Shown here: piece by piece, positions 1 through 64,000 of the stretch | Numbering within the stretch: position 1 is the first letter of the stretch | Layout: each line of letters opens with the position of its first letter | Source of the DNA: Candidatus Pacearchaeota archaeon | GTDB taxonomy: Archaea > Nanobdellota > Nanobdellia > Pacearchaeales > GW2011-AR1 | Direction: 5' to 3' | Assembly (NCBI GenBank): GCA_018303845.1 | Contig: JAGVXH010000005.1 | Location: forward strand, 6,665 to 70,664 | DNA: 64,000 nucleotides | Made by a program: the position numbers and the translations under genes | Notes under the pieces: model-generated | What the model was told of the DNA's origin: nothing | Databases searched by the model: none | What the model saw: the letters and a program-made list of their open reading frames with translations, nothing else

Positions 1-3000
1 CCAAAATTCCTTCTTTTATCGCAGCCTGAACAACCTCAGTTAACTTACTATCAGAAATGGCCTCAGTCTTTATCTCCGCACTCCTAGAATCAGAGAAACC
101 CTTAAGCAAACTTTCTTCCGAAAGACCATATTCCTTAAAAATTTCATCTGCATCACTAGATTTATCCTTAAGGAAAGAATCAGAATAACTCAAATCTATC
201 TTCCCCAAAGAAACATCCTTACTGGGCCAAAAACTAAAAAAACGCGAAAACCCAGTTTTTTCCTTCTCCCTACTCATAATATCATAAGTCCCGTCCCCCA
301 AAGGACTAACATAAATCTCATAGAGAGGACAGCTTTCACCTCCGGCGATAACAGCAGCCGTCCCAACAACATCTAAGTCACAACCTTCCAAGCTCAAATA
401 AATTTTACCAGCATCGTCACCCACAAAATCAAATTCAGCAAAATACTCTTCTTCTTCAGCAGAATCATCCACAGAAGAAACACCGCTTTCCAATTCAACA
501 GCATATCTCAAAAACAAATCCCTATTCTCATTCATCCTATCAACAATTCCACCAATCCCCTTCGCCTCAGCCTCTCTGTAATCAACTCTATTAATATATT
601 CAACAGCCGCCTTTCTCCACTCCCCAGAATTAATCAAATCAACAGTCTTCTGCCCGACCTCCATTTCTCCTCGATAAACAGCATTAACAAGTGCCTTCTT
701 TACATAGACAGGATAAGAATTATACTCTGGGAACAAAACTATTGTCCTCTTAATGTGAACATCAAGTTCATAAGCAAACAAAGCCCTCCCTTCTTCTTCA
801 GTTAACTTTCTATTTCCCGCAATTATATCATCAAAACACTGGGTATTACAATCAAATGCCCTAGAGAAAAGATCCCTTGACTCACTGGAAAGCTGATGCC
901 CAACCCCAATATGCTTCTTCCCATCAATAACATAGACACTTCCGCTAAACCCTTCCCATTTAGCAACATAATCTTTTATTTCCTGCAAACCACTATCAGC
1001 AATCTCTCCAGAATCAACAGGAATTTCTCCCTCATTCAAACAACAACATCCTCCCTCAACATCACTATATCCGCCACCCCTATTAACACAACTCTCTCCC
1101 TCGTCGCCGACAACTTCCCCAAAATCAAAACCTTGCTCATCCTTGCAATATGAATCACAAACCTTCAAAACCTCTCCTTCGCTTCCAGTCACATTAACAC
1201 CAACAAAATCATCCTCACTAACTTCCTCTCTCGCCTCAACAACTTTATCTACAGCATCCTTAATCTTAAATCCAACAAGCAACCGATAAACACTAGCCTT
1301 CAAACTCAATGCCTCAGCCCGATCCCCATTCGTCCCAGCTCCACTCATACTATCATTTCCAATAACCCTATCCAACTCACCAACAATCTTTAATCCATCC
1401 CCAACGGATTTAGAAACAGCCAACTTGTTAATATCCTGCCGAGCCTTAGAAAGCAAAGCCGCAACCCCTTCCAAATCAAGCCTCGCATTATCAATCAAAC
1501 CTCGTCGCTCATCGAGCATTTTAATCGACGCCCCACTAAAAATCTCAATCTTTTCCAAGTCACTCTTAACCGAATCAACATCCAACCAACATCTCAAATT
1601 AACTTCTCCGCAATATCCAACGTCCTTCCACCTAGAACCATGTCGCTGCATAATACCAACATCACTCTTCGACTCACAATAGCCACTAGCTCCACAATAA
1701 AATCCGACACCACATCCCGAACTACCAGACCCCCCAACCTCCGAACCACCGCTACATAAGACGTAGTCTTCTGTAGTAACTCCAGCATCAGGATTAGTCG
1801 AAGCACAAACCCGAACAATTCCTCTCATTGCAATCTCAGGGCTAATAATCTCGTCGGCTCCACTCTGCAAATTCAGCGTAGCCATGGAAAGGGCAGAAGG
1901 ATTCCCGCTAATACATTGCTTCTCCGTAGTAATATCTGTATCAGTCGCCTGCTCCTCAACATACTTCGAACTCAAATAATCCAAACCAAAGTCCGTAGTC
2001 ACCTGTTTAAAACCACATTCTTCCTGAGCATTAATCACAACACAAAGTTCCTTGTAACCACTAGGCGCCGTAAAATCAAGTGACTCATCAGCACTCGAAC
2101 CCGCAGCAATATAACCAGACTTAACAGAAACCTCAGGAGTCGAAGAATAATAACTCGTCGCAGGCGGGTCCCTCAAATAAACCTTATACTGAACACCAGC
2201 ATCCTTCCCAGCATAAATGTGATAATAAACTTTATACTGACTAGTCGACGGAACAGTTGCTCCACTAAAAAGCTTCTCACTAAACTGCGCATAAAACTGA
2301 CTCGGAGATTCCGGAGCCAACAAGTCCTCAATAAAACTTGCACTACCAGGAACACTAGTCCCCACAAATGCCTTACAAACCGAACTTCCAACTTCTTGCG
2401 TACTCCTAATATTAAACGCCTTGAAAGCATTCTGCGCATAAACATCCTTAAAATAAGAAACACTCTGCTTCATCGTATTCCAAGACTGTTCAACCAAAGC
2501 ATACTCCCCACCACCTCGAACCCGTCCTCCGCTAATCGCATATTCAATAACACCGGGAATCATCTGGTCCATCAAAGGCGACAACTGCCTCCAAAAAAAC
2601 TCACACTTGTAAATCGAAGTAATCTGGTCACAAATCCCAATCATCTCTCCTGTCTCAATACTATGGGTCAAACATTCCCTTTCGCTTTTCAAAATAGAAA
2701 GATAAGCATCAAGTCCAGCATGCACACCACTAAGACAAACCGGAATAAAAACTCCCTCCTTCGCATTCGGCAAACACAAAACCAAACTTCCAACAATCCC
2801 AGTCTGAATCACATCACTAACTGGAAACTTCCCGCCAAAATCACATCGGCTAGGAGGACAAATCACCGGGTCACAAACATTAAACATTAACTTACAGTCC
2901 GACGGACTCATAAAATCCTGACACTCAAATCCACCAATCTCACTCATCGGCGCCCCAACTTCAATCATCTCATCAAAAATACCTATCCCTCTTTTCCCAT

Positions 3001-6000
3001 ATTGTTGTGAAGCCTGCTTAATCGCCTCTCTAGCCTTTCCATAAAGTCTACTGACCTCACCAGAACTTATTCTAGGACACGGAATAAAATTCTTAACTTC
3101 CCCAACAGTATTCACATCAAAACTCTGACACAAATCGTCCCCAGTTCCAGATTGCATCAAACCATTCGTCCCAATATTACAAATTTTAAAATACCTAACA
3201 TCAGCCGAAGCAGTATACCCCTGAGGAGAATCATCAATAAAAGTCCCACCACTATTTGCAACCATCGCATACCAGCCACTATTCAAATCAAACGGCACAA
3301 CTGCGGGTAGTCCCTTGTTGTCCCCAGATTCATAATAACTAACCCTAGCCGTCCCTTTTGGCCAAACATTAGAACAATCCTTAGAATCGCTAGCCCCAGA
3401 AAAAACAACCTTATTAAAAAAATCAGGTTTCGCCACCTTTCCCCACTTACTATTATTATACTGATAAACCTCCGCAACCCCACTAACCCCATTCTTATCA
3501 TTTTCTCCCAAAATCAAAACATATTCTTCTCCGCCATAAGTAGCAACTTGAACTTTCTGAGAATCCTTCAACCCAAGCCCACTTAAATAAGAATAATCCC
3601 TAACAGTCTTACCACTTCCCTGAAAAACTTTCGTATCCTTATCAACAATTGTAACAACATCCATAGAAGTCACTCCAGTCCCAAGCTTACCAACCAAATT
3701 ACTAACGGCCTTATTCTTATCCGCCGACGCCCTCTCTGCCAATGCCACATTCCTCAAAGCATCATCCATCTCACTCTTCGCAACACTCTCAACACTCCCC
3801 TTCCCCCTAGCCGCCTCCCATGTCAAAACCGCACGAATCTGCGAAGTCGTATAAAGCGAAGAAGTAGGAACCTTAATCTCCTCATTCCCAACATTCACGA
3901 TAACAGGATTACCCACAATCTGCTTCCTCAAATCTTCCTTATACTTAGTATCATTAGAAATCCCTTCGCCCCCAAACAATCCTCCGCTATCTCCAATATT
4001 CCCCTTCTGTGCAGCTTCCATCTTTGCATTAACTCCACTCAAAACCCCAGTCATCGCCACAACATCCGCATCAATTTCCTTACTCAAAAGATTATAACAC
4101 TGAGTCCGCGTCATATCCGGATGCTCCAATGCACACTTCTTCTTGTACTCTATCATCACCTTGCTACGAGCAGCAGCTTCACCAGAAACTCCCGTAGCCA
4201 TATTCTTAATCATCAGAACCGCACTCGTCGCAAAACACGCCCCCTTAAGACCAGTCACAACATTCCCAAGCCTCTCAACAATTCCCTCCCACTTCGCAAT
4301 CGACACATTCAAATTCTTAATCATTTCAGTCGCCCTCTCCGGACTAAGCTCAATCGCTCTCTTCTCAACTCCAATCCTAAAAGTAAAATCAGCCTCACTC
4401 TTATCATGCTTAACATCCGGAATAAGCGTCACATGCGCAACCTCATTAACACGAATCTCTTCAACATAAAAATCAACACCAGCAAAATTCTCATGCGACC
4501 CTTCATTAATCCAAACAGTCCTAGACCTATCAACTCCTGTAGCCTTCGAAATCTTACTATAAAATCTAACATTAACCCTTCCAGGAGCAATCTTCAAAAT
4601 ATTAACAGTCCCAACATCCCCCCCTAAACTAACATTATCACTCTCATTTAGCCCAGAATAAAAATTAGGCCCAACCTTCAAATCAACAGTCTTCTCTCCC
4701 GAGCTGGCCGCCTTAAAATCCACAACACTAATAGACTTAAATTCATCCCCAACATAAACATTAACAAAACTCTTAGAATAATCCGTCCCATCCATCCTCG
4801 CCCTCATATCAGAAACATAACTAGCACTAGCAGCCAAAGGATACCTCTTCAAAAATAAATCCATCAATTTCTTCTGTGTCATATAATTGCCAATCTTCCC
4901 AGCCAAAACAATCTCCTCATACAAAGCCTCCTCTCCCCAAGTCCCACCAATCTCTTTCTCCTCGCTCCCATAATCTTCAACCAGCTCATCTCTAACAATC
5001 AAAACCGACTTCTCAAAATAAACATCAGAACTCTCATCTTCCAAAACATTACTAACCCCAAAAAAAGTCACACCATTTTCATACTGACCTTTTTCCAAAA
5101 TAAAACCCTCAACTCCTTGAGCCTTCATCCAATCTTCCAATACACCAGTAAAATCCGCCTCACTCCCTTTCTTGTCAGCTAGCTTATTGACCTCAGCATA
5201 AATATTCGTCATCTTCTTAACGCTGCTAATCCCCTTAGTCAAAATAACGATATCTCTTTCCTTCTCGTCAAATCCCTTGGGATACTTCCCAACATAAGAC
5301 AAATAATAATCCTGAGTAACCTTCCCTCCAACCTTCACCTCAACTTCCTCCTCAGCCTCTCCCTTAACAATCTTAAACATAACTCCTTCTCCGCTTAAAA
5401 CTAGGGGCGCAATCTTTCCAGCACCAGAACAAGAAATCGTAATCTCACCATCATTATTCCCACGAACAACCAATTTACTAACAGAACACTTCCCATCCAA
5501 AAATTTACTACCCTTCCTAACCCAAATATTACTCCCATCAACATTTAGCAAAGCCATATCTTCCTGCGTAGTGATATCCGTCAATTTCACCTTTAATCCA
5601 GCCTTACAATAAAACCCAGGCAAATAACTCGAACTACTAGTCTCCCCCTCTTTCAAAGTCAGTGTCCTCAAAACATTATCCTTACTACCCATAACCTGAA
5701 TCCTCGCAACACCATTTTCAACATCCAAAACTCTCAAATATCCTCGACCATTCCAAAAAGAACTAGCCATATAATTCTGTTGCCATTCATTCTCCCCCAT
5801 CGGTTCCAAATAATAATCTCCAGATCCAGTCCCATAAGCTTCCTCCGCATCATAAGTCATCGTGGCAGTCAAATTCCCAAAAATCCATTCCGTCATATTC
5901 GCCTCAACCTTATCCTGCTTCAAAATAATTACAACATAACCAATGTTCTCCAAAGTTGGACTCCCAAGCAAAGTAGAATAAGATTTAACAGCAGCACGAG

Positions 6001-6382
6001 CCGGATGAAAAACAACAGACCGAACACCCTCAGGATAATCTCCCTTAAACGAAATAGACTTAATCGCAGAAACCTTAATCAAAGGATTAACCTTAATCGC
6101 ATACAATTGACAAAAAACCGGAACATTTTGCTCGGCAAGTAAATCACTCGTAACAACCGACGGGCTACATCCTCCAGGCGGAATTCCAATCACAAAATCA
6201 GTCGTAGCATTACACTGTCCATCCTTCATCCCAGAAAGAATAGGCCAATAATTCTCAAAATCCCCAGCATACAAATCATCAAACGTCGGCTGATTCGCCT
6301 GCCAATTACTAGAAGGATTACTATAAGCAAAAACCCCACTCATCACAAAAATCATTCCTAACAAAAACAAAAACTTTTTCAT
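1..6382 (-). CDS. Giant secreted Cys-rich protein (>2127 aa, 3' end outside window) with a GH24/T4-like lysozyme domain at ~490-985
   Basis: Not in the ORF track because there is no in-window stop. Manual translation from ATG at 6382 gives signal peptide MKKFLFLLGMIFVMSGVFA-YSNPS; the same frame was checked at ~4270 (IAKWEGIVERLGN), ~2840 (CPPSRCDFGGKFP) and ~950 (VAKWEGFSGSVYVIDGKKHIGVGHQL). No terminated ORF is reported in this frame. Confidence 0.9.
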   Translation of the reverse strand, partial: MKKFLFLLGMIFVMSGVFAYSNPSSNWQANQPTFDDLYAGDFENYWPILSGMKDGQCNATTDFVIGIPPGGCSPSVVTSDLLAEQNVPVFCQLYAIKVNPLIKVSAIKSISFKGDYPEGVRSVVFHPARAAVKSYSTLLGSPTLENIGYVVIILKQDKVEANMTEWIFGNLTATMTYDAEEAYGTGSGDYYLEPMGENEWQQNYMASSFWNGRGYLRVLDVENGVARIQVMGSKDNVLRTLTLKEGETSSSSYLPGFYCKAGLKVKLTDITTQEDMALLNVDGSNIWVRKGSKFLDGKCSVSKLVVRGNNDGEITISCSGAGKIAPLVLSGEGVMFKIVKGEAEEEVEVKVGGKVTQDYYLSYVGKYPKGFDEKERDIVILTKGISSVKKMTNIYAEVNKLADKKGSEADFTGVLEDWMKAQGVEGFILEKGQYENGVTFFGVSNVLEDESSDVYFEKSVLIVRDELVEDYGSEEKEIGGTWGEEALYEEIVLAGKIGNYMTQKKLMDLFLKRYPLAASASYVSDMRARMDGTDYSKSFVNVYVGDEFKSISVVDFKAASSGEKTVDLKVGPNFYSGLNESDNVSLGGDVGTVNILKIAPGRVNVRFYSKISKATGVDRSRTVWINEGSHENFAGVDFYVEEIRVNEVAHVTLIPDVKHDKSEADFTFRIGVEKRAIELSPERATEMIKNLNVSIAKWEGIVERLGNVVTGLKGACFATSAVLMIKNMATGVSGEAAARSKVMIEYKKKCALEHPDMTRTQCYNLLSKEIDADVVAMTGVLSGVNAKMEAAQKGNIGDSGGLFGGEGISNDTKYKEDLRKQIVGNPVIVNVGNEEIKVPTSSLYTTSQIRAVLTWEAARGKGSVESVAKSEMDDALRNVALAERASADKNKAVSNLVGKLGTGVTSMDVVTIVDKDTKVFQGSGKTVRDYSYLSGLGLKDSQKVQVATYGGEEYVLILGENDKNGVSGVAEVYQYNNSKWGKVAKPDFFNKVVFSGASDSKDCSNVWPKGTARVSYYESGDNKGLPAVVPFDLNSGWYAMVANSGGTFIDDSPQGYTASADVRYFKICNIGTNGLMQSGTGDDLCQSFDVNTVGEVKNFIPCPRISSGEVSRLYGKAREAIKQASQQYGKRGIGIFDEMIEVGAPMSEIGGFECQDFMSPSDCKLMFNVCDPVICPPSRCDFGGKFPVSDVIQTGIVGSLVLCLPNAKEGVFIPVCLSGVHAGLDAYLSILKSERECLTHSIETGEMIGICDQITSIYKCEFFWRQLSPLMDQMIPGVIEYAISGGRVRGGGEYALVEQSWNTMKQSVSYFKDVYAQNAFKAFNIRSTQEVGSSVCKAFVGTSVPGSASFIEDLLAPESPSQFYAQFSEKLFSGATVPSTSQYKVYYHIYAGKDAGVQYKVYLRDPPATSYYSSTPEVSVKSGYIAAGSSADESLDFTAPSGYKELCVVINAQEECGFKQVTTDFGLDYLSSKYVEEQATDTDITTEKQCISGNPSALSMATLNLQSGADEIISPEIAMRGIVRVCASTNPDAGVTTEDYVLCSGGSEVGGSGSSGCGVGFYCGASGYCESKSDVGIMQRHGSRWKDVGYCGEVNLRCWLDVDSVKSDLEKIEIFSGASIKMLDERRGLIDNARLDLEGVAALLSKARQDINKLAVSKSVGDGLKIVGELDRVIGNDSMSGAGTNGDRAEALSLKASVYRLLVGFKIKDAVDKVVEAREEVSEDDFVGVNVTGSEGEVLKVCDSYCKDEQGFDFGEVVGDEGESCVNRGGGYSDVEGGCCCLNEGEIPVDSGEIADSGLQEIKDYVAKWEGFSGSVYVIDGKKHIGVGHQLSSESRDLFSRAFDCNTQCFDDIIAGNRKLTEEEGRALFAYELDVHIKRTIVLFPEYNSYPVYVKKALVNAVYRGEMEVGQKTVDLINSGEWRKAAVEYINRVDYREAEAKGIGGIVDRMNENRDLFLRYAVELESGVSSVDDSAEEEEYFAEFDFVGDDAGKIYLSLEGCDLDVVGTAAVIAGGESCPLYEIYVSPLGDGTYDIMSREKEKTGFSRFFSFWPSKDVSLGKIDLSYSDSFLKDKSSDADEIFKEYGLSEESLLKGFSDSRSAEIKTEAISDSKLTEVVQAAIKEGIL

Positions 6383-6389
6383 GGAACAA

Positions 6390-6421
6390 CCCAAACCCCC
6401 AAACCCCCAAACCCCCAAACC
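6390..6421. repeat. Short tandem repeat (AAACCCCC)x3 plus partial, just upstream of the giant gene start
   Basis: Read directly from the sequence. Confidence 0.85.
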
Positions 6422-6446
6422 ACCACCATGAATAAAATTTTCAATT

Positions 6447-8297
6447 TTATTCATAGTACACCTCGACAATCTCGTCATCAACCCTCTCCGCATTCGCAGC
6501 CAATCCCTCAATACTCGTCGGCAAACCAAACAAAGGCACATTCAAATTCAACTCTTTAGAATTAGCCAAATCTTCCGAAGTAATATATTCCTGCACCTTA
6601 CCGCCACCAACAACCGCAAAATCAATATCCATCTCTGGCATATTAATATCATAACATTTCTCACTCATCCCTCCAAACATTCCAGAAAGACCAGACTCTG
6701 GAACATCCACACATTCCTTTCTACTCGTCGCCGGAAACTTCAAACTCGAACCATCATAAACATGAACACTCACATTATAATAACCCTCAATCAATTCGAT
6801 AGAATCCATTTCAGGATAAAGAACCGTAACAGAATAATCACTCGAAACAAAAGTCACAACGCCACGATCAACTTCACCCAAATCCAAACTCAAATTATAC
6901 TTCTTCTTCAAAACCACATTCGCAAGCATCTCCTCATTAGTAGAAATCTGATATTTAGCCTGAGCATATCCGGGAGCATCAACAATAATAAATCCATTAA
7001 CGCACTGCGGAAATTCTCCCCTCAAAACAGCCTCGCCAGAATAAAGCTTCGTCTCTCCAATCTGACAAACAGCGTCTAAACACTTAAAACTAATCCGCGC
7101 CTCGACTGATTCCAAATCAGTATCATAAGTATAAACATCAACTTTCTGATTCTTAAATTCACAAACCTTAGACTCAATATTTCTGCCATTAGTCGTTGGC
7201 ATCGCCTCTCGTGCCTGATTCTTAGAAATCACAACACCAACAGGAAACTGAAACAATTCTTCATCATCATAAAACTGCACCATCACAGGAAAATTAACAT
7301 CATAAACAAAGTGGTAAGGAACATAACAAAAACCTAAAATCCCCATCCCTTCTTGCAACCCAACAGGTCGCGCAACCTTGTCCCCATACATTTCAATCCT
7401 AGTAGTCCAATCTCTCATATACAAAAAACTCAATTGCTCATCAACATCCAAACCACTATCTTCGACAAAATATTCACGCCCCTTAGACGACAAATCATAA
7501 TAATCCCCATCAAGTCGAATCGAACCAATATTAGCAACCAAGGCATCTTTCAATTCACTGGCGACATTCTCCTCAACAAAAACCCGCGGAACACAACCAA
7601 TCTCAATTCCATCCATCGGGGCATAAAGCCTCAAAACATCCAATGCATAATTCTCCAAAAACATATTAGCCTTTTCGTAATTATAAACTTCTAATGCCAA
7701 ACCAAAAAATTTACCAAGTTTACTCTTGATTCCAAAACTATGAGAACCAACAACAACAGAACTATTTCCCTTAAAAATATTAATCTTATTCAAAACCTCA
7801 ACTTCAATATCTAAATCATTTATACGAACAGCCGTTTGAACATTTTTATCGTCAACAAAAACATCAAAACCTTGCATCTCAAAATCAGAAAAATCACAAA
7901 GTCCAACACGAGCCGAAACATATTCACCAAGTTCATTTTCCATAGAAGTCTTCGTAGGAATATTTTCCCGAAGCATATTATTTCCAGAAACATACATCCA
8001 ATAAGGAACACCCTGTCCCATAAAATCCAAATGACTACTAAAAGGCATATAAGCACTTCCAGGAAAAAATTCTCCGACATCAATTCGCCCTCCCTGTTCA
8101 CCCAAAAGTCTTACCCCATCCTCAGCCTGATCCTGCAAACAAGAAACATAATAATCATAAACAGGCAAAAGCTCTTCAGGAACACTTTCCCCGAAACTTC
8201 CACGCAAAGTAAAATATGCAACTAAAGCCCCAACTATCAACACCGCCAAAATAATAAAAATCGTCACTTGCCCCTTTTTCCTTCTAATTTCTACCAT
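6447..8297 (-). CDS. Class III signal peptide (pilin-like) surface protein, 616 aa
   Basis: N-terminus MVEIRRKKG|QVTIFIILAVLIVG (basic leader, G|Q, hydrophobic helix), then a large Cys-containing extracellular region. Confidence 0.8.
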   Translation of the reverse strand: MVEIRRKKGQVTIFIILAVLIVGALVAYFTLRGSFGESVPEELLPVYDYYVSCLQDQAEDGVRLLGEQGGRIDVGEFFPGSAYMPFSSHLDFMGQGVPYWMYVSGNNMLRENIPTKTSMENELGEYVSARVGLCDFSDFEMQGFDVFVDDKNVQTAVRINDLDIEVEVLNKINIFKGNSSVVVGSHSFGIKSKLGKFFGLALEVYNYEKANMFLENYALDVLRLYAPMDGIEIGCVPRVFVEENVASELKDALVANIGSIRLDGDYYDLSSKGREYFVEDSGLDVDEQLSFLYMRDWTTRIEMYGDKVARPVGLQEGMGILGFCYVPYHFVYDVNFPVMVQFYDDEELFQFPVGVVISKNQAREAMPTTNGRNIESKVCEFKNQKVDVYTYDTDLESVEARISFKCLDAVCQIGETKLYSGEAVLRGEFPQCVNGFIIVDAPGYAQAKYQISTNEEMLANVVLKKKYNLSLDLGEVDRGVVTFVSSDYSVTVLYPEMDSIELIEGYYNVSVHVYDGSSLKFPATSRKECVDVPESGLSGMFGGMSEKCYDINMPEMDIDFAVVGGGKVQEYITSEDLANSKELNLNVPLFGLPTSIEGLAANAERVDDEIVEVYYE

Positions 8298-8312
8298 CTA
8301 ATTTCTAATACC

Positions 8313-8438
8313 TCAAGACTGCGTCTTGACTTTCTCCTTAATCAACTTCATAATCTCGCTATTAATATCCTTTTGTATACTATCCTTAAACTTCGCCCAC
8401 AATTCTTCATCCTCGATAAGCAACAAATATTTTTTCAT
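8313..8438 (-). CDS. 41-aa ribbon-helix-helix-like DNA-binding protein
   Basis: Manual translation MKKYLLLIEDEELWAKFKDSIQKDINSEIMKLIKEKVKTQS; strand-helix-helix pattern; TATA-like box ~27 nt upstream; below the ORF-track cutoff. Confidence 0.6.
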   Translation of the reverse strand: MKKYLLLIEDEELWAKFKDSIQKDINSEIMKLIKEKVKTQS

Positions 8439-8463
8439 CCTCAAAAAACAAAACAAATCCAAA

Positions 8464-8508
8464 CTTATAAAACTTCCTAACTTACTAAGTAGCTTACTAA
8501 CTTACTAA
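8464..8508 (-). promoter_or_regulatory. TATA-like box with four adjacent CTT(A/C)CTAA direct repeats (putative operator)
   Basis: TTATAA at 8465-8470; CTTCCTAA 8473-8480; CTTACTAA at 8481-8488, 8493-8500 and 8501-8508. Confidence 0.5.
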
Positions 8509-8546
8509 CAAAAACACTAAAAAAGAAAATCCTCAAATAAATTCAA

Positions 8547-8617
8547 GATCCCGTAGTCTAATGGCAGAACGCATCGTTGACTTCGATGAGGCCCAAGTCC
8601 GATTCTTGGCGGGATCA
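8547..8617 (+). tRNA. tRNA-Val(GAC)
   Basis: Acceptor stem GATCCCG/CGGGATC, anticodon stem CATCG/CGATG with loop TT-GAC-TT, T stem CCAAG/CTTGG, discriminator A; some non-canonical positions. Confidence 0.85.
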
Positions 8618-8741
8618 TTTATCCTCATGCTTATTTTCAAAAAAAACAAATGAAATTACTGCCTTAGTCCATGTCATATAAAATAAATTTTAGTACGTGA
8701 AAAGACAAAATTTTAATAAGTCCATTCTGTCCATAAATAAT

Positions 8742-9491
8742 ATGGCTATTAAAAATCTTACAAATCAATTTTTTGATATCAATAAACTTCCACAGGAGGA
8801 AGGCATTTTGGTATTCCCGATTTCCATGAGTAGAATCTCAAACTCTCAAAATGCAAAGAATTGTTGGGAATATATGAAAATCTTCAGTCCTGATAAAATA
8901 ATAAAGCCCCTAGTTGGCTTAAATTTTATTTATGGCGACTATCTTTACTTCAATTCTGATGAAAAGGCATCAGATTTAAAAAATAAATTCATGCCTTTAA
9001 TTCTCTCACACAAAAATGAATTTCTAAAACTAATATCAAAAAATCCATTTTACATTGAACAAGCATTTTCTTTTATCACATGGAATCAAGCTTTATTAGA
9101 ATGTAAAAATTATACGAACCTTCTTGGTCAATTAAAAAAATTCTATAAGAAAGATAAAAGTTTTCAAAAATACATGAAAGAAGATTTGAAAAGCACAGGA
9201 AAGGAAAAACTTGATAAGAATCAATTAAATTTCTTTTTAGAAGAAACATTATTATTTTATTTAATCGCTAAGGGAAAAATGTTTTTAAAAAATAATTATG
9301 TTCATGGACATGAAAAATGGATCTTGTGGTGTTATCCAGGCAAACCACTGAAGTCACAAATTTATCTAATTAAAACCAATTTATTCAAATTTCACAATAA
9401 AAAGAACAAGTTCGAAAACTGTTTTTATGATTTAAAAGAGAAAAAACTTTATGATTTTTCTAGAATAGATCTAGATACATTGCAATTGTAA
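8742..9491 (+). CDS. Hypothetical protein with tRNA-dependent cyclodipeptide synthase (CDPS)-like motif order
   Basis: Motifs in order LVFPISMS, IYGDYLY, FITWNQ, FYKKDKSFQKY, FFLEETLLF, LWCYPG; AT-rich gene without the host strand skew. Confidence 0.45.
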   Translation: MAIKNLTNQFFDINKLPQEEGILVFPISMSRISNSQNAKNCWEYMKIFSPDKIIKPLVGLNFIYGDYLYFNSDEKASDLKNKFMPLILSHKNEFLKLISKNPFYIEQAFSFITWNQALLECKNYTNLLGQLKKFYKKDKSFQKYMKEDLKSTGKEKLDKNQLNFFLEETLLFYLIAKGKMFLKNNYVHGHEKWILWCYPGKPLKSQIYLIKTNLFKFHNKKNKFENCFYDLKEKKLYDFSRIDLDTLQL

Positions 9492-9623
9492 CAAGCGCCA
9501 AAATTTACTCTGAAGCTTACCTCGCGAATTATCAAAATGTTATACTGGCTTTCCCTAATTTTTACTGCACAAAAGCTTCCCTTAAAACTAATGCTCTATC
9601 CTCACAACCCATTCCCAAAAATT

Positions 9624-9902
9624 TTATTTCCTCTTCCCAACCTTCCCACCTAAAACCCGACCCCAATTCTCTTCAAGCTCCTCAAATTTCAAAGAACCAA
9701 AATCAACACCACTCACCTCACAAAAATCAACCACCAAACTCTTCGGCATCAACCTCACCTCGCTATAATAATTCTTCAAAGTAGAATATGGAACAACAAA
9801 CCCAAACTGCAACAATCCTCGAAGACTAGGGCTCTTCAACTTCAAGATAACATCATCCAAAAACGCCCTCTGCCCACCTTCTTTCAAAAACCGAATTTTC
9901 AT
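9624..9902 (-). CDS. Small HTH-like hypothetical protein
   Basis: SLRGLLQFGFVVPYSTLKNYYSEVRLMP helix-turn-helix-like segment and C-terminal NWGxxxGG; host codon bias. Confidence 0.55.
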   Translation of the reverse strand: MKIRFLKEGGQRAFLDDVILKLKSPSLRGLLQFGFVVPYSTLKNYYSEVRLMPKSLVVDFCEVSGVDFGSLKFEELEENWGRVLGGKVGKRK

Positions 9903-9948
9903 ACAAAACTAAACCTTCTAATATTAATAAAACATTCCAAAAACAAAT

Positions 9949-10037
9949 TTCCACAAGAAGACAACTGAGTCGAAAAGGGACTGCCTCAACCAAAAAAAAT
10001 AAATATCTGTGAGGGTACTCCTTGGCTTTTTGTAGAA
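9949..10037. repeat. Dispersed palindromic repeat, long form (related to 28586 and 29721)
   Basis: CCACAAGAAGACAA..GAGTCGAA...AATAAATATCTGTGAGGGTACTCCTTGGCTTTTTGT closely matches 29722-29805. Confidence 0.9.
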
Positions 10038-10142
10038 TCTAAAATCTAATCTCTAAAATCTACCATCTATTAAATACAAGGTATTTAACTGTGGGACCAT
10101 ACCAACCCAAAACTTTAAAAACAAAAATCAAACCATAACCTT

Positions 10143-10445
10143 ATGAAAATGCCAAAAAAGCTAAATCGATACTGCCCATACTGTAAAAAGAAGACAGATC
10201 AAAAAGTAAAACAGCAAAGTACTGGCAAGCCCTCAACAATGAAGCGAGGTTCAAAGATGAGAGCAATGCTACGAGGACTAAACCGAGGAATCGGAAATCT
10301 AGGACGTTATTCTCGTATGAAAAACCAAGCAAAAAATCAACGTAAAACAACTAAAAAAACAGCTATCGTCTACACTTGCACAGTCTGCAACAAAGGCAAA
10401 GACCAAAAGAAAGGTATCCGAACGAGCAAATTGGTATTAGAATAA
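10143..10445 (+). CDS. rpl44e: 50S ribosomal protein L44e (eL42)
   Basis: MPKKLNRYCPYCKK...KTTKK...YTCTVC zinc-ribbon pattern. Confidence 0.93.
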   Translation: MKMPKKLNRYCPYCKKKTDQKVKQQSTGKPSTMKRGSKMRAMLRGLNRGIGNLGRYSRMKNQAKNQRKTTKKTAIVYTCTVCNKGKDQKKGIRTSKLVLE

Positions 10446-10446
10446 A

Positions 10447-11112
10447 ATGGCAGAAAGAAAAAAATATATCGACGTGAAAGTTCCATTCCTAGGAGAAACA
10501 CTTAGAGTTCTAGGAACACCACAGGAACTAGATGACAAAACAATCAAATTAGACCTAACAAGAAAATTAAGAGGAAAAGGGCTAACCGTAAAATTAAGAA
10601 TCTTCAACCGAGAAGGAACCCTATACGCAATCCCAAATAGCCTAATCTTGGCATCTTCATATATCAGACGAATGATGCGAAAAAGAACAGACTATATAGA
10701 AGACTCATTCCAAGTCAGATGCACAGACGCAAAAGTTACATTCAAGCCACATCTAATCACACGAAAGAAAGTTTCTCGTGTAGTACGAAAAAATCTTCGA
10801 AACACGACAAAAGACTTCATAATCGAATACACAAAAGAAAGAGATTACATGACAGTAGCACAAGACATCTACGACGGGACATTACAAAAAACGCTATTAC
10901 CAAAATTAAAAAAAGTTTATCCATTATCATTTTGCGACATCCGAGTATTTGAGACAAAAGATCTTAAAAAAATAGATATTAATAAAGCAATAAGCAAAAA
11001 CGAAGCAGAAATAAAAGACATTCAAGAAATCTCCGAAGAAGAAACCCAAGAAGAGGCTGAGGAAGAAGAAGCAGAGACAGAAAAAGAAGAAGTTGAGGAA
11101 GAAGAAGAATGA
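10447..11112 (+). CDS. rps3ae: 30S ribosomal protein S3Ae (eS1)
   Basis: SYIRRMMRKRTDYIED and LKKVYPL..DIR motifs; acidic tail. Confidence 0.88.
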   Translation: MAERKKYIDVKVPFLGETLRVLGTPQELDDKTIKLDLTRKLRGKGLTVKLRIFNREGTLYAIPNSLILASSYIRRMMRKRTDYIEDSFQVRCTDAKVTFKPHLITRKKVSRVVRKNLRNTTKDFIIEYTKERDYMTVAQDIYDGTLQKTLLPKLKKVYPLSFCDIRVFETKDLKKIDINKAISKNEAEIKDIQEISEEETQEEAEEEEAETEKEEVEEEEE

Positions 11113-11678
11113 ATTCAGAGCAAACGCTAGTTCTACTAAAACCAGATACAATACTTAGAGGAATAACTGGAGAAATTATAACTCGTTTTGAAAAAGTTGG
11201 AATGAAAATAGTTGGAATGAAAATGATTCAAGCTTCAAAGGAAGTTCTAGAAAAACATTATTTCAAAGACGAAGCATGGTTAAAAGAAAAAGGAGAATTA
11301 TTTAAGAAAAAATTAGGACTTCCAGAGGAAACTGATCCAATACCAGTAGGACAAAAAATTGCAGACAGTCTAATTTTGGACATGCAAGTTTCTCCAATCA
11401 TAGCAATGGTTTTACAGGGGCATAACGCAGTAAAAACAGTAAAAAGATTAGCAGGCCCAACAAATATCGACGAAGCAGCCCCAGGAACAATTCGAGGCGA
11501 TTTCTCACACGACACATTCGGCCTTGCGAACAAATCAGGAAGACCAAATATTACAATAATCCATGCAACAGACGACCCAGAAGTTGCACAAAATGAAATA
11601 GACTTTTGGTTTAGCCCAGATGAAATACACCTCTATACAAAACCAGAAGAAAGCGTTCATTATAGAAAAATAGAATAA
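11109..11678 (+). CDS. ndk: Nucleoside diphosphate kinase
   Basis: EQTLVLLKPD, PGTIRGDF, IIHATD. Confidence 0.96.
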   Translation: MNSEQTLVLLKPDTILRGITGEIITRFEKVGMKIVGMKMIQASKEVLEKHYFKDEAWLKEKGELFKKKLGLPEETDPIPVGQKIADSLILDMQVSPIIAMVLQGHNAVKTVKRLAGPTNIDEAAPGTIRGDFSHDTFGLANKSGRPNITIIHATDDPEVAQNEIDFWFSPDEIHLYTKPEESVHYRKIE

Positions 11679-11718
11679 ACCCCATAAAACTTATAAACAA
11701 TTTCTTCAAACTAAATTT

Positions 11719-12375
11719 ATGAAAATAGTTCTCCTAGGCGCACCCGGAGCAGGAAAAGGAACATACGCTTCTCGACTAAAAGATACATATAACATCCCAC
11801 ACATATCGACAGGAGATGTTTTAAGGGAAGCAATCAAAAACAAAACCGAAGCTGGACTAAAAGCAAAAATATACATGGACAAAGGAGACTTTGTGCCAGA
11901 TGAAATAATAATTGATTTACTAAAAGAAAGACTAAATCAGGATGACGCTAAAACCGGAATGCTTCTAGACGGATTCCCAAGAACAATCGAACAAGCTAAA
12001 ATTCTAGACGAAATAATCGGAATCAAAGCAGTCCTAAAATTCGACATCAATAAAGATGTAGTATTAAGAAGACTAGGCGGAAGATTAATCTGCAAAGGCT
12101 GCGGAGAAATCTTCAACAAGCACAAACTCCCACCTAAACAAGAAGGAATCTGTGACCTCTGTGAAAATCAGCTACATCAAAGAGAAGACGATACCGAAGA
12201 AACCATAATCAAAAGATATGATCTTTACCAAAACCAAATAAGTCCCCTAGAAGAACACTACAAAAAAACAAATAACCTTCACACGCTAGACTCAAACATA
12301 GATTTAAGCGACCCAGAATGCAAAGTATTAGAAAATTGCAAAATAATTTTAGACAATATAAAATCGAAACTTTAA
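11719..12375 (+). CDS. adk: Adenylate kinase (bacterial type, zinc LID)
   Basis: GAPGAGKGT, HISTGD, LDGFPR, CxxC...CxxC LID. Confidence 0.96.
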   Translation: MKIVLLGAPGAGKGTYASRLKDTYNIPHISTGDVLREAIKNKTEAGLKAKIYMDKGDFVPDEIIIDLLKERLNQDDAKTGMLLDGFPRTIEQAKILDEIIGIKAVLKFDINKDVVLRRLGGRLICKGCGEIFNKHKLPPKQEGICDLCENQLHQREDDTEETIIKRYDLYQNQISPLEEHYKKTNNLHTLDSNIDLSDPECKVLENCKIILDNIKSKL

Positions 12376-12389
12376 AAAATCAAAATCAT

Positions 12390-12608
12390 TTATTCCTTCT
12401 TAACAACTTTCTTAACAACCTTTTTCACAACCTTCTTAACAACCTTTTTCTCAACAGCAACAGCCTCAACAACAGCCTTCTTTTTCTTAGGCCTAGGTGC
12501 TCGATTCCTAGAATTACCATTAACTAACTTAGCTATTCTTTTCTTTCGTCGCGCAACTCTCCAAGCTCTATTCCTATCAAATCGCTTCGGCTTATTTTTT
12601 CCTGGCAT
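12390..12608 (-). CDS. Small very basic protein with (KKVV)4 tail
   Basis: ATG start, TATA-like box upstream, convergent with adk; Arg/Lys-rich. Confidence 0.65.
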   Translation of the reverse strand: MPGKNKPKRFDRNRAWRVARRKKRIAKLVNGNSRNRAPRPKKKKAVVEAVAVEKKVVKKVVKKVVKKVVKKE

Positions 12609-12849
12609 ATTATATCCCCGAAATTTTACTTTTTAAGTCTTTAGATAGCAAAAAATAGTCTATTCTGCGAAAAATTTATATCCCGCAGAGAGTCCATATT
12701 ACAAAAGAAAAAGACCAGTCCTGAATATTCGACAATATAATACTTAAATTAATAGACGCAATAATAATAGCTACTTCCGCCATTATCAAAAAGAATTTTC
12801 CCCACTTGCTTCTCACCATAATGATTAGAAGTTTAAAAAACTATTACAA

Positions 12850-12921
12850 AGCCTACGAAGGGAGTCAAACCCTCGACCCTCTGTTTACAAGACAGATGCT
12901 CTATCACTGAGCTACGCAGGC
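12850..12921 (-). tRNA. tRNA-Thr(TGT)
   Basis: Reverse complement GCCTGCG-TA-GCTC..GAGC-A-TCTGT-CTTGTAA-ACAGA-GGGTC-GAGGG-TTTGACT-CCCTT-CGTAGGC-T. Confidence 0.9.
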
Positions 12922-12958
12922 ATACAAACTAACTGGACAATTCATTTTTAAGTTTTGT

Positions 12959-13000
12959 GGGAGTCAAAGCCTCGACCCTCTGTTTACAAGACAGATACTC
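12959..13000 (-). repeat. Partial duplicate of the tRNA-Thr anticodon and T arms
   Basis: 42-nt copy of 12860-12901 with two mismatches. Confidence 0.9.
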
Positions 13001-13033
13001 GCACATCGAAAGCGAAAAAACAGTCCAATAAAA

Positions 13034-13591
13034 TCAATAATTAATAACTTCAACCTTCTTATCTGCTTGCAACATATCAACAATTTCACATTCTAAATTA
13101 GCAACCTCGCCCTTGACAAACGGACCAACAGCGTTACCCTCGACATCCAAAAACTCTGGGCAATCATCCAAAAACCTCACCAGCCGATGCCGACACTCCT
13201 TCTCCTTCCCGCCGCCATTCATATCTGCAGCCTGATTCTTCTCAGCCCTTTCAAGTGCCTTCACCAACTCCTCGAACAAATCCTTTTCAAACCCAAGCAA
13301 ATTCTCAAAATCCTTCTTAGAAATCCCAACTTGCGAAGCCACAAACGCCAAATTCAAAATCTTCTTCTTTCGAATCCTAAGCAAATCCCTAAAACTCGAA
13401 ACCGCATTGTCCAACTTCTTCTTGCTCTTAATCGCAACATCACTAAACAAATCAGCCTCCTTATTCAAAAACTCTTTCTTATCATTAAAATAATTACTAA
13501 CTTCAAGCAAAAAACCCTTCGGCAAAATCTGCAAATTCTCACTATACTTTTCCTTCCTCATCGCCTCATAAATATCACTAAAGCTCAACAT
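13034..13591 (-). CDS. GINS complex subunit (Gins51-like)
   Basis: RKEKYSENLQILP, LRIRKKKILNLA, and C-terminal B domain VRFL..CPEFLD.EG..VGPF.KGEVANL; start reassigned to MLSFSD. Confidence 0.85.
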   Translation of the reverse strand: MLSFSDIYEAMRKEKYSENLQILPKGFLLEVSNYFNDKKEFLNKEADLFSDVAIKSKKKLDNAVSSFRDLLRIRKKKILNLAFVASQVGISKKDFENLLGFEKDLFEELVKALERAEKNQAADMNGGGKEKECRHRLVRFLDDCPEFLDVEGNAVGPFVKGEVANLECEIVDMLQADKKVEVINY

Positions 13592-13676
13592 ATACCCAAA
13601 AATCACACTTACTTTAAAACAATTGTTATACTCTAACTTACCAAACAAATTTAAACAAAATTCTCCTCAACAAATC

Positions 13677-14864
13677 ATGTTCGGCAAACTAAAAGAAAAA
13701 CTAAAATCCTGGATAACAAAAAATGAAGAAACTCCAGAAAAAGAAATCTTAGAAGAAACTCCAAAAGAAAAAAGCCTAATAAAAAAAGAAAAGCCTAATA
13801 AAAAAACTAAAACTAGAAAGGGGGAAGTCAAGGGGAAGTCAAGGGGAAAAACTAAAACTAAAATCCAGCCAATTGAAGAAGAACCAAAAGAAAAAAAATC
13901 ATTCTTCTCAATCTTCAAAAAAGAGAAATCTGAAGAAAAACAACAAGTAAGCAAAACAAAATCCCTACAAGAAACAAACAAGGAAAACGAACTCCCCATA
14001 AACAAACCCGAAGAAAAGAAAAAATTAGGTCTATTCCAAAAAGCCCTAACTGAAGAAAAATTCGAAGAACTTTTTTCTGAACTCCAAATCATCCTCCTTC
14101 AACATAACGTAGCATATGAAGCAGTCGAAGCAATAGAAACTCATCTAAAAAAATCCCTAATCGGAGAGTCAACAAAAGAAGTAAATATAATCAAAGAACT
14201 AAAAACAGCAATAGAAAATCTCTTAATTAATCCTCCAAATTTCCTAGAAGAAATAAAAAATTCAAAATCAAAACCTTTCGTAATCCTTTTTGCAGGAATC
14301 AACGGCTCAGGGAAAACAACAACCATAGCAAAAGTCGCACACTACCTACAAAAAAACAAGATGTCTGTATGTCTAATCGCCGCAGACACTTTCCGAGCAG
14401 CTGCAATCCAACAACTTGAAGAACATGGGAAAAACCTAAAAATCCCTGTCATAAAAAAAGACTATGGAAGCGACCCAGCCGCAGTCGGATTTGACGGAGT
14501 AAAATACGCACAAAAAAACAAAATCGACGTAGTCCTAATCGACACAGCAGGAAGAATGCAAAACAAAGATTCGCTAATGAAGGAAATCGAAAAAATATCC
14601 AGAGTAACAAAGCCTGACATGAAAATCTTTCTAGGCGAGTCCACTACTGGAAACGACGCAACCCTTCAGGCAAAGGCATTCAACGACTCAATCGGGCTAA
14701 CCGGAATAATTCTTTCAAAAGCAGATGTAGACGAATCCGGAGGAACTGCCATTTCAGTTGCCCACGTATCAAAAGTCCCAATACTATTCCTGGGGACCGG
14801 ACAAAAATACGAAGACCTAGAAATCTTCGACAAAGAAAAACTTATTGAAAAATTAGGACTCTAA
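13677..14864 (+). CDS. ftsY: SRP receptor FtsY
   Basis: GINGSGKTTT, DTFRAAA, DTAGR, SKAD, GTGQ; charged low-complexity N-terminus; start at MFGKLK. Confidence 0.96.
   Translation: MFGKLKEKLKSWITKNEETPEKEILEETPKEKSLIKKEKPNKKTKTRKGEVKGKSRGKTKTKIQPIEEEPKEKKSFFSIFKKEKSEEKQQVSKTKSLQETNKENELPINKPEEKKKLGLFQKALTEEKFEELFSELQIILLQHNVAYEAVEAIETHLKKSLIGESTKEVNIIKELKTAIENLLINPPNFLEEIKNSKSKPFVILFAGINGSGKTTTIAKVAHYLQKNKMSVCLIAADTFRAAAIQQLEEHGKNLKIPVIKKDYGSDPAAVGFDGVKYAQKNKIDVVLIDTAGRMQNKDSLMKEIEKISRVTKPDMKIFLGESTTGNDATLQAKAFNDSIGLTGIILSKADVDESGGTAISVAHVSKVPILFLGTGQKYEDLEIFDKEKLIEKLGL
14831..14857 (+). repeat. 27-bp direct repeat copy 1 (3' end of ftsY)
   Basis: CAAAGAAAAACTTATTGAAAAATTAGG is identical at 15260-15286. 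Confidence 0.92.
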
Positions 14865-14945
14865 CCCACAAAAAATCCAATGTGATAAAACTCTAAAGTA
14901 GTAGCAAATAGCAAAATATTTAAAGACAAATAAACAGCATTCACA

Positions 14946-15239
14946 ATGGAAAAACTAGAAATAAAAACAGAAATCGAATGGAAAGGAACTTCTTTATGCG
15001 AAGCCGTATTAAGCTCCATCGGAACACTAAATAGATATCATAACAGAAACAAAACTTCAAAATGTAAAATTTCAGGATGTTCTGGACCAAAAATATATAT
15101 TGCAAAATCATCAGACATATACGCCTTTCTTGAAAATCATCCGAATAAAAACAAAATTGAAATTGAAAAATGCCTAGACACTTTAGAGAAAGATAATTAT
15201 ATCGAAAGACATTGGACAGGCGGATATCTACTTAATTAA
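14946..15239 (+). CDS. Hypothetical protein, possible winged-helix C-terminus, between the ftsY direct repeats
   Basis: ATG with TTTAAA box upstream; IEKCLDTLEKDNYIER..GGY resembles a wHTH wing. Confidence 0.6.
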   Translation: MEKLEIKTEIEWKGTSLCEAVLSSIGTLNRYHNRNKTSKCKISGCSGPKIYIAKSSDIYAFLENHPNKNKIEIEKCLDTLEKDNYIERHWTGGYLLN

Positions 15240-15259
15240 TTTTCTATAAACCAACCTTT

Positions 15260-15286
15260 CAAAGAAAAACTTATTGAAAAATTAGG
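15260..15286 (+). repeat. 27-bp direct repeat copy 2 (orphan ftsY 3' end)
   Basis: Continues GCTATAG, still encoding KEKLIEKLGL-stop. Confidence 0.92.
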
Positions 15287-15297
15287 GCTATAGTCAA

Positions 15298-15834
15298 CTA
15301 TCTTCTTGATTTTCTCTTTTCTATAGTCTTCCTATTTATCTCAGGAATATCCTCAATCCCAACGCAAACATTCCTTAACCCCAGGGCCCTTCCATTTTCA
15401 TGAGAAGCAATGCAAAGCCCTCCTTCATACTTCGGCCCTCCGAAACCACTCTTCACCTGCTCAGCCCACTTCTTCACAGCAAACTCACTCTCCATCCCAA
15501 AACGTTTACTCATAGCCAAACAAAACTTTTCTAAATTACCAGGCAAATCAAACTTTCCAGGATGAATATCTAAACTATCTACACCATCAAGACTTTTAAG
15601 ATAATTACTAACCCTTTCCACATCATCCGAAGAAACCGCAAAATACCAATTACCGTCATCTCCAACCATTCCAAAACCAACACCAACACCATCGACCAAA
15701 GGTTGGCACAGTTTCATTCCCTTAATATCCTCATACCGAGAATCCTTCCTCAAATCCTCATCCGCAACCGAAATCCAATATCTATCCATAATCAAAAACA
15801 CCAATTTATCTTTATAAGAATTTGTATGTTCCAC
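15298..15834 (-). CDS. Hypothetical protein
   Basis: 178-aa ORF with minus-strand host codon bias; start uncertain. Confidence 0.65.
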   Translation of the reverse strand: MEHTNSYKDKLVFLIMDRYWISVADEDLRKDSRYEDIKGMKLCQPLVDGVGVGFGMVGDDGNWYFAVSSDDVERVSNYLKSLDGVDSLDIHPGKFDLPGNLEKFCLAMSKRFGMESEFAVKKWAEQVKSGFGGPKYEGGLCIASHENGRALGLRNVCVGIEDIPEINRKTIEKRKSRR

Positions 15835-16063
15835 TCCTCAACAAACTCAATAAGCCAGGTAGCAACCGTTACCATTAAGTCAAATCCATGAAAATCCATG
15901 TTCGTTCGCGTGCCAATTTTCAACAACCATTACCAATACTCAGTATTTCCCCAAATCTCCACAAGAAATATAATACGAAAGCATTGTAATTTTTTGCGAA
16001 ATAGACTAAAGGTTAAAAGCTAAAATCGACACCCATAAAAACCTCTCAAACCTCCAATTTTAC

Positions 16064-17458
16064 ATGATACTAGAAAAACTAGGCAGCAGTCTAAAATCAG
16101 GAATAAAAAAAATCTCTAACGCAATCTTCCTAGACAAAAAACTAATAGACCAAATCATCAAAGACATCCAAAAATCCTTAATCGAAGCCGATGTCAATAT
16201 AACCCTAGTATTTTCCCTAACACAAAAAATAAAAAAAATAGCCTACGACGAAACAATTCCCTCAATAGACAAAAAAGAACAATTAGTAAAATTAATCCAC
16301 GATGAAATTCTCCTAATCCTAGGCGGAGAATCTCACGAACTCAAACTTCCAAAACAAGCAAGCATAATGTTCCTCGGGCTTTACGGAGCAGGGAAAACAA
16401 CAACAATAGCAAAACTAGGATTCTACTACGCGAAAAGAGGAAGAAAAGTTGCATTACTAGGATTAGATACACAACGTCCAGCGGCAATGGAACAACTTAA
16501 ACAACTAGCAGAAAAAACAAAACTAACCTATTTCATAGAGACCCCCGAAGACAAAGAAAAAAACAAAAAAATGTCTTCAACAAAAAGGTCCCTTGATCTA
16601 ATCAAAAAATACGAATCTGATCTAAAAAAATATGACCTAATCCTAATAGACACAGCCGGACGAGACGGCCTAAACGAAGACCTAGTCAAAGAAATAGAAC
16701 TACTAAATAAAACTCTAAAGCCCACCTACCGAATCCTAGTCATGCCAGCCGACGTAGGACAAACAGCCAAAGTTCAGGCCACAGAATTCAAAAAAGCCCT
16801 CTCAATCGACGGCGTAATAATAACAAGAATGGACGGCACCTCTAAAGCTGGTGGGAGCTTAACTGCCTGCGCAGAAACTTCTGCCCCAGTATACTTCATT
16901 GGTGTCGGAGAACAAATCCACGAAATAGAAACCTTCAATCCAGAGTCTTTCATCCAACGACTCCTAGGGATGGGTGACCTCCAAGCACTTCTAGAACACG
17001 TAAAATCAGCGACAGATTCGGGACAACAACAAAGAATCGAAGACCGACTTGCAGAAGGAAAATTCACACTCCTAGATTTATATTCCCAACTAGAACAAAT
17101 GAACAAAATGGGCTCAATGGATAAACTTCTCGGAATGATTCCAGGAATGTCTGCCGCAAAAATACCAAAAGAAGCACTTCAAAAACAAGAAGCCAAAATG
17201 AAAAATTGGAAATCCGCAATATCCTCAATGACTGAAACAGAAATTGAAAACCCAGAAATCCTAGAAAAACAAACCTCAAGAATCGCAAGAATCGCAAAAG
17301 GCTCAGGAACAACAACCACAGAAATAAGAGAACTCTTGAAACAATACAAGATGTTAAAAGAAATGATGGGAATGCAATCGGGAATGCAAGACGGAAACAT
17401 TGATCCAAAAATGATGCAGAAGATGGCAAAGAAGTTTAGAGGGAAGATTAAGCTGTAA
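16064..17458 (+). CDS. srp54: Signal recognition particle protein SRP54
   Basis: GLYGAGKTTT, DTQRPAA, DTAGR, RLLGMGD, Met-rich M domain with SRIARIAKGSG. Confidence 0.97.
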   Translation: MILEKLGSSLKSGIKKISNAIFLDKKLIDQIIKDIQKSLIEADVNITLVFSLTQKIKKIAYDETIPSIDKKEQLVKLIHDEILLILGGESHELKLPKQASIMFLGLYGAGKTTTIAKLGFYYAKRGRKVALLGLDTQRPAAMEQLKQLAEKTKLTYFIETPEDKEKNKKMSSTKRSLDLIKKYESDLKKYDLILIDTAGRDGLNEDLVKEIELLNKTLKPTYRILVMPADVGQTAKVQATEFKKALSIDGVIITRMDGTSKAGGSLTACAETSAPVYFIGVGEQIHEIETFNPESFIQRLLGMGDLQALLEHVKSATDSGQQQRIEDRLAEGKFTLLDLYSQLEQMNKMGSMDKLLGMIPGMSAAKIPKEALQKQEAKMKNWKSAISSMTETEIENPEILEKQTSRIARIAKGSGTTTTEIRELLKQYKMLKEMMGMQSGMQDGNIDPKMMQKMAKKFRGKIKL

Positions 17459-17916
17459 TGATAAATTATGAAATACTTTTGTCAACAGCAATTGGTGTAA
17501 TAATTGGGACAATAGTAAGTGTAGCTCTAAACTATAAAGTACAAATGAAATTAACAAAAAATAATTTTATTTTCATAGAAAAGATAAAACAATATGAAAA
17601 AATATCCGATAAGATAAATCAAATACATGAATGGTATTTCTTAGGTATTAAAATGAGCGAAGAAGGAAACTCTGAAGAATTACCAAGAAGAATAGAGTCT
17701 AATGCGAAAGCATTGGATTATTTCCTGATGTTCTCACCACCAAACTTTAATTATATATCTAACATAATAAAAAAACAAATGGAGGAATATAATAATTTTC
17801 TTAAAGTAATAGCAGAACAAAAAAATTATAGTGAAAAAAATATTTTGAAAATTTCAAAAGAAATCAATATTTTTACAAACAAAATAAGGGAACAAATTAA
17901 GAAAGAACTAAAATAA
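17458..17916 (+). CDS. Hypothetical protein with N-terminal membrane anchor
   Basis: One TM helix then a helical domain; AT-rich; overlaps the srp54 stop. Confidence 0.7.
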   Translation: MINYEILLSTAIGVIIGTIVSVALNYKVQMKLTKNNFIFIEKIKQYEKISDKINQIHEWYFLGIKMSEEGNSEELPRRIESNAKALDYFLMFSPPNFNYISNIIKKQMEEYNNFLKVIAEQKNYSEKNILKISKEINIFTNKIREQIKKELK

Positions 17917-17918
17917 CT

Positions 17919-18299
17919 ATGACACCAAAACTCTTCAAAAAATGGAAAACTAAAGTCTGGAAATCCTTCCTAAAAAAATTCCCCCTAAGCCTAATCAACA
18001 TAATCCTGATCCTAGCAATCACCTACATCGCAATCGGCTACGTAGCAGGATTCGGAATTCTCGCCTTCATGGGCTACCTCTTCTACAGTACAATCAACCT
18101 GAACAAACTAATCGAACACCCATGGAAATCCGCAGTCTGGGCTCTAGTCTACATAGCAGGTGCAATAATTTTCGATATCTTCTTAAGCAAAGCCATCCCA
18201 ATGTTTTCAAAAGGAGATGGAGCATCCCTATTTTCCGCAACAGTCCTATGCACAATACTACTATACCTTTGGCTAAAAAGCAGGAAATACAAAAAATGA
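17919..18299 (+). CDS. Small multi-pass membrane protein
   Basis: About four hydrophobic segments; coupled to bud32. Confidence 0.75.
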   Translation: MTPKLFKKWKTKVWKSFLKKFPLSLINIILILAITYIAIGYVAGFGILAFMGYLFYSTINLNKLIEHPWKSAVWALVYIAGAIIFDIFLSKAIPMFSKGDGASLFSATVLCTILLYLWLKSRKYKK

Positions 18300-19030
18300 A
18301 ACTCCTATCCCAAGGCGCCGAAGCCAAAATCTACCTAGCGAAAAATCTGCGAAAATCTGCGAAATCTGCGGCTAACTCACCAGCTCAATTCATAATAAAA
18401 ACAAGAATCCCAAAATCCTACCGACATCCTCAACTCGACAACCAAATCAGAACAAGGCGCACAAAGTCAGAATCCAAAATCCTAACCAAAGCAATCCAAG
18501 CCAAAATAAACGTTCCAAGAATTTTAAACCAAACGACCAAACGACCAAACGACCAAACGACCGATAAATTCCAGATTCATATGGAATTTGTTCCAGGCGA
18601 CAAACTATCCCAAACCCTAAACGACTATCCAGAACAAAAACAAATCACAGCAATGAAAAAACTAGGCCGTCAAGTTGCAAAACTCCACGCGAACAATATC
18701 ATTCATTCCGACCTAACAACCTCCAACATCATCTTGTCCTCATCTCACAGGCGAAAGCCGATCTCACAGGCGAAAGCCGATCTCACAGGCGAAAGCCGAT
18801 CTCACAGCGAAGCGATCTACTTAATCGACTTCGGATTAAGTTACATCTCAATAAAAATCGAAGACAAAGCAGTCGACCTCCACCTCCTGAAACAAGCACT
18901 CCAAGCCAAACACTTCCAAAACTGGAAAAAATTCTTCCAAGCATTTTGCCAAGGATACAAATGGCAAGACTCCAAAGCAATCCTAGAAAGACTAGAAATA
19001 GTAGAAAAACGAGGCCGATACAAACATTAA
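18296..19030 (+). CDS. bud32: KEOPS kinase/ATPase Bud32
   Basis: QGAEAKIY, KTRIPKSYRHP.LD, HSDLTTSN, IDFGL, EDKAVDL, VEKRGRY; start reassigned to MKLLSQG. Confidence 0.95.
   Translation: MKLLSQGAEAKIYLAKNLRKSAKSAANSPAQFIIKTRIPKSYRHPQLDNQIRTRRTKSESKILTKAIQAKINVPRILNQTTKRPNDQTTDKFQIHMEFVPGDKLSQTLNDYPEQKQITAMKKLGRQVAKLHANNIIHSDLTTSNIILSSSHRRKPISQAKADLTGESRSHSEAIYLIDFGLSYISIKIEDKAVDLHLLKQALQAKHFQNWKKFFQAFCQGYKWQDSKAILERLEIVEKRGRYKH
18742..18814. repeat. Intragenic tandem repeat ATCTCACAGGCGAAAGCCG x3 plus a degenerate copy
   Basis: 19-nt units at 18742, 18761 and 18780, then ATCTCACAGCGAAGCG. Confidence 0.95.
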
Positions 19031-19088
19031 CCAAGAATCATTTCTACTTCTCATAAAAAACTCTATCATTACAATGCACCCGATTAAG

Positions 19089-19135
19089 ATCCATGTGAAA
19101 CATGCGCCGAAGGTGCATAGTTTTACATGGAACCC
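19089..19135. repeat. REP-like hairpin with cGAAg loop
   Basis: CCATGTGAAACATGCGCC-GAA-GGTGCATAGTTTTACATGG-AACCC; relatives at 31457, 38575 and 55618. Confidence 0.85.
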
Positions 19136-19176
19136 AAAGCCGCTAAAGACTAACAGCTAAAGGCTAACAGCTAATT

Positions 19177-20001
19177 TCAAATCTTCTTCTTCAAAATACC
19201 CTTAAACCTCAAAAAGAAATAAACCTCAACAACCAAAACCCCAATCAAAACCAAATCATAAACCAAATCCAAATAATGCCTGTAAACAAAAAAATAATAC
19301 AAAGCATAAAGATAAAAAAATCCTCTCATATAAACAACCCAATTAGCATAAAAATAATTCACCCTAAAATCCTTCTTGTTCTTCTTTAAAATTTTATTAT
19401 AATGATAGGAATAAACAAAGCAAATTAAAAAAATTAAAAAAACAATTCCAAGTGTAAAAACAAAAAAAACAGCAACTCCAATAAAAACAACATATCCCAA
19501 AAACATAGAAAGCCACTTCCTATCCAAATATTCATAACAAAGAATAAACCCGAAAACAACCCCAATCCATCCAGCAAAATTACTAGGCGGAATAAAGGAA
19601 AAAATATTACCACCGCCAACAGCAGCACTCCAGGTCCAATATCCAAGATTAACACTAACCCCTTCAATTACAAAGTCAACAATAGTCACGAAAAGCGGAA
19701 TAAAAAATACCCTAGAAATCTTAGACATCTTAAGTTTCAAAGAAAGTAAATAAGCCCCAAAAATCAAAATCGCCCAATCAAGAAAAATAAAAAGCGGAGT
19801 TCTAAAAATATAAATCAAAAACTCATTCGAATAAAAATAACCACTAGTCACATCAGCAAATAATAGCACATTAAGATTCTCAAAAAGTATTGCAAAAACT
19901 GTAACATAAACCAAAAAATCCAACTTCTTAATTTTATAAGCAATATAAAAAACTATAAAATAAAGTAATATCCCAACAACCTCAACAGCCAAAATATCCA
20001 T
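19177..20001 (-). CDS. CruF/DUF422-like (carotenoid biosynthesis family) membrane protein
   Basis: Multi-TM; FE..., PLFI..W, D...E...V..GYWTW and IPPSNFAGW motifs. Confidence 0.65.
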   Translation of the reverse strand: MDILAVEVVGILLYFIVFYIAYKIKKLDFLVYVTVFAILFENLNVLLFADVTSGYFYSNEFLIYIFRTPLFIFLDWAILIFGAYLLSLKLKMSKISRVFFIPLFVTIVDFVIEGVSVNLGYWTWSAAVGGGNIFSFIPPSNFAGWIGVVFGFILCYEYLDRKWLSMFLGYVVFIGVAVFFVFTLGIVFLIFLICFVYSYHYNKILKKNKKDFRVNYFYANWVVYMRGFFYLYALYYFFVYRHYLDLVYDLVLIGVLVVEVYFFLRFKGILKKKI

Positions 20002-20220
20002 TCTCACAAAAAATAAAACAATCAAGATTATTTAAAATCTCCCCACATGACCCCTTTTTGTTGCACAACTCATTAAAAATCAGTTTTCGGGAAACGACGC
20101 TTTCTCGAAAACCGGATATTTGAAAATCATATATTTTCAATTTCTGGTGAAATCTGACAGGATTTCGCCAAAGCTCCCCACAGAAGACTTAAAAATCCAC
20201 TCAATCTCCTAAACTCAAGC

Positions 20221-20293
20221 AGTCCCGTAGTCTAGTGGTCAAGGATTCTGGGTTTTGGTCCCAGCGACCGAGGTTCGAATCCTCGCGGGGCTA
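20221..20293 (+). tRNA. tRNA-Gln(TTG)
   Basis: AGTCCCG/CGGGGCT acceptor, CTGGG-TTTTGGT-CCCAG anticodon arm, CGAGG-TTCGAAT-CCTCG. Confidence 0.93.
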
Positions 20294-20384
20294 TTTTTAT
20301 TCGAACCCTTGAGTTTGGAGAAAATCTTCAGATTTTTTCCAGGAAATTTTTAATTTCCGTGTCCGAGCTTGTTCCAAGCGAAGG

Positions 20385-20403
20385 CGAATCCTCGCGGGGC
20401 TAT
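20385..20403 (+). repeat. Duplicated 3' end of tRNA-Gln (att-like)
   Basis: CGAATCCTCGCGGGGCTAT is identical to 20276-20294. Confidence 0.9.
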
Positions 20404-20437
20404 ATTTTACAAATCCCAGTACATTTTTCGCAAAATT

Positions 20438-20469
20438 CTAATGGCTAATGGCTAATGGCTAATGGCTAA
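20438..20469. repeat. Heptamer tandem repeat (CTAATGG)x4
   Basis: Read directly; upstream of the rps15 promoter. Confidence 0.9.
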
Positions 20470-20513
20470 AACCCAACCCTAAACCTTAAAAAGCCAAAAT
20501 TCGAAACATTACA

Positions 20514-20876
20514 ATGGCAGAAATGGCAAAACCAACATGGGTTAAAATGAAAGAACCCGAATTAAAAAAAATCATCTTAGAACTTTCAGCAACATACGCA
20601 CCATCTCAAATAGGAATTATTCTTCGAGACCAATACGGAGTCCCAACAACAAAAGTCTTCGGTAAAAAGTTAAAAGCCTATCTAAAAGAACTAGGAATCA
20701 ACAGAAACGAAGACCTAGAAAACGCAGAAAAAAAAGTAGACAAAATGAAAGAACATCTAAAAAACAATATCACAGACCGAAGCGCAAAACACAAGCTACA
20801 ACACGCACAATCCCGCCTAAACATCACAAAGAAATACTTCGGGATCACGGGCAGAGACAAAAAGGCCAAAAAATAA
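20514..20876 (+). CDS. rps15: 30S ribosomal protein S15 (uS15)
   Basis: PSQIGIILRDQYGVP, EDL, HLKNN.TD. Confidence 0.95.
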   Translation: MAEMAKPTWVKMKEPELKKIILELSATYAPSQIGIILRDQYGVPTTKVFGKKLKAYLKELGINRNEDLENAEKKVDKMKEHLKNNITDRSAKHKLQHAQSRLNITKKYFGITGRDKKAKK

Positions 20877-20924
20877 GCCAAAGTTACCTAAATCTTTTTA
20901 AGTCAATCTAAATTCCCTACATCC

Positions 20925-22274
20925 ATGTTAAAAGAGATTGATACTTTCGTAAAAGAGTTTCTAAAAATTTCGGAGAACAAACCCATAAGAATCATCTCAC
21001 ATCACGACACCGACGGAATAACAAGCGCCGCAATTCTAGCAAAAACATTCTCCAGACTAGACAAAAAATTCTCAATCAGAATAGTCAAGGGGCTAGAAAA
21101 TTCCATCATAAAAGAAGAACTAACCAGACAACCAGCAGAAATAATCCTCTTCTCAGACTTAGCCTCAAGCAATCTCGACCATTTCAAAGACATTACACAC
21201 CCAGTTTTCATCATAGACCATCACGAAATAGACAAAACCAAAATCAACAAAAACACAAAAATCATCAACCCGCACCTAACCGATTCCCCAGAAAACAACC
21301 AAGCCACAGGGGCTGGACTCTGCTATCTCTTCGCAAAAGCAATTTCATCAAATAACCAAGGACTTTCAAGCCTGGCAGTCATCGGATTAATTGGAGACCG
21401 ATACGAAACAAACCTTTCAAAAATAAATCAACAAATAATAAGAGACGCAACAGACCTCCAAATCAAAAAAGGAATCGCAATCTATCCAGCAACAAGGCCC
21501 CTAAGACGAGCACTTGAATGGTCAACAAATCCTTTCATCCCAGGAGTTACAGGCTCAAGCCCAGGTGCGATGGAAATCCTCCGAGAAACAGGAATCCCTT
21601 ATGACAAAACATTGCTCGAACTCTCCGACGATGAAATGTCAAAACTAATAACCGCAGTTATGATAAGACGAACTGGATACAACAAAGCAGATGACATTTT
21701 AGGAAACCTCTACATCTTAAAATTCTTCAACACAAAAGAAGACGTCCGCGAAATCTCAACCCTAATCAACGCATGCTCCAGGCTAGGTTATTCCGACATC
21801 GCAATCTCATACTGCCTAGAATCAGAATCCGCAAAAGCCCAGGCCCTAGACATCTACACAAAATACAAACAAGAACTAGTCTCAGGTCTAAAAGTAGCGG
21901 AAAAAATGGAAAAAATAAAAGGCAAAGGCTTCGTCATCCTAAACGCAAAAGACCAAATCAAAGACGCAATCGTAGGAACAATCTGCTCAATGCTATCAAG
22001 TTCCCCAACATACGACGAAGGAACAATTCTAATAGGAATGGCATACAGCGAAGACAAAATCAAAGTCTCAGCAAGAATAGTCGGACAAGAAGGACGAAAC
22101 CTAAAAGAAGTCTTAGAAAAAACCGTAATCACATTCAGAGGAGAAAACCCACTAACAATAGCCGAAGTCGGAGGTCACCATTTCGCAGCAGGCTGCCTAG
22201 TTGAAAGAGACAAAGAAACCTCATTCATAGAAGTCCTAAAAAAAGAACTAGAAGTTGAAATAGTAAAAGTATAA
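20925..22274 (+). CDS. RecJ-like DHH/DHHA1 phosphoesterase
   Basis: HHDTDG, IIDHH, GD, EVGGHHFAAG; conserved archaeal position after rps15. Confidence 0.9.
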   Translation: MLKEIDTFVKEFLKISENKPIRIISHHDTDGITSAAILAKTFSRLDKKFSIRIVKGLENSIIKEELTRQPAEIILFSDLASSNLDHFKDITHPVFIIDHHEIDKTKINKNTKIINPHLTDSPENNQATGAGLCYLFAKAISSNNQGLSSLAVIGLIGDRYETNLSKINQQIIRDATDLQIKKGIAIYPATRPLRRALEWSTNPFIPGVTGSSPGAMEILRETGIPYDKTLLELSDDEMSKLITAVMIRRTGYNKADDILGNLYILKFFNTKEDVREISTLINACSRLGYSDIAISYCLESESAKAQALDIYTKYKQELVSGLKVAEKMEKIKGKGFVILNAKDQIKDAIVGTICSMLSSSPTYDEGTILIGMAYSEDKIKVSARIVGQEGRNLKEVLEKTVITFRGENPLTIAEVGGHHFAAGCLVERDKETSFIEVLKKELEVEIVKV

Positions 22275-22284
22275 TTTCTCGTCC

Positions 22285-23871
22285 TTATACCTTATACCTT
22301 ATAGCCGCCTTAACAAAACCCAAGAACAAAGGCGCCGGTTTAAGTAGTGAACTCTTAAGTTCCGGATGAGCTTGCGTCGCCACAAAGTACGGATGATTCT
22401 CTAATTCAATAAATTCAACCAAAGTCCCATCTGGAGAAATCCCACTCAAAACCAGACCCTTCCCTTCCAGCGCCCCATGATAAACAGGATTCACCTCATA
22501 TCGATGTCGATGTCGTTCACTTACTTCATCATTTCCATACAAATCAAAAACTTTCGACCCCTTCTTAATATAAGCCACATAGGCCCCAAGTCTCATCGTC
22601 CCGCCTTTCTCCGTAACACTTTTTTGCGATTCCATAATATCCACAACAGGATGTTTACAATTCTTATCAACCTCCGTAGTATTCGCGCCATTAAGCCCAC
22701 AAACATTCCGCGCAAACTCAATCACAGCCATCTGTAACCCATAACAAATTCCCAAAAACGGAACACCTTTCTCTCGACAAAACTTAACAACATCAATCTT
22801 CCCCTCAACACCTCGCGACCCAAATCCTCCAGGAACGATAACACCGTCAACACCATCCAAATTACAACAATCATCTTTTTCCGTATCAATCCATCGTAAC
22901 TTAACCCGAACCCCAAGCGTCGCCTCACAATGTCGAAGTGCCTCAATAATACTAGCATAAGAATCTTCTAGTGAAGTATACTTCCCCGCAATGCCCACAA
23001 CAATTTCTCGAGTCGCACGCTCTCTCTTCTCAATCAAGCATTTCCATCTATCCAAATCAACCCTAATCGGCATATTGAGTCGTCGAGCAATCAACTGCGA
23101 CATACCCTGCTCCTCAAAACTCAAAGGAATCTTGTAAACATCATCAACATCAATCCCAGTCAAAACTTTATCAAAATCCAAATTCCCAAATTTCGCGATC
23201 TTCCCCTTAATAGAATCAGTCAACATCTCACTACATCGAGCAATCACAACATCCGGGTCAATCCCTCTCTGTCTAAGCAAATTCACACTCTGCTGCGTCG
23301 GCTTCGACTTCTGCTCATCAACCCCATAAGGAATCGGAACATAAGTCAAATGCACAAACAAAATATTCTCACGTCCAACCTTTCGAGCAAGACTTCGAAC
23401 CGCATCCAAATACAATTCATTTTCCATGTCCCCAATCGTCCCACCAACCTCAATCATAACAACATCAGCCTTAGCATCATCACCAACTTTCAAAAAATGT
23501 TCCCTTATAAAATTTGAAACATGTGGAATCATCTGCACCGTCTTCCCCAAATAATCTCCTCGTCGTTCCTTTTTCCTAATCTCATCAAAAACTCGCCCCA
23601 TTGTAAGATTCCAGTCCCCATTACACGGCACTCCAAGAAACCTCTCATAATGCCCAAAATCCATATCAACCTCACCGCCATCATCCAAAACAAAAACCTC
23701 ACCATGCTCAATCGGATTCATTGTCCCAGGATCCACATTCAAATAACCATCACACTTAATCGGAACAACCTTATACGACGAAGATAAAATATTCCCAATC
23801 GAAGCCATCGCAATCCCCTTCCCAAGCCCCGACAAAACACCTCCAGTCACCACAATATATTTTCGCTGCAT
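22285..23871 (-). CDS. pyrG: CTP synthase
   Basis: VTGGVLSGLGKG, YLNVDPGTMNP.EHGEVFV, GICYG, ERHRHRYE, QAHPE. Confidence 0.98.
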   Translation of the reverse strand: MQRKYIVVTGGVLSGLGKGIAMASIGNILSSSYKVVPIKCDGYLNVDPGTMNPIEHGEVFVLDDGGEVDMDFGHYERFLGVPCNGDWNLTMGRVFDEIRKKERRGDYLGKTVQMIPHVSNFIREHFLKVGDDAKADVVMIEVGGTIGDMENELYLDAVRSLARKVGRENILFVHLTYVPIPYGVDEQKSKPTQQSVNLLRQRGIDPDVVIARCSEMLTDSIKGKIAKFGNLDFDKVLTGIDVDDVYKIPLSFEEQGMSQLIARRLNMPIRVDLDRWKCLIEKRERATREIVVGIAGKYTSLEDSYASIIEALRHCEATLGVRVKLRWIDTEKDDCCNLDGVDGVIVPGGFGSRGVEGKIDVVKFCREKGVPFLGICYGLQMAVIEFARNVCGLNGANTTEVDKNCKHPVVDIMESQKSVTEKGGTMRLGAYVAYIKKGSKVFDLYGNDEVSERHRHRYEVNPVYHGALEGKGLVLSGISPDGTLVEFIELENHPYFVATQAHPELKSSLLKPAPLFLGFVKAAIRYKV

Positions 23872-24002
23872 ACCAATAAAACGACAAACTACTTTTAAAC
23901 AATATTATACTCGAATACATACATTTCCAAAAAACCACGCGAATAAAATAAAAAAATCCGACTACCCCAAACACTTAAAAACCAAAATCTTCACTCAACA
24001 AT

Positions 24003-24173
24003 ATGGAACAAAAAGGAAAATTCATAAAAGTGAAATGCCCAAAATGCAAAGAATCACAAACAATTTTCGGAAAAGCCTCAACGAAAGTAAGATGCCTAGG
24101 TTGCAACACAATCCTAGCCCTGCCTTCATCTGGAAAAGCAAAAATCCGAGCGAAAGTCGAAGAAGTCTTGTAA
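24003..24173 (+). CDS. rps27e: 30S ribosomal protein S27e
   Basis: Manual translation MEQKGKFIKVKCPKCKESQTIFGKASTKVRCLGCNTILALPSSGKAKI; precedes aIF2-alpha. Confidence 0.95.
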   Translation: MEQKGKFIKVKCPKCKESQTIFGKASTKVRCLGCNTILALPSSGKAKIRAKVEEVL

Positions 24174-24212
24174 GCTCAAAGTCTTTAAATAAACGAATTT
24201 CTTAAATCTAAC

Positions 24213-24917
24213 ATGAACGAAGGCGACCTAATACTCTGCAAAGTGAAAGAAGTCACAAACACAATCACATTCGTAGAAATGCCAAACGGACAAGAAGGAA
24301 CAATTATCTCTTCAGAAATAGCAGCAGGCCGAATCAAACTAATGCGACAATACGTAGTCCCAAACAAACAAATCGTATGCAAAGTCCTAAGAATCGACGG
24401 CAATAACGTCAACTTATCCCTAAGACGAGTAACATCAAAAGAAAAAAAAGAAGTAATGCAAAAATTCAAACAAATCCAAGCAGTCAACGTAGCATTCAAA
24501 CAAATCTTACAAAAAGGAGAAGAAGAAATCAAAGAAAAGATTTTGAAAGATTTTGAAAATCTATTAGAATTCGTAACAGAAGTCAAGACAAACCAAAAAC
24601 TTATACAAAAATATATACCAGAAGAATACCAAGAAGCACTAGAAAAAATAATTAACAAAAAACGAAAAAACGAACAACTTAAACAAAGCATAAAAATCAA
24701 ATGCCTAGAAAGTGACGGAATAACACGAATCAAAAAAATCTTCGACTTAAAAAACGAAAACATCAAAGTAAACTACATCTCCGCAGGACAACTTTCTCTA
24801 AAATTAACCGTAGAAGATTTCAAGCAAGGGAAAAAAGAAATGACAGACTTATTAGAAGAATTGGAAAAAAGAGCCAAAGAAAATAATTGCGAATTCTTTG
24901 CAACCGAAGACAAATAA
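24213..24917 (+). CDS. eif2a: Translation initiation factor 2 alpha subunit
   Basis: S1 domain EGDLI...SEIA..., VCKVLRID..NVNLSLRRV; rps27e-aIF2a-nop10 synteny. Confidence 0.9.
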   Translation: MNEGDLILCKVKEVTNTITFVEMPNGQEGTIISSEIAAGRIKLMRQYVVPNKQIVCKVLRIDGNNVNLSLRRVTSKEKKEVMQKFKQIQAVNVAFKQILQKGEEEIKEKILKDFENLLEFVTEVKTNQKLIQKYIPEEYQEALEKIINKKRKNEQLKQSIKIKCLESDGITRIKKIFDLKNENIKVNYISAGQLSLKLTVEDFKQGKKEMTDLLEELEKRAKENNCEFFATEDK

Positions 24918-24918
24918 A

Positions 24919-25101
24919 ATGGAAACCGAAGATGTTAACATCATATCAAGTGGCGCAAGACTAAAAAAATGTCCAAAATGCAAAACCTATACCCTCAAAG
25001 ACATTTGTAAAACATGTTCCCAAAAAACCCAGTCCGCACACTACATCTTTCCAAAAATCAAAAACGCCCCGCCAAGGTCGGCCCCATTCAAGAGAAAATA
25101 A
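24919..25101 (+). CDS. nop10: Ribosome biogenesis protein Nop10
   Basis: LKKCPKCKTYTLKDICKTC..KT.SAH; synteny. Confidence 0.85.
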   Translation: METEDVNIISSGARLKKCPKCKTYTLKDICKTCSQKTQSAHYIFPKIKNAPPRSAPFKRK

Positions 25102-25102
25102 T

Positions 25103-25729
25103 CTAGCCTCTGGGCTCCAACTTAAAATCTCTCAAAAAATCCTTAACAATCTCCATATCCTCTTCCCAAAGCGGCGTAAGCTTAGTCCGATTATAAATTA
25201 TCGCAGCCGGATGAAATAACGGAATCAACCTTATTTTCAAACCCTCAATCTCAACATCCAAAACTCTACCATGAACCTCCGTTATCCCGGGCATCTTCCC
25301 CATATCTTCAACTTTTCCTTTCGCCAAAAAAAATTTCGTCGCATAATTTCCAAGAGAACAAACAATCCTCGGACGAATCTCACGAATCTGTTTCAATAAC
25401 CAAGGAGTATGTGCAATAATCTCTTCAACACTAGGGTCCCGATTCTCAGGCGGCCGACATTTCAAAATATTAGCAACATAAATATCATCCAAGCTAAGTC
25501 CCACGTTAGCCAAAAGTTTATCCAGATTCTTCCCTGCCGCCCCAACAAACGGGAACCCCTGCAAATCTTCGTTACGCCCAGGGGCTTCCCCAACAAACAT
25601 AATACCCGCACTCAAATTCCCCTTCCCAACAACGATATTTGTACAATCCCTAAAAAGCTCCGTCCTCTTAACAAGTGCCGCCTCTAAAAAATTAAATTCC
25701 TCCGACCTTTTATTAGATTCCATAAACAA
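25103..25729 (-). CDS. udg: Uracil-DNA glycosylase family 4
   Basis: FVGEAPG.NED..G.PFVG, NILKCRPPENRDP, FHPAA. Confidence 0.95.
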   Translation of the reverse strand: MFMESNKRSEEFNFLEAALVKRTELFRDCTNIVVGKGNLSAGIMFVGEAPGRNEDLQGFPFVGAAGKNLDKLLANVGLSLDDIYVANILKCRPPENRDPSVEEIIAHTPWLLKQIREIRPRIVCSLGNYATKFFLAKGKVEDMGKMPGITEVHGRVLDVEIEGLKIRLIPLFHPAAIIYNRTKLTPLWEEDMEIVKDFLRDFKLEPRG

Positions 25730-25758
25730 TTAAAACCCACAATATTAATAAATTCTAT

Positions 25759-25830
25759 GCTCTCGTAGTTCAAAGGATAGAACACACCGTTGCGGTCGGT
25801 GAAATCGGAGTTCAATTCTTCGCGAGAGCG
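25759..25830 (+). tRNA. tRNA-Arg(GCG)
   Basis: GCTCTCG/CGAGAGC acceptor, CACCG-TTGCGGT-CGGTG anticodon arm, CGGAG-TTCAATT-CTTCG. Confidence 0.92.
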
Positions 25831-25935
25831 TTTACTGTGACTGGGGTTAAAGAAAATCTATAGATTTTCTTTCAGAAAATTTATTTTACAAAAGATATAA
25901 TAAAAATTCAATTCCCCACAAAAACATAAATCAAC

Positions 25936-26241
25936 TTATCTCTCAAAAAGAATATCTCCAATATCCTGCAACCTTTTCCATCCCGCGCTAGCCTCATCCG
26001 CCCTTCTCCTCCACTCCAAAGAAGATAACTCATAAGCCTTGCCAATTATCCTCTCAAAATCTTTACTTCCAGAACAAACAACCTTATGCCCACAAGCTCC
26101 CTCAACTAAACTCCAATCAGGACGAATTTCCCAAATAGCCTCCAAAATATCATGCGTATATTTAGCCCTACTCCCGACTTTTAAAAAAAGCTCTTCATTT
26201 TCTCGATATAAAAACAAATACTTATCTCCCATAAAAAACAA
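25936..26241 (-). CDS. Hypothetical protein
   Basis: ORF with host minus-strand codon bias; likely start at MGDKY. Confidence 0.6.
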   Translation of the reverse strand: MFFMGDKYLFLYRENEELFLKVGSRAKYTHDILEAIWEIRPDWSLVEGACGHKVVCSGSKDFERIIGKAYELSSLEWRRRADEASAGWKRLQDIGDILFER

Positions 26242-26292
26242 AACAAAAAACCACTTATAAAAATCTGTATACTAAAAAACAACCTTTCAAAA

Positions 26293-27768
26293 TCAACCCT
26301 TAAAATTAGAAGCTTCCTTAACTCCCATAATATCATGTGGCTTAGCCTCAATCTGCCCAGCGCTAGTTACTCGATTAAAAGCTTTCCCTTGCAACTCTAA
26401 AATATTCCTAGCCCCAACATAACCCATTCCACTCCGAAGACCTCCAACATACTGAAATATAATATCTTTCACTGGACCCTTATATGGGACCATTCCCTCA
26501 ACACCCTCAGGAACCATCTTGCCAACACTTTGAGAATACCTCTCGATAGAACTAGCATTATCAGTCATCGCTCCAGCAGACCCCATCCCTCGATAAGATT
26601 TAAACTTCTGACCTCCAATCTGAAGCGACTCACCAGGCGCCTCCTCAGTCCCAGCAAAAACACTTCCCATCATAACAACTGATGCCCCAGCAGCAATAGC
26701 CTTCACAACATCCCCGCTATATCGAATACCGCCATCGGCAATAATACACTTCCCAACTTCCTTAGCCGCACGAGAAGCTTCTGATATAGCCGTAATCTGA
26801 GGAACCCCAGCGCCAGAAACAACCCGCGTAGTACAAATCGAACCAGGACCAATTCCAACCTTAACAACATCAGCACCAGCCTCAAACAAAGCCCTTGCCC
26901 CTTCATAAGTCGCAACATTTCCCGCCACCAAAACAAAATCATAATCCTTCCTAAACTTCGCATTCACATTCTTAACAGTTTCAATCACATTCCGAGAATG
27001 TCCATGCGCCGTCCCAACCAACAAAACATCACAACCCTTCTTGAGCAATCTCTCGACTCGCCCCAAATCATTCACGCCAACATTTGCCCCAACACGAAGT
27101 CGACCTTTAGCGTCTAAATTATATAAATGCCTATCTCCCTCAACAATACTCTTCACATCCTTAAAAGAATACATCCCACAAAGTTGCCTCTCCTCATCAA
27201 CCAAAATCAACTTAGGAACTCGCCGTTTCATCATCAGATGATAAGCCTCAACAACGCTAGTAGTCCCCGAAGCAACAACGACATCTTTAACCATAAAATC
27301 CCTAACAAAACTATCTTCCCCAGCAAACTGCATCTTGTCCCCAGTCACCAACCCAACAACACGCCTATCCTCGTCTACAACAACCAATGAAGAAAAACGA
27401 TTCCTATATCTTCTCAAAACTTCCAAAACATCTTTCTTAGTTTGACTGCCCAAAACACTAATCGGCTTCTCAATTTTTCTGTTTAATGTATTCTTAACAT
27501 CTTCAACCGCCAAAACCTGAGACTCCAAATCACTCTTCCAAAGAAAACCAATCCCACCTTCAAACGCCATAGCACGAGCCATATCAGCTCCACAAACCGT
27601 ATCCATATCCGCAGCAATAAATGGAATCTTCAGAGAAAAGCCCTTAGTCAAATCAACATTCAACAAAACATCCGACGGCAAAACCTCACTATATCCAGGG
27701 ACAAGTAAAACATCATCAAAAGTCAAACCCAGACCTTCTTCCCTAGCCTTTCCTAAAACATCTGCCAT
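26293..27768 (-). CDS. guaB: IMP dehydrogenase
   Basis: [13 protein letters not shown] pair, [31 protein letters not shown]. Confidence 0.97.
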
Positions 27769-27808
27769 ACAAAAAAACAGATTCTTCCTTTTTAAAATTT
27801 TATATAAG

Positions 27809-28528
27809 CTATTTTTCCAGCCTTAACTCTCTAATAATTTCCCCATCCAATTTTACAGGATTATGCCTACAAAAAAATTCCACCCGACTCGAATCCCGAT
27901 GCGCATCATCATAACACATTCCCTTCGCCATCAAATTCCTCTCATGCAACTCATGAAGCAAAACAAATTTCCTTTCACTCAAAGAAACATCATTATCAAT
28001 CCAAACCTCTCCTTCTGGAACAAACTTGTAAACCTTATCATGTCCACCTTCAGTAAAATCAAGAAAAAACAAACTTCTAACCAATTCTCCATCAACAATC
28101 CAAACACTAACTCTCTTATTGCAATATTTCTTTATCTGTTTAATTCTAACTTTCTTCAATAATTCTTCTCTAGGCATGTCCCCAATTCCCTTAGCCAAAA
28201 CAACTCCCTTTGCCCGTTCACTCTTCTCCATAACATCCGCCCGGCAAACAGCCTCATCATGAGGGACCCCCTTGGCAAGCAACCGATGCATCATAAGCAT
28301 ACTATCAATATAATATCTCTCTTCTCCAAGCGACCTTTCCGTATCAATCCAAAACTCATTTTTAGGAATAAACGAAAATCTATAATGCTGTCCATAATTA
28401 GTAAACTCCTCGTCAATCTTCGTCCTAATATATTCTCCATCAACAAACCAAACCTTAAACTTATCAACATCACAAATCTTCTTCACATAGACTTTCTTTA
28501 ACTTAGACAAACCCTCTTTACCTACCAC
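27809..28528 (-). CDS. Hypothetical protein with two tandem homologous domains; zincin-like HExxE motif in the second
   Basis: VW.VDGE..R...D/EFT..G....Y/F.F.P..E.WID occurs twice; LLHELHER...YDDAH only in repeat 2. Confidence 0.65.
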   Translation of the reverse strand: MVGKEGLSKLKKVYVKKICDVDKFKVWFVDGEYIRTKIDEEFTNYGQHYRFSFIPKNEFWIDTERSLGEERYYIDSMLMMHRLLAKGVPHDEAVCRADVMEKSERAKGVVLAKGIGDMPREELLKKVRIKQIKKYCNKRVSVWIVDGELVRSLFFLDFTEGGHDKVYKFVPEGEVWIDNDVSLSERKFVLLHELHERNLMAKGMCYDDAHRDSSRVEFFCRHNPVKLDGEIIRELRLEK

Positions 28529-28585
28529 GCAACAAACAAGAACTCATTCCTTAAAAACTTGCCTCAAAAATTATCCAGAATAAAT

Positions 28586-28661
28586 CCCACAAGAAGACAA
28601 GCGAGTCGAAGACTCCTTGGCTTTTTGTGGAAATAAAAACCAACAATTTTAATTCTTAGCA
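28586..28661. repeat. Dispersed palindromic repeat, short hairpin form plus shared 3' tail
   Basis: CCACAAGAAGACAAGCGAGTC-GAA-GACTCCTTGGCTTTTTGTGG, then a tail shared with 29808-29838. Confidence 0.9.
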
Positions 28662-28737
28662 ACCCCAAATCTACCTTTTCCAAGGCTGGCTTCACCTCTA
28701 GGCAAAAAATTCCCCTTGCTCATTGCAGTTTCAAAAA

Positions 28738-29679
28738 TCACATTTTCTCAAACGCCAAAATCTGTTCATCACCCTTCTTCTTATTTTCCCTCAAAAAAAC
28801 CTCACCATCTCTTCTTACAATCCTATCATAACTTTCCCTATCAACATCTACCGCACTCCCACCAAAAACAAACCCAACATCCTCAGCAATAATCCCGCCA
28901 CCATGCGCTTCACAATCACAAAGCTTACTAATATCTTTAATAATATTAACATAAAAAACCTTATCAAAATTATCCTCAGCAGTCTTAGCACAATCTGCAA
29001 GCAATTTATCAAAGACTTCCACATTGGGTTTCAACGCCCCGGCAGGACAATGCACACAACAATTACTACACCCATAACAGTCACTAAAAATAGGCCCATC
29101 CTCCCCCATCTTAATAAAATCCAAAGGACATTTGGTTTCGCAAATCCCACATTTATTACAGGCACTTTTATTAAATTCATAGTGTCCTCCATTATGAATC
29201 GCACCCTTAGACTTCTTTGTCACAGCACCCATTCCTAAATTCTTAATCGCACCACCAAATCCACTACAAGGATGCCCCTTTACATGACTAATCACAAAAA
29301 CTCCATCCGCTTCAATCAAGTCACTACTAATCTCATAATCCATATATCGTCCCTTCTTTACAGCAAAATCATCATTAATTCGAATCTCACCAAACTCTCC
29401 ATAACCTTTAGATAATGCATATTCCCGATGCTTAACGGAATCAGCACGAATACTATCATAAGCAACCAACGAATCATACAAAACCAAATCATAACCAAGC
29501 TCCTTTAAAATATCCATAAACGGCCTAATCTTATCGGGAGTCAAACTTGTCTGATTACCAGGCTCTCCAAAATGAAGTTTTACAACAATACTTTTGCACC
29601 CAGAAAAAACTTCTCCCACCCTCTCTTTAAGTTTAATCAAAAATTCTTTACTCAACTCTTCGCCAAAAACAGCCACCAT
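28738..29679 (-). CDS. DUF362 domain Fe-S protein with a 2x[4Fe-4S] ferredoxin insert
   Basis: VKLHFGEPGN, SHVKGH...FGGAIKNLGMG, CxxCxxCxxxCP twice, CDC. Confidence 0.9.
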   Translation of the reverse strand: MVAVFGEELSKEFLIKLKERVGEVFSGCKSIVVKLHFGEPGNQTSLTPDKIRPFMDILKELGYDLVLYDSLVAYDSIRADSVKHREYALSKGYGEFGEIRINDDFAVKKGRYMDYEISSDLIEADGVFVISHVKGHPCSGFGGAIKNLGMGAVTKKSKGAIHNGGHYEFNKSACNKCGICETKCPLDFIKMGEDGPIFSDCYGCSNCCVHCPAGALKPNVEVFDKLLADCAKTAEDNFDKVFYVNIIKDISKLCDCEAHGGGIIAEDVGFVFGGSAVDVDRESYDRIVRRDGEVFLRENKKKGDEQILAFEKM

Positions 29680-29720
29680 ACATAAAACGAATAATCAACA
29701 TTTATATCTTTTTGCAAAAC

Positions 29721-29838
29721 CCCACAAGAAGACAAGCGAGTCGAAGAGGGTCTGCCCCAACCAAGCAAAAATAAATATCTGTGAGGGTACTCCTTGGCTT
29801 TTTGTGGAAACAAAAACCAACAATTTTAATTCTTAGCA
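29721..29838. repeat. Dispersed palindromic repeat, long form
   Basis: Same arms as the 28586 copy with a ~42-nt insert that is also present in the 9949 copy. Confidence 0.9.
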
Positions 29839-29923
29839 GGCAAATTCGCAGCGTAAAAATTTTCGCAGTGTGCTCTCGCACATAAGAAAATTTTTACCAA
29901 GAAGTTGTCGCTAAGAATTAAAA

Positions 29924-30940
29924 TTACAATTCAATATCGCGAAGTCCGCCCTTCTCTATCATAAACACCGTCTCATTATCTGGAAGATCGGGCGAGTCAA
30001 TCAACTTACAAACCCTAGAATCCTTCTTCCCTCTTCGAAGATACATACGATAAGTACAAGCATGCCCAACAATATTTCCGCCAATCGCCTTCGTAGGGTC
30101 CCCAAATAACTGCGCAGGGTCACTCATAACTTGATTCGTAACATAAACCGCTAAATTATTCTGCTCCGCAATCTTCATCAAATTATGCAAATACCTATTC
30201 AACCTTTGCTGTCGATCAGCAAGCTGTCCCCTGCCAGAATATTCCGCCCGAAAATGCGCAGTCAAAGAATCAACAATCATCAAACGAATCGGTTCACCAT
30301 CCTTAACCAGCTCAGCAACACGGTCAAGCAAAAGCATCTGATGATCCGAATTAAAAGCCCGAGCAACCAAAATATTTTTCAAAACCTTATCTGGATTCGC
30401 ACCAATCCCCTCGGCAAACTGCCTAACTCTCTCAGGCCTAAACGTTCCTTCAGTATCAATATAAACTGCCTTCCCATTCGCTCCACCCCTCTCAACTGGA
30501 AGCTGAACGCTAACAGCTAAAGACAAAGCCAACTGAGTCTTCCCGGACCCGAAAGCCCCAAAAGCCTCAGTTATCGACTTGGTCTGTATACCTTTTCCCC
30601 CCAAAAGATTATCTAAATTTTTAGATCCAGTAGTAATGTGAAACAACTCCTTCCTCTTCTCCTCATGTTCCAACCCGTCGACAAAACCCATATCCATCAT
30701 CTTCCGCGCAGCCTGAATTGCCTTTCTCGCAACCGACTCACTCATCCCCGCAGTCTCAGCCAACTGAGCAGGAGTTAAAACAGCAAGTCCCATCAACTCA
30801 TAAATACCAGCAGCCTCAAGCTTAGCAACAGCCCCAGGTCCAACACCAGGAATATCAATCAACTGCGGACCCTTATCATCTTTAACCTTAGAAACCTTCT
30901 TCGTCTTTTTATCCTCGTCGACCATGAGCAAAAATAGCAC
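29924..30940 (-). CDS. radA: DNA repair and recombination protein RadA
   Basis: HhH IPGVGP, GAFGSGKTQ, YIDTEGTFRPER, GRGQLADRQQ, IGGNIVGH. Confidence 0.98.
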   Translation of the reverse strand: MLFLLMVDEDKKTKKVSKVKDDKGPQLIDIPGVGPGAVAKLEAAGIYELMGLAVLTPAQLAETAGMSESVARKAIQAARKMMDMGFVDGLEHEEKRKELFHITTGSKNLDNLLGGKGIQTKSITEAFGAFGSGKTQLALSLAVSVQLPVERGGANGKAVYIDTEGTFRPERVRQFAEGIGANPDKVLKNILVARAFNSDHQMLLLDRVAELVKDGEPIRLMIVDSLTAHFRAEYSGRGQLADRQQRLNRYLHNLMKIAEQNNLAVYVTNQVMSDPAQLFGDPTKAIGGNIVGHACTYRMYLRRGKKDSRVCKLIDSPDLPDNETVFMIEKGGLRDIEL

Positions 30941-30966
30941 CCATCCTTTATAAGAATTTATATCAT

Positions 30967-31410
30967 CTAAAAGAGACTATTAAAAACCAACCAAACATCA
31001 ACCGCCAAAACAAAAACAAAAACAACATCTTCAACCCAAGAACCACTTCTAATAAACCCACAAACTCTAAACTCAAAAGGCCAAAACAGTTTCAATCCAG
31101 TTAGCGTAAAACAATCAATTATCAAATGAGACAAGTACCCAACAAAAAACCCAAATCCAGCCCACCTATTAAAACCCGCAACAATCGTCGACAAAACCAA
31201 ACATCCAACTAAACTATGTAACATACCACGATGCCTAAAAACCCAACTCAAAAACCAAACCTTCTTCCCAATCCAACTACTACAAGAATCAATATCAACA
31301 AAAGCAGTGCCCAATAAAACAAACAACAAAACAAAAATCGGCATCTCAATTACCCTATCCAAAATAAACCAAACAAAAACACCAAACAAAATATGAGTCC
31401 GAAACAACAT
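30967..31410 (-). CDS. Membrane metal-dependent hydrolase (YdjM-like)
   Basis: MLFRTH, DID, HRGMLHS, GYLSHLIID..T..G..LFWP. Confidence 0.88.
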   Translation of the reverse strand: MLFRTHILFGVFVWFILDRVIEMPIFVLLFVLLGTAFVDIDSCSSWIGKKVWFLSWVFRHRGMLHSLVGCLVLSTIVAGFNRWAGFGFFVGYLSHLIIDCFTLTGLKLFWPFEFRVCGFIRSGSWVEDVVFVFVLAVDVWLVFNSLF

Positions 31411-31456
31411 AGGACAAGGACAATTCAAAACCTCTTAACCCTTTCTAATTAAAAAA

Positions 31457-31503
31457 ATCCATACGAAATGTGTGCCGAAGGCGCACAATTTTGTATGGAA
31501 CCC
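31457..31503. repeat. REP-like hairpin with cGAAg loop
   Basis: CCATACGAAATGTGTGCC-GAA-GGCGCACAATTTTGTATGG-AACCC. Confidence 0.85.
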
Positions 31504-31525
31504 TAATCAACAAAGACCAAAAAAC

Positions 31526-32005
31526 TCAACCCAATCTAATCTTCTTAATATTATATCCTTCCAATCTATCAATAAGACGATGATGTATAGGCTCAATAGA
31601 ATTTTCAATAATCAAGCTACTCTTCCCCCAACCATGCTCCGCCCCATTTCTATCTTCCAAAATATCTGGAAATTTTTCAATAAAAGGAATCGTGTCTTTA
31701 TATCTCACAACATTGTCTCCAACAATTCTAAACCCGACACTTCCCATTTTAGAACAAATAGTCCCATAAAAATCTCCTTCGACATGGTCGCTATATCTTC
31801 TCCCATAATTTTTGGGATGAAACAAAATAATAGACTTCGTACCCAAAAACCCCTCTCTTAACAAAGTAGAACCAAGGTCACTAATCGCATTTTCTGTTTC
31901 CCTAGAACTTCTCTCAACAGAATACGCACTAGCAATATTGCCAATAGCCCTACCAGCACCATTCACAACATACAAATCTCTCTTAATAATATCAATCCTT
32001 CCCAT
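31526..32005 (-). CDS. Hypothetical protein
   Basis: 159-aa ORF overlapping the RPA stop. Confidence 0.6.
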   Translation of the reverse strand: MGRIDIIKRDLYVVNGAGRAIGNIASAYSVERSSRETENAISDLGSTLLREGFLGTKSIILFHPKNYGRRYSDHVEGDFYGTICSKMGSVGFRIVGDNVVRYKDTIPFIEKFPDILEDRNGAEHGWGKSSLIIENSIEPIHHRLIDRLEGYNIKKIRLG

Positions 32006-32939
32006 CTAATTCCGTAATCAACTTCTCAACATCAACTCTCTCAATACCACTAGCAACAATCTCTAAATTATTAAACAGCTGATTCCTATTAACCCTACCA
32101 GATAAATAAATCTCCGTCCCAATAAATTCATCCCTAAACGCCGCGCTCTTAACTTCATCAGCCAAATCTTCCTCAGGAACTAGAGCCTTAATTTGATCCG
32201 AAAACATAACAACCCTCATACTCTCCGTCCCATCATCAAGCACAAAATTCAAAATCGCCTTATCCTTTTTCTCAATCTTCCCATGTTCAGCACACTTAAA
32301 CTTTCCATCATCTGAAGCAACAACCTTCTTATTACATGTAGGACAAACAAAATAAAACCTAGGCTGAAAAACCTGAACAACAACTCCCCTAACCTTAACG
32401 CTCATTCCCTGCCGAGCTTCCTCAAGCGTCCCTTCACTCACAGCCGGAGCATTCTTAATAGCATTCATCACAATCTTACTTTTTTTCAACTCGCCAAAAC
32501 TACTCAAGTGAATTTCGCTATCCCGAGTAGACCCATTCCGAATCTCAACAACATCTCCAACCTTAATTCTCCCATCTTCAATCAACCCAATATGATTCGT
32601 ATCCCACAAAACAACACGAGTACTCCCAGTCTCATCAGCCAAAATAAAATTAGCAACCCTCCCCTTCCGATCATTTTTCTCAAACTCACGAATAGGGAAA
32701 ATATTCATAACCTTCCCAATGACATTAACCTTCCGCAAACCTCCAATCAACTCGCTAATCTTCAAATCCTCTTCCTCAAAACTAATTCCAAGCTCAGCCG
32801 CAATAATCTGCGCAGCACCTTCCTTAGAAATCAGCCCAGATAACTTCGCTTTCTTTGCCTCAACTTTCAAAACAACTTCCTCTCGACTTAAACCCGAAGA
32901 CTTAGCAATCCTATCCACCAACAACTCATAATTCTTCAT
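31992..32939 (-). CDS. Replication protein A-like ssDNA-binding protein (OB folds, Zn finger)
   Basis: LSGLISKEGAA, ADETGS.RVVLWD, CPTCNKKV...CAEHG, LDDGT. Confidence 0.88.
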   Translation of the reverse strand: MKNYELLVDRIAKSSGLSREEVVLKVEAKKAKLSGLISKEGAAQIIAAELGISFEEEDLKISELIGGLRKVNVIGKVMNIFPIREFEKNDRKGRVANFILADETGSTRVVLWDTNHIGLIEDGRIKVGDVVEIRNGSTRDSEIHLSSFGELKKSKIVMNAIKNAPAVSEGTLEEARQGMSVKVRGVVVQVFQPRFYFVCPTCNKKVVASDDGKFKCAEHGKIEKKDKAILNFVLDDGTESMRVVMFSDQIKALVPEEDLADEVKSAAFRDEFIGTEIYLSGRVNRNQLFNNLEIVASGIERVDVEKLITELDGKD

Positions 32940-33040
32940 ATACAAAAAACAACCCCTCACTATTTAAGTATTATTGAGATACAGTCCACACCAAAAACAC
33001 CGCCCACAAAACTTATAAAGCAAAATAAAAGTATTCTATT

Positions 33041-33187
33041 ATGAAATGTACAAGCTGCGACAAAGAAACAACAAAAATAGTAAGGTTGCCATGCCCAAAA
33101 TGCGGCAAAGAAATCCTAAGATGCGACAAATGTAGAAGTTTATCAATCGAATATAAATGTCCAAAGTGTCAACACCAAGGACCTTAA
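33041..33187 (+). CDS. Small zinc-ribbon protein (DUF1610-like)
   Basis: Manual translation MKCTSC...CPKCG..I.RCDKCR....YKCPKCQHQGP; conserved position upstream of aEF1-beta. Confidence 0.9.
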   Translation: MKCTSCDKETTKIVRLPCPKCGKEILRCDKCRSLSIEYKCPKCQHQGP

Positions 33188-33205
33188 TCTTTCGATACTT
33201 AAATT

Positions 33206-33481
33206 ATGGCAACAGCAGGAATACAATTTAAAATAATGCCCGATGGACTAGACGTAGACCTAGAAGAGCTCAAAAAAAATTTAAAAAAGGCAACCGAATC
33301 TTTTGAATCAGGAGTTTTCAACGACGTGAAAGAAGAACCAATCGCATTTGGACTAAAAGCACTAATAGTAACAATCGCACTTTCAGAGTCCGAAGAATCC
33401 GATGCCGTAGAAAAAGCATTCAGTGAAATCAAGGGCGTCTCCTCAGTAGAACTTATTGACTATCGAAGAGCAATAGGATAA
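33206..33481 (+). CDS. ef1b: Translation elongation factor 1 beta
   Basis: KIMP...DVDLEEL, EPIAFGLKAL, IKGVSSVE. Confidence 0.95.
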   Translation: MATAGIQFKIMPDGLDVDLEELKKNLKKATESFESGVFNDVKEEPIAFGLKALIVTIALSESEESDAVEKAFSEIKGVSSVELIDYRRAIG

Positions 33482-33532
33482 AATTTTATAAAACAAAAGA
33501 TATTTAAAGATTAATAACTTAGAAATAAAATC

Positions 33533-33760
33533 ATGGGAGATAGTTCTTTAGAAGCCCTATACGAAAGTCCAAAAAAAAGCCCTGAAGCTTCGAAATATTG
33601 CGAAATCATAAAGGGATGTATAGGACGAAAAAATGATCGTAATTTAATATACACCCAAACATTAATAACCCGCATAGACGACGGGTGCTCTTTTAGAGAC
33701 GCAGAGAAATCGGCAGAATTTGCCAGACAAAAAGTACTTTCCCTTTTAGAAAAAGATTAA
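33533..33760 (+). CDS. Hypothetical protein
   Basis: ATG with a TTTAAA box ~28 nt upstream. Confidence 0.5.
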   Translation: MGDSSLEALYESPKKSPEASKYCEIIKGCIGRKNDRNLIYTQTLITRIDDGCSFRDAEKSAEFARQKVLSLLEKD

Positions 33761-33800
33761 CTCTCAAAAAATTTATAACCCCACCACTCCTTAACTTCCC

Positions 33801-34388
33801 ATGCCCATTACAACAGAGGAAGCCAATAAAATCAAAGAACACCTTCTAACCCAACTAGACAACTTCCCAGAAGACAAACGAGAACAAATCGCAGAACAAA
33901 TCAATTCAATGTCAGACGAACAAATCGAAGCTTTCGTTAAACAAAACAAACTAACTCATCTCGGTGGACAATGCATCTTCTGTTCAATTATAGCAAACAA
34001 AACCAAGTCCTACAAAATAGCCGAAGATAAAGACAACATAGCAATCCTAGAACTTATGCCAATAAGTAAAGGGCACTCTCTCATCGTACCAAAAGAACAT
34101 CTAGAAAAAACCTCAGAATCAACAAACTCCCTAGTGCAAGAAGTATCAAAAAAATTAAAGAAAAAATTCTCGCCACAAGAAATCAAAATCAACGAAATAA
34201 AAATAATGGGCCATGCACTCCTGGAAATAATTCCCATATACGGGGATGAGACCGAAAAAAGACAAGCCTCAGAAGAAGAGCTAAAATCCCTCCAAGAAGA
34301 AATACTAAAACCCTCAGAAATCAAAATAGAAAAACCTCAGGAAATCAAAATAGAAGAAATCCCAATCCTCCCTCCAAGAATACCCTAA
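33801..34388 (+). CDS. HIT-family protein (degenerate histidine triad)
   Basis: CIFCSII, PISKGHSLIVPKEH; the triad region reads GHALLEIIP. Confidence 0.8.
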   Translation: MPITTEEANKIKEHLLTQLDNFPEDKREQIAEQINSMSDEQIEAFVKQNKLTHLGGQCIFCSIIANKTKSYKIAEDKDNIAILELMPISKGHSLIVPKEHLEKTSESTNSLVQEVSKKLKKKFSPQEIKINEIKIMGHALLEIIPIYGDETEKRQASEEELKSLQEEILKPSEIKIEKPQEIKIEEIPILPPRIP

Positions 34389-35209
34389 ATCCCAAACAGC
34401 CCCAAAAACCAACCCTTCAAAAAAACATATCCTAAAAACGCAATCAAAAATGCCGGAACAAACGGCAACCCTTCCTTAATCATAACCCTCTTCTCCTTCC
34501 TCAATAACTCAATATCATCTAGCGACAACCCATCCCAATTCGCCTTAACAACTCTTCGTCCAACCTTAACATCTTCAACCAACCAATCCCCCTCTCGAAG
34601 TTCAAAACCACTAACTTCCCTAATCATCGAAACATTTTCGAGCCCCTTAGCAAAAACATAAAGAAACGGAAAAATAAAAAGACAAACTCCAATCAAGAAA
34701 AAAATAAAATTTTTAACACCAAAAATCATCAAAACAGATGCCAACAAAACAACTCCAACAAGCCATCTCTTTTCGCTAACCAGCCTTCCCATTTCCGCAT
34801 TAATTTTATCTCGATTCAAATACCATAAAACACCAGAATAACAAAGCCCATAGACAGATCCCGCGACCATCAAAAACAAACAAAAAATTCCAACATTAAT
34901 TACCGATTCATAAAAACTAGCACCCAAAAAAAACACCGTCATCGCAAACAACAACTTCGCATCCCCCCCAGCAAAAACCCGACCATAATAAAAAATATTC
35001 ATAATAACAAACATAATTACCAATAAAAACCCAACATGAAAAATAATATCCAACTCATCTCTCAAAATTGCACCATAAAAAACAAAGACCAAACTAGAAA
35101 CAAGCAAAAACAAATTCAACCAATTATCAACCTCACGCCTTTTCAAATCCTGCATACTAGCAACAACAATCCCACAAAAAAACAACCAAAACAAAAACCC
35201 AAACTCCAT
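34385..35209 (-). CDS. Prepilin peptidase (A24 family, PibD/FlaK-like)
   Basis: ASMQDLKRREVDN and FAGGDAKLL aspartate motifs; C-terminal GLPFVPAF. Confidence 0.92.
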   Translation of the reverse strand: MEFGFLFWLFFCGIVVASMQDLKRREVDNWLNLFLLVSSLVFVFYGAILRDELDIIFHVGFLLVIMFVIMNIFYYGRVFAGGDAKLLFAMTVFFLGASFYESVINVGIFCLFLMVAGSVYGLCYSGVLWYLNRDKINAEMGRLVSEKRWLVGVVLLASVLMIFGVKNFIFFLIGVCLFIFPFLYVFAKGLENVSMIREVSGFELREGDWLVEDVKVGRRVVKANWDGLSLDDIELLRKEKRVMIKEGLPFVPAFLIAFLGYVFLKGWFLGLFGI

Positions 35210-35284
35210 TTATCCCAACCTATCCTCATTAATTAAATGCACAACAATAACAGAAATCATAATACAAAAAACAAATCTCTTTAT

Positions 35285-35482
35285 TTAATACTTTCTCTTC
35301 TTAACCTTGCCAAAACCTTTTTTCTTTTCTGACAAAACCTTCCCCATCTTATCCACCTTCTCACCCTCAACCTCATCAACATTAGCACTCCGAAACTTTC
35401 CTCCTACCTTATACCCACGATTAATCCGCTTCCTCTTCAAATCACCCTTCGTCGTCCGCTTATCACATCCACCAAAATCCAT
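35285..35482 (-). CDS. Small basic hypothetical protein at the end of the pilin operon
   Basis: Start overlaps the upstream stop; Lys-rich. Confidence 0.5.
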   Translation of the reverse strand: MDFGGCDKRTTKGDLKRKRINRGYKVGGKFRSANVDEVEGEKVDKMGKVLSEKKKGFGKVKKRKY

Positions 35483-36045
35483 TACTTCAAAACCTCCACA
35501 ACATACTTCCCACTTTTTCGTGTAATCAAATATTCTCTATCAAAAACAAAATCATATTCAACGGGAAAACCAATCTTCACATCTTCCGAAACTTTAAGCA
35601 AACCTCTTTTCCCAGTTTCCTGTCTTTTCAAAACCAAACCATCACTAACTTCCTCGACAGAATACAAAACATCTCTAAAAAAACCATTCTCATCAAATCC
35701 AGTCCCAACCTCTACCTTAGAACCTCTCCAAAACAAATCCTTCAAAATAAAATCCTTCATCTCTTGACTTAAACCCGAAACAAACTCTTTCTCAAATTTC
35801 TCCTTGTCAATCCCACTCTTCTCAACCGAGTCCAACACCAACTCTTTTTCTCTCATCTCAAAAATATCCAACTCATCTCTAATCTCCAAAACAGCAAGCG
35901 GAGAAACTAGAGCAATACTAAGTTTATTCTGATGATTAGAATAAGACAAAAGAACCATCCCGCATAAAACCAAAGTCAACAAAACAATAGGAATCGCCAT
36001 AAAAACCCCGCCCCTTTTATCTCGACAAAAATTAACTCTACCCAT
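35482..36045 (-). CDS. Class III signal peptide (pilin-like) protein
   Basis: Reassigned start MGRVNFCRDKRG|GVFMAIPIVLLTLVLCG. Confidence 0.75.
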   Translation of the reverse strand: MGRVNFCRDKRGGVFMAIPIVLLTLVLCGMVLLSYSNHQNKLSIALVSPLAVLEIRDELDIFEMREKELVLDSVEKSGIDKEKFEKEFVSGLSQEMKDFILKDLFWRGSKVEVGTGFDENGFFRDVLYSVEEVSDGLVLKRQETGKRGLLKVSEDVKIGFPVEYDFVFDREYLITRKSGKYVVEVLK

Positions 36046-36319
36046 TCTCAAAACCTCCAGCAACAAGAGCATCATCAACATCATAATCTCCAGCGACATA
36101 AAACCGCGCCTTAACCAACCTCTCATAATCCTCATTCATATAAATAAAAAATTCTCCCTCTTCTTCACTCTCTCCAAAATAATTAGCCAAGACAGGCTCC
36201 TCTGCAAAAATCTTAAACGGCTCACTCAAAAGAATAAATCCTCCAAGAATAATCGCAACAAGAATAATCGCAAAAAACATAGAAATAAGTGTCCCAAGTT
36301 GTCCCTTCTTACTTTTCAT
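36038..36319 (-). CDS. Class III signal peptide (pilin-like) protein
   Basis: MKSKKG|QLGTLISMFFAIILVAIILG. Confidence 0.8.
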   Translation of the reverse strand: MKSKKGQLGTLISMFFAIILVAIILGGFILLSEPFKIFAEEPVLANYFGESEEEGEFFIYMNEDYERLVKARFYVAGDYDVDDALVAGGFENG

Positions 36320-36848
36320 AATTAATCAAAACCTCCACCTTAACAAAACCATCCCTAGTCACTCCATTCTCGAAAACAAACGCCTTATACTCATCACTAA
36401 AATAGCCAGGATTATACTTCGCAATCTTTTCAACATTCTCATTATTCCATCCGCTAACCGCATTCCCAGTAACAACCACCTTCTCGAACAAATCCCTAAC
36501 CCAAAGTAACCCCTCATCTCCATCCTTTAGATAAACTTTCCTAGCATCACTATCAACCTCAACCCCAACATAAATCCTTTCACTCTCTTCAATCCCACAA
36601 TGCCTCAAAATAAAACTTCTATCTTCTTCCTTAATATTATCCAAATTCAAAACACCCTCAGGGAATAAACACTCCACAATCGCCCTACCAAGTAATAAAG
36701 ACTCAGCATCTCGAACGCTAATATCATAAGCATAATAAACAGAAGAGGCCCCAAAAATAACAACCGCAATGGCCGAAATCAAAACCAAAACCGGAACCAT
36801 CTCAACAATATCGCCAACCCCGCTTCCTCGTTTATTCATCCAAAACAT
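36309..36848 (-). CDS. Class III signal peptide (pilin-like) protein
   Basis: MNKRG|SGVGDIVEMVPVLVLISAIAVVIF. Confidence 0.75.
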   Translation of the reverse strand: MFWMNKRGSGVGDIVEMVPVLVLISAIAVVIFGASSVYYAYDISVRDAESLLLGRAIVECLFPEGVLNLDNIKEEDRSFILRHCGIEESERIYVGVEVDSDARKVYLKDGDEGLLWVRDLFEKVVVTGNAVSGWNNENVEKIAKYNPGYFSDEYKAFVFENGVTRDGFVKVEVLINYEK

Positions 36849-36888
36849 CCTCCATGTTTAATCCAACTTCTTTAAATCGCCAAGCCCC

Positions 36889-36958
36889 CAGCGAAGCTGA
36901 GCTTTTCCACATCGTGAGCTTTTCCACATCGTGAGCTTTTCCACATAGTGAGCTTTTC
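36889..36958. repeat. CAGCGAAGCTG mini-hairpin followed by the 17-mer tandem repeat TGAGCTTTTCCACAT(C/A)G x3.6
   Basis: Units at 36898, 36915 and 36932, partial at 36949. Confidence 0.93.
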
Positions 36959-36983
36959 TGAAAATGAAAATTTTCCTCTTTCA

Positions 36984-37343
36984 TCATTTAACTCTAACCA
37001 CAAATTTATCTAAATCCTCTTCAACAAAAACTTCATTACTAGAAAAATAAGGATACCCCTTACTAGAAGGAAGCCCATCAACCTTAACATAAATTCTCCC
37101 ATCTCTGACCTCGACCCCATCAACTAACCCATTCAAACTCTTTTTCACAATCTCAAAACTAAACCCACTCTCACTAGCATCAATCAAAAGCGCCAACTCT
37201 TTTTCCAAAACCTGCTGTTTAATTCCTCTCGCCTCAAGCCTTCCCTCTAGTGCAAGAAAAAAAACAGCAAATAACAATCCAACTAAAATAATCTGAATAA
37301 CAGCCTTAGATAAAATATCCCCCTTCTTACCAAATCGTCTCAT
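36984..37343 (-). CDS. Class III signal peptide (pilin-like) protein
   Basis: MRRFGKKG|DILSKAVIQIILVGLLFAVFF; ATGA coupling to the upstream gene. Confidence 0.8.
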   Translation of the reverse strand: MRRFGKKGDILSKAVIQIILVGLLFAVFFLALEGRLEARGIKQQVLEKELALLIDASESGFSFEIVKKSLNGLVDGVEVRDGRIYVKVDGLPSSKGYPYFSSNEVFVEEDLDKFVVRVK

Positions 37344-38323
37344 CCGGGAATTCCCTCCCATTCATCACAAAAACCAACGCTAGCAGATTCTATCTCATCA
37401 ACCCTCTTCTCATATTCAATCCAATTTTTTAATTGCAAAAATTCCCAAAAACTCGCAGATGGACTAAAAATAAAATTATTCTGCACTTCCTTAAACGAAT
37501 CATCTTTTTGTCCAGATTGAAAATAAAATAAATAGGGGACATATTCGCCAAACCCTTTCGACTCACCCACAACCAATTGAATACCCGCAACAACACCATA
37601 ATTAATCATCAAATCTCCCTCGTCAATATTAAACCTCTCTGGCAGAGAAACATTAATACTACTCATCTTCGCCTCAAAAGTTACCCCATTAGCCCTATTC
37701 ACCAAGTCAACACTAGCCCAATCCCACTTCTTACTTTCAACACTAAAATCTTCTCCATTTAAATTAAAAGGAACAGCATTTCCAAAATTAAGAGCCGAAA
37801 AACTTTTTCCAGAATCCTGCAAATAAGAATAATAAGTAAAACCTTCTTTCATTTTCAAATCCAAAGCATCCTTAATATTAATCTCAACCTTATTATCCCG
37901 AGCATATTTCTTCGCCTCGTCCGTAAAATGAATTCTAGCACACGGAACACATACACTCGATTTAAAAAATTTAGCAGGAAACACATTCAAATCTCCATTC
38001 CCATAAAGGTTCCAACATTCTGCCATAGACTCTGCAATCTTCTCTTGAGCAACCTTAACATTTCTAACATCCGCCTCACTCACCTCAACAACCATCGTTT
38101 TACATTTCAAAGGGAAACTAGATTTAAATTCAAGCTCATCTGCCCCAAGTCCAGAGTCGGGAAGCGTCGCCCTCAACTGAACACTCTGCCAACAAACCTC
38201 CTTATCTCCCTCGTCACCAACCCAAAACTCCTGATAAATAAAAAAAATCGAAATAGCCAAAACCAACACTCCAAGTATCAAATACAAAAGAATCCCATAC
38301 ATATAGTCCCCCTTCTTATCCAT
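37340..38323 (-). CDS. Class III signal peptide (pilin-like) Cys-rich protein
   Basis: MDKKG|DYMYGILLYLILGVLVLAI; C..SV, PLKC, IAESMAECW..YG.G, CVPCARI.F. Confidence 0.8.
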   Translation of the reverse strand: MDKKGDYMYGILLYLILGVLVLAISIFFIYQEFWVGDEGDKEVCWQSVQLRATLPDSGLGADELEFKSSFPLKCKTMVVEVSEADVRNVKVAQEKIAESMAECWNLYGNGDLNVFPAKFFKSSVCVPCARIHFTDEAKKYARDNKVEINIKDALDLKMKEGFTYYSYLQDSGKSFSALNFGNAVPFNLNGEDFSVESKKWDWASVDLVNRANGVTFEAKMSSINVSLPERFNIDEGDLMINYGVVAGIQLVVGESKGFGEYVPYLFYFQSGQKDDSFKEVQNNFIFSPSASFWEFLQLKNWIEYEKRVDEIESASVGFCDEWEGIPG

Positions 38324-38409
38324 AAACAAGAAACCCAAACCAACTTAATAAAACTTACCCAGCCCAAACATCCATAAAAAACCCCAACCAAAAACCCAAA
38401 ACCTCTCAA

Positions 38410-38820
38410 CAAAAATCCGTGCTAATCCGTGAACTATTTTTTATTAACCAAACAACCTCAATCCCAAAAACGAAAATTCGCGTACATTCGCGCAAATTCA
38501 CGGCTAAATAATTCTCCATCACTCCCCAAGTCCCCATTATTTTACCAATCTACAACAAACAAAACCATCATCTCTCCATGAGAAATTATGCGTGTCGAAG
38601 ACACCATAATTTTTTATGGAACCCAATCTCTAATGTCTAATGTCTAATCTCTAATGTCTAATCCTTATTCCAATCCGTGCTAGTCCGTGAGTAAATAATT
38701 AACAACCATTCCCAAAAAAATCCATGTAATCCATGTTCTAATTTTCCCCAAGCCCACCAAGTCAACCCTTACATCACCCAAACAAAATCCGCGTAATCCG
38801 TGTAATCTGCGGCCAAATAA
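38410..38820. repeat. Repeat-rich intergenic region: five clusters of degenerate 9-10-mers, one cGAAg hairpin (38575-38624) and (TAAT(G/C)TC)x5
   Basis: AATCCGTGCTAATCCGTG, ATTCGCGTACATTCGCGCAAATTCACGG, AATCCGTGCTAGTCCGTG, AATCCATGTAATCCATG, AATCCGCGTAATCCGTGTAATCTGCGG. Confidence 0.85.
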
Positions 38821-38945
38821 ATAACCAAACAAAAACTTACCCAGCAGCCCTAGAAACAATATTCCGTATAGCAAAACCAACAGCAACAATAACCAGAATA
38901 ACCAATATCCATTTAATAGTCTCACCCGAAACCAATTCCCCCCGC

Positions 38946-39473
38946 TTACTTAGTGGAAAAAACATAGCCTCCTCCATCTTTCCAAATCTCAACCCGACCA
39001 CCCTCAACAATCTCCCATGTACCAGAACTCAAATCACTAGCATCAATACTATGCACACTGCCAACAATACTCCGAGCAGACATACTCAAATCCAAACACT
39101 CTCTACAATAATTTTGCTCATCCTCTCCATCCCAATAACAAACACAAATCACATTATCCCCAATCTTCTTATTCTTAAAATATTCCTCTCCTTCAACATC
39201 ACCAAAACTAGCAACACTGCCAAAATAAACCAAATAAAACTTCATATCCTTATCCCCCCTATCAAACATAATAACTTCGCCAACCCCGCCCTTATCCGCA
39301 ATACCAACCCCTTCCTCTATAACCTTCAAATATCCCTCACTAATTTTATCGGCTTCATCATACAAACCATAAAAACTAACCGCAAAAATAATCAAAACAG
39401 CAACAACAGCAACAGCAATAATAAGCTCAATAGCAGAATCACTAACCACCTCTCCTCTTTTCTCCATCAACAT
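38946..39473 (-). CDS. Class III signal peptide (pilin-like) protein
   Basis: MEKRG|EVVSDSAIELIIAVAVVAVLIIF; CVC...C..C. Confidence 0.8.
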   Translation of the reverse strand: MLMEKRGEVVSDSAIELIIAVAVVAVLIIFAVSFYGLYDEADKISEGYLKVIEEGVGIADKGGVGEVIMFDRGDKDMKFYLVYFGSVASFGDVEGEEYFKNKKIGDNVICVCYWDGEDEQNYCRECLDLSMSARSIVGSVHSIDASDLSSGTWEIVEGGRVEIWKDGGGYVFSTK

Positions 39474-41290
39474 CGCCTATCCAAAAATTTAGAAATAACA
39501 CTGGCCCTATAAACCTCATCAAAAAAATACTTACCAAGTCTATAAGTCCCCTCATCTCCACTCTCAATCCAACTAGAACCATTCCACGTAACAAGCAACA
39601 CCGGATAATATTCCAAATCAACTCTATGAAAAGCATCATTAACCCAAAACTCAAAATCACTTACAGTCTTTCCTGCCCCAGACTGCTTCAACCCAAACTT
39701 AGATTCTCCCTTTGAAAAACTTAAAACTGCCTTCCCTTCACTTTGCTCAACTCCAACAACAAACTCTTCACCCTTCAAAACAACTTTCTCCCCAGCAAAA
39801 GACTTCTTCAATGCCTCAATATCCGAACCAGAAACACTAGAAGAAACAAGAAGTCTCGTACGCAATCCAGCAAAAATATCTTTCAATCTCGCCAAATCAG
39901 CCTCACTATCCAACTCACCAGAGTCCCCATAATTCTCAGCCGAAACAAAATTTTCATTTTCCAAAACCTTGTAAAACGCAACCTCATACCCAGCATCCTC
40001 CTGACTCATCTTATTTATCCCAAATCTCCATTCCCTCCAAACATTATCAACATCTCCTTTGTGCCTTCCATAAATCTCCGCAAGCATTTTTTCCACAACA
40101 ATCTTATACATCATCTTATCCTTATCGCTATTCAAATCCCCACTTCCCCCATAATCATATCTAGAGACATCCTCCCCAGTCTTAGGATCCTTCTTATCCC
40201 TAGGCATATCCTCTCCCCCCCATTTCAAAAAAGTATTTCCCTGCTCAACAAACCTTTCAAGATATCGCTTCTCCCTGTCATCCCAATTCATTCCTTCCTT
40301 TTTCAAATACCCTTGAGCCAAACTTTTAGTCAACTGAAGCGGGCCATAAGCCGTAGAAGAAGAACCATCTATCTTTGTCCTAATCCAAGGATCATAGCCA
40401 TCTTTCAACCGACCGCTATTATAATCAAAATATCCCCTATGTTCCGCAGCCATAACAGCATCATAAAGAGTCTCCGTTTTCAGATACTCACTCTTCACCT
40501 TCTTATCTTCAACTTTCTCTCCAAAAAGCAAACTCTCTAATCCCTTGCCCTCACCCTTCAAGTACTCAACCCCAACCTTATTCTCAGAAAGTCTCCAATT
40601 AACCTTATCATCATTAAAAATATCTTTAACCTCATCATAAAACAAAGTCAAAGCCTCATCGTCATTATCAATCTCCCTAACAAACTTTCCATTTTTCCAA
40701 AATTCCCAAATACCATTTTGCCAACGTAATTCAACATTCGCATCTCCACCACTTCCATCCCCAATTAAACTAAACTGCATAGTGGAGCCTTCATCCATTA
40801 AATCCCTAACATCAACACTTTGCAAAATACCAATCCCGACATGATAAGCCTCCCAATCAAACAACGCAGAATCTTCACTACCAACAATCAAATTATTATA
40901 TTCTACCCATTCCCCATTTGTCAATTTCCTAAACTTTCCTTTCATCATCTCATAATCATCCAAACCACCTCCCTCAAATGTACAAGTCCTATCACGACAC
41001 TGCTTAAACCCAATATCGTCGTCTTTAATACCCAACTTCTTCAACATCTCACTTCCCAAAACAAAATCTGAAATCCTATAATCGATACACTCCTCAAAAG
41101 GCCCTCCGTTATTACCTAGCGACATCAACATACCTAAAACCTCATTTGCCTTTCCCCCAATCTCCTCTATTTCAGGAATTATCCCATTCCCAATAAGAAA
41201 AGAAAGAAAAAGCAAAACCACAACTAAAATAATAATTTTAATAAGTCTGTTAAAGGCCTCATTCCCCTTTTTCCCATTCAGCAAATTCAT
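39467..41290 (-). CDS. Class III signal peptide (pilin-like) protein with an internal lysozyme-fold (SLT/GH23-like) domain
   Basis: MNLLNGKKG|NEAFNRLIKIIILVVVLLF; internal LYDAVMAAEH...SSSTAYGPLQLT...GDVDNVWREWRFG...Y at ~39960-40480. Confidence 0.72.
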   Translation of the reverse strand: MNLLNGKKGNEAFNRLIKIIILVVVLLFLSFLIGNGIIPEIEEIGGKANEVLGMLMSLGNNGGPFEECIDYRISDFVLGSEMLKKLGIKDDDIGFKQCRDRTCTFEGGGLDDYEMMKGKFRKLTNGEWVEYNNLIVGSEDSALFDWEAYHVGIGILQSVDVRDLMDEGSTMQFSLIGDGSGGDANVELRWQNGIWEFWKNGKFVREIDNDDEALTLFYDEVKDIFNDDKVNWRLSENKVGVEYLKGEGKGLESLLFGEKVEDKKVKSEYLKTETLYDAVMAAEHRGYFDYNSGRLKDGYDPWIRTKIDGSSSTAYGPLQLTKSLAQGYLKKEGMNWDDREKRYLERFVEQGNTFLKWGGEDMPRDKKDPKTGEDVSRYDYGGSGDLNSDKDKMMYKIVVEKMLAEIYGRHKGDVDNVWREWRFGINKMSQEDAGYEVAFYKVLENENFVSAENYGDSGELDSEADLARLKDIFAGLRTRLLVSSSVSGSDIEALKKSFAGEKVVLKGEEFVVGVEQSEGKAVLSFSKGESKFGLKQSGAGKTVSDFEFWVNDAFHRVDLEYYPVLLVTWNGSSWIESGDEGTYRLGKYFFDEVYRASVISKFLDRRC

Positions 41291-41427
41291 CGCCCAAACC
41301 TCAACAAATCCTTAATGCTACCTAAAAGCTCCACGCCTTTCCCACTAAGCAAAAACCCAACGGCCCAAACCATCACAACTAAAATAATCACAAAAATAAT
41401 CATCTTAACAATCTCCTCTATTTCCAT
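41287..41427 (-). CDS. 46-aa Flp/pilin-like membrane peptide
   Basis: Manual translation MEIEEIVKMIIFVIILVVMVWAVGFLLSGKGVELLGSIKDLLRFGR; its stop overlaps the next start (ATGA). Confidence 0.7.
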   Translation of the reverse strand: MEIEEIVKMIIFVIILVVMVWAVGFLLSGKGVELLGSIKDLLRFGR

Positions 41428-41513
41428 ACATCGTCAACAAAAAACAAATTAATAAAGATTCCTAATATCTTCAAGAACAAATTACTCTACAAAAAAACAA
41501 ATACTACTAAATT

Positions 41514-41906
41514 TTATGAAGCAGCTTTAACTTCCGGCTCGCAAGTAAACTTTTCATCACATTTCTTAAATCCTAAACCAGAAGGAAGCAATACACCATC
41601 AATAAAGCCACCAACACTGAATTGATGGCAACTTCCACTAATCTTCTTCAAATCACCTTTATCATCAAAAAACCTTAAATCTTTCTTCTCGCTACACCAA
41701 GAACTTTTCTCATTGTTATTACAATCATTTTCACAATCTGCAATCCTCAACTGAACATTAGATCCACTAGTCCTTCCAGCAATCTGATCCCACATATTAG
41801 TCCATCCAGTACTAAATCCCCAAATCAACAAAACCAAAACAACAATCCCTAAAACAATAGCAACAATAGTTCCAAGCGTCATCTCCTGTCCTTTCTTATT
41901 CACCAT
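41514..41906 (-). CDS. Class III signal peptide pilin (candidate major pilin)
   Basis: MVNKKG|QEMTLGTIVAIVLGIVVLVLLIWGF; own TTTATAAA box; six Cys. Confidence 0.82.
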   Translation of the reverse strand: MVNKKGQEMTLGTIVAIVLGIVVLVLLIWGFSTGWTNMWDQIAGRTSGSNVQLRIADCENDCNNNEKSSWCSEKKDLRFFDDKGDLKKISGSCHQFSVGGFIDGVLLPSGLGFKKCDEKFTCEPEVKAAS

Positions 41907-41972
41907 CTTAACAATCCAACAACTTCATTATTTATAAAACTTCCCAAACCCTTTGCGGCATCAATAAATTGC

Positions 41973-44150
41973 CTAAGCGAGCCCAGCCAAAGCAACCGCC
42001 CCAACAATCGTCAACCCAATAATAGAACCAGCCGCAACAACCAAATACATAATCATAGAAACCTTCAAATTCTTACCGCCTTCCGAAGTCATCTGAATCG
42101 GATCCCGCCCACTCTTAATAGTCACCAAAGTAGAGGTTAAAATAAAAACGACCTCAATCAAATAAACACCGACAACAATCTGCAACCAATAAGTCGGAAT
42201 CATCTTCGTTACATCAAAAATCGCCAAAATCCCACTAACTCCACCAGCCTCACCAATAGCTCCTCCGCTTAATCCTCCCGAACTAAACATTGAATTCAAA
42301 GCCGAAAGAATTGTAGTAATCATCCCAGACAACCCAACAATAATCCCAGAGAGAAGCGGCGCCAAGAAAGTCATATTACTTTTCATATCCGAAATAATTT
42401 CAGCCAACAAATCATTCAACCTATCATTAATCTTCTTAATACTCTTAACATAATCACTAATCGACATCAATGACCGAGCAGCAACCTGCAACCCCTTCTT
42501 CACCGACTCAACCAAAATCTTCATGCTAGTAGCAACAAGTTGCGAAGGATAAAAAATAACAGCTCCCCTCTTCGGATCAAAAAGCGCCCTTTCCAAACTC
42601 ATTCCAAGTTGCCCAATATTCTCATTCACAATTTTGAAGAACCCTTCAGTTGCAGTGCCTTTAACGCTTCCAGAAACTTTAGCAAAAGCAATCTCCGCCG
42701 GACTCCCGTCCCCAATCCTATTTCCCAACTGGAACAAAGACGATGTAAACTCAGCTTCAACTTCCTTGTATTTATTTCTCGTAACTAAAATTTCCTCAGT
42801 TCTCTCTTTTGCCCCCACAACAAAAATAACAGCAATAGCAGCAGGAATACAAAGACTCATCAAAAGAGCACCACTACCAAAAGGACCAGACAAATTTCCA
42901 GCCGAATCAGTCAAAATCCCAAACACGCCTCCTCCGCCCAAAAACCCAAGCCCAATAGAGGACCAAGCATAATCCCTTGTAGTCCCAAGCCAAATCGGAA
43001 CAGGTGTATATCGCCAAAGAAAAGGAATTAGCCCAATAACAAAAAGCGGAAAAGCCAAAACCGCACCCTTCCAATATCCAGCATTACTCTTATATTTAGA
43101 ATAAAGCGGTGTCTTCTGCAAAACTCCAGACTCACCATACCCACCAGGACGCTTCATCATAACATTTTCAGTTAAAGCAATCACCATAAACGGAATCAAC
43201 ACATTAAAAATCAAAAGCACATGATACCAAGCAATCGCACCACCAAGCATAGTAGAAGCCAAAGGCAAAATCGCAAGAGCCAGCGTAGGCAAAACAATCC
43301 CAAGCATATAAACATTAGTAAGCGGAGCCTTAGCCTCATGTGTATACTTAAGCATCTTATCATAAACCCCATCCAAAATAACCTGCAAACTTTTTTCCAA
43401 AGTAGCAATTCGCCGCGCCTCATCAGGTTCATATAAACTCGATTCAATCAAATGAAACGCCTCGACAAATTCCAAACTATAATCTTTCCATCGAAGTAAA
43501 TAATTATCAATAGACTCTTTTATAGTAGAAAACTTCCCTACCTCGACATCCCAAAACACCTTACGAAAATCAGTACTCAAAGGTGCCCGCAAATGCTCCG
43601 AAGCAAAAGCCACAGCCTTCTCAAAGTTACTAGTATGCTTCATATAAATCACAATATACAAAATAGCAGGAACCATCTCAGCCGAAGCACTAAGTCTCCA
43701 TCGCAAAGCAAGCCTTTCCGGAGTCTTCGAAGAATAAAAAAACAAAAAGATTGAAAAGACGAAAACCAAAAACAAAAACATCATAGAAAAAACACCAGTC
43801 AATAACCACACCGCAACAAAAAAAGCAATCCCACCAAAAAGCGAAAGAAACAAAAGCATAGTAGAAAAAACCAAAACCTCACCAGCTGTAACATTCAAAT
43901 GCGCAATGTCAATAGCCTCATCAATCCGTGCCTTATCTTTTTCACCAACCTTAATAGAAAGAATATTCCCCATCGACTTACACCATCTCTCATACCGCGA
44001 AAATTCAGGCGCCATCTCTCCTTGAAACTTCTCGTAACTCTTAGAGAATCCCGCCCCCCGTCCCCCATCCCCCACAGCCTTATCATATCCCTTCATCTGC
44101 CTTTCTATCTTCGCCCCATACTTATTCAAAATATCTTCAGTACTAACCAC
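41973..44150 (-). CDS. Type IV pilus/T2SS-F (TadC-like) membrane platform protein with two F domains
   Basis: Two repeats of a cytoplasmic helical domain plus three TMs (FEKAVAFA..., PAEIAFAKV..LERA); next to the pilins. Confidence 0.82.
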   Translation of the reverse strand: MVSTEDILNKYGAKIERQMKGYDKAVGDGGRGAGFSKSYEKFQGEMAPEFSRYERWCKSMGNILSIKVGEKDKARIDEAIDIAHLNVTAGEVLVFSTMLLFLSLFGGIAFFVAVWLLTGVFSMMFLFLVFVFSIFLFFYSSKTPERLALRWRLSASAEMVPAILYIVIYMKHTSNFEKAVAFASEHLRAPLSTDFRKVFWDVEVGKFSTIKESIDNYLLRWKDYSLEFVEAFHLIESSLYEPDEARRIATLEKSLQVILDGVYDKMLKYTHEAKAPLTNVYMLGIVLPTLALAILPLASTMLGGAIAWYHVLLIFNVLIPFMVIALTENVMMKRPGGYGESGVLQKTPLYSKYKSNAGYWKGAVLAFPLFVIGLIPFLWRYTPVPIWLGTTRDYAWSSIGLGFLGGGGVFGILTDSAGNLSGPFGSGALLMSLCIPAAIAVIFVVGAKERTEEILVTRNKYKEVEAEFTSSLFQLGNRIGDGSPAEIAFAKVSGSVKGTATEGFFKIVNENIGQLGMSLERALFDPKRGAVIFYPSQLVATSMKILVESVKKGLQVAARSLMSISDYVKSIKKINDRLNDLLAEIISDMKSNMTFLAPLLSGIIVGLSGMITTILSALNSMFSSGGLSGGAIGEAGGVSGILAIFDVTKMIPTYWLQIVVGVYLIEVVFILTSTLVTIKSGRDPIQMTSEGGKNLKVSMIMYLVVAAGSIIGLTIVGAVALAGLA

Positions 44151-44234
44151 ATTTCACCTCCACAATCCCAAAACACCAATACTCTTAAACTTTATCCTCG
44201 CAAAAATCATATTAAACAATTTTAAATAATAAAC

Positions 44235-47200
44235 CTATGACTTCAATTTCAAAAATTGTTTTTTAACATTCTTCCAATAAATTATTACAAAAATCAACAA
44301 GACAACAAGAACAACAATCAATCCCGCAATAAATCTATTCCCGCCTATCGTATCAAAAACTACATTCCCAGTAATAATTCCCTTATCCATTTCCTCCGTC
44401 TTCACAACAGGCATTTCTTTGGCAGGTACCACGTCGACACCAGCCACAGCTCCAGTAGATGCAACCGGAACACTCTCACTAATAGACGTCAAAAGAATCT
44501 CAGCCCTACCAGCAGAAACACTCTTAAGATAAACATCCAAATCATAAACTCCATTACCATCAACATCCACCTTCTTTGTCTGCCCGGGAACAAGGTCAAA
44601 AGTAACAGGGGTACTAGAAACCGTAATCGTCACCTTATCGCCAGATATACTATCGACTTTCAATGTATGACTCTGTCCAGCCAAATTAAAATCAACCTTG
44701 TAACCTCTGCCTAAAGAAATATCATACCCTGTAGAAAGATCTGTTGCAGAAGGACTATATGTGGGATAGCTTCCACTACTACCTGAAGAACCAGAAGAAG
44801 CAGCATCTACAGTATAAGTAGTTTCAGCTAATACCGAATTTCCAGCATAATCAACAGCGGTACAATTCGTAGTAATGGTCCCAGCAACAGAAGTGGAGGG
44901 ATTCGTAGTATAAGTGATCGAACTTACTCCCGAAGATGCATCAGTTGCAGAACAGGTACAAGTAACGGTGCCACCGATTTGAACAGCAGAATCGCTACAG
45001 GCAAAAGTTATAACAGGATCAACACTATCTAAAAGAATAGTATAACGCCCACTGTTATTCGCATTTCCAAGAGTATCATTTGAAGTTGCATTATAATAAT
45101 AAACTCCATCAGTCAGATTAGTAAAATTAATAGATGTGGGGGAACTTGTACCCAGGCTTGAATTAATTAAAACTACAGAGGAATTATATAATCTAATAAA
45201 AATAGTACTCAATGTCCCTGAATCTGCAGCCGTTACATTAATAAAAATATTTGAGGTGGAAACATTAGAATTATTCGCACTAGGAGACACAAATACTATA
45301 GAAGAAGGACTCGTGGTATCTATATTAATAGTTCTCGTAGCCGTAGAATTAATATTCCCAGCAATGTCTACAATAGTCACATTGTAAGTATGAGTAGTAT
45401 CACTTAACCCTGTCCAATTAATTGTATGAGTAGCATCAGTGTATGTCGTAGTATTAACAATTCCCGTCGTATTATATAATCTAAATGTTATATTAACTTC
45501 ATTTACTTCTGTAACACTCGCATTGACATAAATATTAGAGACGGACACATTAGCATTATCAACAGAAGTTCCAGTTCCATAATCAATTGCTGGAGTCGTA
45601 GAATCTATTTGAACAACATATGAATCATTTAGCCCAAATGTACCCAACGTATCATTTGCATAAACAAAAATTGTATTATTCCCATCTGCTAATCCCGTCA
45701 AAGCAATTAAGCTAGTATTACACCAACCAGAAACATATGCAATTGTTTGGTTAGTTCCATTTGCATTAACAACACAAGCACTTCTGCCAGTACCTTCATT
45801 GGTAAGAGAAATATTTAACGTTAAAGTTTGCAAATTTGTCTTTGTTGTTCCATTTACATAAAGTGGCAAAGAAATTCCAGGAGGAGTTGAAGTAACATTA
45901 CTAACTGAAATAGTATTAGCGATTAATGTAACTTCTTTTTGCCCCAATGCTCTTCCAGTCAAAACTGCACCGTTCTGTAACGCAATAGTTGTTGTATCCG
46001 GCCCGCCTAAAATATTTCCTTTAAACTGAGAAGTTGTTCCAAGCGTTGTTGTTCCAGCAACTGCCCAAAAAATATTACTTGCTTGTGCGCCACCAGAAAG
46101 AACTACACTTGTAGCAGAACTAATATCCAAATTTCCAGATATACTAAAAATCCATACATCGTCAGAATCCCCATAAAGTGTAACATCTGTAGGTATTGTT
46201 ACTCCGGTAGTCCAATCATAAAAACCCGCCACCAAAGTCATTCCTCCAATATTTCCTGTACCTAATTCATTAGCAACAGGATTTGTTCTTCCATTGGCAT
46301 CCGTCCAAGCAGCTTCCATTGCACTTACAGCAGCAGTCAAATCAGCAGGAGTTGTACAATTTAAAGTACTATAGTCAGCCGCATAAACATTCCCTGACAC
46401 TAAAGACGAAGTTGAAAAACATTCTGAAGAATCTAAAGATAATCCAAATCCTTGAATAAAAGATGCAGCAGCTGGGCTCACTCCAATATCTCCAATAATA
46501 GCAGTAGTTCCAGTCGTAGTTATTTGAGTCTTTGAAAGAATTGTAAAATTCGCCGCTGTTCCCAAATCAACTGTTGCTTGTGTATATAACGAACCATTTA
46601 TTTGAACAACATAAGAGTCATTGAGGCCAAAATTATTAAGCGTATCATTTGCATAAACATTAATTGTGTGGTTCCCATTAGCTAGGTTTGTTAAAGCAAT
46701 CGAAGTAGTATTACACCAACCAGAAACATATGAAATTGTTTGATTTGTTCCATTTACATTAATAATGCAAACACTTATGTTCGAACTAGCATCTACAGCT
46801 GAAATATTAAGTGCCAAAGTTTGAAAACTTGTTTTTGTTGTTGCATTTACATATCCTGGCAATGCGATAACTGGTCCTGTCGTATCATTTACCGTTACTC
46901 CTATAGTTGAAACAACAGTCCATCCAGTAGAATTCGTTGTTGTAATAGTAAAATTATAATTTCCTGGACTTGAAGCAGTAGCATTAAACCAAAAATATGC
47001 CAATGTTCCATTTTCTACCAAGCTAACAGTATCATTATTCCAAATTAAAGAAACAGTAGTATTAGAAAATAAAGAGCTAGTAACATTTGTTCCGTTCGAA
47101 TCTGCCGCAAAAGAAAATACACTAGGAAATGTAATATTAACTCCGGTTATATTATCAAGTGTATCTATATTACTAACCGTTATATTATAAACCGACTCAA

Positions 47201-47348
47201 CAGATTCATTAACAGAAAATGCACTAAGGCCACTAGTTGGCGCAACAGTCAAAGCTGCAAAAGCAAAAGTAATAGATAAAAAAATTCCCAAAAATAAAAA
47301 AATTCCCAAAAATAAATTATAATTATTTTTAATTAATCTTTTTTTCAT
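44235..47348 (-). CDS. Large Thr/Ser/Asn-rich surface protein with an ice-binding DUF3494 domain, Ig-like repeats and a C-terminal TM anchor
   Basis: VDLGTAANFTILSKT.IT......I.GDIGVSP, GNVYAADY, VWIF.ISGNL, LSGGAQASNIFW.VAG..TLGT..QFKGNILG, L.GRAL (~45905-46580). Confidence 0.92.
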   Translation of the reverse strand: MKKRLIKNNYNLFLGIFLFLGIFLSITFAFAALTVAPTSGLSAFSVNESVESVYNITVSNIDTLDNITGVNITFPSVFSFAADSNGTNVTSSLFSNTTVSLIWNNDTVSLVENGTLAYFWFNATASSPGNYNFTITTTNSTGWTVVSTIGVTVNDTTGPVIALPGYVNATTKTSFQTLALNISAVDASSNISVCIINVNGTNQTISYVSGWCNTTSIALTNLANGNHTINVYANDTLNNFGLNDSYVVQINGSLYTQATVDLGTAANFTILSKTQITTTGTTAIIGDIGVSPAAASFIQGFGLSLDSSECFSTSSLVSGNVYAADYSTLNCTTPADLTAAVSAMEAAWTDANGRTNPVANELGTGNIGGMTLVAGFYDWTTGVTIPTDVTLYGDSDDVWIFSISGNLDISSATSVVLSGGAQASNIFWAVAGTTTLGTTSQFKGNILGGPDTTTIALQNGAVLTGRALGQKEVTLIANTISVSNVTSTPPGISLPLYVNGTTKTNLQTLTLNISLTNEGTGRSACVVNANGTNQTIAYVSGWCNTSLIALTGLADGNNTIFVYANDTLGTFGLNDSYVVQIDSTTPAIDYGTGTSVDNANVSVSNIYVNASVTEVNEVNITFRLYNTTGIVNTTTYTDATHTINWTGLSDTTHTYNVTIVDIAGNINSTATRTINIDTTSPSSIVFVSPSANNSNVSTSNIFINVTAADSGTLSTIFIRLYNSSVVLINSSLGTSSPTSINFTNLTDGVYYYNATSNDTLGNANNSGRYTILLDSVDPVITFACSDSAVQIGGTVTCTCSATDASSGVSSITYTTNPSTSVAGTITTNCTAVDYAGNSVLAETTYTVDAASSGSSGSSGSYPTYSPSATDLSTGYDISLGRGYKVDFNLAGQSHTLKVDSISGDKVTITVSSTPVTFDLVPGQTKKVDVDGNGVYDLDVYLKSVSAGRAEILLTSISESVPVASTGAVAGVDVVPAKEMPVVKTEEMDKGIITGNVVFDTIGGNRFIAGLIVVLVVLLIFVIIYWKNVKKQFLKLKS

Positions 47349-47562
47349 ACTTTATTGCTACTACAATAAGCTTATCTATTTTCTCACTAAGATATTCGTA
47401 TGTACCCGCGCAAAATTATCAAAGTTAATTTTATACCCTTTGCCAGAATAAATATCACACTCAATAAAAAGTTCAGTCCAAGAAAAAAACATATTAGAGA
47501 ATCACTACTTCAGAATAAATTACAATCATAACCACAGCAGTCACAATTAAAGCTTAAAAGAA

Positions 47563-48558
47563 CTATCCATAATATTCTTCTTCAAACATTCTTAATATTA
47601 AAATAGTTAATGCGAGCAACAAAGGACCTATAAAAATACCCATTACTCCGAAAGATAATACTCCCACAAAAATACCTACAAGACTCACTAAAGGATGAAT
47701 TTTTGATATCTTTTCAGCCAGATAAGGTCTTATGAGATTATCTATATTGCTTAATATAAGTCCAAAAATAAGAATTCCTCCGCCTGCCCTATAATCTCCT
47801 TGAAAAAATTGAATCACAGCTGCAGGAATCCAGACAAATGGAGGACCTATAACCGGGAAAAAAGATAATATTGCAGTAACAAATCCCCATAGAAATGCTC
47901 CTTGAATTCCAAATATCAAAAAAGAAATAGCTAATAATCCCCCCTGAATCAACGCAATTATTCCCCCAACAAATACGGTACTGTAAGATATGTCCTTAAG
48001 TTTATCAACCAATTCATTAGAATTTTTTTCATTAAATGGAACAACTTTCTTTATTTTATCATATATTGGACCCTGAGTTAGCATAAAGAATAATAAAAAG
48101 AGAGCAATAATCAAATTTATTATAAAATCTCCAATATCTAAGGCAATATTCAAAAATAAAGAAGAAACCAATTTTCCAAATCCAATTAATTGTTGAGCCA
48201 AGATTTCCTTGCTTAACCCAGGGAATATTTTTGTTATCCCCTTACTAACCATCTCACTTGTATCAGATATTATATTTGGATCTTGAAAAACGGAAAAGAG
48301 TTCGTTTCCCACTAATCCTAATAAAAATAATAATGGGAGGATAATAACAAAAAGGCTAATAAAAACTATAATCCAAGCAGACAATTTTTTACCCCATCCT
48401 TTTTTAATCATTAAATCATAAAGAGGAAACAAAACGACATACAAAAGCAATCCTCCAAAAAAACCTTCAGCAAACATGTAAATCGTGTACAATAAAAATG
48501 CCGATAAGATTAAAACTATTATTGTCGCAAAATAAAACCTAAACTTTTCTTTATTCAT
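47563..48558 (-). CDS. AI-2E family transporter
   Basis: IALIQG, LSFFPVIG...VWIP, IDNLIRP, IHPL, G..GIFIGPL. Confidence 0.92.
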   Translation of the reverse strand: MNKEKFRFYFATIIVLILSAFLLYTIYMFAEGFFGGLLLYVVLFPLYDLMIKKGWGKKLSAWIIVFISLFVIILPLLFLLGLVGNELFSVFQDPNIISDTSEMVSKGITKIFPGLSKEILAQQLIGFGKLVSSLFLNIALDIGDFIINLIIALFLLFFMLTQGPIYDKIKKVVPFNEKNSNELVDKLKDISYSTVFVGGIIALIQGGLLAISFLIFGIQGAFLWGFVTAILSFFPVIGPPFVWIPAAVIQFFQGDYRAGGGILIFGLILSNIDNLIRPYLAEKISKIHPLVSLVGIFVGVLSFGVMGIFIGPLLLALTILILRMFEEEYYG

Positions 48559-48587
48559 TTTTCTAAATAATTTATCATCTCAATAAT

Positions 48588-48731
48588 TTATTTAGTTTTA
48601 ATCTTGTCCTTAGCTCTTTTTGCCATTTTCCCAATTGCCCTTTTGAGGACTTTCTTCTCTTCGTCCACAATTTCCTCCGTCAAGGGATCTCTCGCAATTG
48701 TTTCAGCAATTGTTTTTAATTGTTTTTTCAT
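48588..48731 (-). CDS. 47-aa basic helical hypothetical protein
   Basis: Manual translation MKKQLKTIAETIARDPLTEEIVDEEKKVLKRAIGKMAKRAKDKIKTK; tight operon spacing. Confidence 0.5.
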   Translation of the reverse strand: MKKQLKTIAETIARDPLTEEIVDEEKKVLKRAIGKMAKRAKDKIKTK

Positions 48732-48733
48732 TT

Positions 48734-49057
48734 TCATTTTAAACTCCTATAGATTAAGCCAATGACATAAAGAAGAACTCCCAAGCCAAGATAAATCATC
48801 CATATTTTAATCATTGGGAAAAAATCATTAATCATTAATCCTATACCTATTAGAAATAATAAAGATCCCAAAAGGACAAACATAAAATATGTTATTTGTT
48901 TTTTTAAAGTAGATTTAAGGAAAGAAAAATCTCCTAACTTCTGAAGCAAATCCTCTGTGTTATCCCCTATAGATTCAAACAATGACCCCACAATCCTATC
49001 AAACAGCAACTTCAAAGGATATGTTTTCTTCATTTTTTTAATTTCTTTTTTCTTCAT
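48734..49057 (-). CDS. Two-TM membrane protein (holin-superfamily-like topology)
   Basis: Amphipathic N-terminus plus two C-terminal TMs. Confidence 0.6.
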   Translation of the reverse strand: MKKKEIKKMKKTYPLKLLFDRIVGSLFESIGDNTEDLLQKLGDFSFLKSTLKKQITYFMFVLLGSLLFLIGIGLMINDFFPMIKIWMIYLGLGVLLYVIGLIYRSLK

Positions 49058-49074
49058 TTTTACCCAAATATAAT

Positions 49075-49233
49075 TTAGCCTGCAATCATTACAGAATTAG
49101 CATCCAATATAACCTCTTTTTGTTCAAATACTCTTTCGTTTAATATTGCACCAATATTAAACACAGCCAACCCATCAACACCAACGACCATTCCTCCAAA
49201 TCCTCCATTTCCAATAATCACACATTTTTTCAT
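49075..49233 (-). pseudogene. 52-aa ORF containing a degenerate DUF3494 C-terminal fragment
   Basis: GAILNERVFEQKEVILDANSV aligns with GAVLTGRALGQKEVTLIANTI of the 1037-aa protein. Confidence 0.5.
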
Positions 49234-49401
49234 ATTTTTATTAATTTTTTAAATTATATATACCTGAAGACGAATATATGTTCACTCTCCACGCCAAAAT
49301 AAATCATAAACCAACCAACTATGCAAATTATTCTAGAACAATCCGTCTCATCTAATTAGATTTCATATCCCTTATTTACTCCAATCATATCTAAAAACTT
49401 A

Positions 49402-49797
49402 TCACATATTCCGACTCAAAACCAAAACTCCGACAACCCCAACCGCAAACAAAATAGCCCCGAATAAACCACTCCCAACATCAGCAAACCCAACAACATT
49501 CCCTGTAATATTCCCAAGTAACATCAGCCCACCCAAAGCAAAAAGAGCAAGCGCCAAAGAATACAAAGCCTTAACCTTCACACGAGGGTCCATATGTTCC
49601 CTAACACTTTTATAATCATAATAGGCTCTTCTCTTTTCAAGTGGGCTCAGATTCTTAACATTCCTTATCCTTCTCTTCACAATCCACTCAGCATTCTCCC
49701 ATTGGCCATTATCAATAAAAGCATAAAGAATCTTCCTATATTGTTCATCTACTTCGCCTCTAGAAATATCACCTAAACCACCAACCATATCAATCAA
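49402..49797 (-). CDS. Hypothetical protein with a C-terminal TM-ITGNVVG-TM module
   Basis: Hydrophobic helices either side of NITGNVVG. Confidence 0.7.
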   Translation of the reverse strand: MIDMVGGLGDISRGEVDEQYRKILYAFIDNGQWENAEWIVKRRIRNVKNLSPLEKRRAYYDYKSVREHMDPRVKVKALYSLALALFALGGLMLLGNITGNVVGFADVGSGLFGAILFAVGVVGVLVLSRNM

Positions 49798-49827
49798 AAC
49801 GATCTTGTCTATATAAAATTAATCATA

Positions 49828-50532
49828 CTAAAAATTTTCCCTCTTATCTCTCTTGGAATAAATTTCACTCCCAAGAATCGCAGATATAGTATATGCTAAC
49901 GCAAACTCACAATAAATAGAAGGAAAAGCAAGCCCCATAGCAGGAAAAATAGAAAGCAAAAGAAGTGGAGCGATAATAGTAACAGTGCCAATAATAATCC
50001 AAAAATAATAAATTTTATGCATATTTCTTTTTTTAATATGTAAAAGAAAAATTACCCCCACTATAAGTATAAACCCAAAATAATAAGTTAAATAAGCAAT
50101 AGATAAAAAAAGATGCTTGGAAGAATACAAAAATGTTTCAACATAAACAAAAAGCCAAGAACAATTAGCATTTAAAATAAAATCTTCTTTAATAAAAACA
50201 ATAAAAGTGACCACTACGGGGAAAACATAAAGAACCCAATTCCAAAATTTAGTATTGGTAAATCTAATCGCCATATGCAAACCAACGGCAGGCAAAAATG
50301 TATATGTCGCAAACCCAACAGATGCCCACAAAAAAGAATTACTAGAAACACAAAGCATAAATTCACTAAACTGATAAAAACCCAAAATATAAACAAAAAT
50401 AGCAGAAAAAACTGGAACCAAATAATTTTTATATCTAAACAAAATAAAACTAGCAACGACAAATTCTACTATTGCAGTAGTCAACGAAACCCATGGAGTA
50501 AAACACATATTAAAATCCAACAATAAAAACAC
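49828..50532 (-). CDS. Seven-TM membrane protein
   Basis: MCFTP..SL start, YQFSEFMLC, FPSIYC; about seven hydrophobic segments. Confidence 0.75.
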   Translation of the reverse strand: MFLLLDFNMCFTPWVSLTTAIVEFVVASFILFRYKNYLVPVFSAIFVYILGFYQFSEFMLCVSSNSFLWASVGFATYTFLPAVGLHMAIRFTNTKFWNWVLYVFPVVVTFIVFIKEDFILNANCSWLFVYVETFLYSSKHLFLSIAYLTYYFGFILIVGVIFLLHIKKRNMHKIYYFWIIIGTVTIIAPLLLLSIFPAMGLAFPSIYCEFALAYTISAILGSEIYSKRDKRENF

Positions 50533-50545
50533 TATTTAAATATTT

Positions 50546-52837
50546 TCAAACCCCTAATTTCTTCGCTTCAACTTCAAGCCACCTCTTCCACTTCGCAAAA
50601 ACGATATCTCCTTTCGGCACTCCAACATCCCCAGTCACCTCATCGCTAATCTGATGAAACGCATTGTTAGACATAACCGTAAAATCCCCTTCTAAAATCT
50701 CAGGCAGATTCTCTCTAATAGAAAAATCTACACTCTCTTGCTTAATCTTAGCACGAAGCAAAACATTATCCCAAACCGCATCCCAGTCCCCAGCCCAACC
50801 CTTAACATTACTTGCAATCTCTTTCATAATCTCCGAATCCCCATTCATCAAATCATCAGTCGCCTCCAACTTATCTCGCTTAACATCGTACTTCATCAAA
50901 TCAACAAATCCCCCTTCGGCCAAAGGGTCCTTGTCCCAATGCTTCCGAACCTCACTAATAGACAAAACCCGTCGCCAAGAATGAAGCCCATCCGCAGTCT
51001 TAATCGGATTAGCGACAACAATAATATCCGTCGCCTTAAAACTCGTAACCGGAACATCCAAGTCATTACAAACTCTATCAAATACAGAATATGGACTTCC
51101 ACCATGAATCGTACCAGCAACAACATTTGCAAGAGCCCCAACCCTCATCGCCTCATACAAAGCCTTCGCCTCACTAGAACGAATCTCTCCAACAATTAAA
51201 GACGAATCGCCCAAACGAAGACTCGCCCGAATCCCTTCCTCTGCAGAAACCTCCGACGATTCACCCCCCAAAGCCGACCGAACCTTCATTGACAAAATAT
51301 CATAATCAAGCTTCCTCATCGCAGACACGGGCAACTCCAGAGTATCTTCAATAGTAATAATTCTCTTATTGGGCATAATCTCCAAAAGCAAAGCCCCTAA
51401 AAGCGAAGTCTTTCCCGACGACCTAGTCCCAGCAACAAGCATCGTCCGTGCCCCATCAATCATAAAACTCAAAAGCCCCGCACTCAAACTATCCATCATC
51501 CCATTCTTAATAAAAAGCGGCAAAGTCCAAGGCTTACTTCTATGTCTTCTCAAAGTATAAGCAAGCCCACCAGCGGACAAAGGCTCCTGAATAATCGCAA
51601 CTCTCGCGCTCACATCCCCAAGCTCCAAATTCGTATCTAATATAGGGTTAGCCTCATCAAGTGCCCGCCCACTAATCATCCTAAACTTCGCAGCCCAAGA
51701 ATCCGCATCCTCCATCGACGGAACCAAATTACTAACACACTCACCAAATTCATTATGCCTAACAAAAATCTTAGACAAACTAACCGGAGCATTAACCATA
51801 ATATCCTGCAAATCCTCATCTTGCAACAACACTTCTAAAACTCCAAACCCAATCGTATGCCGAACCAAAATATTCGCAAGCTTCTTCAAATCCCCATAAC
51901 TCAAAACAACATTCTTGCTTCCAGCCAAATCACTAATCAAATCCCGAGCAACATTATAAAAAACTTGCCGCGTTCTCTCAGGATCGCTAAATTCTTCAGC
52001 AGTCGGTCGATGCTCAATTAAAACATTCCGCGCCAAATTTAAAAGCATATGATGGTCCTCATCTAACAAATATTCAGGCGGAGACAAATGATAAACCAAC
52101 TTTGCCTTATTCGGAACTTTAAAAATACTAACCAAGCTCTCATCGCTCCCACTCGCAATGCTATACTGCTTCACAATCTCGGCATCCGTCGGAATCTTCG
52201 CAACCATCCGCGTGAAAGTAAAATTCGGCATAATATCCGCACGAAAAACCTCTCCATATATCGCCCTATCTCCAACAGAATACGAATCAAAAAAATCCTT
52301 CAACCGTCGAACAAGCTCCAAATCCTCAAACCATCCTTCCAACTTCTCCAGCAACCGAACATAATCACTCTCCCTACTCCTCACACTTTGCCCCTTACCC
52401 CTCTTCACCTGTTGTGCCTTCAACCGAAACAATTTCCCACGCAACTCACGATAAGCCAAAATCGGATCCACAGATAATAACTCATTAACAATCCTATTCA
52501 AAAAAACATAGGCCTCTTCATAATCCTCGCCAAGTCCGCTAAGTCTCTCGGAAGAAACAATCCGCTCCTGCTTCATTAAAAAAGTAACTAATGCAGCAAC
52601 CCCCTGCAACATTCTAACCTGCGAAAAATCATAAGAATAATTTCTCTGCTGCACAAAAACAATCCGCGCAATATTAGACTCCTCGCGAAGCGCATCAATT
52701 GTCCGTCCCATCACTTCCGAAAAATCAACAAGCGACGGAACAATTCGGTCACCCAAATAATTCACATACATCACATTCTCTCCACTGTCCCGAACAACCT
52801 CATAAGAATACAAAGCCGCGTCCCCCTTAAACATCAT
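50546..52837 (-). CDS. Type II/IV secretion (TadA/VirB11-like) ATPase
   Basis: Walker A GTRSSGKT, TIEDTLE, LRLG...IVGEIR, GTIHG. Confidence 0.93.
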   Translation of the reverse strand: MMFKGDAALYSYEVVRDSGENVMYVNYLGDRIVPSLVDFSEVMGRTIDALREESNIARIVFVQQRNYSYDFSQVRMLQGVAALVTFLMKQERIVSSERLSGLGEDYEEAYVFLNRIVNELLSVDPILAYRELRGKLFRLKAQQVKRGKGQSVRSRESDYVRLLEKLEGWFEDLELVRRLKDFFDSYSVGDRAIYGEVFRADIMPNFTFTRMVAKIPTDAEIVKQYSIASGSDESLVSIFKVPNKAKLVYHLSPPEYLLDEDHHMLLNLARNVLIEHRPTAEEFSDPERTRQVFYNVARDLISDLAGSKNVVLSYGDLKKLANILVRHTIGFGVLEVLLQDEDLQDIMVNAPVSLSKIFVRHNEFGECVSNLVPSMEDADSWAAKFRMISGRALDEANPILDTNLELGDVSARVAIIQEPLSAGGLAYTLRRHRSKPWTLPLFIKNGMMDSLSAGLLSFMIDGARTMLVAGTRSSGKTSLLGALLLEIMPNKRIITIEDTLELPVSAMRKLDYDILSMKVRSALGGESSEVSAEEGIRASLRLGDSSLIVGEIRSSEAKALYEAMRVGALANVVAGTIHGGSPYSVFDRVCNDLDVPVTSFKATDIIVVANPIKTADGLHSWRRVLSISEVRKHWDKDPLAEGGFVDLMKYDVKRDKLEATDDLMNGDSEIMKEIASNVKGWAGDWDAVWDNVLLRAKIKQESVDFSIRENLPEILEGDFTVMSNNAFHQISDEVTGDVGVPKGDIVFAKWKRWLEVEAKKLGV

Positions 52838-52930
52838 TTACCGTATTCACCTCGAGCAACCAAAACAAAAAAGATTATTAAAACATATGTGTCCTAAACA
52901 ATTATAAACTTCTGAAACCTTCCCATAATC

Positions 52931-53320
52931 ATGACGCATCCGCAAGACACCGACGCCCAAATCAAATTCCTCTTATCTGATTTCAACACAAGATTAAAAG
53001 ACACAGACGAACGAAACAAATTAATCAGAGAACGAGTCCTTCTTCTAGGAAAAAACCTAATCTCATCTCGCCAAGAAACAGAAGACGAAATAAAAGCAAT
53101 CAAACAAGAAAATGCCCAAATAAAACAAGACCTAGAAAAATTAAAAAGAACTTCTCTTTCCCTTCTAACAGAATTCAACAAATTCGTCAAGCGAGAAGAA
53201 CTAGCCCTAGTAGAAAGAATGCTCAAAGATTTCCAGCCACTAGAATTCATGCGAAGAAAAGACGTAGAAGAATTAATAGACAATAAAATAAATATAAAAA
53301 CCACAAAACCCAAACAATAA
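52931..53320 (+). CDS. Coiled-coil hypothetical protein
   Basis: Heptad pattern; divergent from the ATPase. Confidence 0.75.
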   Translation: MTHPQDTDAQIKFLLSDFNTRLKDTDERNKLIRERVLLLGKNLISSRQETEDEIKAIKQENAQIKQDLEKLKRTSLSLLTEFNKFVKREELALVERMLKDFQPLEFMRRKDVEELIDNKINIKTTKPKQ

Positions 53321-53321
53321 C

Positions 53322-54008
53322 ATGACAATTTTAGATAAAATAATTCAAATGCAAAAAGAAGGTATATCCGACAACGAAATAATGGCACAACTGCAAAATG
53401 AAGGAATCCGCCCATCTCTAATAAGCGACGCATTCCAACAAGCCAAAATAAAAAACGCCGTCTCACCTCTAGAAGAACCAATAGACCAATATCAAGAACA
53501 ACAAATGCCATATCCTCAAGAAATGCAACCATCAATAATGCCAACTCAAAGCCAAACAGCATCACAGCCACCAATCCAATACGCACCACAACCTCAAGAA
53601 CAATACCAACAGCCACAACAACAATACGACTACTATACACCACAACCTCAAGCCTATTCAGAACAAGATTACTACCCACAACAAGAAGGTTACGGAACAG
53701 AAACAATATCAGAAATAGCTCAACAAGTAGTAACCGAATCCCTCGATGCCTACAAATCAAAAGTCGGAGACATAGCCTCATTCAAATCCCAAATCCAAAA
53801 CAAAGTAAACGATATAGACGACCGACTAAAAAGAATCGAAAATTCAATAGACCGTCTTCAGCAAGCAATCCTTGGGAAAATAGGAGAATTCGGAGAATCA
53901 AGTGCCATGATTCATCAAGATCTAGACAACCTCCACGGAACAATGTCAAAACTGATGAACCCACTAATTGACAACGTAAATGAAATGAGAAAAATTTCTA
54001 AAAAATAA
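53322..54008 (+). CDS. Hypothetical protein: helical N-domain, Gln/Pro/Tyr-rich linker, coiled coil
   Basis: Composition and heptads; coupled to the previous gene. Confidence 0.8.
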   Translation: MTILDKIIQMQKEGISDNEIMAQLQNEGIRPSLISDAFQQAKIKNAVSPLEEPIDQYQEQQMPYPQEMQPSIMPTQSQTASQPPIQYAPQPQEQYQQPQQQYDYYTPQPQAYSEQDYYPQQEGYGTETISEIAQQVVTESLDAYKSKVGDIASFKSQIQNKVNDIDDRLKRIENSIDRLQQAILGKIGEFGESSAMIHQDLDNLHGTMSKLMNPLIDNVNEMRKISKK

Positions 54009-54011
54009 AAA

Positions 54012-54497
54012 CTAACCCTTCTTAGTAATCGTAACCGAAACTATACCTGCAATCACCAAAAGCAAAACCATCCCAAACCATTCCGTATCAAACCAACTTC
54101 TAATCATCCCCCAATTAATAGCCCAATTAAAAATATAAGCAGAACTAATCACAAAAAAAACCACACCTAGGCCGAAGACAATCATACCAAGCCAACTTTT
54201 CTCTCCTCCAAAGAATTTCCCTATATCCACTCCAGGAACAAGTGCAACTAGTGTAATCAAGAAAAAGACTGTAACAACCGCCATCCCAAACCATGCACCA
54301 CTCCATTCGACAAACTCAACAAGCTGAGCCTCAACAATAAAAAAACTAGAAACAATAAAAGAAATAAAAATCATCATCGTAGGACTATTCCCCAAAATAG
54401 CACTCTTAACAAGCAATGCATAAACAACAATAAATACCAACAAAAAAGCAAAAATAGGCAAAAAGTACCCAATCGTAGAAACAGAAGCTACTGCCAT
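54012..54497 (-). CDS. Membrane protein, paralog 3 of a tandem triplet
   Basis: FAFLLVFIVVYALLVKSAILG motif; start MAVAS. Confidence 0.8.
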   Translation of the reverse strand: MAVASVSTIGYFLPIFAFLLVFIVVYALLVKSAILGNSPTMMIFISFIVSSFFIVEAQLVEFVEWSGAWFGMAVVTVFFLITLVALVPGVDIGKFFGGEKSWLGMIVFGLGVVFFVISSAYIFNWAINWGMIRSWFDTEWFGMVLLLVIAGIVSVTITKKG

Positions 54498-54994
54498 TAA
54501 GGACCCTTCTTCCCGCCTTTTGAAGCAACAACAATTACTGCAATAATAGCACCCAAAACTAAAAGCGCCCAAACATTTTCAGCAAACCATCCGCCGAATC
54601 CACCAAGATTACTCCATTCATCCCAAGAGCTAAGCGACCAGATAATCGTCCCAATCCCAATAATAAAACCAAATGGAACCAACTTGCCCAAATCCGTGCC
54701 ATCACCCTTAGTAAAAAATCCCAAAAAAATTAATATCACCAAAAACAAACTAAGACCAACTCCAAATCTCGGAAAAACGATTGCATAAAACTGACTTACA
54801 AAATCAAACTGCAAACTAAGCAAACCCAAAGCAACCGAAATAATCGCCAAAATTCCATCATTCTCATCTCCCAAAATCTTACTCTTCTTCAAAATAGCAA
54901 ACACAACCGCGAAAATCAACAAAAACGGAATCACATAAGAAAAAACGCCCATATCATTCCAGATATTCAAAACATCCGTAATCGTAGTAACCAT
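54497..54994 (-). CDS. Membrane protein, paralog 2 of a tandem triplet
   Basis: IPFLLIFAVVFAILKKSKILG motif. Confidence 0.8.
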   Translation of the reverse strand: MVTTITDVLNIWNDMGVFSYVIPFLLIFAVVFAILKKSKILGDENDGILAIISVALGLLSLQFDFVSQFYAIVFPRFGVGLSLFLVILIFLGFFTKGDGTDLGKLVPFGFIIGIGTIIWSLSSWDEWSNLGGFGGWFAENVWALLVLGAIIAVIVVASKGGKKGP

Positions 54995-55032
54995 ATCCTA
55001 AACCATCAATCCATATTTATATATCTTTCCAA

Positions 55033-55527
55033 CTAAGACTTTTTCTTCCCGCCAAAAACAGCAACAGCCATGACACCCAATATAATAACAACCATAATCA
55101 CATTCATCCAAATATCATCACCAGCCCCACCAAAAGAGTCCCAAATCTTATTCCCCCAACCCGTAACAAACAAAACAACCACAACAGTAAACACAGCAGC
55201 CAAACCACCAAAAGTATATTTTAAACCATTAGGCATAGAACTCAAATCCCCAGCAGCAAAACCATACAAAACAAAAAACACCAAAAGAATAGCAACACCA
55301 ACAGCCATCCAAGGCATCAATCCAACAACAATATCCCGTGGACCAGGAACACCAATCAAAATCAAACCAACAACCATCCCAACAATCGCATCAACCTGAG
55401 CCTTCCCATCTCCCAAAATCTTCGACTTCTGTAAAATCGCAAACACAACAACAAACACTAACAAGAACGGCAACAACATCTCCGTAAAAAACACATTCTC
55501 AAATATCATATCAACACTAACAATCAA
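55033..55527 (-). CDS. Membrane protein, paralog 1 of a tandem triplet
   Basis: LPFLLVFVVVFAILQKSKILG motif. Confidence 0.8.
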   Translation of the reverse strand: MIVSVDMIFENVFFTEMLLPFLLVFVVVFAILQKSKILGDGKAQVDAIVGMVVGLILIGVPGPRDIVVGLMPWMAVGVAILLVFFVLYGFAAGDLSSMPNGLKYTFGGLAAVFTVVVVLFVTGWGNKIWDSFGGAGDDIWMNVIMVVIILGVMAVAVFGGKKKS

Positions 55528-55617
55528 ACTTATTTAAAACTTACTAACCTCTAAATCCAATCCCATCCATATACTAATTCCTAAAATCAATTAAAGAATA
55601 AACCTGCAAATTAAATG

Positions 55618-55659
55618 TTCATGCGAAGACATGCGGCGTAGCCCATGGATTTGCATGAA
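55618..55659. repeat. Divergent REP-like hairpin with cGTAg loop
   Basis: TTCATGCGAAGACATGCGGC-GTA-GCCCATGGATTTGCATGAA. Confidence 0.65.
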
Positions 55660-55893
55660 ATATTAATAACCAACAAAAACCCAACTTCTAATTATCAAAA
55701 ATTAACAAATACAAATCTTCAATTTATTAAAATTTAAATTTCCCTTTTAGGCAAAAATATCATTAGCTATTTTTTTTATATATCCAGGCTCACCTATGCC
55801 ATAAACAAAAATCATCCTCTTGCCATAATTAATAACATCCCCAATAATCTCCTTATTATGAGGACTCAAGATATCTTCATAAACAGAAAGCAT

Positions 55894-56112
55894 TTAGTTT
55901 AATCCGCCTATGGCCGAAGTTATTTTATCAACATATTCTCTGCTAGAAAACTTCCTTATAGAATCCTCAAAATTGGCAACTCTCATACCTAACTTATGAT
56001 ACTGCGAAAACTCTGGAATAAAAGTCAAATCTTTTGATATTTGCTCATCAATAAAATACCCATAAGCAAACGCTCTATCTACCGAAATTTCTTGTAATTC
56101 ATTATCCTTCAT
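55894..56112 (-). CDS. Hypothetical protein
   Basis: Probable start MKDNEL with a TATA-like box upstream. Confidence 0.5.
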   Translation of the reverse strand: MKDNELQEISVDRAFAYGYFIDEQISKDLTFIPEFSQYHKLGMRVANFEDSIRKFSSREYVDKITSAIGGLN

Positions 56113-56160
56113 AAAAAACATAACAAAAAACCTTTTATAAAAATTAGCAACCAAACCTAC

Positions 56161-56460
56161 CTACATTTCTTCAGCATCATCAGCTTCAAAATCCATATCT
56201 TCCTCTCCCCTTTGAACCGGAACAGCATTCTTATTAATAATTACAACATCTCCAATCGCCTTGATAAACTGATGCGGAACAATAATTCCTCGAGCTCCAC
56301 CCAAAATCTCAATCATTCCAGAATCTCTAGAAACAACAATTCTCCAGCCATCAATCTTATTATCAATCAAATTCAATTCCTCAACAACACCAAATAAATC
56401 ACCAGAATCTGTATAGACTCTCAGTCCAATCACGTCACTCATTCGTTTTATTTTTAACAT
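56161..56460 (-). CDS. PRC-barrel domain protein (CdpB-like)
   Basis: SDVIG.RVYT.SG..FG.VEE...IIVP...IKAIGDVVII. Confidence 0.88.
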   Translation of the reverse strand: MLKIKRMSDVIGLRVYTDSGDLFGVVEELNLIDNKIDGWRIVVSRDSGMIEILGGARGIIVPHQFIKAIGDVVIINKNAVPVQRGEEDMDFEADDAEEM

Positions 56461-56586
56461 AATCGACTTACCCCACTTTCATTTAAATACATTTCTATGC
56501 TAGACTAATCATATCACACCAATACAAAGCCGAAACAAAGCCAACCCATTAGGTAACTTTATAAAAATCTCCAGCCTAACTAAATA

Positions 56587-57201
56587 ATGGATAAAAGGGA
56601 AATAGCAACAATAATCCTAGCAACAATAATCATGGCTCTAGCAGCCTCGTTCAAAGATACCTCAATATTCTATGTAGCCACTCTATCCTTCCTAATAATA
56701 ATATCAGTAAATATTATCGCAAAAAAAATTGTAGGCTTCCATTTCGAAACCGATGTCAAAACAAAATTTTGGACATGGTACAGATTCGGACTCAGGCAAG
56801 ACATGCATTTCAAAAGTCCAGTCCCAATGGCATGGCTACCTCTTCTATTAGCTCTCTTCACAAAAGGGCACCTTTTATGGCTCGGTATCTTAGAATTTGA
56901 CATTGCGGCAAAAGCAGAACGAGTTGCAAAAAGACATGGGATATATAGATTCACTCAAGTCACAGAATGGCACATGGCATGGATAGCAATCTGGGGAATC
57001 ATAGCAAATCTAATATTCGCCATCGGAGCCTACGCATTAGGATTTGAGCTCTTTGCAAAACTCTCAATTTACTTCATAGCATGGAACACAATCCCAATCG
57101 GCAGACTCGACGGAGCAAAAATATTCTATGCAAATCGAGCTCTTTGGACAATAATATTCGCGATAACTGCAATTGTACTAGGATGGGGAATAGTCATATA
57201 A
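56587..57201 (+). CDS. M50/site-2 protease-like membrane protein lacking HExxH
   Basis: NTIPIGRLDGAKI (NxxPxxxLDG motif); the expected zinc helix reads SVNIIAKK. Confidence 0.65.
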   Translation: MDKREIATIILATIIMALAASFKDTSIFYVATLSFLIIISVNIIAKKIVGFHFETDVKTKFWTWYRFGLRQDMHFKSPVPMAWLPLLLALFTKGHLLWLGILEFDIAAKAERVAKRHGIYRFTQVTEWHMAWIAIWGIIANLIFAIGAYALGFELFAKLSIYFIAWNTIPIGRLDGAKIFYANRALWTIIFAITAIVLGWGIVI

Positions 57202-58139
57202 TGCCACATAAAAAATACAAAATAGACAGACTCAAAAAAACCAAATTCTCATTAGTCCTATCAGGGGGGTCATCATTAGGGCTAGCCCACATCGGAACAA
57301 TAAAATTTTTAGAACATCATCACCTAGAACCCTCTGAAATTATAGGAACATCAATGGGAAGCATAGTCGGAGCACTCTATGCGATGGGAGAAACTGCAGA
57401 AACAATAGAAGAAAAATTAAAAAATTTAGAAATAAACGACCTCTTCGAAATCAAATACCTACAAGGAAGAATCGACTATAGAAAAGCCAAAGCCTTTCTA
57501 AAAAATATATTCCAAAATAAAAAAATCCAAGACACAAGGATACCATTAAAAATAATAGCAACAAAACTAAAAAATGGAGAAGAAAAAATATTTACGAAAG
57601 AAGACAATGTAAAAATTTACGATGCCATAATAGCCTCAATATCTATCCCCGGAGTTCTTGAAGCAGAAAAAATAAAAAACGAAATATATATAGACGGATG
57701 CGTAAGCTCAAATCTGCCAATAGAAGCAGCAAAAAAAGACAACATTAAACTAGCAATAAATGTAATAAACAAAAAAGCTAGAAACTACCACTACGAAAAC
57801 CCCAAACATAGCTTCATAAAAAATCTGATAACAAAGTTTCAAATTCTAAGACGATCTTCAAGATACTACATTCTGAATCAAACAGAATCAAAAATAAAAA
57901 CAACAAAAAAACTAATCCTAATAGAGCCAAACCTAAAAAGATTCAACTCATTCAAACTAGTAAACCATAAAAAAATAATCCAAGCAGGATATCTTGAAAC
58001 CAAAAAATATTTCGATGAAGCAGAAAAAATATATAATAAAAAACATAAGAAAAAAACAATGACTCCCCTAGAAAGAGTAATGACCTTCCCATTAAGAAGC
58101 ACAAAAAAAATGATAGAAAATATACAAAAACTAAAATAA
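57201..58139 (+). CDS. Patatin-like phospholipase
   Basis: LVLSGGSSLGLAHIG, GTSMG, ASISIPG, IDGC..NLP. Confidence 0.92.
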   Translation: MPHKKYKIDRLKKTKFSLVLSGGSSLGLAHIGTIKFLEHHHLEPSEIIGTSMGSIVGALYAMGETAETIEEKLKNLEINDLFEIKYLQGRIDYRKAKAFLKNIFQNKKIQDTRIPLKIIATKLKNGEEKIFTKEDNVKIYDAIIASISIPGVLEAEKIKNEIYIDGCVSSNLPIEAAKKDNIKLAINVINKKARNYHYENPKHSFIKNLITKFQILRRSSRYYILNQTESKIKTTKKLILIEPNLKRFNSFKLVNHKKIIQAGYLETKKYFDEAEKIYNKKHKKKTMTPLERVMTFPLRSTKKMIENIQKLK

Positions 58140-58172
58140 TATAGAAACGAAATTTATCTTTTCTAAAAACCA

Positions 58173-59717
58173 ATGAAAGAATTAAGCCTAACCCCCAGAG
58201 CCTACCAGTCTTCAATACTAGAAACCTGCAAAGAAAACGATTGCTTAGTCGTACTCCCGACAGGAACGGGAAAAACCTTAATAGCCCTAATGCTAACCAT
58301 CCACAGATTCAAATCTTTTCCTCTTCAAAAAATCCTAATCCTCGCTCCAACAAAACCCCTAATCGAACAGCATTACGATTCATTCAAAAAAAATCTACCA
58401 AGCGACTGGGCAGATATGCAACTCTTCACAGGGAAAACCCCTTCAACAAAAAGAAAAGAAATATGGGAAACCGCAGAATTCATTTTCTCAACGCCTCAAT
58501 GCATCGCAAACGACATAAAAAAGGAACTCTATAAACTCTCCGATGTATCCCTCCTAATCGTAGACGAATGCCACCGATGTCTAAAAAATTATGCCTACAA
58601 CGAAATAGCCAAGCGTTACAAATCACAAGCAACAAATCAAAGAATACTAGCACTAACAGCTTCACCAGGCGGAGACAAAATAACAATCCAAGAAGTCTGC
58701 AAAAACTTAGGAATAAAAGCCGTAGAAATCAGAACCCGAGAATCCCCAGACGTAACTCCATATCTCCAAGACTTAGAATTCGAAAAAATAGAAGTAAACT
58801 TCCCCCCATCCTTTCTAGAAATAAAAATACTTCTTGAAACAATCTATAATAGGAAAATATCCGAACTAAAACATCGAGGCATTTTCTTCGGACAACCCTC
58901 AAAAACTATGCTCCTAAAAACTCAAGGCCGGCTCATCCAAGAAATAAAAAAGAAAAAGGATCTAAATAAACTCCTTGCAATGTCGGCAACAGCAACCGCT
59001 CTAAAAATATCACACGCCCTAATCCTACTAGAAACCCAAACAGTCTCTTCCTTTATTGCCTACATGAAAGACCTTTTCCAACAAGCCGCAGAAAAAAAAT
59101 CCCGCGGAGTAGAAAGGCTAACCAAATCTCCAGAATTCACAAAAGCATTTTCCCTAGCTTTAACCCTAGAACAAGAACATCCAAAACTACAAAAATTAAA
59201 AGAGCTAGTAAAAACACAATTTGAAAACGATCCAAAATCCAAAATCATAATCTTCGCACAATACAGAGAAACCGTCCGAACAATTTCCGAAGAACTAAAT
59301 AAAATACCGCAAGTAAAAGCAGACAACTTCGTCGGACAAGCAATCAAAGAACACGCAAAAGGAAAAACAACAGGACTAAAACAAAAAGAACAAAAAGCGA
59401 TGATAGAAAAATTTAAACTAGGAGAAATAAATATATTGGTCGCAACTTCCATTGCCGAAGAAGGCCTCGACATCCCAGAAGTTTCCGAAGTCATATTCTA
59501 CGAACCAATTCCCTCGGCAATTAGAAGCATACAAAGAAGAGGCCGAACCGCAAGACTTTCTAAAGGAAAATTAAAAATACTTGTAACCAAACAAACACTA
59601 GATGAAACATTCTACTATGTAGCACAAAACAAAGAGAGAAAAATGCATTCAGCAATTGGCCAAATAAAAAAAGACTTCGAAAACCCAATAAAAGAATATC
59701 AAGAAACTCTTTTGTAA
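58173..59717 (+). CDS. Hef/FANCM-like SF2 helicase (helicase half only)
   Basis: PRAYQ, LPTGTGKT, DECHR, TASPG, ATSIAEEGLDIP, IQRRGRTAR. Confidence 0.93.
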   Translation: MKELSLTPRAYQSSILETCKENDCLVVLPTGTGKTLIALMLTIHRFKSFPLQKILILAPTKPLIEQHYDSFKKNLPSDWADMQLFTGKTPSTKRKEIWETAEFIFSTPQCIANDIKKELYKLSDVSLLIVDECHRCLKNYAYNEIAKRYKSQATNQRILALTASPGGDKITIQEVCKNLGIKAVEIRTRESPDVTPYLQDLEFEKIEVNFPPSFLEIKILLETIYNRKISELKHRGIFFGQPSKTMLLKTQGRLIQEIKKKKDLNKLLAMSATATALKISHALILLETQTVSSFIAYMKDLFQQAAEKKSRGVERLTKSPEFTKAFSLALTLEQEHPKLQKLKELVKTQFENDPKSKIIIFAQYRETVRTISEELNKIPQVKADNFVGQAIKEHAKGKTTGLKQKEQKAMIEKFKLGEINILVATSIAEEGLDIPEVSEVIFYEPIPSAIRSIQRRGRTARLSKGKLKILVTKQTLDETFYYVAQNKERKMHSAIGQIKKDFENPIKEYQETLL

Positions 59718-59721
59718 TTTA

Positions 59722-60033
59722 TTATTTATTTTGCAATATACCCAATAATCCCCTAGAAGAAGAAAAGCTATCTAAATATCTCTTATAAAATCCAGGGTCA
59801 TTTTCCTTAACTAACATCTTCAGTCCATTTCCTCTTTCCGCCAACTTAATAACCCCAAGATCAAGACCCTTATTGTCCCCATAATCAAGTCGCCTAAAAC
59901 AATAATAGCACTTATTATTTTTCTTATCAGGATACACATGTCCTTTTTCGTCACATTCGTCATGTCTCTGTTTAAGCACAGGATTATACTCCATCATTCT
60001 AGAAATCATCACTCTCTGAATAATATTTACCAC
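59722..60033 (-). CDS. Hypothetical protein with a C..H..CxxC motif
   Basis: ECDEKGH...KCYYC. Confidence 0.55.
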   Translation of the reverse strand: MVNIIQRVMISRMMEYNPVLKQRHDECDEKGHVYPDKKNNKCYYCFRRLDYGDNKGLDLGVIKLAERGNGLKMLVKENDPGFYKRYLDSFSSSRGLLGILQNK

Positions 60034-60083
60034 ATCCTAAACAAAACCTCTAATATTATAAAGATTTAGCTATTCCACTAACC

Positions 60084-60755
60084 ATGAAACAAATAGAAAA
60101 CATTTTCTCAAAAACAAAAACAAAATCAGAAGCCATCTGCCCAAATCCAAAAACCCCAATCATAATCGATAAGCGCGAAAACAATTCCCTAATCAAAGCC
60201 AACCTTATAGAACAAAAAGCAAATATCCAAGAAGAAATCCTAGAAATCGGAGACTACCTAATTAACGACACAATCCTAGAAAGAAAAACATACAAAGACT
60301 TCACAGCCTCGATAATAGACAAACGCCTCTTTAATCAAATCCACCAAATGAAAAAATACCCAAATCATTTCCTAATTCTAGAAGGCTTCGACTTCACCTA
60401 CAAATCCTCACTTCACCCAAACGCAATCCGCGGAGCAATCCTTTCAACCGCAAGCCAAATCCCAATTATCTACACAGAAAACGAATCCGACACCGCAAAA
60501 TTCCTAATCACAATCGCCAGACGCCAAGAAAAAGAAAATCAAAACTACAGCCTAAGGCAGACAAAATCCAACCTAACAAAAGAAGAACAAAAACAATTTA
60601 TCCTAGAAGGCTTCCCAGGAATCGGCCCGACCTCAGCACAAAATCTTTTACAAGAATTCAAATCCTTAAAAAAAATATTTGGAGCGACAAAAGAAGAATT
60701 AAAAAAAACCCTAGACGAAAACAAAATAGAAAAATTTCTATCAACCTTGAATTAA
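60084..60755 (+). CDS. ERCC4/XPF-family endonuclease with HhH (nuclease half of Hef)
   Basis: IIIDKRE, GDY, ERKT..DF..SIID.RL..Q, FPGIGP. Confidence 0.93.
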   Translation: MKQIENIFSKTKTKSEAICPNPKTPIIIDKRENNSLIKANLIEQKANIQEEILEIGDYLINDTILERKTYKDFTASIIDKRLFNQIHQMKKYPNHFLILEGFDFTYKSSLHPNAIRGAILSTASQIPIIYTENESDTAKFLITIARRQEKENQNYSLRQTKSNLTKEEQKQFILEGFPGIGPTSAQNLLQEFKSLKKIFGATKEELKKTLDENKIEKFLSTLN

Positions 60756-60974
60756 TTCATCAAAAATTTTATCCTGTAAATCACTAGGAAACTCCCCAAA
60801 AAACCTACCGCCATGATATACGACACCCCTAACATTTTCAATAATCTTTTTAACGTAAACACCCTCTTCAGAGCCATTATACTTCTTTGCCAAATCCTCT
60901 ATCCCAGACATACCACGAGAACGATAAACAGAAGAAGCCTTTTCAATGATTTCCCTAATCTCATAACTTTCCAT
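60741..60974 (-). CDS. Hypothetical protein
   Basis: ATG preceded by GGAGG and a TTTATAA box. Confidence 0.55.
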   Translation of the reverse strand: MESYEIREIIEKASSVYRSRGMSGIEDLAKKYNGSEEGVYVKKIIENVRGVVYHGGRFFGEFPSDLQDKIFDELIQG

Positions 60975-61103
60975 CTCCTCCTCCTAATACACTTCCCTTA
61001 TAAAAATTCCTGCTCCCAAAAACCCCAAATTCCAAACCAATAATCATATAAAGCTACAAAATCTTTTTAGTCTATATTTCTCCATACCTTTACAAAAATA
61101 AAA

Positions 61104-62300
61104 TTACGAACTCAAACTAAAAGAAGCAAATTCCGTCTTACTTGCTAATTTTCTAATATCGTCAAGTGTAACTTCATTAATTTTCTTTTCATAATCATAA
61201 TACTCTTCAACTTTACCACGAACCTCTGACATAACTAAATTAACAGCAGTCTCACTTGAACCTTCAGACTCAACTTTCCTGTTTCCTACAACTTGCACCT
61301 TAGCTTCATCTAACTCTTTCTGCGTCAAATTCTTCATCTTAGAAAATTCTTCCAAACAAATCTTTTTTACTTCTTCAACCTTAGAAGAATCGGTGCCAGC
61401 CCAAATCACCATATAACCAAAATCTCGTCCACTATCAAAATCACTTTTAATACCATAAACTAATCCCCTCTTCTCTCGAACCTCACTAAAAAGTTTACTA
61501 CTCATCCCCTGCCCCAAAATCGCAGAAAAAACCTCTGCCGCATAATTTCCCCTATCTCCAGCCTTAGGAAAATGAAAACCAAGTGCAACATTTGCCTGCT
61601 CAAGTCCCTCTCTTTTTTCATCATCGCGAATATTTCTCAAAGTAATTTTCGGCATCTTCAATTTCAAACTTTTAATTTTGGAATTTGGACTCAAGCTTTT
61701 CGCAAAAGAAATTATATCTTTAAATTCATTATTGCCGACAACACAAAGTATAGAATTCTCGAGGACATAAACCTCATCGTGCTTTTCCTTCAATCTATCC
61801 CTCGTCATCCTTCGAACAACCTCCTGTCTTCCTGCAGCAAAAATCCCAAACGGCTCATTATATAAATTACTCTGTATTCTCTCAAGCGTATGCCTCATGG
61901 GATTATCGCGATGCATCTTAATTTCCTCACAAATAACACTCGCCTCTTTCTCAACATCTTCCTCTGGAAAAATAGGATTAAAGAAAACATCAAACATAAC
62001 ATCCATTGCGACATCTAAATGTTTAGATGGAAGCTTGGCATAATAAGCCGTAATCTCCTCATGTGTAAATGCGTTAATCTCTCCTCCCAAACTTTCTATT
62101 TCAAAAACAATCTCTCTAGTACCTCGAGTAGGTGTCCCCTTGAAACACAAATGTTCAATAAAATGCGCCATCCCCTTCTCCTCAGCAGAATCATAGCCAG
62201 AACCATACCGAACTGCAAGCATCACCGTAGTCACATCAACATCTCGCTTCTCAAATAAAACAGTCAACCCATTAGCCAAAACCTTCTTCTGAAACTTCAT
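61104..62300 (-). CDS. M16 family zinc peptidase
   Basis: GMAHFIEHLCFKGT (HxxEH), NAFT, SSKLFSEVREKRGLVY. Confidence 0.95.
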   Translation of the reverse strand: MKFQKKVLANGLTVLFEKRDVDVTTVMLAVRYGSGYDSAEEKGMAHFIEHLCFKGTPTRGTREIVFEIESLGGEINAFTHEEITAYYAKLPSKHLDVAMDVMFDVFFNPIFPEEDVEKEASVICEEIKMHRDNPMRHTLERIQSNLYNEPFGIFAAGRQEVVRRMTRDRLKEKHDEVYVLENSILCVVGNNEFKDIISFAKSLSPNSKIKSLKLKMPKITLRNIRDDEKREGLEQANVALGFHFPKAGDRGNYAAEVFSAILGQGMSSKLFSEVREKRGLVYGIKSDFDSGRDFGYMVIWAGTDSSKVEEVKKICLEEFSKMKNLTQKELDEAKVQVVGNRKVESEGSSETAVNLVMSEVRGKVEEYYDYEKKINEVTLDDIRKLASKTEFASFSLSS

Positions 62301-62334
62301 GACAACAAAAATCCCAATTAACTTATATAACTTC

Positions 62335-62553
62335 CTAGTCCTTCAAGTCAGAACAAAAACGACCAAGCGCATCCGTTCTATCTCTAGAATCAGAAAAAGA
62401 AGTAACTCCTTCCCCTTTAGCTAATTTATAAAAATCATCCACGGCATCAACCAAAGGGAAAACAGAAGAAACCACAGAAACAGCCGCAAAAGAATACATA
62501 GAAATCATATAACTATTTTCATTACAAAAACTAAAAATTTCTCCAAGTCCCAT
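62335..62553 (-). CDS. Hypothetical protein
   Basis: Short ORF coupled to the ppaC stop. Confidence 0.4.
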   Translation of the reverse strand: MGLGEIFSFCNENSYMISMYSFAAVSVVSSVFPLVDAVDDFYKLAKGEGVTSFSDSRDRTDALGRFCSDLKD

Positions 62554-63458
62554 TAGCCAAAATATTCCTCCAACTTAGGAATAACTTGCTTCTTCCTAGA
62601 CATCATTCCCTTATACCACCCATCCTTAGACTTCCCAAAAACCTTATCCCTTAAACCCTCTCTCCCAACATAAAGAAGCATTGTTCCCTCTTTCATGATA
62701 TCCGTCAACATCAAAAACACGGCCTCTCTTCCTTCAACCTTTAGTCTTTCCATCTCTTTCAATAACTCTAATCTCTTCCCTTCAACCATTCCCAAATCAA
62801 CAACCTCCAACTGCCCAACCCCAATTCTTTTCCCACCCATCTCAAAATCCTTATAGTCTCTCGCAACTAAATCACGCGCACTCTTCCCTTCAACTTCACT
62901 TTTCACCTTAAACATCTCCATCCCCAAACTCTCCACTTCACCAATACCACAAATTTTAGACAATTCTTTTACAACTCTTTTATCCTCGTCGGTACAAGTC
63001 GGAGATCTAAAAATAACAGTATCACTAAGAATCGCACAAAGCATCAACCCAGCCGTTCCCTTTGAAATCTTCTTCCCATAATAATCAAACAAACCCTTAA
63101 CAACACTAGCGCAACACCCAAGCGGACGAATCAAAACTTCAATCGGAACCTTCGTAGTCACATCACCAAGCTTATGATGGTCCACCAGCCCCACAATCAT
63201 AGCATCCTTCATCCCATCAACCGCCTGTGACAAATCACTATGATCCACCAAAATAACCTCGTCCTTAAGACCAACGCTCTTCAAAACCTTAGGAGCTTTA
63301 ACCCCAAACTTCTCCAAAATAAACTTAGTCTCAGAATTGAGCTCCCCCGCAACTCGAGCCTCCGTCTCAAAACCAAGCAATTTCTTCAATTCCGCAACAG
63401 CAATAGCAGAACAAACCGAATCACTATCCGGACTTTTATGCCCAACAACATATATCAT
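62553..63458 (-). CDS. ppaC: Manganese-dependent (family II) inorganic pyrophosphatase
   Basis: GHKSPDSDS, LVDH, VDHH, ILSDT..FRSPT, SRKKQVIP. Confidence 0.95.
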   Translation of the reverse strand: MIYVVGHKSPDSDSVCSAIAVAELKKLLGFETEARVAGELNSETKFILEKFGVKAPKVLKSVGLKDEVILVDHSDLSQAVDGMKDAMIVGLVDHHKLGDVTTKVPIEVLIRPLGCCASVVKGLFDYYGKKISKGTAGLMLCAILSDTVIFRSPTCTDEDKRVVKELSKICGIGEVESLGMEMFKVKSEVEGKSARDLVARDYKDFEMGGKRIGVGQLEVVDLGMVEGKRLELLKEMERLKVEGREAVFLMLTDIMKEGTMLLYVGREGLRDKVFGKSKDGWYKGMMSRKKQVIPKLEEYFG

Positions 63459-63545
63459 AAAATAACAAAAAAAAATAAACTTAAATATCTTTCTTAAACG
63501 CAAAACAAAACAAATAAAAACCCTAAAAAATGTTATAACTCAAAA

Positions 63546-64000
63546 ATGACATATAGAATATCGGTAATTGGAATAGACGGAGCAGGAAAAAGCACAGTCA
63601 TATCTAAGACTATAGCAAAACTCTCTAACGAATATAAAATATTAAAAACCGGAAGACCAATATATATTGAAGAAGCAGGAAAAAGAACTTACTTTTACGA
63701 AAAAACTACGAAGAAAATAGATGCGATACATCAATACTTCGACAACACAAAATTCAAACCAGGTATTTCCTTTGCAAACGGCCTAAATGTTTTCATACAG
63801 CCGACACTAGAATCAAAAATGATAACATACCACAATCCAGACATAACAATCGCAAGCAGAGATATGACAATTTGCCCAGCAACATATTTAACATTTTATC
63901 ATCCTAATTCAAAAAAATTAACTCAAGCCCAAAGACTAAACCTATTCAATAGATTCAGAAGAATGGGCTATCCAAATCTAATTACATATCTAGACATAAA
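63546..64000 (+). CDS. Thymidylate kinase-like P-loop protein (partial)
   Basis: Manual translation MTYRISVIGIDGAGKST...PNLITYLDI; runs off the window. Confidence 0.7.
   Translation, partial: MTYRISVIGIDGAGKSTVISKTIAKLSNEYKILKTGRPIYIEEAGKRTYFYEKTTKKIDAIHQYFDNTKFKPGISFANGLNVFIQPTLESKMITYHNPDITIASRDMTICPATYLTFYHPNSKKLTQAQRLNLFNRFRRMGYPNLITYLDI

Follow-up and report, generated by a model that had tools for sequence, protein, structure and literature searches.

A family of giant archaeal proteins has been described in print (Front Microbiol 2021, PMC8204110), and a 'large lytic murein transglycosylase' was reported by Vigneron et al. (2022, PMC9723730). In the accessible parts of these accounts, its members reach ~3,000 aa, carry an SLT/GH23 domain, are predicted to be extracellular, and are restricted to small-genome Pacearchaeota and Woesearchaeota. 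They were proposed there to bind and degrade bacterial walls, with a possible episymbiosis with bacteria. Matched by description, the giant protein analysed here is a member of this family, a precedent in PMC8204110 that an earlier, sequence-only reading of the same DNA had overlooked. In the accessible text only the SLT domain is mentioned; a GH24 module, exchangeable tails, the hydrolase-less majority of members, a prepilin-like partner gene and a fixed locus are not. Archaeal enzymes that attack bacterial walls have a further precedent in the available portions of Strock et al. (2025, PLoS Biol, PMC12352652), where haloarchaeal peptidoglycan hydrolases were shown experimentally to kill bacteria and hydrolase homologs are prominent in Nanoarchaeota.

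The window, the whole 64,000-nucleotide stretch of DNA that was analysed, comes from a small-genome, Pacearchaeota-like DPANN archaeon from groundwater (genome 1.09 Mb, 80% complete). Archaeal markers (S3Ae, S8e, TFIIB, RadA, aIF2-alpha and RPA) were found inside and adjoining it, and the homologs of the giant protein are named Pacearchaeota, Nanoarchaeota or Woesearchaeota. All features given by window position here lie on the minus strand, which the sequence-only reading had not recognised for the giant gene. The open frame of more than 2127 codons that it had claimed is real: 2,180 codons without a stop run from position 6541 to the left edge, and the claimed end coordinate is the probable ATG start at 6382 (protein MKKFLF...). 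Translation past the left edge added 165 codons in the same frame, to give a protein of 2,292 aa with its stop codon at G000:C3:6168-6170, outside the window. No in-frame stop or frameshift was found between the scaffold and the lysozyme region, and an identical protein is already represented as a cluster in public databases (P0003). The predicted architecture comprises a signal peptide, a scaffold of ~1,680 aa, an acidic linker, a GH24 module, a second acidic linker with a small domain, and an SLT domain. As earlier claimed, the N-terminus has the character of a signal peptide (aa 1-22, positions 6317-6382; Kyte-Doolittle 1.78 over 19 aa), predicted from hydrophobicity and sequence to be of Sec type, so that the protein is probably Sec-secreted.

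The scaffold (aa 23-1703, positions 1274-6316) is lineage-specific. At least 712 homologs of the giant protein were found, and in nearly all of 120 homologs the BLAST match to the query stopped at about aa 1703-1725; column occupancy among aligned homologs was 0.94-1.0 up to aa 1700 and below 0.5 thereafter. The expectation of a conserved N-terminal part of some 1,700 aa was therefore borne out by the ortholog alignment. The Cys-rich blocks noted earlier are also genuine, as 30 Cys in the span aa 57-1598 were kept in at least 95% of the 120 aligned rows, a pattern that suggests disulfides. The scaffold matched no Pfam entry or known family, and its profile gave 0 matches against PDB sequences. 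A model of aa 941-1703 displayed beta-sandwich-like domains and a helical end, and fold searches with it gave no match. The internal hydrophobic segment placed earlier near 4200-4260 corresponds to aa 707-725 (positions 4208-4264), is moderately hydrophobic and falls within aa 651-750, a block of high conservation. The most conserved stretch of the family is Cys/Gly-rich (aa 1149-1359, positions 2306-2938; 0.67-0.84 to consensus) and includes two hydrophobic segments, aa 1186-1204 and aa 1213-1231. It is also the least confidently modelled part, drawn as long helices at pLDDT 26-47. No membrane anchor of its own was found in the giant protein.

Homology among relatives ends at an acidic linker containing Gly and Cys (aa 1704-1789, positions 1016-1273). 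The following module (aa 1790-1975, positions 458-1015) is, on the combined evidence of sequence relatives and model, a divergent GH24 domain with the T4-lysozyme fold. Searched alone against Pfam, the module gave no match even at E ≤ 10; for the query by itself, the PF00959 search proposed as a check on the lysozyme claim thus formally speaks against it, but four other results support a divergent GH24 domain. In phmmer against PDB sequences the module found T4 lysozyme (E 8.9e-4), and 660 library proteins were related to it at E ≤ 1e-3. PF00959 was matched by 93 of the 119 rows in the alignment of sequence relatives (A1), and the catalytic Glu was present in 114 of the 119 and in the query (Glu1810, codon at 953-955). 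The AlphaFold model of the module had a pLDDT of 95-98. In Foldseek, at least 500 structures matched at E ≤ 1e-3, with T4 lysozyme alone filling the top ranks (best E 1.8e-5), and VIA comparison with T4 lysozyme gave Z 13.0 and rmsd 2.7 Å over 142 aligned residues at 23% identity, with phage endolysins at Z 12.6 and P22 lysozyme at Z 12.0. The earlier label 'phage-type' is correct for fold and family, but in known phage genomes the search found only 33 partial matches, none of which spans more than 44% of the module.

The module shares with T4 lysozyme and other GH24 endolysins (PF00959) the fold, the conserved Glu and the IG-x-GH motif, but is an internal part of an archaeal giant protein rather than a small endolysin, and its active site departs from the family. 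His1824 (codon at 911-913) replaces a Thr present in 107 of the 119 relatives; the best PDB sequence match also has His at the aligned position, which we take to be the site where an engineered Thr-to-His change makes T4 lysozyme a transglycosidase. The position of the family's Asp is Ile in the query, while a nearby Asp becomes Asn or Gly in sister proteins, and the loop that joins the conserved Tyr to the IG-x-GH motif has one residue fewer. Given the missing Asp, the short loop and the absence of a Pfam match, the module could be inactive or could catalyse an altered reaction.

A second acidic linker and a small beta-rich domain follow (aa 1976-2127 within the window, positions 1-457), the beta-rich piece spanning aa 1976-2130 in a low-confidence model. 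The second acidic linker and further domain seen in the sequence-only reading correspond to this piece, but the true C-terminal domain was missed. This is an SLT/GH23 domain (aa 2131-2292, G000:C3:6171-6656, outside the window), with a PF01464 match at aa 2145-2219 (38.9 bits, cut-off 21.3; E 7.5e-10) and a partial match to the MltC model. By its sequence, a second muramidase, an SLT (GH23) lytic transglycosylase, ends the giant protein. The above-cut-off Pfam match is shared with Slt70 and MltC, the family-1 lytic transglycosylases (GH23, PF01464), and Glu-Ser at aa 2160-2161 followed by GLMQ presumably corresponds to the motifs of these enzymes. Unlike them, it forms the C-terminal end of a giant archaeal protein; it was assigned by sequence, and the model was poor over the SLT domain and the middle region (pLDDT 31-69, SLT 31-46).

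Comparison of homologs showed that the C-terminal part is variable, as had been anticipated. Single-linkage clustering of the 121 tails (7-1,269 aa) gave 54 groups, of which 42 held one tail each. On the scaffold tree at least 11 changes of tail type were needed, and in the query's clade of 13, with eight SLT tails, four GH24 and one carrying both, types switch among close kin. Recognisable wall hydrolases occurred only in a minority: among 120 tails, the query and its identical copy included, SLT was found in 26, the GH24 profile in 6 and the middle domain in 6, and among 48 tails from species-representative genomes SLT was found in 5 and GH24 in 2. Scanning of 21 of 120 homologs, picked by tail length, identified SLT in six and, in one each, Amidase_3, Polysacc_deac_2, Hydrolase_2 and a sub-threshold Peptidase_M15_4, so these long tails appear to span several classes of wall-active enzymes. 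The proposal of exchangeable distal effector modules thus holds as to variation and switching, but recognisable hydrolases are carried by few. As most members lack one, the scaffold and its partner must have a function independent of murein cutting.

This partner, a conserved gene that the sequence-only reading had overlooked, encodes a 616-aa protein (P0274, positions 6447-8297) with a prepilin-like (class III signal-like) N-terminus. Among 80 related loci, 12 end before the partner position; in all 68 testable loci the partner lies directly upstream of the giant gene on the same strand, and in 62 loci its N-terminus carries the motif [KR][KR]GQ followed by ~20 hydrophobic residues. The globular, predicted extracellular part has 10 invariant Cys. 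The protein gave no match in Pfam, NCBIfam or PDB sequences, and its homologs, at least 1,586, are all named 'hypothetical'. A 64-nt spacer (positions 6383-6446) separates the partner stop from the giant ATG; its coding strand carries a G-rich repeat of G5 runs with TTT between, and a G4-like run was found in 0 of 45 related loci. In many related loci the partner stop instead overlaps the giant start (TGATG or TAATG). This operon structure suggests that the two genes are translationally coupled, and the pair is conserved with or without a hydrolase. We found no description in print of an invariant upstream partner with a prepilin-like N-terminus, or of a fixed core-genome site for such a pair lacking immunity gene and spare cassettes.

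When the partner (aa 36-616) was modelled as a complex with the giant (aa 23-330, a domain chosen by guess), the verdict was 'weak support', with a median score of 0.58 (runs 0.57, 0.58 and 0.64) against 0.00 for the best of three controls; the runs shared at least 47% of contacts, with partner pLDDT at or above 60. In the benchmark, whose counts apply only approximately here because custom alignments were used, 58 of 80 solved complexes attained this mark, as did 2 of 110 mismatched pairs; scores of 0.60 or less came from only 7 of the 80 solved complexes and from both passing mismatches. These data weakly suggest that the partner binds the N-terminal domain of the giant protein. The window also contains a prepilin (class III signal) peptidase homologue (positions 34385-35209; PF01478 Peptidase_A24, E 7.5e-9), which could process the partner.

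Taken together, we consider it fairly probable that the giant is a cell-surface protein, held by its partner, that opens bacterial peptidoglycan locally for attachment, membrane access or scavenging of wall fragments. The partner's N-terminal helix would keep the partner embedded in the membrane or within a type-IV-filament-like structure, and by binding the giant's N-terminal domain it would retain the giant on the archaeal surface. The scaffold would carry the C-terminal modules out beyond the cell, where GH24 and SLT may cleave glycan strands and so breach the peptidoglycan of a host or prey bacterium, allowing attachment, access to its membrane or uptake of wall fragments. Over evolutionary time the tail would be swapped, presumably to fit the partner organism's envelope. 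As archaea lack murein, the producer would need no immunity protein. If this is correct, the family could enable archaea of this kind to attach to bacteria or to feed on them.

It is unlikely that the protein is instead a free antibacterial or feeding enzyme that lyses bacteria at a distance, its scaffold merely stabilising or targeting it. Two predicted wall-cutting modules, the lack of an anchor in the giant itself and the secreted, bacteria-killing archaeal hydrolases of PMC12352652, as far as its accessible text goes, would all fit such an enzyme. Against it, a 1,700-aa scaffold with its 30 Cys and a coupled partner are kept in members with and without a hydrolase, and the complex prediction, weakly, favours a bound protein.

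We regard as improbable, too, a structural envelope component, an S-layer-like or surface-coat pair whose enzymatic tails are accessory and serve in wall-fragment scavenging. The giant gene is single copy, occupies a constant core-genome position flanked by ribosomal-protein and TFIIB genes, and was present in 25/27, 10/10, 12/12 and 14/15 sampled genomes of four families; together with the beta-sandwich domains and the mostly hydrolase-free tails, these features speak for a coat. However, the gene is absent from most other families (88 of 401 genomes in the phylum sample were positive), there is neither an anchor nor a known S-layer domain, and the high conservation of an internal hydrophobic, Cys/Gly-rich stretch is unusual for a coat, although these are weak arguments.

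To our knowledge, the DPANN hosts known so far are archaea. GH23 and GH24 enzymes cut the beta-1,4 MurNAc-GlcNAc bond, which pseudomurein lacks, and the other tails of the family (Amidase_3, SleB-type Hydrolase_2, M15 peptidase) are murein-specific. A target in an archaeal host wall, such as methanogen pseudomurein or another glycan, is therefore very unlikely, even with the archaeal hosts given in the accessible part of PMC8204110, the non-canonical GH24 active site and the lack of a recognised identity for most tails in its favour.

A polymorphic toxin in the strict sense, a contact-dependent weapon aimed at kin or competitors in which C-terminal toxins are exchanged from silent cassettes and paired with cognate immunity genes, is disfavoured as extremely unlikely. 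The likeness that the sequence-only reading saw to a polymorphic toxin or host-penetration protein is partly supported, by the conserved N-terminal part, the tails that switch among close kin and the GH24 module, but not as a strict toxin system. No immunity gene was found at the locus, where TFIIB and S8e, next downstream on the opposite strand, leave no candidate; none of the tail modules recurs elsewhere in the 80%-complete genome; and the single-copy locus is fixed, not mobile. The identified modules are predicted to attack murein, which archaea lack. Least credible of all is a virion lysin, tail or tape-measure-like with lytic domains, from a virus or provirus caught in an archaeal bin: GH24 and SLT are both common in phage lysins and some homolog records bear bacterial labels (L003, L082), but in dozens of genomes, L082 included, the pair is flanked by archaeal housekeeping genes, no phage genes adjoin it, and phage genomes yield only the partial GH24 matches given above.

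The surface-held giant that we favour resembles several known systems in part. With bacterial polymorphic toxins (CdiA, Rhs, MafB), in the accessible portions of Zhang et al. (2012, PMC3482391), it shares a long conserved N-terminus and an effector C-terminus that changes among close kin; it differs in its single copy and housekeeping neighbourhood, with neither immunity gene nor cassettes, and in effectors predicted to attack a polymer that their producer lacks. As with non-pilins displayed on type IV filaments (bacterial PilY1 with minor pilins, and archaeal class III signal-peptide proteins of the 'bindosome', by the available text of PMC13705601), a prepilin-like protein adjoins a Sec-type giant, and a prepilin peptidase, a secretion ATPase and several pilin-like ORFs occur in the same window. 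Unlike in those systems, the pair lies outside the filament cluster, ~28-46 kb away, and resembles neither PilY1 nor the binding proteins in sequence or fold. The archaeal peptidoglycan hydrolases of PMC12352652 would share its bacterial-wall target; in the accessible account they are modular enzymes found through peptidoglycan-binding domains, whereas here the putative hydrolases form part of a 2,292-aa scaffold protein whose gene is accompanied by a partner.

Analysis of the contig sequence showed that the giant gene lies in a stop-free frame on the minus strand, which runs from window position 6541 to the left edge of the window (2,180 codons) and for 165 further codons beyond it before a stop, giving a protein (P0002) of 2,292 aa in total. 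The window corresponds to G000:C3:6665-70664. The likely start, judged from sequence, is the ATG at window 6382, after which the encoded N-terminus is basic and then hydrophobic, as is typical of a Sec signal. A longer start at window 6541 was rejected, as it overlaps the end of the upstream partner gene, precedes the signal peptide and has no homolog support. The open frame claimed in the sequence-only reading is real, and the region from scaffold to lysozyme-like stretch is free of stops and frameshifts. The Cys-rich blocks, the Gly/Asp/Glu linkers and the lysozyme-like stretch lay where that reading had placed them, and its internal hydrophobic segment was located at window 4208-4264, corresponding to aa 707-725.

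The source organism is a small-genome DPANN archaeon. Its genome comprises 1.09 Mb in 10 contigs and is 80% complete; genes for ribosomal proteins S3Ae and S8e, TFIIB, RadA, aIF2-alpha and an RPA-like protein occur in the window and its flank, and homologs of the giant protein carry the names Candidatus Pacearchaeota, Woesearchaeota, Nanoarchaeota or simply 'archaeon'. Besides possible source samples, near-identical DNA was found in groundwater and soil metagenome runs from four studies, with no RNA runs among the sequencing runs listed. Strand composition is very strongly biased: the GC skew of the plus strand was negative in every 2-kb bin (-0.02 to -0.62), with a cumulative value of -12.6 across the 64 kb; the minus strand is G-rich throughout the window and carries most of the long ORFs there.

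The N-terminal scaffold (aa 23-1703) is shared widely. A word-indexed search over 7,998 scored candidates of 1,260-4,011 aa returned at least 712 scaffold homologs at E ≤ 1e-3. BLAST maps of the top 120 showed that homology to the query ends at about aa 1703-1725 in nearly all of them, and the 120 rows of a MAFFT alignment had an occupancy of 0.94-1.0 for most of aa 1-1700 and below 0.5 beyond. Thirty Cys between aa 57 and 1598 were conserved in at least 95% of the 120 rows, and conservation was highest at aa 1150-1500. No internal repeats were found in the giant protein.

The scaffold matched no family in Pfam or NCBIfam, and its 1,691-position profile found no PDB sequence at E ≤ 1. The ESM Atlas gave no usable match for aa 23-940 or aa 1140-1530, and contains no model of either. 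A model of aa 941-1703, computed from a 45-row alignment with the 44 shortest homologs, reached a mean pLDDT of 66.3 and a pTM of 0.31, with confident beta-rich parts (80-93) and a low-confidence segment (26-47) at aa 1149-1359, the family's most conserved stretch, that combines a dense Cys pattern with Gly-rich hydrophobic stretches. As a guess, this conserved hydrophobic Gly/Cys-rich element might be membrane-active or oligomer-dependent. Foldseek gave no match to the model at E ≤ 1e-3, the best being generic beta-sandwich domains (E 3e-3 to 2e-2); in a wide VIA search only the last ~70 residues matched, to generic helical bundles with Z ≤ 9.8, a range that is uninformative for helices in VIA. 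The missing fold match is not proof of a new fold, given the length and partly poor quality of the model. With its many homologs and no fold match, the scaffold represents a sizeable piece of structural dark matter.

Beyond the scaffold, the protein family diverges. The 121 tails, 7-1,269 aa in length, fell into 54 single-linkage groups, 42 of them singletons; together with the drop in occupancy after aa 1700, this bears out the proposal of a conserved N-terminal part of about 1,700 aa and a variable C-terminus. A Pfam scan of 21 of the 120 homologs, picked for long tails, identified SLT in six, DUF1615 in two and nothing in 11, with Amidase_3, Polysacc_deac_2, Hydrolase_2 (SleB type) and a sub-threshold Peptidase_M15_4 in one each; one gave a weak match to TPR within the scaffold. 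One homolog of 2,970 aa (P0013) carries SLT, Amidase_3, Polysacc_deac_2 and DUF1615 in a single tail, and DUF1615 is also the tail of P0022. Its position beside wall enzymes hints that DUF1615 may have a wall-related role; nothing informative on it was listed in a literature search.

Profiles built for this analysis recovered SLT in 26, GH24 in six and the middle domain in six of 120 tails, counts that include the query and an identical copy. Among 48 species-representative tails there were five with SLT and two with GH24; these were drawn from 73 loci whose 3' end was complete; the scaffold end could not be mapped in 24 of the 73, and four of those 24 had SLT-like BLAST matches. Most tails are not recognisable wall hydrolases. 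Tail type was then placed on a FastTree phylogeny of the scaffold core with 104 rows (the query and 103 of 119 homologs, the 15 longest and P0019 being omitted for size). At least 11 changes were needed, where the minimum possible was 4 and the shuffled mean 21.9, and the query's own clade of 13 held eight members with SLT, four with GH24 and one with both. The number of changes and the mixed clade indicate that tails have been swapped among close kin, in agreement with the earlier idea of a scaffold with exchangeable distal modules.

The first recognisable module in the query's tail, aa 1790-1975, is shown by several lines of evidence to be a divergent GH24 (T4-lysozyme-like) domain. A direct Pfam match was lacking: the search against PF00959 that the sequence-only reading had called for was negative with both the whole protein and the stretch alone, a scan of aa 1750-1990 gave no family even at E ≤ 10, and neither the part of the protein inside the window in Pfam nor the module in NCBIfam produced a match. 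By phmmer against PDB sequences, T4 lysozyme entries were matched over ~115 residues with a best E of 8.9e-4. A full HMMER scan of 1.84 billion representatives returned 660 proteins at E ≤ 1e-3, of which 225 also passed 1e-10; most are small proteins with the domain at the C-terminus, and the nearest of these are mostly without names. A word-based search with the module alone returned a single protein, named 'GH24 family phage-related lysozyme' by JGI. An alignment (A1) was made of the module and the 118 relatives, out of 150 listed, whose length is 150-350 aa. PF00959 matched 93 of its 119 rows at E ≤ 0.01 (best 7.1e-12), but not the query row.

Structural comparison gave the same assignment. 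In an AlphaFold model of aa 1790-2292, pLDDT was 95-98 across the module (model residues 10-180). A Foldseek search of the PDB with this tail model gave at least 500 matches with E ≤ 1e-3. T4 lysozyme or its fusions took all the top places, with a best E of 1.8e-5 at probability 1.00 and target TM-scores of 0.60-0.70. A VIA-align search of 48,161 representative chains likewise ranked T4 lysozyme first (Z 13.0, rmsd 2.7, 142 aligned residues, 23% identity), followed by phage endolysins (12.6), the SpmX muramidase domain (12.1), pesticin (12.0) and P22 lysozyme (12.0), and matched fungal GH24 at Z 9.7. The predicted fold is thus that of T4 lysozyme.

The active site, as read from the alignment, is non-canonical. 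In T4 lysozyme the catalytic residue is Glu11, and the second acidic residue and the Thr compared here are Asp20 and Thr26. Relatives in A1 share the consensus E-G-x4-V-Y-x-D-x2-G-x2-T-I-G-I-G-H. Glu1810 of the query sits in the E-G motif, a position occupied by Glu in 114 of 119 rows, and since VIA maps model residues 11-171 onto T4 lysozyme 1-156, model residue 21 falls at about residue 11; the catalytic Glu is retained. The second acidic residue and the Thr are not. The matching stretch of the query, Y-V-I-D-G-K-K-H-I-G, is one residue shorter after the Tyr and has Ile at the consensus Asp position, and the shifted neighbouring Asp gives way to Asn or Gly in three of four sister giant proteins. 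At the consensus Thr (Thr in 107 and His in three of 119 rows), the query and all four sisters have His, and the best PDB sequence match is a T4 lysozyme entry that also has His at the aligned position. Engineered Thr-to-His substitution at this site turns T4 lysozyme into a transglycosidase, and lytic transglycosylases of lysozyme fold require only the Glu. With the Glu kept and the Asp and Thr positions altered, the module may either catalyse an altered reaction or be inactive.

The description of the module as 'phage-type' holds for its family and not for a recent origin. Among known phage genomes there were 33 matching records, all from Vibrio phages and each covering at most 44% of the module. 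The same GH24 subfamily is also part of further giant proteins that lack the scaffold, for example at residues 5478-5630 of P0146 (6,756 aa).

A second acidic linker leads to a beta-rich piece of ~150 aa, modelled at pLDDT 50-69, for which no family match was found, NCBIfam included. It is followed, outside the window, by an SLT/GH23 domain. Here PF01464 aligned to aa 2145-2219 through profile positions 9-82 of 117, scoring 38.9 bits (cut-off 21.3) with E 7.5e-10; NCBIfam gave only far-sub-threshold transglycosylase models for this part. The matched stretch contains Q-Q-E-S at aa 2158-2161, and its Glu-Ser (aa 2160-2161) agrees with the motif that contains the catalytic Glu of SLT/GH23. The corresponding part of the tail model had a pLDDT of 31-46, because the alignment is shallow there, and the fold-search lists were filled by matches to the GH24 module. 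Taken together, the GH24 and SLT assignments predict that the protein ends in two different modules that cleave glycan strands.

The giant gene has a constant partner. Directly upstream on the same strand (window 6447-8297, minus) lies an ORF for a 616-aa protein, P0274, with no family match in Pfam or NCBIfam, no PDB sequence match at E ≤ 1 and no detectable similarity to the giant protein. One genome for each of 185,579 species was scanned for scaffold relatives, yielding 378 stretches, from which 80 loci were kept. The partner lay immediately upstream of the giant gene in 68 of the 80, the other 12 ending before that position, and in many loci its stop overlaps the giant ATG (TGATG or TAATG). 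In the query the two genes are separated by a 64-nt spacer (window 6383-6446) whose coding strand carries G-quadruplex-like runs of five G split by TTT; such a G-rich run was absent from all 45 related loci compared, and the spacer was discarded as a conserved regulatory element.

In the wider neighbourhood, S3Ae lay upstream in 40 of the 80 loci, TFIIB downstream in 45 and S8e in 38. The query's own downstream genes are TFIIB and S8e, on the opposite strand. The giant gene is single-copy in this genome. Across the phylum the scaffold occurred in 88 of 401 sampled genomes, concentrated in certain families (25 of 27 genomes in the window's family; 10/10, 12/12 and 14/15 in three others), while many families had none, for example 0/42 and 0/29. 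This fixed synteny and lineage distribution indicate that the pair is a vertically inherited core operon of certain lineages and not a mobile weapon. Readings of the locus as a mobile element or provirus were rejected on the synteny and on the lack of immunity genes or of cassettes in the 80%-complete genome; the protein as a viral lysin is an explanation to which we give almost no credence.

Several observations concern individual loci. At L039:5073-6917 a partner homolog contains one in-frame stop, possibly reflecting a pseudogene, an assembly error or recoding. In public records, sequence of the archaeal gene pair occurs on a 3.6-kb contig in an Omnitrophota bin (L003) and on a 379-kb 'Paceibacterota bacterium' contig (L082) that also encodes S3Ae and the partner, and two proteins of the archaeal pair (P0015, P0303) are named 'Methanococcoides sp. 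SA1'; these labels are likely binning or labelling errors. To the left of the window on the same contig (G000:C3), beyond TFIIB and S8e, lies a large minus-strand ORF with GLUG motifs (L002:2-3958), of more than 1,319 aa and truncated where the contig ends; 10 of the 80 loci have related sequence downstream.

In class III (prepilin-type) signal peptides (see PMC13705601), a short N-terminus of basic residues leads to a Gly, where cleavage takes place, and then to a hydrophobic helix of ~20 residues. The partner begins with R-R-K-K-G-Q followed by ~20 hydrophobic residues, an arrangement repeated in 62 related loci and one that, on the face of the sequence, conforms to the class III pattern; the remainder has 10 invariant Cys. 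Elsewhere in the window, Pfam identified a Peptidase_A24 prepilin peptidase homologue at 34385-35209, adjoined by five minus-strand pilin-like ORFs (35482-36135, 36309-36848, 37340-38338, 38946-39473 and 39467-41290), each with an N-terminal Lys/Arg-Gly before a hydrophobic run. Together with a T2SSE-type ATPase at 50546-52837, these look like a putative type-IV-filament locus in a DPANN genome. The window also holds a 1,037-aa protein with a signal-like N-terminus, an Ice_binding-like domain (E 2.1e-62) and a Big_13 Ig-like domain (44235-47348, minus), which is predicted to be another large surface protein, and a patatin-like phospholipase (57081-58139, plus; E 1.2e-30), which might help a host-dependent archaeon to attack membranes or scavenge lipids.

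Complex prediction was applied to partner aa 36-616 with giant aa 23-330, the choice of this N-terminal domain being a guess. The result was a weak pass, with a median score of 0.58 (runs 0.57, 0.58 and 0.64) against 0.00 for the best of three controls; runs agreed in at least 47% of contacts, and partner pLDDT was at least 60. In calibration, 58 of 80 solved complexes reached the mark, as did two of 110 mismatched pairs; scores of 0.60 or below occurred in only seven of those 80 complexes and in both passing mismatches, and these counts hold roughly here, as our own alignments were used. Combined with the coupled operon, the prediction modestly raises the odds that the two proteins bind.

We consider it fairly probable that the giant protein is held at the cell surface, anchored or presented there by its prepilin-like partner, and that its distal modules cut the wall glycan of a bacterial neighbour. 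Cleavage of the glycan strands would serve attachment, access or feeding, and tails would be exchanged over time to fit the target. An immunity protein would be unneeded, because the producer has no murein. As a caveat to this reading, most family members have no recognisable hydrolases, and the GH24 site is odd. A bolder view, unlikely when taken as a whole, is that the pair forms the host-contact organ of Pacearchaeota-type archaea, a new cross-domain cell-penetration machine. Here the partner would mount the giant protein on the base or tip of a type-IV filament, the ultra-conserved hydrophobic core rich in Cys and Gly (aa 1149-1359) would open the host membrane by inserting into it or in a fusion-like way, and the tail would be a 'drill bit' suited to the envelope of the host, equipped with murein hydrolases if the host is bacterial.

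Other explanations were weighed. That the protein is a lysin released freely is distinctly unlikely, and we regard as quite improbable, too, a structural coat protein to which the tails are accessories. An archaeal wall as the target is very unlikely. A polymorphic toxin in the strict sense, to which the sequence-only reading had likened the protein, would account for the conserved N-terminal part with a variable C-terminal effector, but the genes downstream are TFIIB and S8e on the other strand, with no immunity gene, and no second copy of any tail module was found in the 80%-complete genome; this highly improbable reading was set aside.

The favoured reading, of a surface-held protein that cuts bacterial walls, bears on a wider question. 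No host is known for any Pacearchaeota or Woesearchaeota of this kind, and genomic hints of some DPANN archaea living on bacteria, and not on archaea, come mainly from these giant proteins. The predicted second muramidase module and the prepilin-like partner make the family's proposed role testable, through module specificity, pair binding, cell location and tail type versus host type.

The giant protein is a member of a family already in print. In the accessible text of Castelle et al. 2021 (PMC8204110), fam00969 is described and proposed to bind and degrade bacterial walls, with citation of earlier notes of such proteins in three genomes; the available parts of Vigneron et al. 2022 (PMC9723730), PMC10936187 and PMC11537232 repeat this reading. 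By that description the query resembles fam00969 in being very large, predicted extracellular and SLT-bearing, with homologs in Pacearchaeota and Woesearchaeota. From the portions available, Strock et al. 2025 (PMC12352652) report archaeal peptidoglycan hydrolases able to kill bacteria, with homologs prominent in Nanoarchaeota. A GH24 module, exchangeable tails, a partner gene and a fixed locus were not found in the accessible family descriptions, whose supplements may hold some of them. Searches for GH24 with DPANN and for lysozyme with Pacearchaeota gave nothing relevant in open text, subscription papers and supplements lying outside their scope. Within this literature, the predicted second muramidase module and the conserved, apparently prepilin-like partner are previously unremarked. 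Relative to the published description, these data add a two-gene unit at a fixed, vertically inherited locus, an exchangeable tail that carries wall hydrolases only sometimes, and a natural GH24 variant with His at the family's Thr site.

Follow-up and report, generated by a model that had tools for sequence, protein, structure and literature searches.

The T26H mutant of T4 lysozyme is a textbook single-residue switch, by which an inverting muramidase becomes a retaining and transglycosylating one. The DNA analysed here (the window, a stretch of 64,000 nucleotides) raises the question of whether this swap has also arisen in nature, in a lineage that dropped the canonical aspartate, and whether its enzyme would work by the same chemistry. 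According to the part of PMC5606550 that treats the engineered enzyme, T26H is retaining, uses His26 as nucleophile and favours transglycosylation over hydrolysis, and Asp20 is less important in it (Kuroki et al. 1999 as cited in PMC5606550); its structures are PDB 1QT8, 5XPE and 5XPF (Kuroki et al. 1995, 1999 as cited in PMC5606550). An earlier note on this DNA had invoked these facts, in agreement with that source, for a stretch that it aligned with the active site of T4 lysozyme.

The stretch belongs to a giant open reading frame of 2345 codons, which runs out of the window and extends to G000:C3:6168. Its parts are as follows.

2..6541, minus strand: giant open reading frame, 2180 codons within the window, leaving the window end
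6382-6380, minus strand: Met that is the probable true start (MKKFLFLLGMIFVMSGVFA...); the orthologues P0154-P0157 begin at the matching hydrophobic leader
6326..6382, minus strand: predicted signal peptide MKKFLFLLGMIFVMSGVFA, read from the sequence, hydropathy and orthologue N-termini
1292..6325, minus strand: conserved body of the giant extracellular protein, about residues 73-1750, in no Pfam family
1007..1291, minus strand: acidic, Cys-containing, poorly conserved linker, residues 1751-1845
497..1006, minus strand: divergent T4-lysozyme-type (GH24-like) domain of 170 residues, residues 1846-2015
2..496, minus strand: start of a C-terminal extension of about 330 residues, missing from the orthologues
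G000:C3:6387-6617, just outside the window: SLT (GH23) lytic-transglycosylase domain, residues 2198-2272, ending the extension

The leader presumably acts as a signal peptide. A conserved YSNPSSNWQANQPTFD block comes directly after it, and the hydropathy threshold is passed at two places only, at the leader and, barely, at residue 1239. Most 50-residue blocks of the body have 41-91% identity (mean over four orthologues), with few dips to 14-26%, and conservation falls to 0.10-0.29 in the linker. The lysozyme-type domain, with 47-69% mean identity to the same four orthologues, stands below most body blocks (up to 91%). The N-terminal 400 amino acids of the giant protein are present in 287 of the 301 genomes of the order, where its frames measure about 1550-2630 amino acids when whole, and its relatives are titled Candidatus Woesearchaeota or Pacearchaeota. 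Searched against Pfam, the whole frame gave nothing at E up to 0.1, and body residues 1150-1600 had no usable match in the Protein Atlas. The host is a DPANN-type archaeon related to Pacearchaeota/Woesearchaeota, with a small genome (1.09 Mb assembly), which fits the symbiont that the earlier note had pictured. Since P0154-P0157 share the same body and the same His-lysozyme architecture, an assembly chimera is ruled out and a sequencing error is rejected. Nor is the His a sequencing slip, because a Thr codon has to change at two bases to encode His and the orthologues have the residue as well.

The minus strand reads ...DYVAKW-E-G-F-S-G-S-V-Y-V-I-D-G-K-K-H-I-G-V-G-H-QL... inside one open frame. 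When the 170-residue domain was compared by phmmer with all PDB sequences, T4 lysozyme was the sole type of match, and the top sequence was 1QT8, the T26H mutant itself (E 4.8e-4, single sequence). A profile built from six His-type relatives matched 1QT8 across T4 lysozyme residues 5-145 with an E of 6.3e-10, placing the domain Glu on Glu11, the His on residue 26 and a single gap in the 19-25 loop. In both the single-sequence and the profile alignments H-I-G-x-G-H pairs ungapped with T4 lysozyme residues 26-31. In the structural comparisons the domain has about 20-23% identity to T4 lysozyme. The AlphaFold2 model of the domain (pLDDT 95.7, pTM 0.88) has the two-lobed T4 lysozyme fold; Foldseek retrieved T4 lysozyme with it at a TM of about 0.6, and VIA-align superposed it on T4 lysozyme, R21, DLP12, SpmX and AbLys1 with Z of 12.8-13.4 and an rmsd of about 3 Å over 136-152 residues. 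Family profiles recover less. The domain alone had no match in Pfam at E up to 10 and stayed under the gathering score of PF00959, and a search of the genome with PF00959 at E 0.01 returned zero matches; relatives at 36-49% identity to the domain do carry PF00959. The PHROGs family scan gave a single weak match, to a 2087-position family of unknown function (E 0.0014). Taken together, alignment and predicted fold indicate that the stretch forms the active-site strand of a folded muramidase domain of the T4 lysozyme type, divergent from T4 lysozyme yet homologous to it. The alignment of the E-G-F...G-H stretch in the earlier note, spacing included, is confirmed.

The residues on which the question turns are located as follows.

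953..955, minus strand: Glu1863, codon gaa, equivalent of T4 lysozyme Glu11 (general acid or acid/base) by profile alignment
926..928, minus strand: Ile1872, in the canonical Asp20 column (Glu+9) of the MAFFT alignment
923..925, minus strand: Asp1873, codon gat, at the tip of a beta-hairpin in the predicted model
911..913, minus strand: His1877, codon cat, in the Thr26 column by ungapped alignment, the proposed nucleophile
896..898, minus strand: His1882, codon cat, aligned with T4 lysozyme His31; His in 8/8 His-type and 63/64 other rows
836..850, minus strand: Cys1898 and Cys1902 (C-x3-C), confined by column counts to the giant-protein His clade

Glu1863 is invariant, its column holding Glu in 7/7 His-type rows and in 64/64 others, so that the catalytic Glu is kept as the earlier note had it. 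His likewise stands in the Thr26 column, at Glu+14 instead of the Thr at Glu+15 of GH24; the column is His in all eight His-type rows, as a conservation check proposed in that note would predict, and contains 58 T, 4 D and 2 A in the 64 other rows. By alignment, therefore, a His at the residue-26 position is combined with a Glu11 equivalent as in T26H, and the natural Thr-to-His swap appears to be the same as the change made in the laboratory. The claim that Asp20 was shifted by a one-residue deletion holds in part. The distance from Glu to Tyr is 7 residues, as in T4 lysozyme, and that from Glu to His is 14 vs 15, the loop being one residue shorter; the canonical Asp20 is gone, its column (Glu+9) being Ile in 7/7 His-type rows covering it and Asp in 58 of the 64 others. 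The gap itself is placed at Ile1872 by HMMER and elsewhere by MAFFT. The shifted Asp, at Glu+10 in the window vs Glu+9, is not conserved: at the position of Asp1873, in the turn D28-G29 between the model strands 21-27 and 30-34, the eight His-type rows have D, G, N, S, D, N, E and D. The position is thus D in 3/8 and acidic in just 4/8, which makes it an unreliable substitute for Asp20. Some acidic residue does lie within the loop from Tyr+1 to Tyr+5 in every His-type row, at a varying position, and a carboxylate base hence remains conceivable.

Other cleft positions behave in the same way as the Glu and the His, R112, G113, N126, E136 and Y137 being invariant as well. The Glu at domain residue 80, partner of His1882, aligns with Asp70 of T4 lysozyme, as His1882 does with its His31. 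Changes specific to the clade are found near the cleft at D108S (the T4 lysozyme Asn101 column) and D114E. Both Cys columns hold Cys in 7/8 His-type rows and almost never in others, and Cys1898 and Cys1902 may form a disulfide.

The distribution of the motif was followed among relatives, sampled as the best 150 of 651 representatives. In a census of 182 rows (the query and 181 relatives) the full motif could be read in 131; 97 of these have E-x8-D-x5-T and seven E-x13-H without Asp at Glu+9, and the fragment P0003 likewise carries the His. A tree of 156 rows groups the seven giant-protein-type His rows as one clade (SH-aLRT 100, stem 0.6), nested among lysozymes of the canonical T15D type (E-x8-D-x5-T). 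The His, Ile and short-loop arrangement is fixed in this small orthologue clade of Woesearchaeota/Pacearchaeota-type archaea, and among the genomes searched a His-type GH24 tail occurs in 1/301 of the order and 1/401 of the phylum. Among the relatives listed, Asp at Glu+9 is absent in 17/17 rows with a residue other than Thr, vs 18/108 rows with Thr; these reduce to two independent supported pairs of Asp loss and non-Thr residue (p = 1), so that the association carries no statistical weight and correlated evolution is not claimed. Two origins of the short-loop His form are not claimed either, because a single His clade including P0038 was not rejected by the AU test (p-AU 0.546, on a hand-chosen 44-row subset with 112 rows left out). 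A further relative, the small enzyme of L009, has the His with the canonical Asp kept, while its genus-mates L010-L012 bear Thr.

The likely substrate can be read from the context. The SLT domain that ends the chain matches PF01464 with E 7.7e-10 and 38.8 bits vs a cut-off of 21.3 (44.3 bits in the genome search), and the SLT motifs E-S and G-L-M-Q are readable in it. The chains of P0154-P0157, and that of P0005 with its apparently truncated N-terminus, end with the lysozyme domain and have no SLT behind it. Across the order the tails of the giant protein carry interchangeable murein hydrolases, namely SLT, Amidase_2, Amidase_3 and M15 peptidase, with murein-specific Pfam domains on 7 of the 20 orthologue tails examined; a local hmmsearch at E up to 1 found no GH24-like domain in the 20 other giants examined. 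The tie to an attached life style drawn in the earlier note is better explained by this context, in which the lysozyme domain is one of several such tails. No Mur ligase is present in the genome as assembled (80% complete), and the target would therefore be the peptidoglycan of another organism, most likely bacterial; an autolysin for an own wall is unlikely on the same ground. That the domain is what it seems and that murein is its target is, as a joint statement, highly probable.

An alternative substrate, such as a beta-linked amino-sugar polymer of archaea or eukaryotes (chitin-like glycans, pseudomurein), would suit the known DPANN hosts, which are archaea, and chitinases and chitosanases are members of the lysozyme superfamily (PMC2976769). 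However, the orthologous tails carry muramoyl-L-alanine amidases and an M15 D-Ala-D-Ala peptidase, both murein-specific, and the SLT domain sits on the same chain, which makes a substrate other than murein highly improbable.

Retaining or transglycosylating chemistry would be a reasonable expectation from T26H, and the transient bonding to peptidoglycan that the earlier note suggested would follow from the same analogy. In the mechanism that we tentatively put forward, Glu1863 would protonate the MurNAc-beta-1,4-GlcNAc bond and His1877 would attack C1 from the alpha face, giving a glycosyl-imidazolium intermediate; the Glu would next activate either water, for retaining hydrolysis, or a sugar hydroxyl, for transglycosylation. 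The orientation of His1877 towards C1 in the cleft is suggested by the ungapped alignment, and with one loop residue fewer than in T4 lysozyme the imidazole may sit differently. A retaining mechanism with His1877 as nucleophile is thus possible, and somewhat short of an even chance. The same domain could instead be an ordinary inverting muramidase, in which His1877 would position or deprotonate water in the place of Thr26 and Asp20, yielding alpha-anomers and no transglycosylation. It has the fold and the Glu of an inverting GH24 enzyme, a water molecule could fit between His and C1 owing to the shorter loop, 8/8 His-type rows retain an acidic loop residue, and L009 combines the His with the canonical Asp. 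However, Ile is conserved where the canonical Asp would stand, and T26H, a retaining enzyme, has its imidazole at 2.7 Å from C1 of the modelled adduct (PMC5606550); we consider inversion unlikely. For a tail that cuts walls, the choice between retaining and inverting chemistry may make no biological difference.

Loss of two of the three GH24 triad residues would also accord with a lytic transglycosylase in the T4 lysozyme fold relying on Glu alone, in which the C6-OH of MurNAc attacks, 1,6-anhydro-MurNAc is formed and the His only shapes the site. Lytic transglycosylase tails are favoured in the same protein family, and lysozyme-fold enzymes with Glu alone exist (lambda-type, in the part of PMC2976769 that treats them). 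Yet a bystander His need not be invariant as this one is, an SLT domain is already on the same protein, and in the Pfam and PDB searches the domain resembled neither lambda-type nor SLT enzymes in sequence, so that this chemistry seems very unlikely. The incomplete triad could alternatively mark a weak or dead wall-binding module, whose fold would grip glycan, possibly through a long-lived adduct, and tether the giant protein while SLT or other domains cut. Attachment has been proposed for the giant-protein family by Castelle et al. (in the portion of PMC8204110 on these proteins), and the domain is less conserved than most body blocks. However, the invariance of Glu, His, R112, G113, N126, E136 and Y137 argues against it, as does the want of an SLT after the lysozyme domain in P0154-P0157 and P0005, and a purely binding role is distinctly unlikely.

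The His-nucleophile reading is best placed beside known systems. With T26H the domain shares the fold, the Glu11 equivalent and the His in the residue-26 column of the H-I-G-x-G-H strand; T26H, however, is engineered and keeps Asp20, whereas the domain is natural, has Ile in the Asp20 column and a 19-25 loop shorter by one residue, and bears the extra C-x3-C pair. The canonical GH24/PF00959 enzymes (T4 E, R21, DLP12, the SpmX muramidase domain) share a homologous fold, with Z of about 13, and the His clade lies inside them; in contrast to their E-x8-D-x5-T triad, two of three residues are replaced here and the domain falls below any Pfam threshold. Hen egg-white lysozyme (GH22, retaining, Glu35/Asp52) would be similar in its double displacement, with a nucleophile where T4 lysozyme has Thr26 (as set out in a section of PMC5606550), but it belongs to another family and uses a carboxylate where an imidazole is proposed here. 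In the literature searched no description of a natural His26 GH24 enzyme was found.

The carrier resembles fam00969, giant extracellular proteins of Woesearchaeota and Pacearchaeota of up to 3,000 amino acids with an SLT domain (2021, in the excerpt of PMC8204110 that deals with them). Both are giant and secreted, have an SLT domain and occur in the same lineages, the match being by description; that excerpted description contains the word lysozyme 0 times, whereas the window protein has a His-type GH24 tail. Archaeal peptidoglycan hydrolases that kill bacteria were reported by Strock et al. 2025 (PMC12352652), likewise secreted murein hydrolases encoded by an archaeon without murein, but their tested enzymes are haloarchaeal and without giant carrier, and the main text is without GH24 or SLT.

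It is conceivable, and to us rather doubtful, that GH24 has left the inverting mechanism naturally more than once, residue 26 gaining a nucleophile where the Asp20 base is missing (once with Asp20 kept): His in P0038 and the giant-protein clade and, independently, in L009, and Asp in the 'E-I-D-I-G-M-G-H' clade, to which P0101 belongs. The Asp at residue 26 in that clade would then mimic the Glu35/Asp52 pair of hen lysozyme. If the His-nucleophile mechanism is true, evolution used a T26H-type switch and GH24 is perhaps not uniformly inverting; the His form would then be the first retaining GH24 enzyme from nature, and a naturally occurring glycosidase with imidazole as nucleophile. The domain offers a candidate His-nucleophile glycosidase that is ready for testing and might be of use in muropeptide synthesis. 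Placed at the end of the giant surface protein of a symbiont, it would, if this holds, re-join or covalently hold glycan strands, so that a bacterial wall would be opened or gripped without lysis. With this domain the interchangeable murein-hydrolase tails gain one more type of enzyme, which strengthens the case that these DPANN archaea physically handle bacterial walls.

The active-site stretch of the T4-lysozyme-type domain (170 residues, window 1006-497 on the minus strand, residues 1846-2015 of the giant ORF) lies inside a single long frame that continues beyond the window edge and comprises 2345 codons in the genome, where the window covers contig positions 6665-70664. The minus strand reads ...KDYVAKW, then E-G-F-S-G-S-V-Y-V-I-D-G-K-K-H-I-G-V-G-H, then QLSSESRD..., and the coordinates and residues that an earlier note had assigned to the Glu...His-I-G-V-G-His segment are correct. 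By frame translation the positions are:

955-953, minus strand: Glu
925-923, minus strand: Asp
913-911, minus strand: His of the residue-26 column (T4 lysozyme Thr26)
898-896, minus strand: second His

Pfam contains no family for the whole ORF, nor for the domain even at E 10; the GH24 profile PF00959 is thus not matched by the window domain itself, and PHROGs gave a single weak match, of function unknown. In a phmmer search of all PDB sequences T4 lysozyme was the sole match, the best entry being 1qt8 (E 4.8e-4); 1QT8, 5XPE and 5XPF are the engineered T26H mutant, according to PMC5606550. With a profile built from six His-type relatives (A1) the match to 1qt8 improved to E 6.3e-10 and spanned T4 lysozyme residues 5-145. 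The AlphaFold2 model of the domain (72 sequences as input; pLDDT 95.7, pTM 0.88) placed T4 lysozyme structures on top in Foldseek, at TM about 0.6, and in VIA-align matched T4 lysozyme, phage 21 R21, the DLP12 endolysin, the SpmX muramidase domain and AbLys1 (Z 12.8-13.4, rmsd about 3 Å, 136-152 residues). Moreover, PF00959 is present in relatives 36-49% identical to the domain, three of which carry the source name GH24 lysozyme. Therefore, the domain is a genuine though divergent GH24-type fold, and the likeness to T4 lysozyme that had been read from the sequence holds.

In the A1 alignment the window Glu corresponds to Glu11 and H-I-G-x-G-H falls ungapped on T4 lysozyme 26-31, with a single gap in the preceding loop, which bears out the replacement of Thr26 by His. 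When the representative proteins were searched exhaustively, 651 scored at E up to 0.001 (218 of them at 1e-10); the best 150 of the 651 were used, with 32 further relatives added through word-based searches. A regular expression recovered the full motif in 131 of these 182 rows; the other 51 are fragments or differently spaced, with T-I-G-x-G-H in most of the 32 inspected.

Motif census of the 131 rows
Canonical E-x8-D-x5-T: 97
E-x13-H without Asp at Glu+9 (window, P0005, P0038, P0154-P0157): 7
Asp at residue 26, loop one or two residues longer, Glu+9 Asp absent: 6
Ala at residue 26: 2
Val at residue 26: 1
Ser at residue 26: 1
Thr with other spacings: remainder

The fragment P0003 has His in the residue-26 position too. 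In a 72-row alignment this column is His in 8/8 His-type rows, so that the His is conserved among these homologs, and Thr (58), Asp (4) or Ala (2) in the other 64; the canonical Asp column (Asp20, Glu+9) is Ile in 7/7 His-type rows, whereas 58 of the 64 others keep Asp, and the catalytic Glu is invariant in both groups. The His clade is further distinguished by a C-x3-C pair, D108S (the column of T4 lysozyme Asn101), D114E, A88T and F95Y. HMMER places the one-residue gap at Asp20 and MAFFT later in the loop, Glu+9 being without Asp in both. The earlier proposal that Asp20 had been shifted by a one-residue deletion stands in part: the loop is one residue shorter and lacks Asp at Glu+9, but the window Asp, at Tyr+3, has an acidic counterpart in only 4/8 His-type rows. 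An acidic residue occurs within Tyr+1 to Tyr+5 in all eight, at varying position.

In a 156-row tree the seven giant-protein-type His rows form one clade (SH-aLRT 100, stem 0.6) nested within canonical T15D lysozymes, and P0038 (213 residues) is placed away from it, in a poorly resolved region; a single clade for all eight His rows was not rejected by the AU test in a chosen 44-row subset (p 0.546). Both traits could be scored in 125 rows: 90 have Thr and Asp, 18 Thr without Asp, 17 neither and none Asp without Thr. Since only two phylogenetically independent supported contrasts underlie it, the association of non-Thr with Asp loss carries no statistical weight.

A counter-example to it, one case so far, comes from another genome (G288) of the same archaeal family:

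L009:1402-1992, minus strand: small secreted T4-type lysozyme, motif ..YYDTGGIPHVGVGF..

The frame, of 197 codons, contains H-E-G-...-Y-Y-D-T-G-G-I-P-H-V-G-V-G-F. This follows the pattern E-x8-D-x5-H and makes the protein a precise natural counterpart of T26H that retains the canonical Asp; its three genus-mates (L010, L011, L012) have Thr at the matching position. Another clade (P0028, P0101, P0130, P0139, P0141, P0163; 212-293 residues, motif ..G-E-I-D-I-G-M-G-H..) has Asp in the Thr26 column and none at Glu+9, formally a hen-lysozyme-like Glu/Asp pair within the GH24 fold; P0027 and P0056, listed with it, have Ala. In P0020 (6756 aa) a short-loop lysozyme domain at residues about 5463-5635 keeps Thr and lacks the Asp (E-x13-T), and may be an intermediate loop form. 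The stretch after it resembles, by eye, what we take to be an M23-type peptidase motif.

The giant ORF starts with a hydrophobic leader, then a block common to the orthologues P0154-P0157. Averaged over these four, most 50-residue blocks between residues 54 and 1750 are 41-91% identical (few blocks 14-26%) and the lysozyme domain 47-69%. Most blocks of the body (window 1292-6382, minus strand) are better conserved between MAGs than the enzymatic tail, up to 91%. The full frame has 55 Cys, and the body gave no Pfam match and, for residues 1150-1600, no Atlas match. Behind the lysozyme domain the window protein continues for about 330 residues, with an SLT domain (PF01464, 38.8 bits) at their end, just outside the window; in P0154-P0157, and in P0005, whose N-terminus is apparently cut, the chain ends directly behind the lysozyme domain.

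The N-terminal 400 residues are present in 287/301 genomes of the order (79/82 high-quality ones), where intact giant frames have roughly 1550-2630 codons. Of the 301 genomes from the order and the 401 from the phylum that were searched, the host genome alone has a giant frame matched by the His-lysozyme profile; in the species-representative collection two additional loci matched it. In 20 orthologous giants (L027-L046, from 20 genomes of the order; 19 chosen for long frames, one short) homology to the window protein stops at residues 1660-1800, leaving a conserved body of ~1,700 residues with interchangeable C-terminal tails. Murein hydrolases occur in seven:

Pfam domains in the 20 giant tails
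SLT alone: 3/20
SLT + Amidase_3: 2/20
Amidase_3 alone: 1/20
Amidase_2 + Peptidase_M15_4: 1/20

The remaining 13 tails (92-903 aa; 12 Pfam-negative, one with a sub-threshold ankyrin match) may hide more wall-active domains. A GH24-like domain was found in 0/20; the His-lysozyme domain occupies the tail position elsewhere filled by murein hydrolases.

The neighbouring genes are archaeal (TFIIB, ribosomal protein S3Ae, RadA, SRP54), and the closest relatives are Candidatus Pacearchaeota or Woesearchaeota. In the host assembly (1.09 Mb, 10 contigs, 80% complete) no Mur ligase was found, nor, in a genome search, a second SLT besides that of the giant protein. Other large proteins nearby, by Pfam scan, are:

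Window 44235-47348, minus strand: 1037-aa protein with Ice_binding and Big_13 domains
L002:2-3958, minus strand: GLUG-motif protein of at least 1319 aa, just past the window start
Window 6447-8297, 39467-41290 and 41973-44150, minus strand: three Pfam-negative ORFs of 607-725 aa

The domain is thus a folded GH24-type one in which the general-acid Glu is kept, the Thr26 column invariably holds His and Glu+9 is not Asp. As described in PMC5606550, T26H is retaining, with His26 as nucleophile and Glu11 as acid/base; its transglycosylation is faster than hydrolysis, the wild type being without transglycosidase activity, the role of Asp20 is lesser, and the Thr26 position is that of the hen-lysozyme nucleophile Asp52. 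The retaining, transglycosylating character ascribed to T26H in the earlier note agrees with that source. By analogy, the natural His-type domain would work as T26H does, and a retaining/transglycosylating mechanism with His as nucleophile is a serious possibility, somewhat short of probable. The domain might instead be an inverting hydrolase with the water held by the His, which we consider unlikely; a binding or slow-turnover module would be a less probable solution, and a lytic transglycosylase using only the Glu slightly less so. Action on a substrate other than murein seems very improbable.

The giant carrier and the SLT tail are already known. Castelle et al. described giant proteins confined to Woesearchaeota/Pacearchaeota and proposed attachment to bacterial walls; the available text of PMC8204110 has zero occurrences of 'lysozyme'. 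Archaeal murein hydrolases have also been described (PMC12352652), GH24 and SLT being absent from the main text. The novelty lies in a conserved GH24 lineage that occurs naturally, has His in place of Thr26 and has lost the canonical Asp and, beside it, in the separate single His case with Asp kept (L009) and the Asp-26 clade; a full-text literature search on His-26 GH24 returned papers on the engineered mutant only. The chemistry of the His-type domain is open to direct testing, and would matter for glycosidase enzymology if it follows the T26H analogy.

Follow-up and report, generated by a model that had tools for sequence, protein, structure and literature searches.

Archaeal class III leaders are also used by non-filament surface proteins, as in the bindosome, where such a leader serves the surface anchoring of sugar-binding proteins. 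In bacteria, SLT genes within secretion or pilus loci are the norm, a theme to which the titles of Koraimann 2003 and Zahrl 2005 are reportedly tied. For Pacearchaeota and Woesearchaeota, three papers present giant murein-like transglycosylase proteins and the idea of a bacterial host (PMC8204110, PMC9723730, PMC11537232). The window analyzed here, a stretch of 64,000 nucleotides from a Pacearchaeota genome, encodes a type IV pilus-like gene set (Table 1), as a sequence-only reading had claimed for this DPANN-type archaeon; the gene content of the locus upholds that assignment. The source genome is archaeal by rRNA, and the names given to close homologs indicate a Pacearchaeota-type lineage. 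It belongs to a groundwater archaeon, is 1.09 Mb in size and 80% complete, which makes absences from it provisional, and a single 84-kb contig holds both the lytic genes and the core pilus machine. Since 146 of the 150 other order members examined encode the platform protein (single copy each, 45-77% identity), the locus is an order-wide core system. Its gene order is kept in 7/10 same-genus loci and in 7/10 of the more distant loci fetched, and the pilin array does not adjoin the platform in 6 of the 20 fetched loci.

Table 1. Features of the pilus-like locus and of the giant-protein operon, in window coordinates; in sequence extracts a slash separates the class III leader from what follows.
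Feature	Coordinates	Strand	Basis
Giant secreted protein	1..6454, runs off left window edge	(-)	signal peptide
GH24 / T4-lysozyme-like domain of giant, aa ~1855-2040 of P0001 (WE1864G .. VYVIDGKKHIGVGH)	422..979	(-)	profile
Class III-leader protein, 616 aa (MVEIRRKKG/QVTIFIILAVLIVG..)	6447..8297	(-)	conserved partner gene of giant
A24 prepilin/preflagellin-type signal peptidase, 274 aa	34385..35209	(-)	Pfam PF01478 E 7.5e-9, above cut-off
Class III-leader protein, 187 aa from Met31 of 217-aa ORF (..DKRG/GVFMAIPIVLL..)	35482..36045	(-)	sequence
Class III-leader protein, 93 aa (MKSKKG/QLGTLISMFFAIILV..)	36038..36319	(-)	sequence; orthologs 87-97 aa in relatives
Class III-leader protein, 179 aa (MFWMNKRG/S..)	36309..36848	(-)	sequence
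Class III-leader protein, 125 aa (..FGKKG/DILSKAVIQIILVGLL..)	36984..37361	(-)	sequence
Class III-leader protein, 327 aa (MDKKG/DYMYGILLYLILGVLVL..)	37340..38323	(-)	sequence
Mini class III-leader peptide, 46 aa (MEEAMFFPLSKRG/ELVSGETIKWILVILVIVAVGF..; MEEAMFFPLSKRG/E...)	38837..38977	(-)	sequence
Class III-leader protein, 175 aa, 'position 3'	38946..39473	(-)	sequence
Class III-leader protein, 607 aa, 'position 2', conserved scaffold with inserted module	39467..41290	(-)	sequence
Inserted module, aa 234-458 (225 aa) of 607-aa protein	39917..40591	(-)	alignment to G510 ortholog
Transmembrane peptide, 46 aa, C-terminal ..IKDLLRFGR	41287..41427	(-)	sequence
Class III-leader protein, 130 aa (MVNKKG/QEMTLGTIVAIVLGIVVLVLLIWGFSTGW)	41514..41906	(-)	first gene after platform
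Divergent platform (GspF/TadB/FlaJ-like), polytopic membrane protein, 725 aa	41973..44150	(-)	homologs, Atlas, hhalign
Secretion/assembly ATPase (FlaI/TadA/VirB11-like), 763 aa	50546..52837	(-)	Pfam T2SSE E 4.2e-16

The prepilin peptidase named in the sequence-only reading is confirmed by its Pfam match, with an additional NCBIfam FlaK match below cut-off (E 2.8e-6). It is the sole A24 match in a genome-wide search of the source genome, and its sequence shows D21 and G81-G82-D83, which we take to be the catalytic Asp pair. The platform is more divergent: homolog names and Atlas clusters point to GspF/TadB, but for the claimed two-domain platform Pfam yields no T2SSF match, not even when the genome is searched at E<=10. 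The closest Atlas clusters are GspF-domain or 16-21% T2SSF, some of the 2734 homologs are named TadB by JGI, and hhalign against the source genome's own T2SSF proteins gives a weak alignment (prob 5.9%, E 0.0065) over aa 459-528 only. The ATPase, which diverges most among the source genome's three T2SSE ATPases, matches FlaI (E 7e-41) and TadA (E 8e-38) of NCBIfam, in each case short of the curated cut-off, and the bindosome assembly ATPase BasE (E 1.5e-20, likewise below cut-off). The secretion ATPase is confirmed, but ~6.4 kb of unrelated genes, among them those for an AI-2E transporter and for an ice-binding-like surface protein of 1037 aa, split it from the platform; the two genes lie ~2 kb apart in two same-genus genomes.

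Between platform and peptidase, a [KR][KR]G motif with a hydrophobic helix stands at the N-terminus of 9/9 consecutive ORFs, all on the minus strand. Because a loose regular expression for the class III leader recovers 160 of 10455 open frames genome-wide, these nine predicted leaders are not a chance occurrence. The N-terminal sequences agree with the eight class III-leader proteins proposed earlier for the minus-strand locus, and the 46-aa pilin-like peptide carries the same leader; its orthologs in relatives, at the same position, are 32-47 aa long. The 187-aa protein matches no Pfam or NCBIfam family; its same-genus orthologs, identically placed in their loci, measure 183-203 aa, and a QQVLEKE motif is kept in orthologs of the 125-aa protein. 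The 130-aa protein, whose N-terminus is kept in 11/15 sources (one-pattern scan), is the best candidate for the major pilin, while the remaining class III-leader proteins of the array look like minor-pilin-like carriers. The transmembrane peptide has no KRG leader in the source genome; an ortholog lies at the equivalent place in genome G645, and other families have longer orthologs in which a KRG leader is present (loci L025, L029, L031).

Genomic neighborhood analysis of relatives reveals that the same array is armed elsewhere in the order. The sequence-only reading had looked to related genomes for hydrolase domains swapped into the same scaffolds, and this is what the survey found: in 12 genomes a platform-side class III protein carries SLT, encoded 0.5-3.8 kb from the platform and on its strand. 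Judged by eye, each of these 12 ORFs has a class III-type N-terminus, and 10/10 scanned score above the SLT cut-off of Pfam (E 2e-22 to 2e-8). The position-3 protein of the source genome has orthologs with an SLT domain in other families of the order; its residues 3-112 match SLT pilin-like proteins of ~250-370 aa in four genomes (G267, G431, G483 and G434; E 2e-8 to 3e-3). Across the order, SLT occurs in 74/150 other genomes and in 0/11 other same-genus genomes; among 14 control genomes it occurs in eight, all bacterial, and in none of the four archaeal controls. A good many of the order's SLT proteins are not pilin-like; they are giants or else ordinary secreted proteins of the Sec or lipoprotein type.

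In the source genome, the candidate armed carrier is the 607-aa protein, of which aa 15-233 and 459-607 align to a 450-aa ortholog in G510 that is without aa 234-458. The core of the inserted module (aa ~283-435) reads AAE283HR .. PWIR304T .. S312xAYGPxQ319 .. YDYG381G .. W421R. Its family comprises 334 clusters at E<=1e-3, with E283 kept in 147/148 aligned domains, and shows a near-invariant Glu followed by S-x-AYGP-x-Q and YDYGG motifs, an order like that of the SLT motifs E-S, GLMQ and AYNxG. The lysozyme fold claimed for this protein was not borne out by Pfam, PHROG or PDB searches, either with the sequence or with a 38-sequence profile, and 0/38 short family members match any Pfam lysozyme family; the module is a candidate lysozyme-like catalytic domain whose fold rests on the motif. 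By hhalign, it aligns significantly neither with SLT (P 0.043 and 0.13; controls 0.25-0.8), where the best pairing sets Glu on Glu and AYGPxQ on GLMQ, nor with the GH24-like family, and its Atlas model is poor (pLDDT 0.47). The family adjoins an SLT domain in protein P0129, occurs with LPD38 in P0172, and is otherwise found in tailed phages and in giant or polyvalent proteins. In six Vibrio podophages the homolog, annotated as hypothetical protein only, is the last gene of a structural/late block; for one podophage block of this kind, features 1-44 of 73 include no lysin annotation. The module-bearing form is rare (1/400 other genomes of the order), the ortholog in G645 standing in equivalent gene order, and seven same-genus position-2 or neighboring orthologs contain no Pfam domain. 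Arming is therefore not constant in the system, to whose core the 607-aa protein does not belong.

The second operon proposed by the sequence-only reading, pairing a class III protein with a giant secreted protein, recurs in relatives: orthologs of the 616-aa protein lie directly upstream of 12/12 giants examined (full-length identity 33-41%, E 1e-117 to 0). Depending on the choice of start codon, the giant measures 2316-2345 aa (2316 aa from the database start), and the window's left edge cuts off its last ~165 aa. Its N-terminus and core are conserved and its lytic C-terminus is variable, relatives' giants ending in SLT only, GH24 only or both. The T4-type muramidase claimed for the giant holds at the level of the family: a profile of eight relatives' GH24-like domains matches T4 lysozyme (E 2.3e-10, residues 10-151) with the catalytic Glu aligned, and 4/8 members match PF00959. 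The source genome's own copy, however, has no Pfam match alone; phmmer against PDB gives E 6e-4, and relative to T4 lysozyme it has His in place of Thr26 and a shifted Asp. The giant also has a C-terminal SLT domain (Pfam E 2.1e-11; G000:C3:6387-6617) just outside the window. Two wall-degrading domains are thus present as had been claimed, but they are SLT, the clearest one, and GH24-like within the giant and not the exact pair originally named.

Taken together, the reading that we favor, with confidence evenly poised, is a conserved pilus-like machine with modular lysin-bearing carriers, whose enzymes act on neighboring bacteria. The A24 peptidase would trim the class III leaders, and lysin-bearing proteins would either be incorporated in the filament or attached to it, or else stay at the cell surface through their pilin-like helix. 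In the source genome, a module of 225 aa has been taken up by the second carrier (607 aa), and the 616-aa protein could tether or export the giant. On contact, the enzymes would cut the peptidoglycan of neighboring bacteria, possibly for attachment, breaching or the harvest of wall fragments, given that the archaeon shows no peptidoglycan synthesis genes.

Against this stands the doubtful but quite plausible view that the 607-aa module is not a wall hydrolase but a phage-derived domain with another function (binding or an unrelated enzyme), leaving the pilus locus unarmed here and the giant alone lytic. The lack of similarity in Pfam, PHROG and PDB even with the enlarged profile, the non-significant hhalign comparisons, the short members without lysozyme matches and the uninformative phage annotations all fit this view, whereas the invariant Glu, the SLT-like motif order and the hhalign register on catalytic motifs speak against it, as do the co-occurrence with SLT and with a polyvalent-protein domain, the position at the end of a podophage late block without an annotated lysin, and the true SLT borne by the relatives' equivalent array. 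Unlikely, in our estimate, is an arrangement likened to the archaeal sugar-binding 'bindosome' proteins, in which no filament takes part: surface-anchored scavenging enzymes, their class III leader used only for peptidase-dependent membrane or surface anchoring, would break down free peptidoglycan debris in groundwater as a source of amino sugars and amino acids, and the pilus would serve adhesion or DNA uptake. The BasE match, the many SLT proteins of the order that are not pilin-like, and the size of the lysin-bearing class III proteins (250-607 aa, unusual for filament subunits) are consistent with scavenging, and muramoyl-tetrapeptide carboxypeptidase, abundant in Pacearchaeota according to PMC11537232, fits wall-fragment use. 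However, the fused proteins belong to an ordered pilin array, flanked by the candidate major pilin on one side and the peptidase on the other, and different scaffolds of that array are armed in different lineages, which argues that the array is their functional context.

Very improbable is a role on the archaeon's own murein-like or pseudomurein-like wall, where the lytic enzymes would make space for pilus assembly in the manner of VirB1/BfpH-type transglycosylases of bacteria. The bacterial norm of SLT genes in such loci would suit it, but neither a Mur ligase nor a PBP transpeptidase was matched in the source genome, while the Mur ligase control search matches 13/14 control genomes, three archaea included; the absence of the ligase and the transpeptidase makes the own wall an unlikely target. 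An M23 peptidase likewise went unmatched in this genome. Moreover, SLT is patchy (74/150) where the machine is near-universal (146/150), so the machine does not need SLT. That assembly or binning placed the lytic genes here by error, and that they belong to a bacterium or phage, is hardly credible: the domains do derive from bacteria or phages, but they form in-frame fusions with scaffolds that the archaeal order conserves, share the contig of the core machine, and recur in the same arrangements in many independent genomes. A near-identical stretch also appears in contigs of runs from 13 studies, some possibly the source; no RNA run is among those listed.

Set beside the described systems, the locus deserves only in part the label 'undescribed' given to it by the sequence-only reading. 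Giant transglycosylases and possible bacterial hosts are already published, whereas neither pilin-lysin fusions nor the conserved 616-aa partner was found in the literature searched. It is these pilin-like proteins, fused to or paired with wall-cutting enzymes in the source genome and in relatives, that suggest a means by which the archaea may attach to bacteria or feed on them.

The Candidatus Pacearchaeota archaeon assembly (G000; 1.09 Mb, 10 contigs, 80% complete) comes from an organism without murein and encodes a type IV pilus-like system in which pilin-like proteins act as carriers or partners of murein-lytic modules. The window corresponds to positions 6665-70664 of contig C3. The rRNA operon of the genome scores 1308.6 bits against the archaeal SSU model and 714.7 bits against the LSU model, and contigs of metagenomic runs from groundwater and soil contain the stretch; an origin in a DPANN-type archaeon is a reasonable reading. 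The parts of the system, the genes around them and the related loci of the same genome are collected in the table. GC skew is strongly negative across the window (positions 1-64000), ranging from -0.18 to -0.58 in 4-kb windows without a change of sign, and is weaker over the plus-strand genes (8-20 kb).

Features of the pilus-like locus, its surroundings and related loci in G000 (rows from the 725-aa to the 274-aa protein follow the order of transcription, 44150 to 34385)
Feature	Coordinates	Strand	Description
763 aa	50546-52837	-	Secretion ATPase
1037 aa	44235-47348	-	Surface protein; ice-binding-like domain PF11999 (E 2e-62), Big_13 domain, signal peptide, very many N-x-S/T sequons, C-terminal transmembrane anchor
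725 aa	41973-44150	-	Polytopic membrane protein, platform
130 aa		-	First protein of the array
46 aa	41287-41427	-	Transmembrane peptide
607 aa	39467-41290	-	Position 2; inserted module at aa 234-458
175 aa	38946-39473	-	Position 3
46 aa	38837-38977	-	Mini-protein
Gap of 500 bases	38338-38837		No convincing ORF; short tandem repeats, e.g. AATGTCT x5.4 at 38625-38662
327 aa		-	Array protein
125 aa		-	Array protein
179 aa		-	Array protein
93 aa		-	Array protein
187 aa		-	Array protein
274 aa	34385-35209	-	A24 peptidase
HIT-family gene	33801-34388	+	PF01230 (E 6.5e-7); convergent with the peptidase gene, 4-base overlap on its stop
616 aa	6447-8297	-	Class III-leader protein
Giant, 2316-2345 aa	1-6454	-	Secreted; the ORF extends 496 bases past the left end of the window
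GH24-like stretch of the giant	422-979	-	aa ~1855-2040
Two 'QVTIFI'-type cassettes	C2: 99142-106809		Outside the window; 249 aa + 598 aa and 254 aa + 1273 aa
Type IV pilus-like locus	C2: ~213-224 kb		Outside the window; canonical T2SSF platform proteins, own T2SSE ATPase, own class III-leader genes
Type IV pilus-like locus	C4: ~32-42 kb		Outside the window; same components

Two core components are readily assigned. The peptidase matches PF01478 (E 7.5e-9, 36.4 bits, cut-off 26.5) and is the only A24 match in G000, and the ATPase matches PF00437 (T2SSE; E 4.2e-16, 59 bits, cut-off 24.9). The closest NCBIfam models of the latter are FlaI and TadA, the TadA match (E 8e-38) falling under its curated cut-off. 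The prepilin peptidase and the secretion ATPase that a sequence-only reading had proposed are therefore confirmed as an A24 and a T2SSE/FlaI/TadA family member, respectively, each above its Pfam cut-off. The platform named in that reading holds in part: its nearest Atlas clusters either bear the name GspF-domain or have T2SSF in 16-21% of their members, whereas a genome-wide profile search gave it no PF00482 (T2SSF) match even at E<=10, and hhalign against the genome's own T2SSF proteins yields a weak alignment at a plausible place (aa 459-528, probability 5.9%). The 725-aa protein is accepted, rather than proven, to be a divergent platform. An AI-2E transporter and the 1037-aa surface protein lie in the 6.4 kb between ATPase and platform, a distance that shrinks to ~2 kb in two genomes of the genus. 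In the same-genus genomes G452 and G319 (loci L020 and L021), a small basic protein of 119-122 aa and then the ATPase come after the platform, with the pilin array elsewhere, and parts of the system have thus been shuffled within one genus. With the loci on contigs C2 and C4, G000 holds three such systems, yet only the one A24 peptidase of the window.

Between the platform and the peptidase, every ORF save the transmembrane peptide bears a class III leader (a short basic N-terminus with [KR][KR]G at its end, and then a hydrophobic helix). This gives nine leaders in the array: the eight proteins for which they had been claimed, all of which carry both elements, and the 46-aa mini-protein. The additional 46-aa pilin-like peptide of the sequence-only reading has its counterpart in this mini-protein; the transmembrane peptide of equal length has no KRG leader and was rejected as pilin-like in G000. 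A loose leader pattern occurs in 160 of the 10455 open frames of the genome, the convincing ones being concentrated in a few loci. The putative subunits display the motif of type IV filament subunits (basic leader, G/A at -1, hydrophobic helix). A Pfam and NCBIfam scan of all pilin-like proteins returned nothing meaningful; matches to SusD_RagB (E 0.0016-0.015, under cut-off) and EutQ were dismissed as chance.

This is a core system of the order: of 150 further genomes from it, 146 have the platform, as a single copy in each and at 45-77% identity. The platform has 2734 database homologs, the best 120 of which are all at least 68% identical; close homologs carry the source names 'Candidatus Pacearchaeota archaeon', 'Nanoarchaeota archaeon' or simply 'archaeon'. 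DNA downstream of the platform was fetched in 20 genomes, 10 of the same genus and 10 of other genera or families. A class III array follows in recognisably conserved order in seven loci of each set, and it is not next to the platform in the remaining 6 of the 20. The order is a small conserved pilin, a large variable protein, a protein of ~165 aa, a mini-protein of 32-47 aa, proteins of ~290, ~118, ~167, ~92 and ~190 aa, and the peptidase. The first array protein (110-150 aa) has a strongly conserved N-terminus, KKG↓Q-E/Q-M/L-TLGTI...GFSTGW, found in 11 of 15 sources by one pattern; the 130-aa protein of G000 is a candidate major subunit.

Canonical transglycosylase domains (SLT, PF01464) are fused to members of this array in other lineages. 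SLT was found in 74 of the 150 other genomes of the order, in none of the 11 other same-genus genomes of that sample and in none of four archaeal control genomes. When SLT and platform places were compared by hand, 11 genomes had an SLT match on the strand of the platform, 0.5-3.8 kb downstream of it, and a twelfth (G434) had one 1.1 kb upstream; in G516 and G511 the match is on the other strand, about 4 kb upstream. All 12 platform-adjacent SLT ORFs begin with a class III-type leader and helix, and the 10 of them that were scanned all exceed the Pfam SLT cut-off (E 2e-22 to 2e-8). The ~250-370-aa versions (G267, G431, G483, G434) match the first ~110 residues of the 175-aa 'position 3' protein of G000 (E 2e-8 to 3e-3), and those of ~272 aa in G518 and G519 seem to be built on another scaffold still. 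Lytic modules have therefore been joined to different carriers of the same array in different lineages. The order's remaining SLT proteins are either giants or ordinary proteins with a signal peptide. The swapping of hydrolase domains for which a survey had been proposed is thus seen as SLT on class III proteins beside the platform in 12 genomes, on other scaffolds and in other families, but not on the same scaffold within the genus: Pfam domains occur in none of seven same-genus orthologs or neighbours of the 607-aa scaffold, and in none of its three metagenomic homologs.

In G000 itself, the candidate lytic carrier of the array is the 607-aa protein. A word-indexed database holds only four full-length homologs, and 400 genomes of the phylum gave a single weak N-terminal match. 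Its G510 ortholog (450 aa) aligns to aa 15-233 and 459-607 and has ~35 residues in place of aa 234-458; the scaffold is thus conserved, and the suspected domain has been inserted into it. Searched against 1.84 billion representatives, this module retrieves 334 clusters at E<=1e-3, in proteins of 130-350 aa, about 600 aa, 800-930 aa (module C-terminal) and up to 3241 aa. Among 148 aligned domains, Glu283 is conserved in 147, and Arg304, Ser312, Gly316, Gln319 and Gly381 are almost invariant. Within the order, the module was found in one other genome, G645, of the same genus and with the same gene order. The listed sources of the 607-aa gene include no RNA run.

The lysozyme fold of this protein was the central detail of the sequence-only reading and is unproven. 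The module family has no Pfam, PHROG or PDB match, profile search included; a Pfam scan of the 607-aa protein, the module and 38 family members gave no SLT match, a PDB profile search with the 607-aa family gave nothing significant, and no sequence link to GH24 was detected. Aligned by hhalign with the SLT sequences of this analysis, the module places Glu on Glu and AYGPxQ on GLMQ, with P values of only 0.043 and 0.13 (unrelated controls 0.25-0.8). The method is too blunt to decide this kinship, because it also leaves SLT and the GH24-like family unlinked. Family member P0129 has an SLT domain elsewhere in the protein, and P0172 has the polyvalent-protein domain LPD38. In six podophages (Zobellviridae) of Vibrio breoganii, a 240-aa member annotated as hypothetical is the last gene of the structural/late block: locus L088 (MG592419.1, 25722-26444) and its counterparts in five related Vibrio phage records. 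No annotated lysin was present among the 44 of 73 features viewed. A low-confidence Atlas model matches two viral clusters over aa 264-445. The family thus resembles phage virion-associated and polyvalent lysins in occurring in phages and with LPD38. The module is somewhat more likely than not to be a lysozyme-like muralytic domain, and the unannotated, widespread family to which it belongs is a candidate new muralytic family.

The giant secreted protein carries the better-defined lytic domains. Its last 177 residues, outside the window, form a Pfam SLT domain (E 2.1e-11, 43.8 bits, cut-off 21.3) with the motifs LMQQES and AYGLMQV and the catalytic Glu, the sole SLT domain of the genome. A second, GH24-like stretch precedes it. 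On its own this stretch has no Pfam match (for PF00959, not even at E<=10) and reaches only E 6e-4 against T4 lysozyme chains. Two giants and some small secreted proteins contain relatives of it, which were found in 12 of the 400 further genomes searched in the order. Combined into a profile, eight sequences (the giant's copy and seven relatives) align with T4 lysozyme residues 10-151 at E 2.3e-10, catalytic Glu on Glu, and four of the eight match PF00959; the domain is therefore GH24-like. T4 lysozyme uses the catalytic triad Glu11, Asp20 and Thr26. The giant's copy keeps the Glu (WEG), has the Asp shifted (VYVID) and replaces Thr26 by His (KHIGVGH). The T4-type muramidase claimed for the giant thus survives as a GH24-like domain by profile, but its own copy lacks a Pfam match and two of the three catalytic positions are altered. 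Secreted proteins of 210-259 aa at seven loci (L037-L043, in genomes G456, G631, G506, G739, G450, G754 and G666) consist of a signal or transmembrane start and a GH24-like domain with the full E..D..T motif (FEGRRNKVYD..PTIGIGH); they are thus free-standing versions of the giant's module. Across 13 giants, aa 54-350 and 1154-1550 are highly conserved, and the final 600 residues are the least so. The giant P0275 ends in the GH24-like domain only, P0276 carries only SLT, and that of G000 has both; the lytic end is thus modular and variable.

The gene directly upstream of SLT-bearing giants in other genomes is a full-length ortholog of the 616-aa class III protein in 12 of 12 fetched cases (33-41% identity, E 1e-117 to 0, shared start ..[KR]xQVTIF(V/I)II..). 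The 616-aa gene is thus a strictly conserved partner gene of the giant and no chance neighbour. A PDB profile search with its family gave nothing significant. Two paralogs in G000, of 249 and 254 aa, are homologous to its N-terminus (E 5e-7 and 4e-9), and each is followed by a large secreted protein; these two, of 598 and 1273 aa, are homologous to each other (E 2e-46).

At the level of sequence, the parts list, its conservation, the SLT and GH24-like identity of the lytic domains, the fusions and the conserved pairing are established. A scheme for how they could work together would have the single A24 peptidase process all class III proteins, with the lysin carriers built into the filament or held beside it and the 616-aa protein tethering or escorting the giant. 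The lytic enzymes would act on the murein of other cells; in the 80% complete G000, no Mur ligase, PBP transpeptidase or M23 peptidase match was found. In full, a Pacearchaeota-type filament with interchangeable minor pilin-like carriers of horizontally acquired murein-cutting modules (canonical SLT, or here a new phage-type domain), together with a class III-tethered giant multi-lysin, would form a contact apparatus breaching bacterial walls. This reading is possible and, on balance, doubtful. Its main rival holds that the lytic proteins are surface-anchored scavenging enzymes that form no filament, with the class III leaders serving as an anchoring device only. Sequence alone does not separate the two.

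What the present data add is that lytic domains are tied physically to class III or pilin-like proteins, by in-frame fusions in a pilus locus that is near-universal in the order and by the strictly conserved gene upstream of the giants. We know of no host for Pacearchaeota-type DPANN archaea, and to our knowledge bacterial rather than archaeal hosts have been raised in print, for some of them, only from giant transglycosylase genes. A loose genomic hint thereby becomes a set of testable statements, naming the proteins expected on filaments, Glu283 as the residue whose change should abolish activity, and the substrates to try. If the contact apparatus is real, it would be the first concrete molecular mechanism for cross-domain episymbiosis or predation between DPANN archaea and bacteria. 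The finding proposed from the window is real and more general than first noticed, but its ecological inference is less new: giants and the suggestion of bacterial hosts are already in print.

Archaeal type IV pili and Tad-like systems, such as the Epd pili of Methanococcus and the Aap and Ups pili of Sulfolobus, share with the present locus an A24 peptidase, a FlaI/TadA-type ATPase, a polytopic platform (putative in the window) and class III subunits encoded in clustered genes. Unlike in those pili, the platform of the window is too divergent for Pfam T2SSF, although the genome has two canonical T2SSF loci, and among the nine leader proteins several carriers are large and globular, some with peptidoglycan-lytic modules. 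Flp-type pilins carry the motif G/xxxxEY, and Tad systems have separate TadB and TadC. Assignment to the Tad/Flp subtype was rejected: the leaders are KKG↓QEMTLGTI-like and lack both E at +5 and Y at +6, and there is one 725-aa platform rather than two. Bacterial type IV pilus, T2SS, T3SS and T4SS loci encode specialised lytic transglycosylases (VirB1, BfpH, PilT of plasmid R64), and an SLT-family domain encoded within the locus of an envelope-spanning machine is common to these and the archaeal loci. In bacteria such enzymes are periplasmic proteins in their own right and open the sacculus of the cell that makes them, whereas the archaeal SLT is fused behind a pilin-type leader and helix, in a producer in which no murein synthesis genes were seen.

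Castelle et al. 2021 (PMC8204110), PMC9723730 and PMC11537232 describe giant extracellular proteins of the murein-like lytic transglycosylase type in Pacearchaeota and Woesearchaeota (fam00969) and already suggest bacterial hosts for such archaea. With about 2300 aa and a C-terminal SLT, the giant of the window agrees with these descriptions, and the inference of a bacterial target is shared. The second GH24-like module, the modular lytic end and the class III partner go beyond those accounts; the words 'pili', 'pilin' and 'pilus' have no occurrence in the three papers, supplements aside. Searches of the main texts of openly available papers returned no pilin-lysin fusion and no class III partner of giants in DPANN archaea. 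Episymbiotic Saccharibacteria, which are ultrasmall and host-dependent, use type IV pili for host contact (PMC9894109, PMC11623550); these pili are bacterial, and the abstracts report no lysin-bearing pilins. An analogous pairing is known from Omnitrophota bacteria, whose 'Archaeovorin' giants, some with SLT, are reported in passages of a preprint to lie beside a T2SS/T4P-like system with small class III signal peptide genes and are read as tools to attack another cell's wall, Omnitrophota being presumed predators of archaea (bioRxiv 10.1101/2023.11.21.568195). As far as that text describes them, both cases combine very large secreted proteins, some SLT-bearing, with a pilus or secretion system and class III genes. 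In the Pacearchaeota case, in contrast, it is an archaeon that holds the anti-murein enzymes, and its lysins are also fused to pilin-like proteins, whereas the Omnitrophota proteins are 10-40 times larger.
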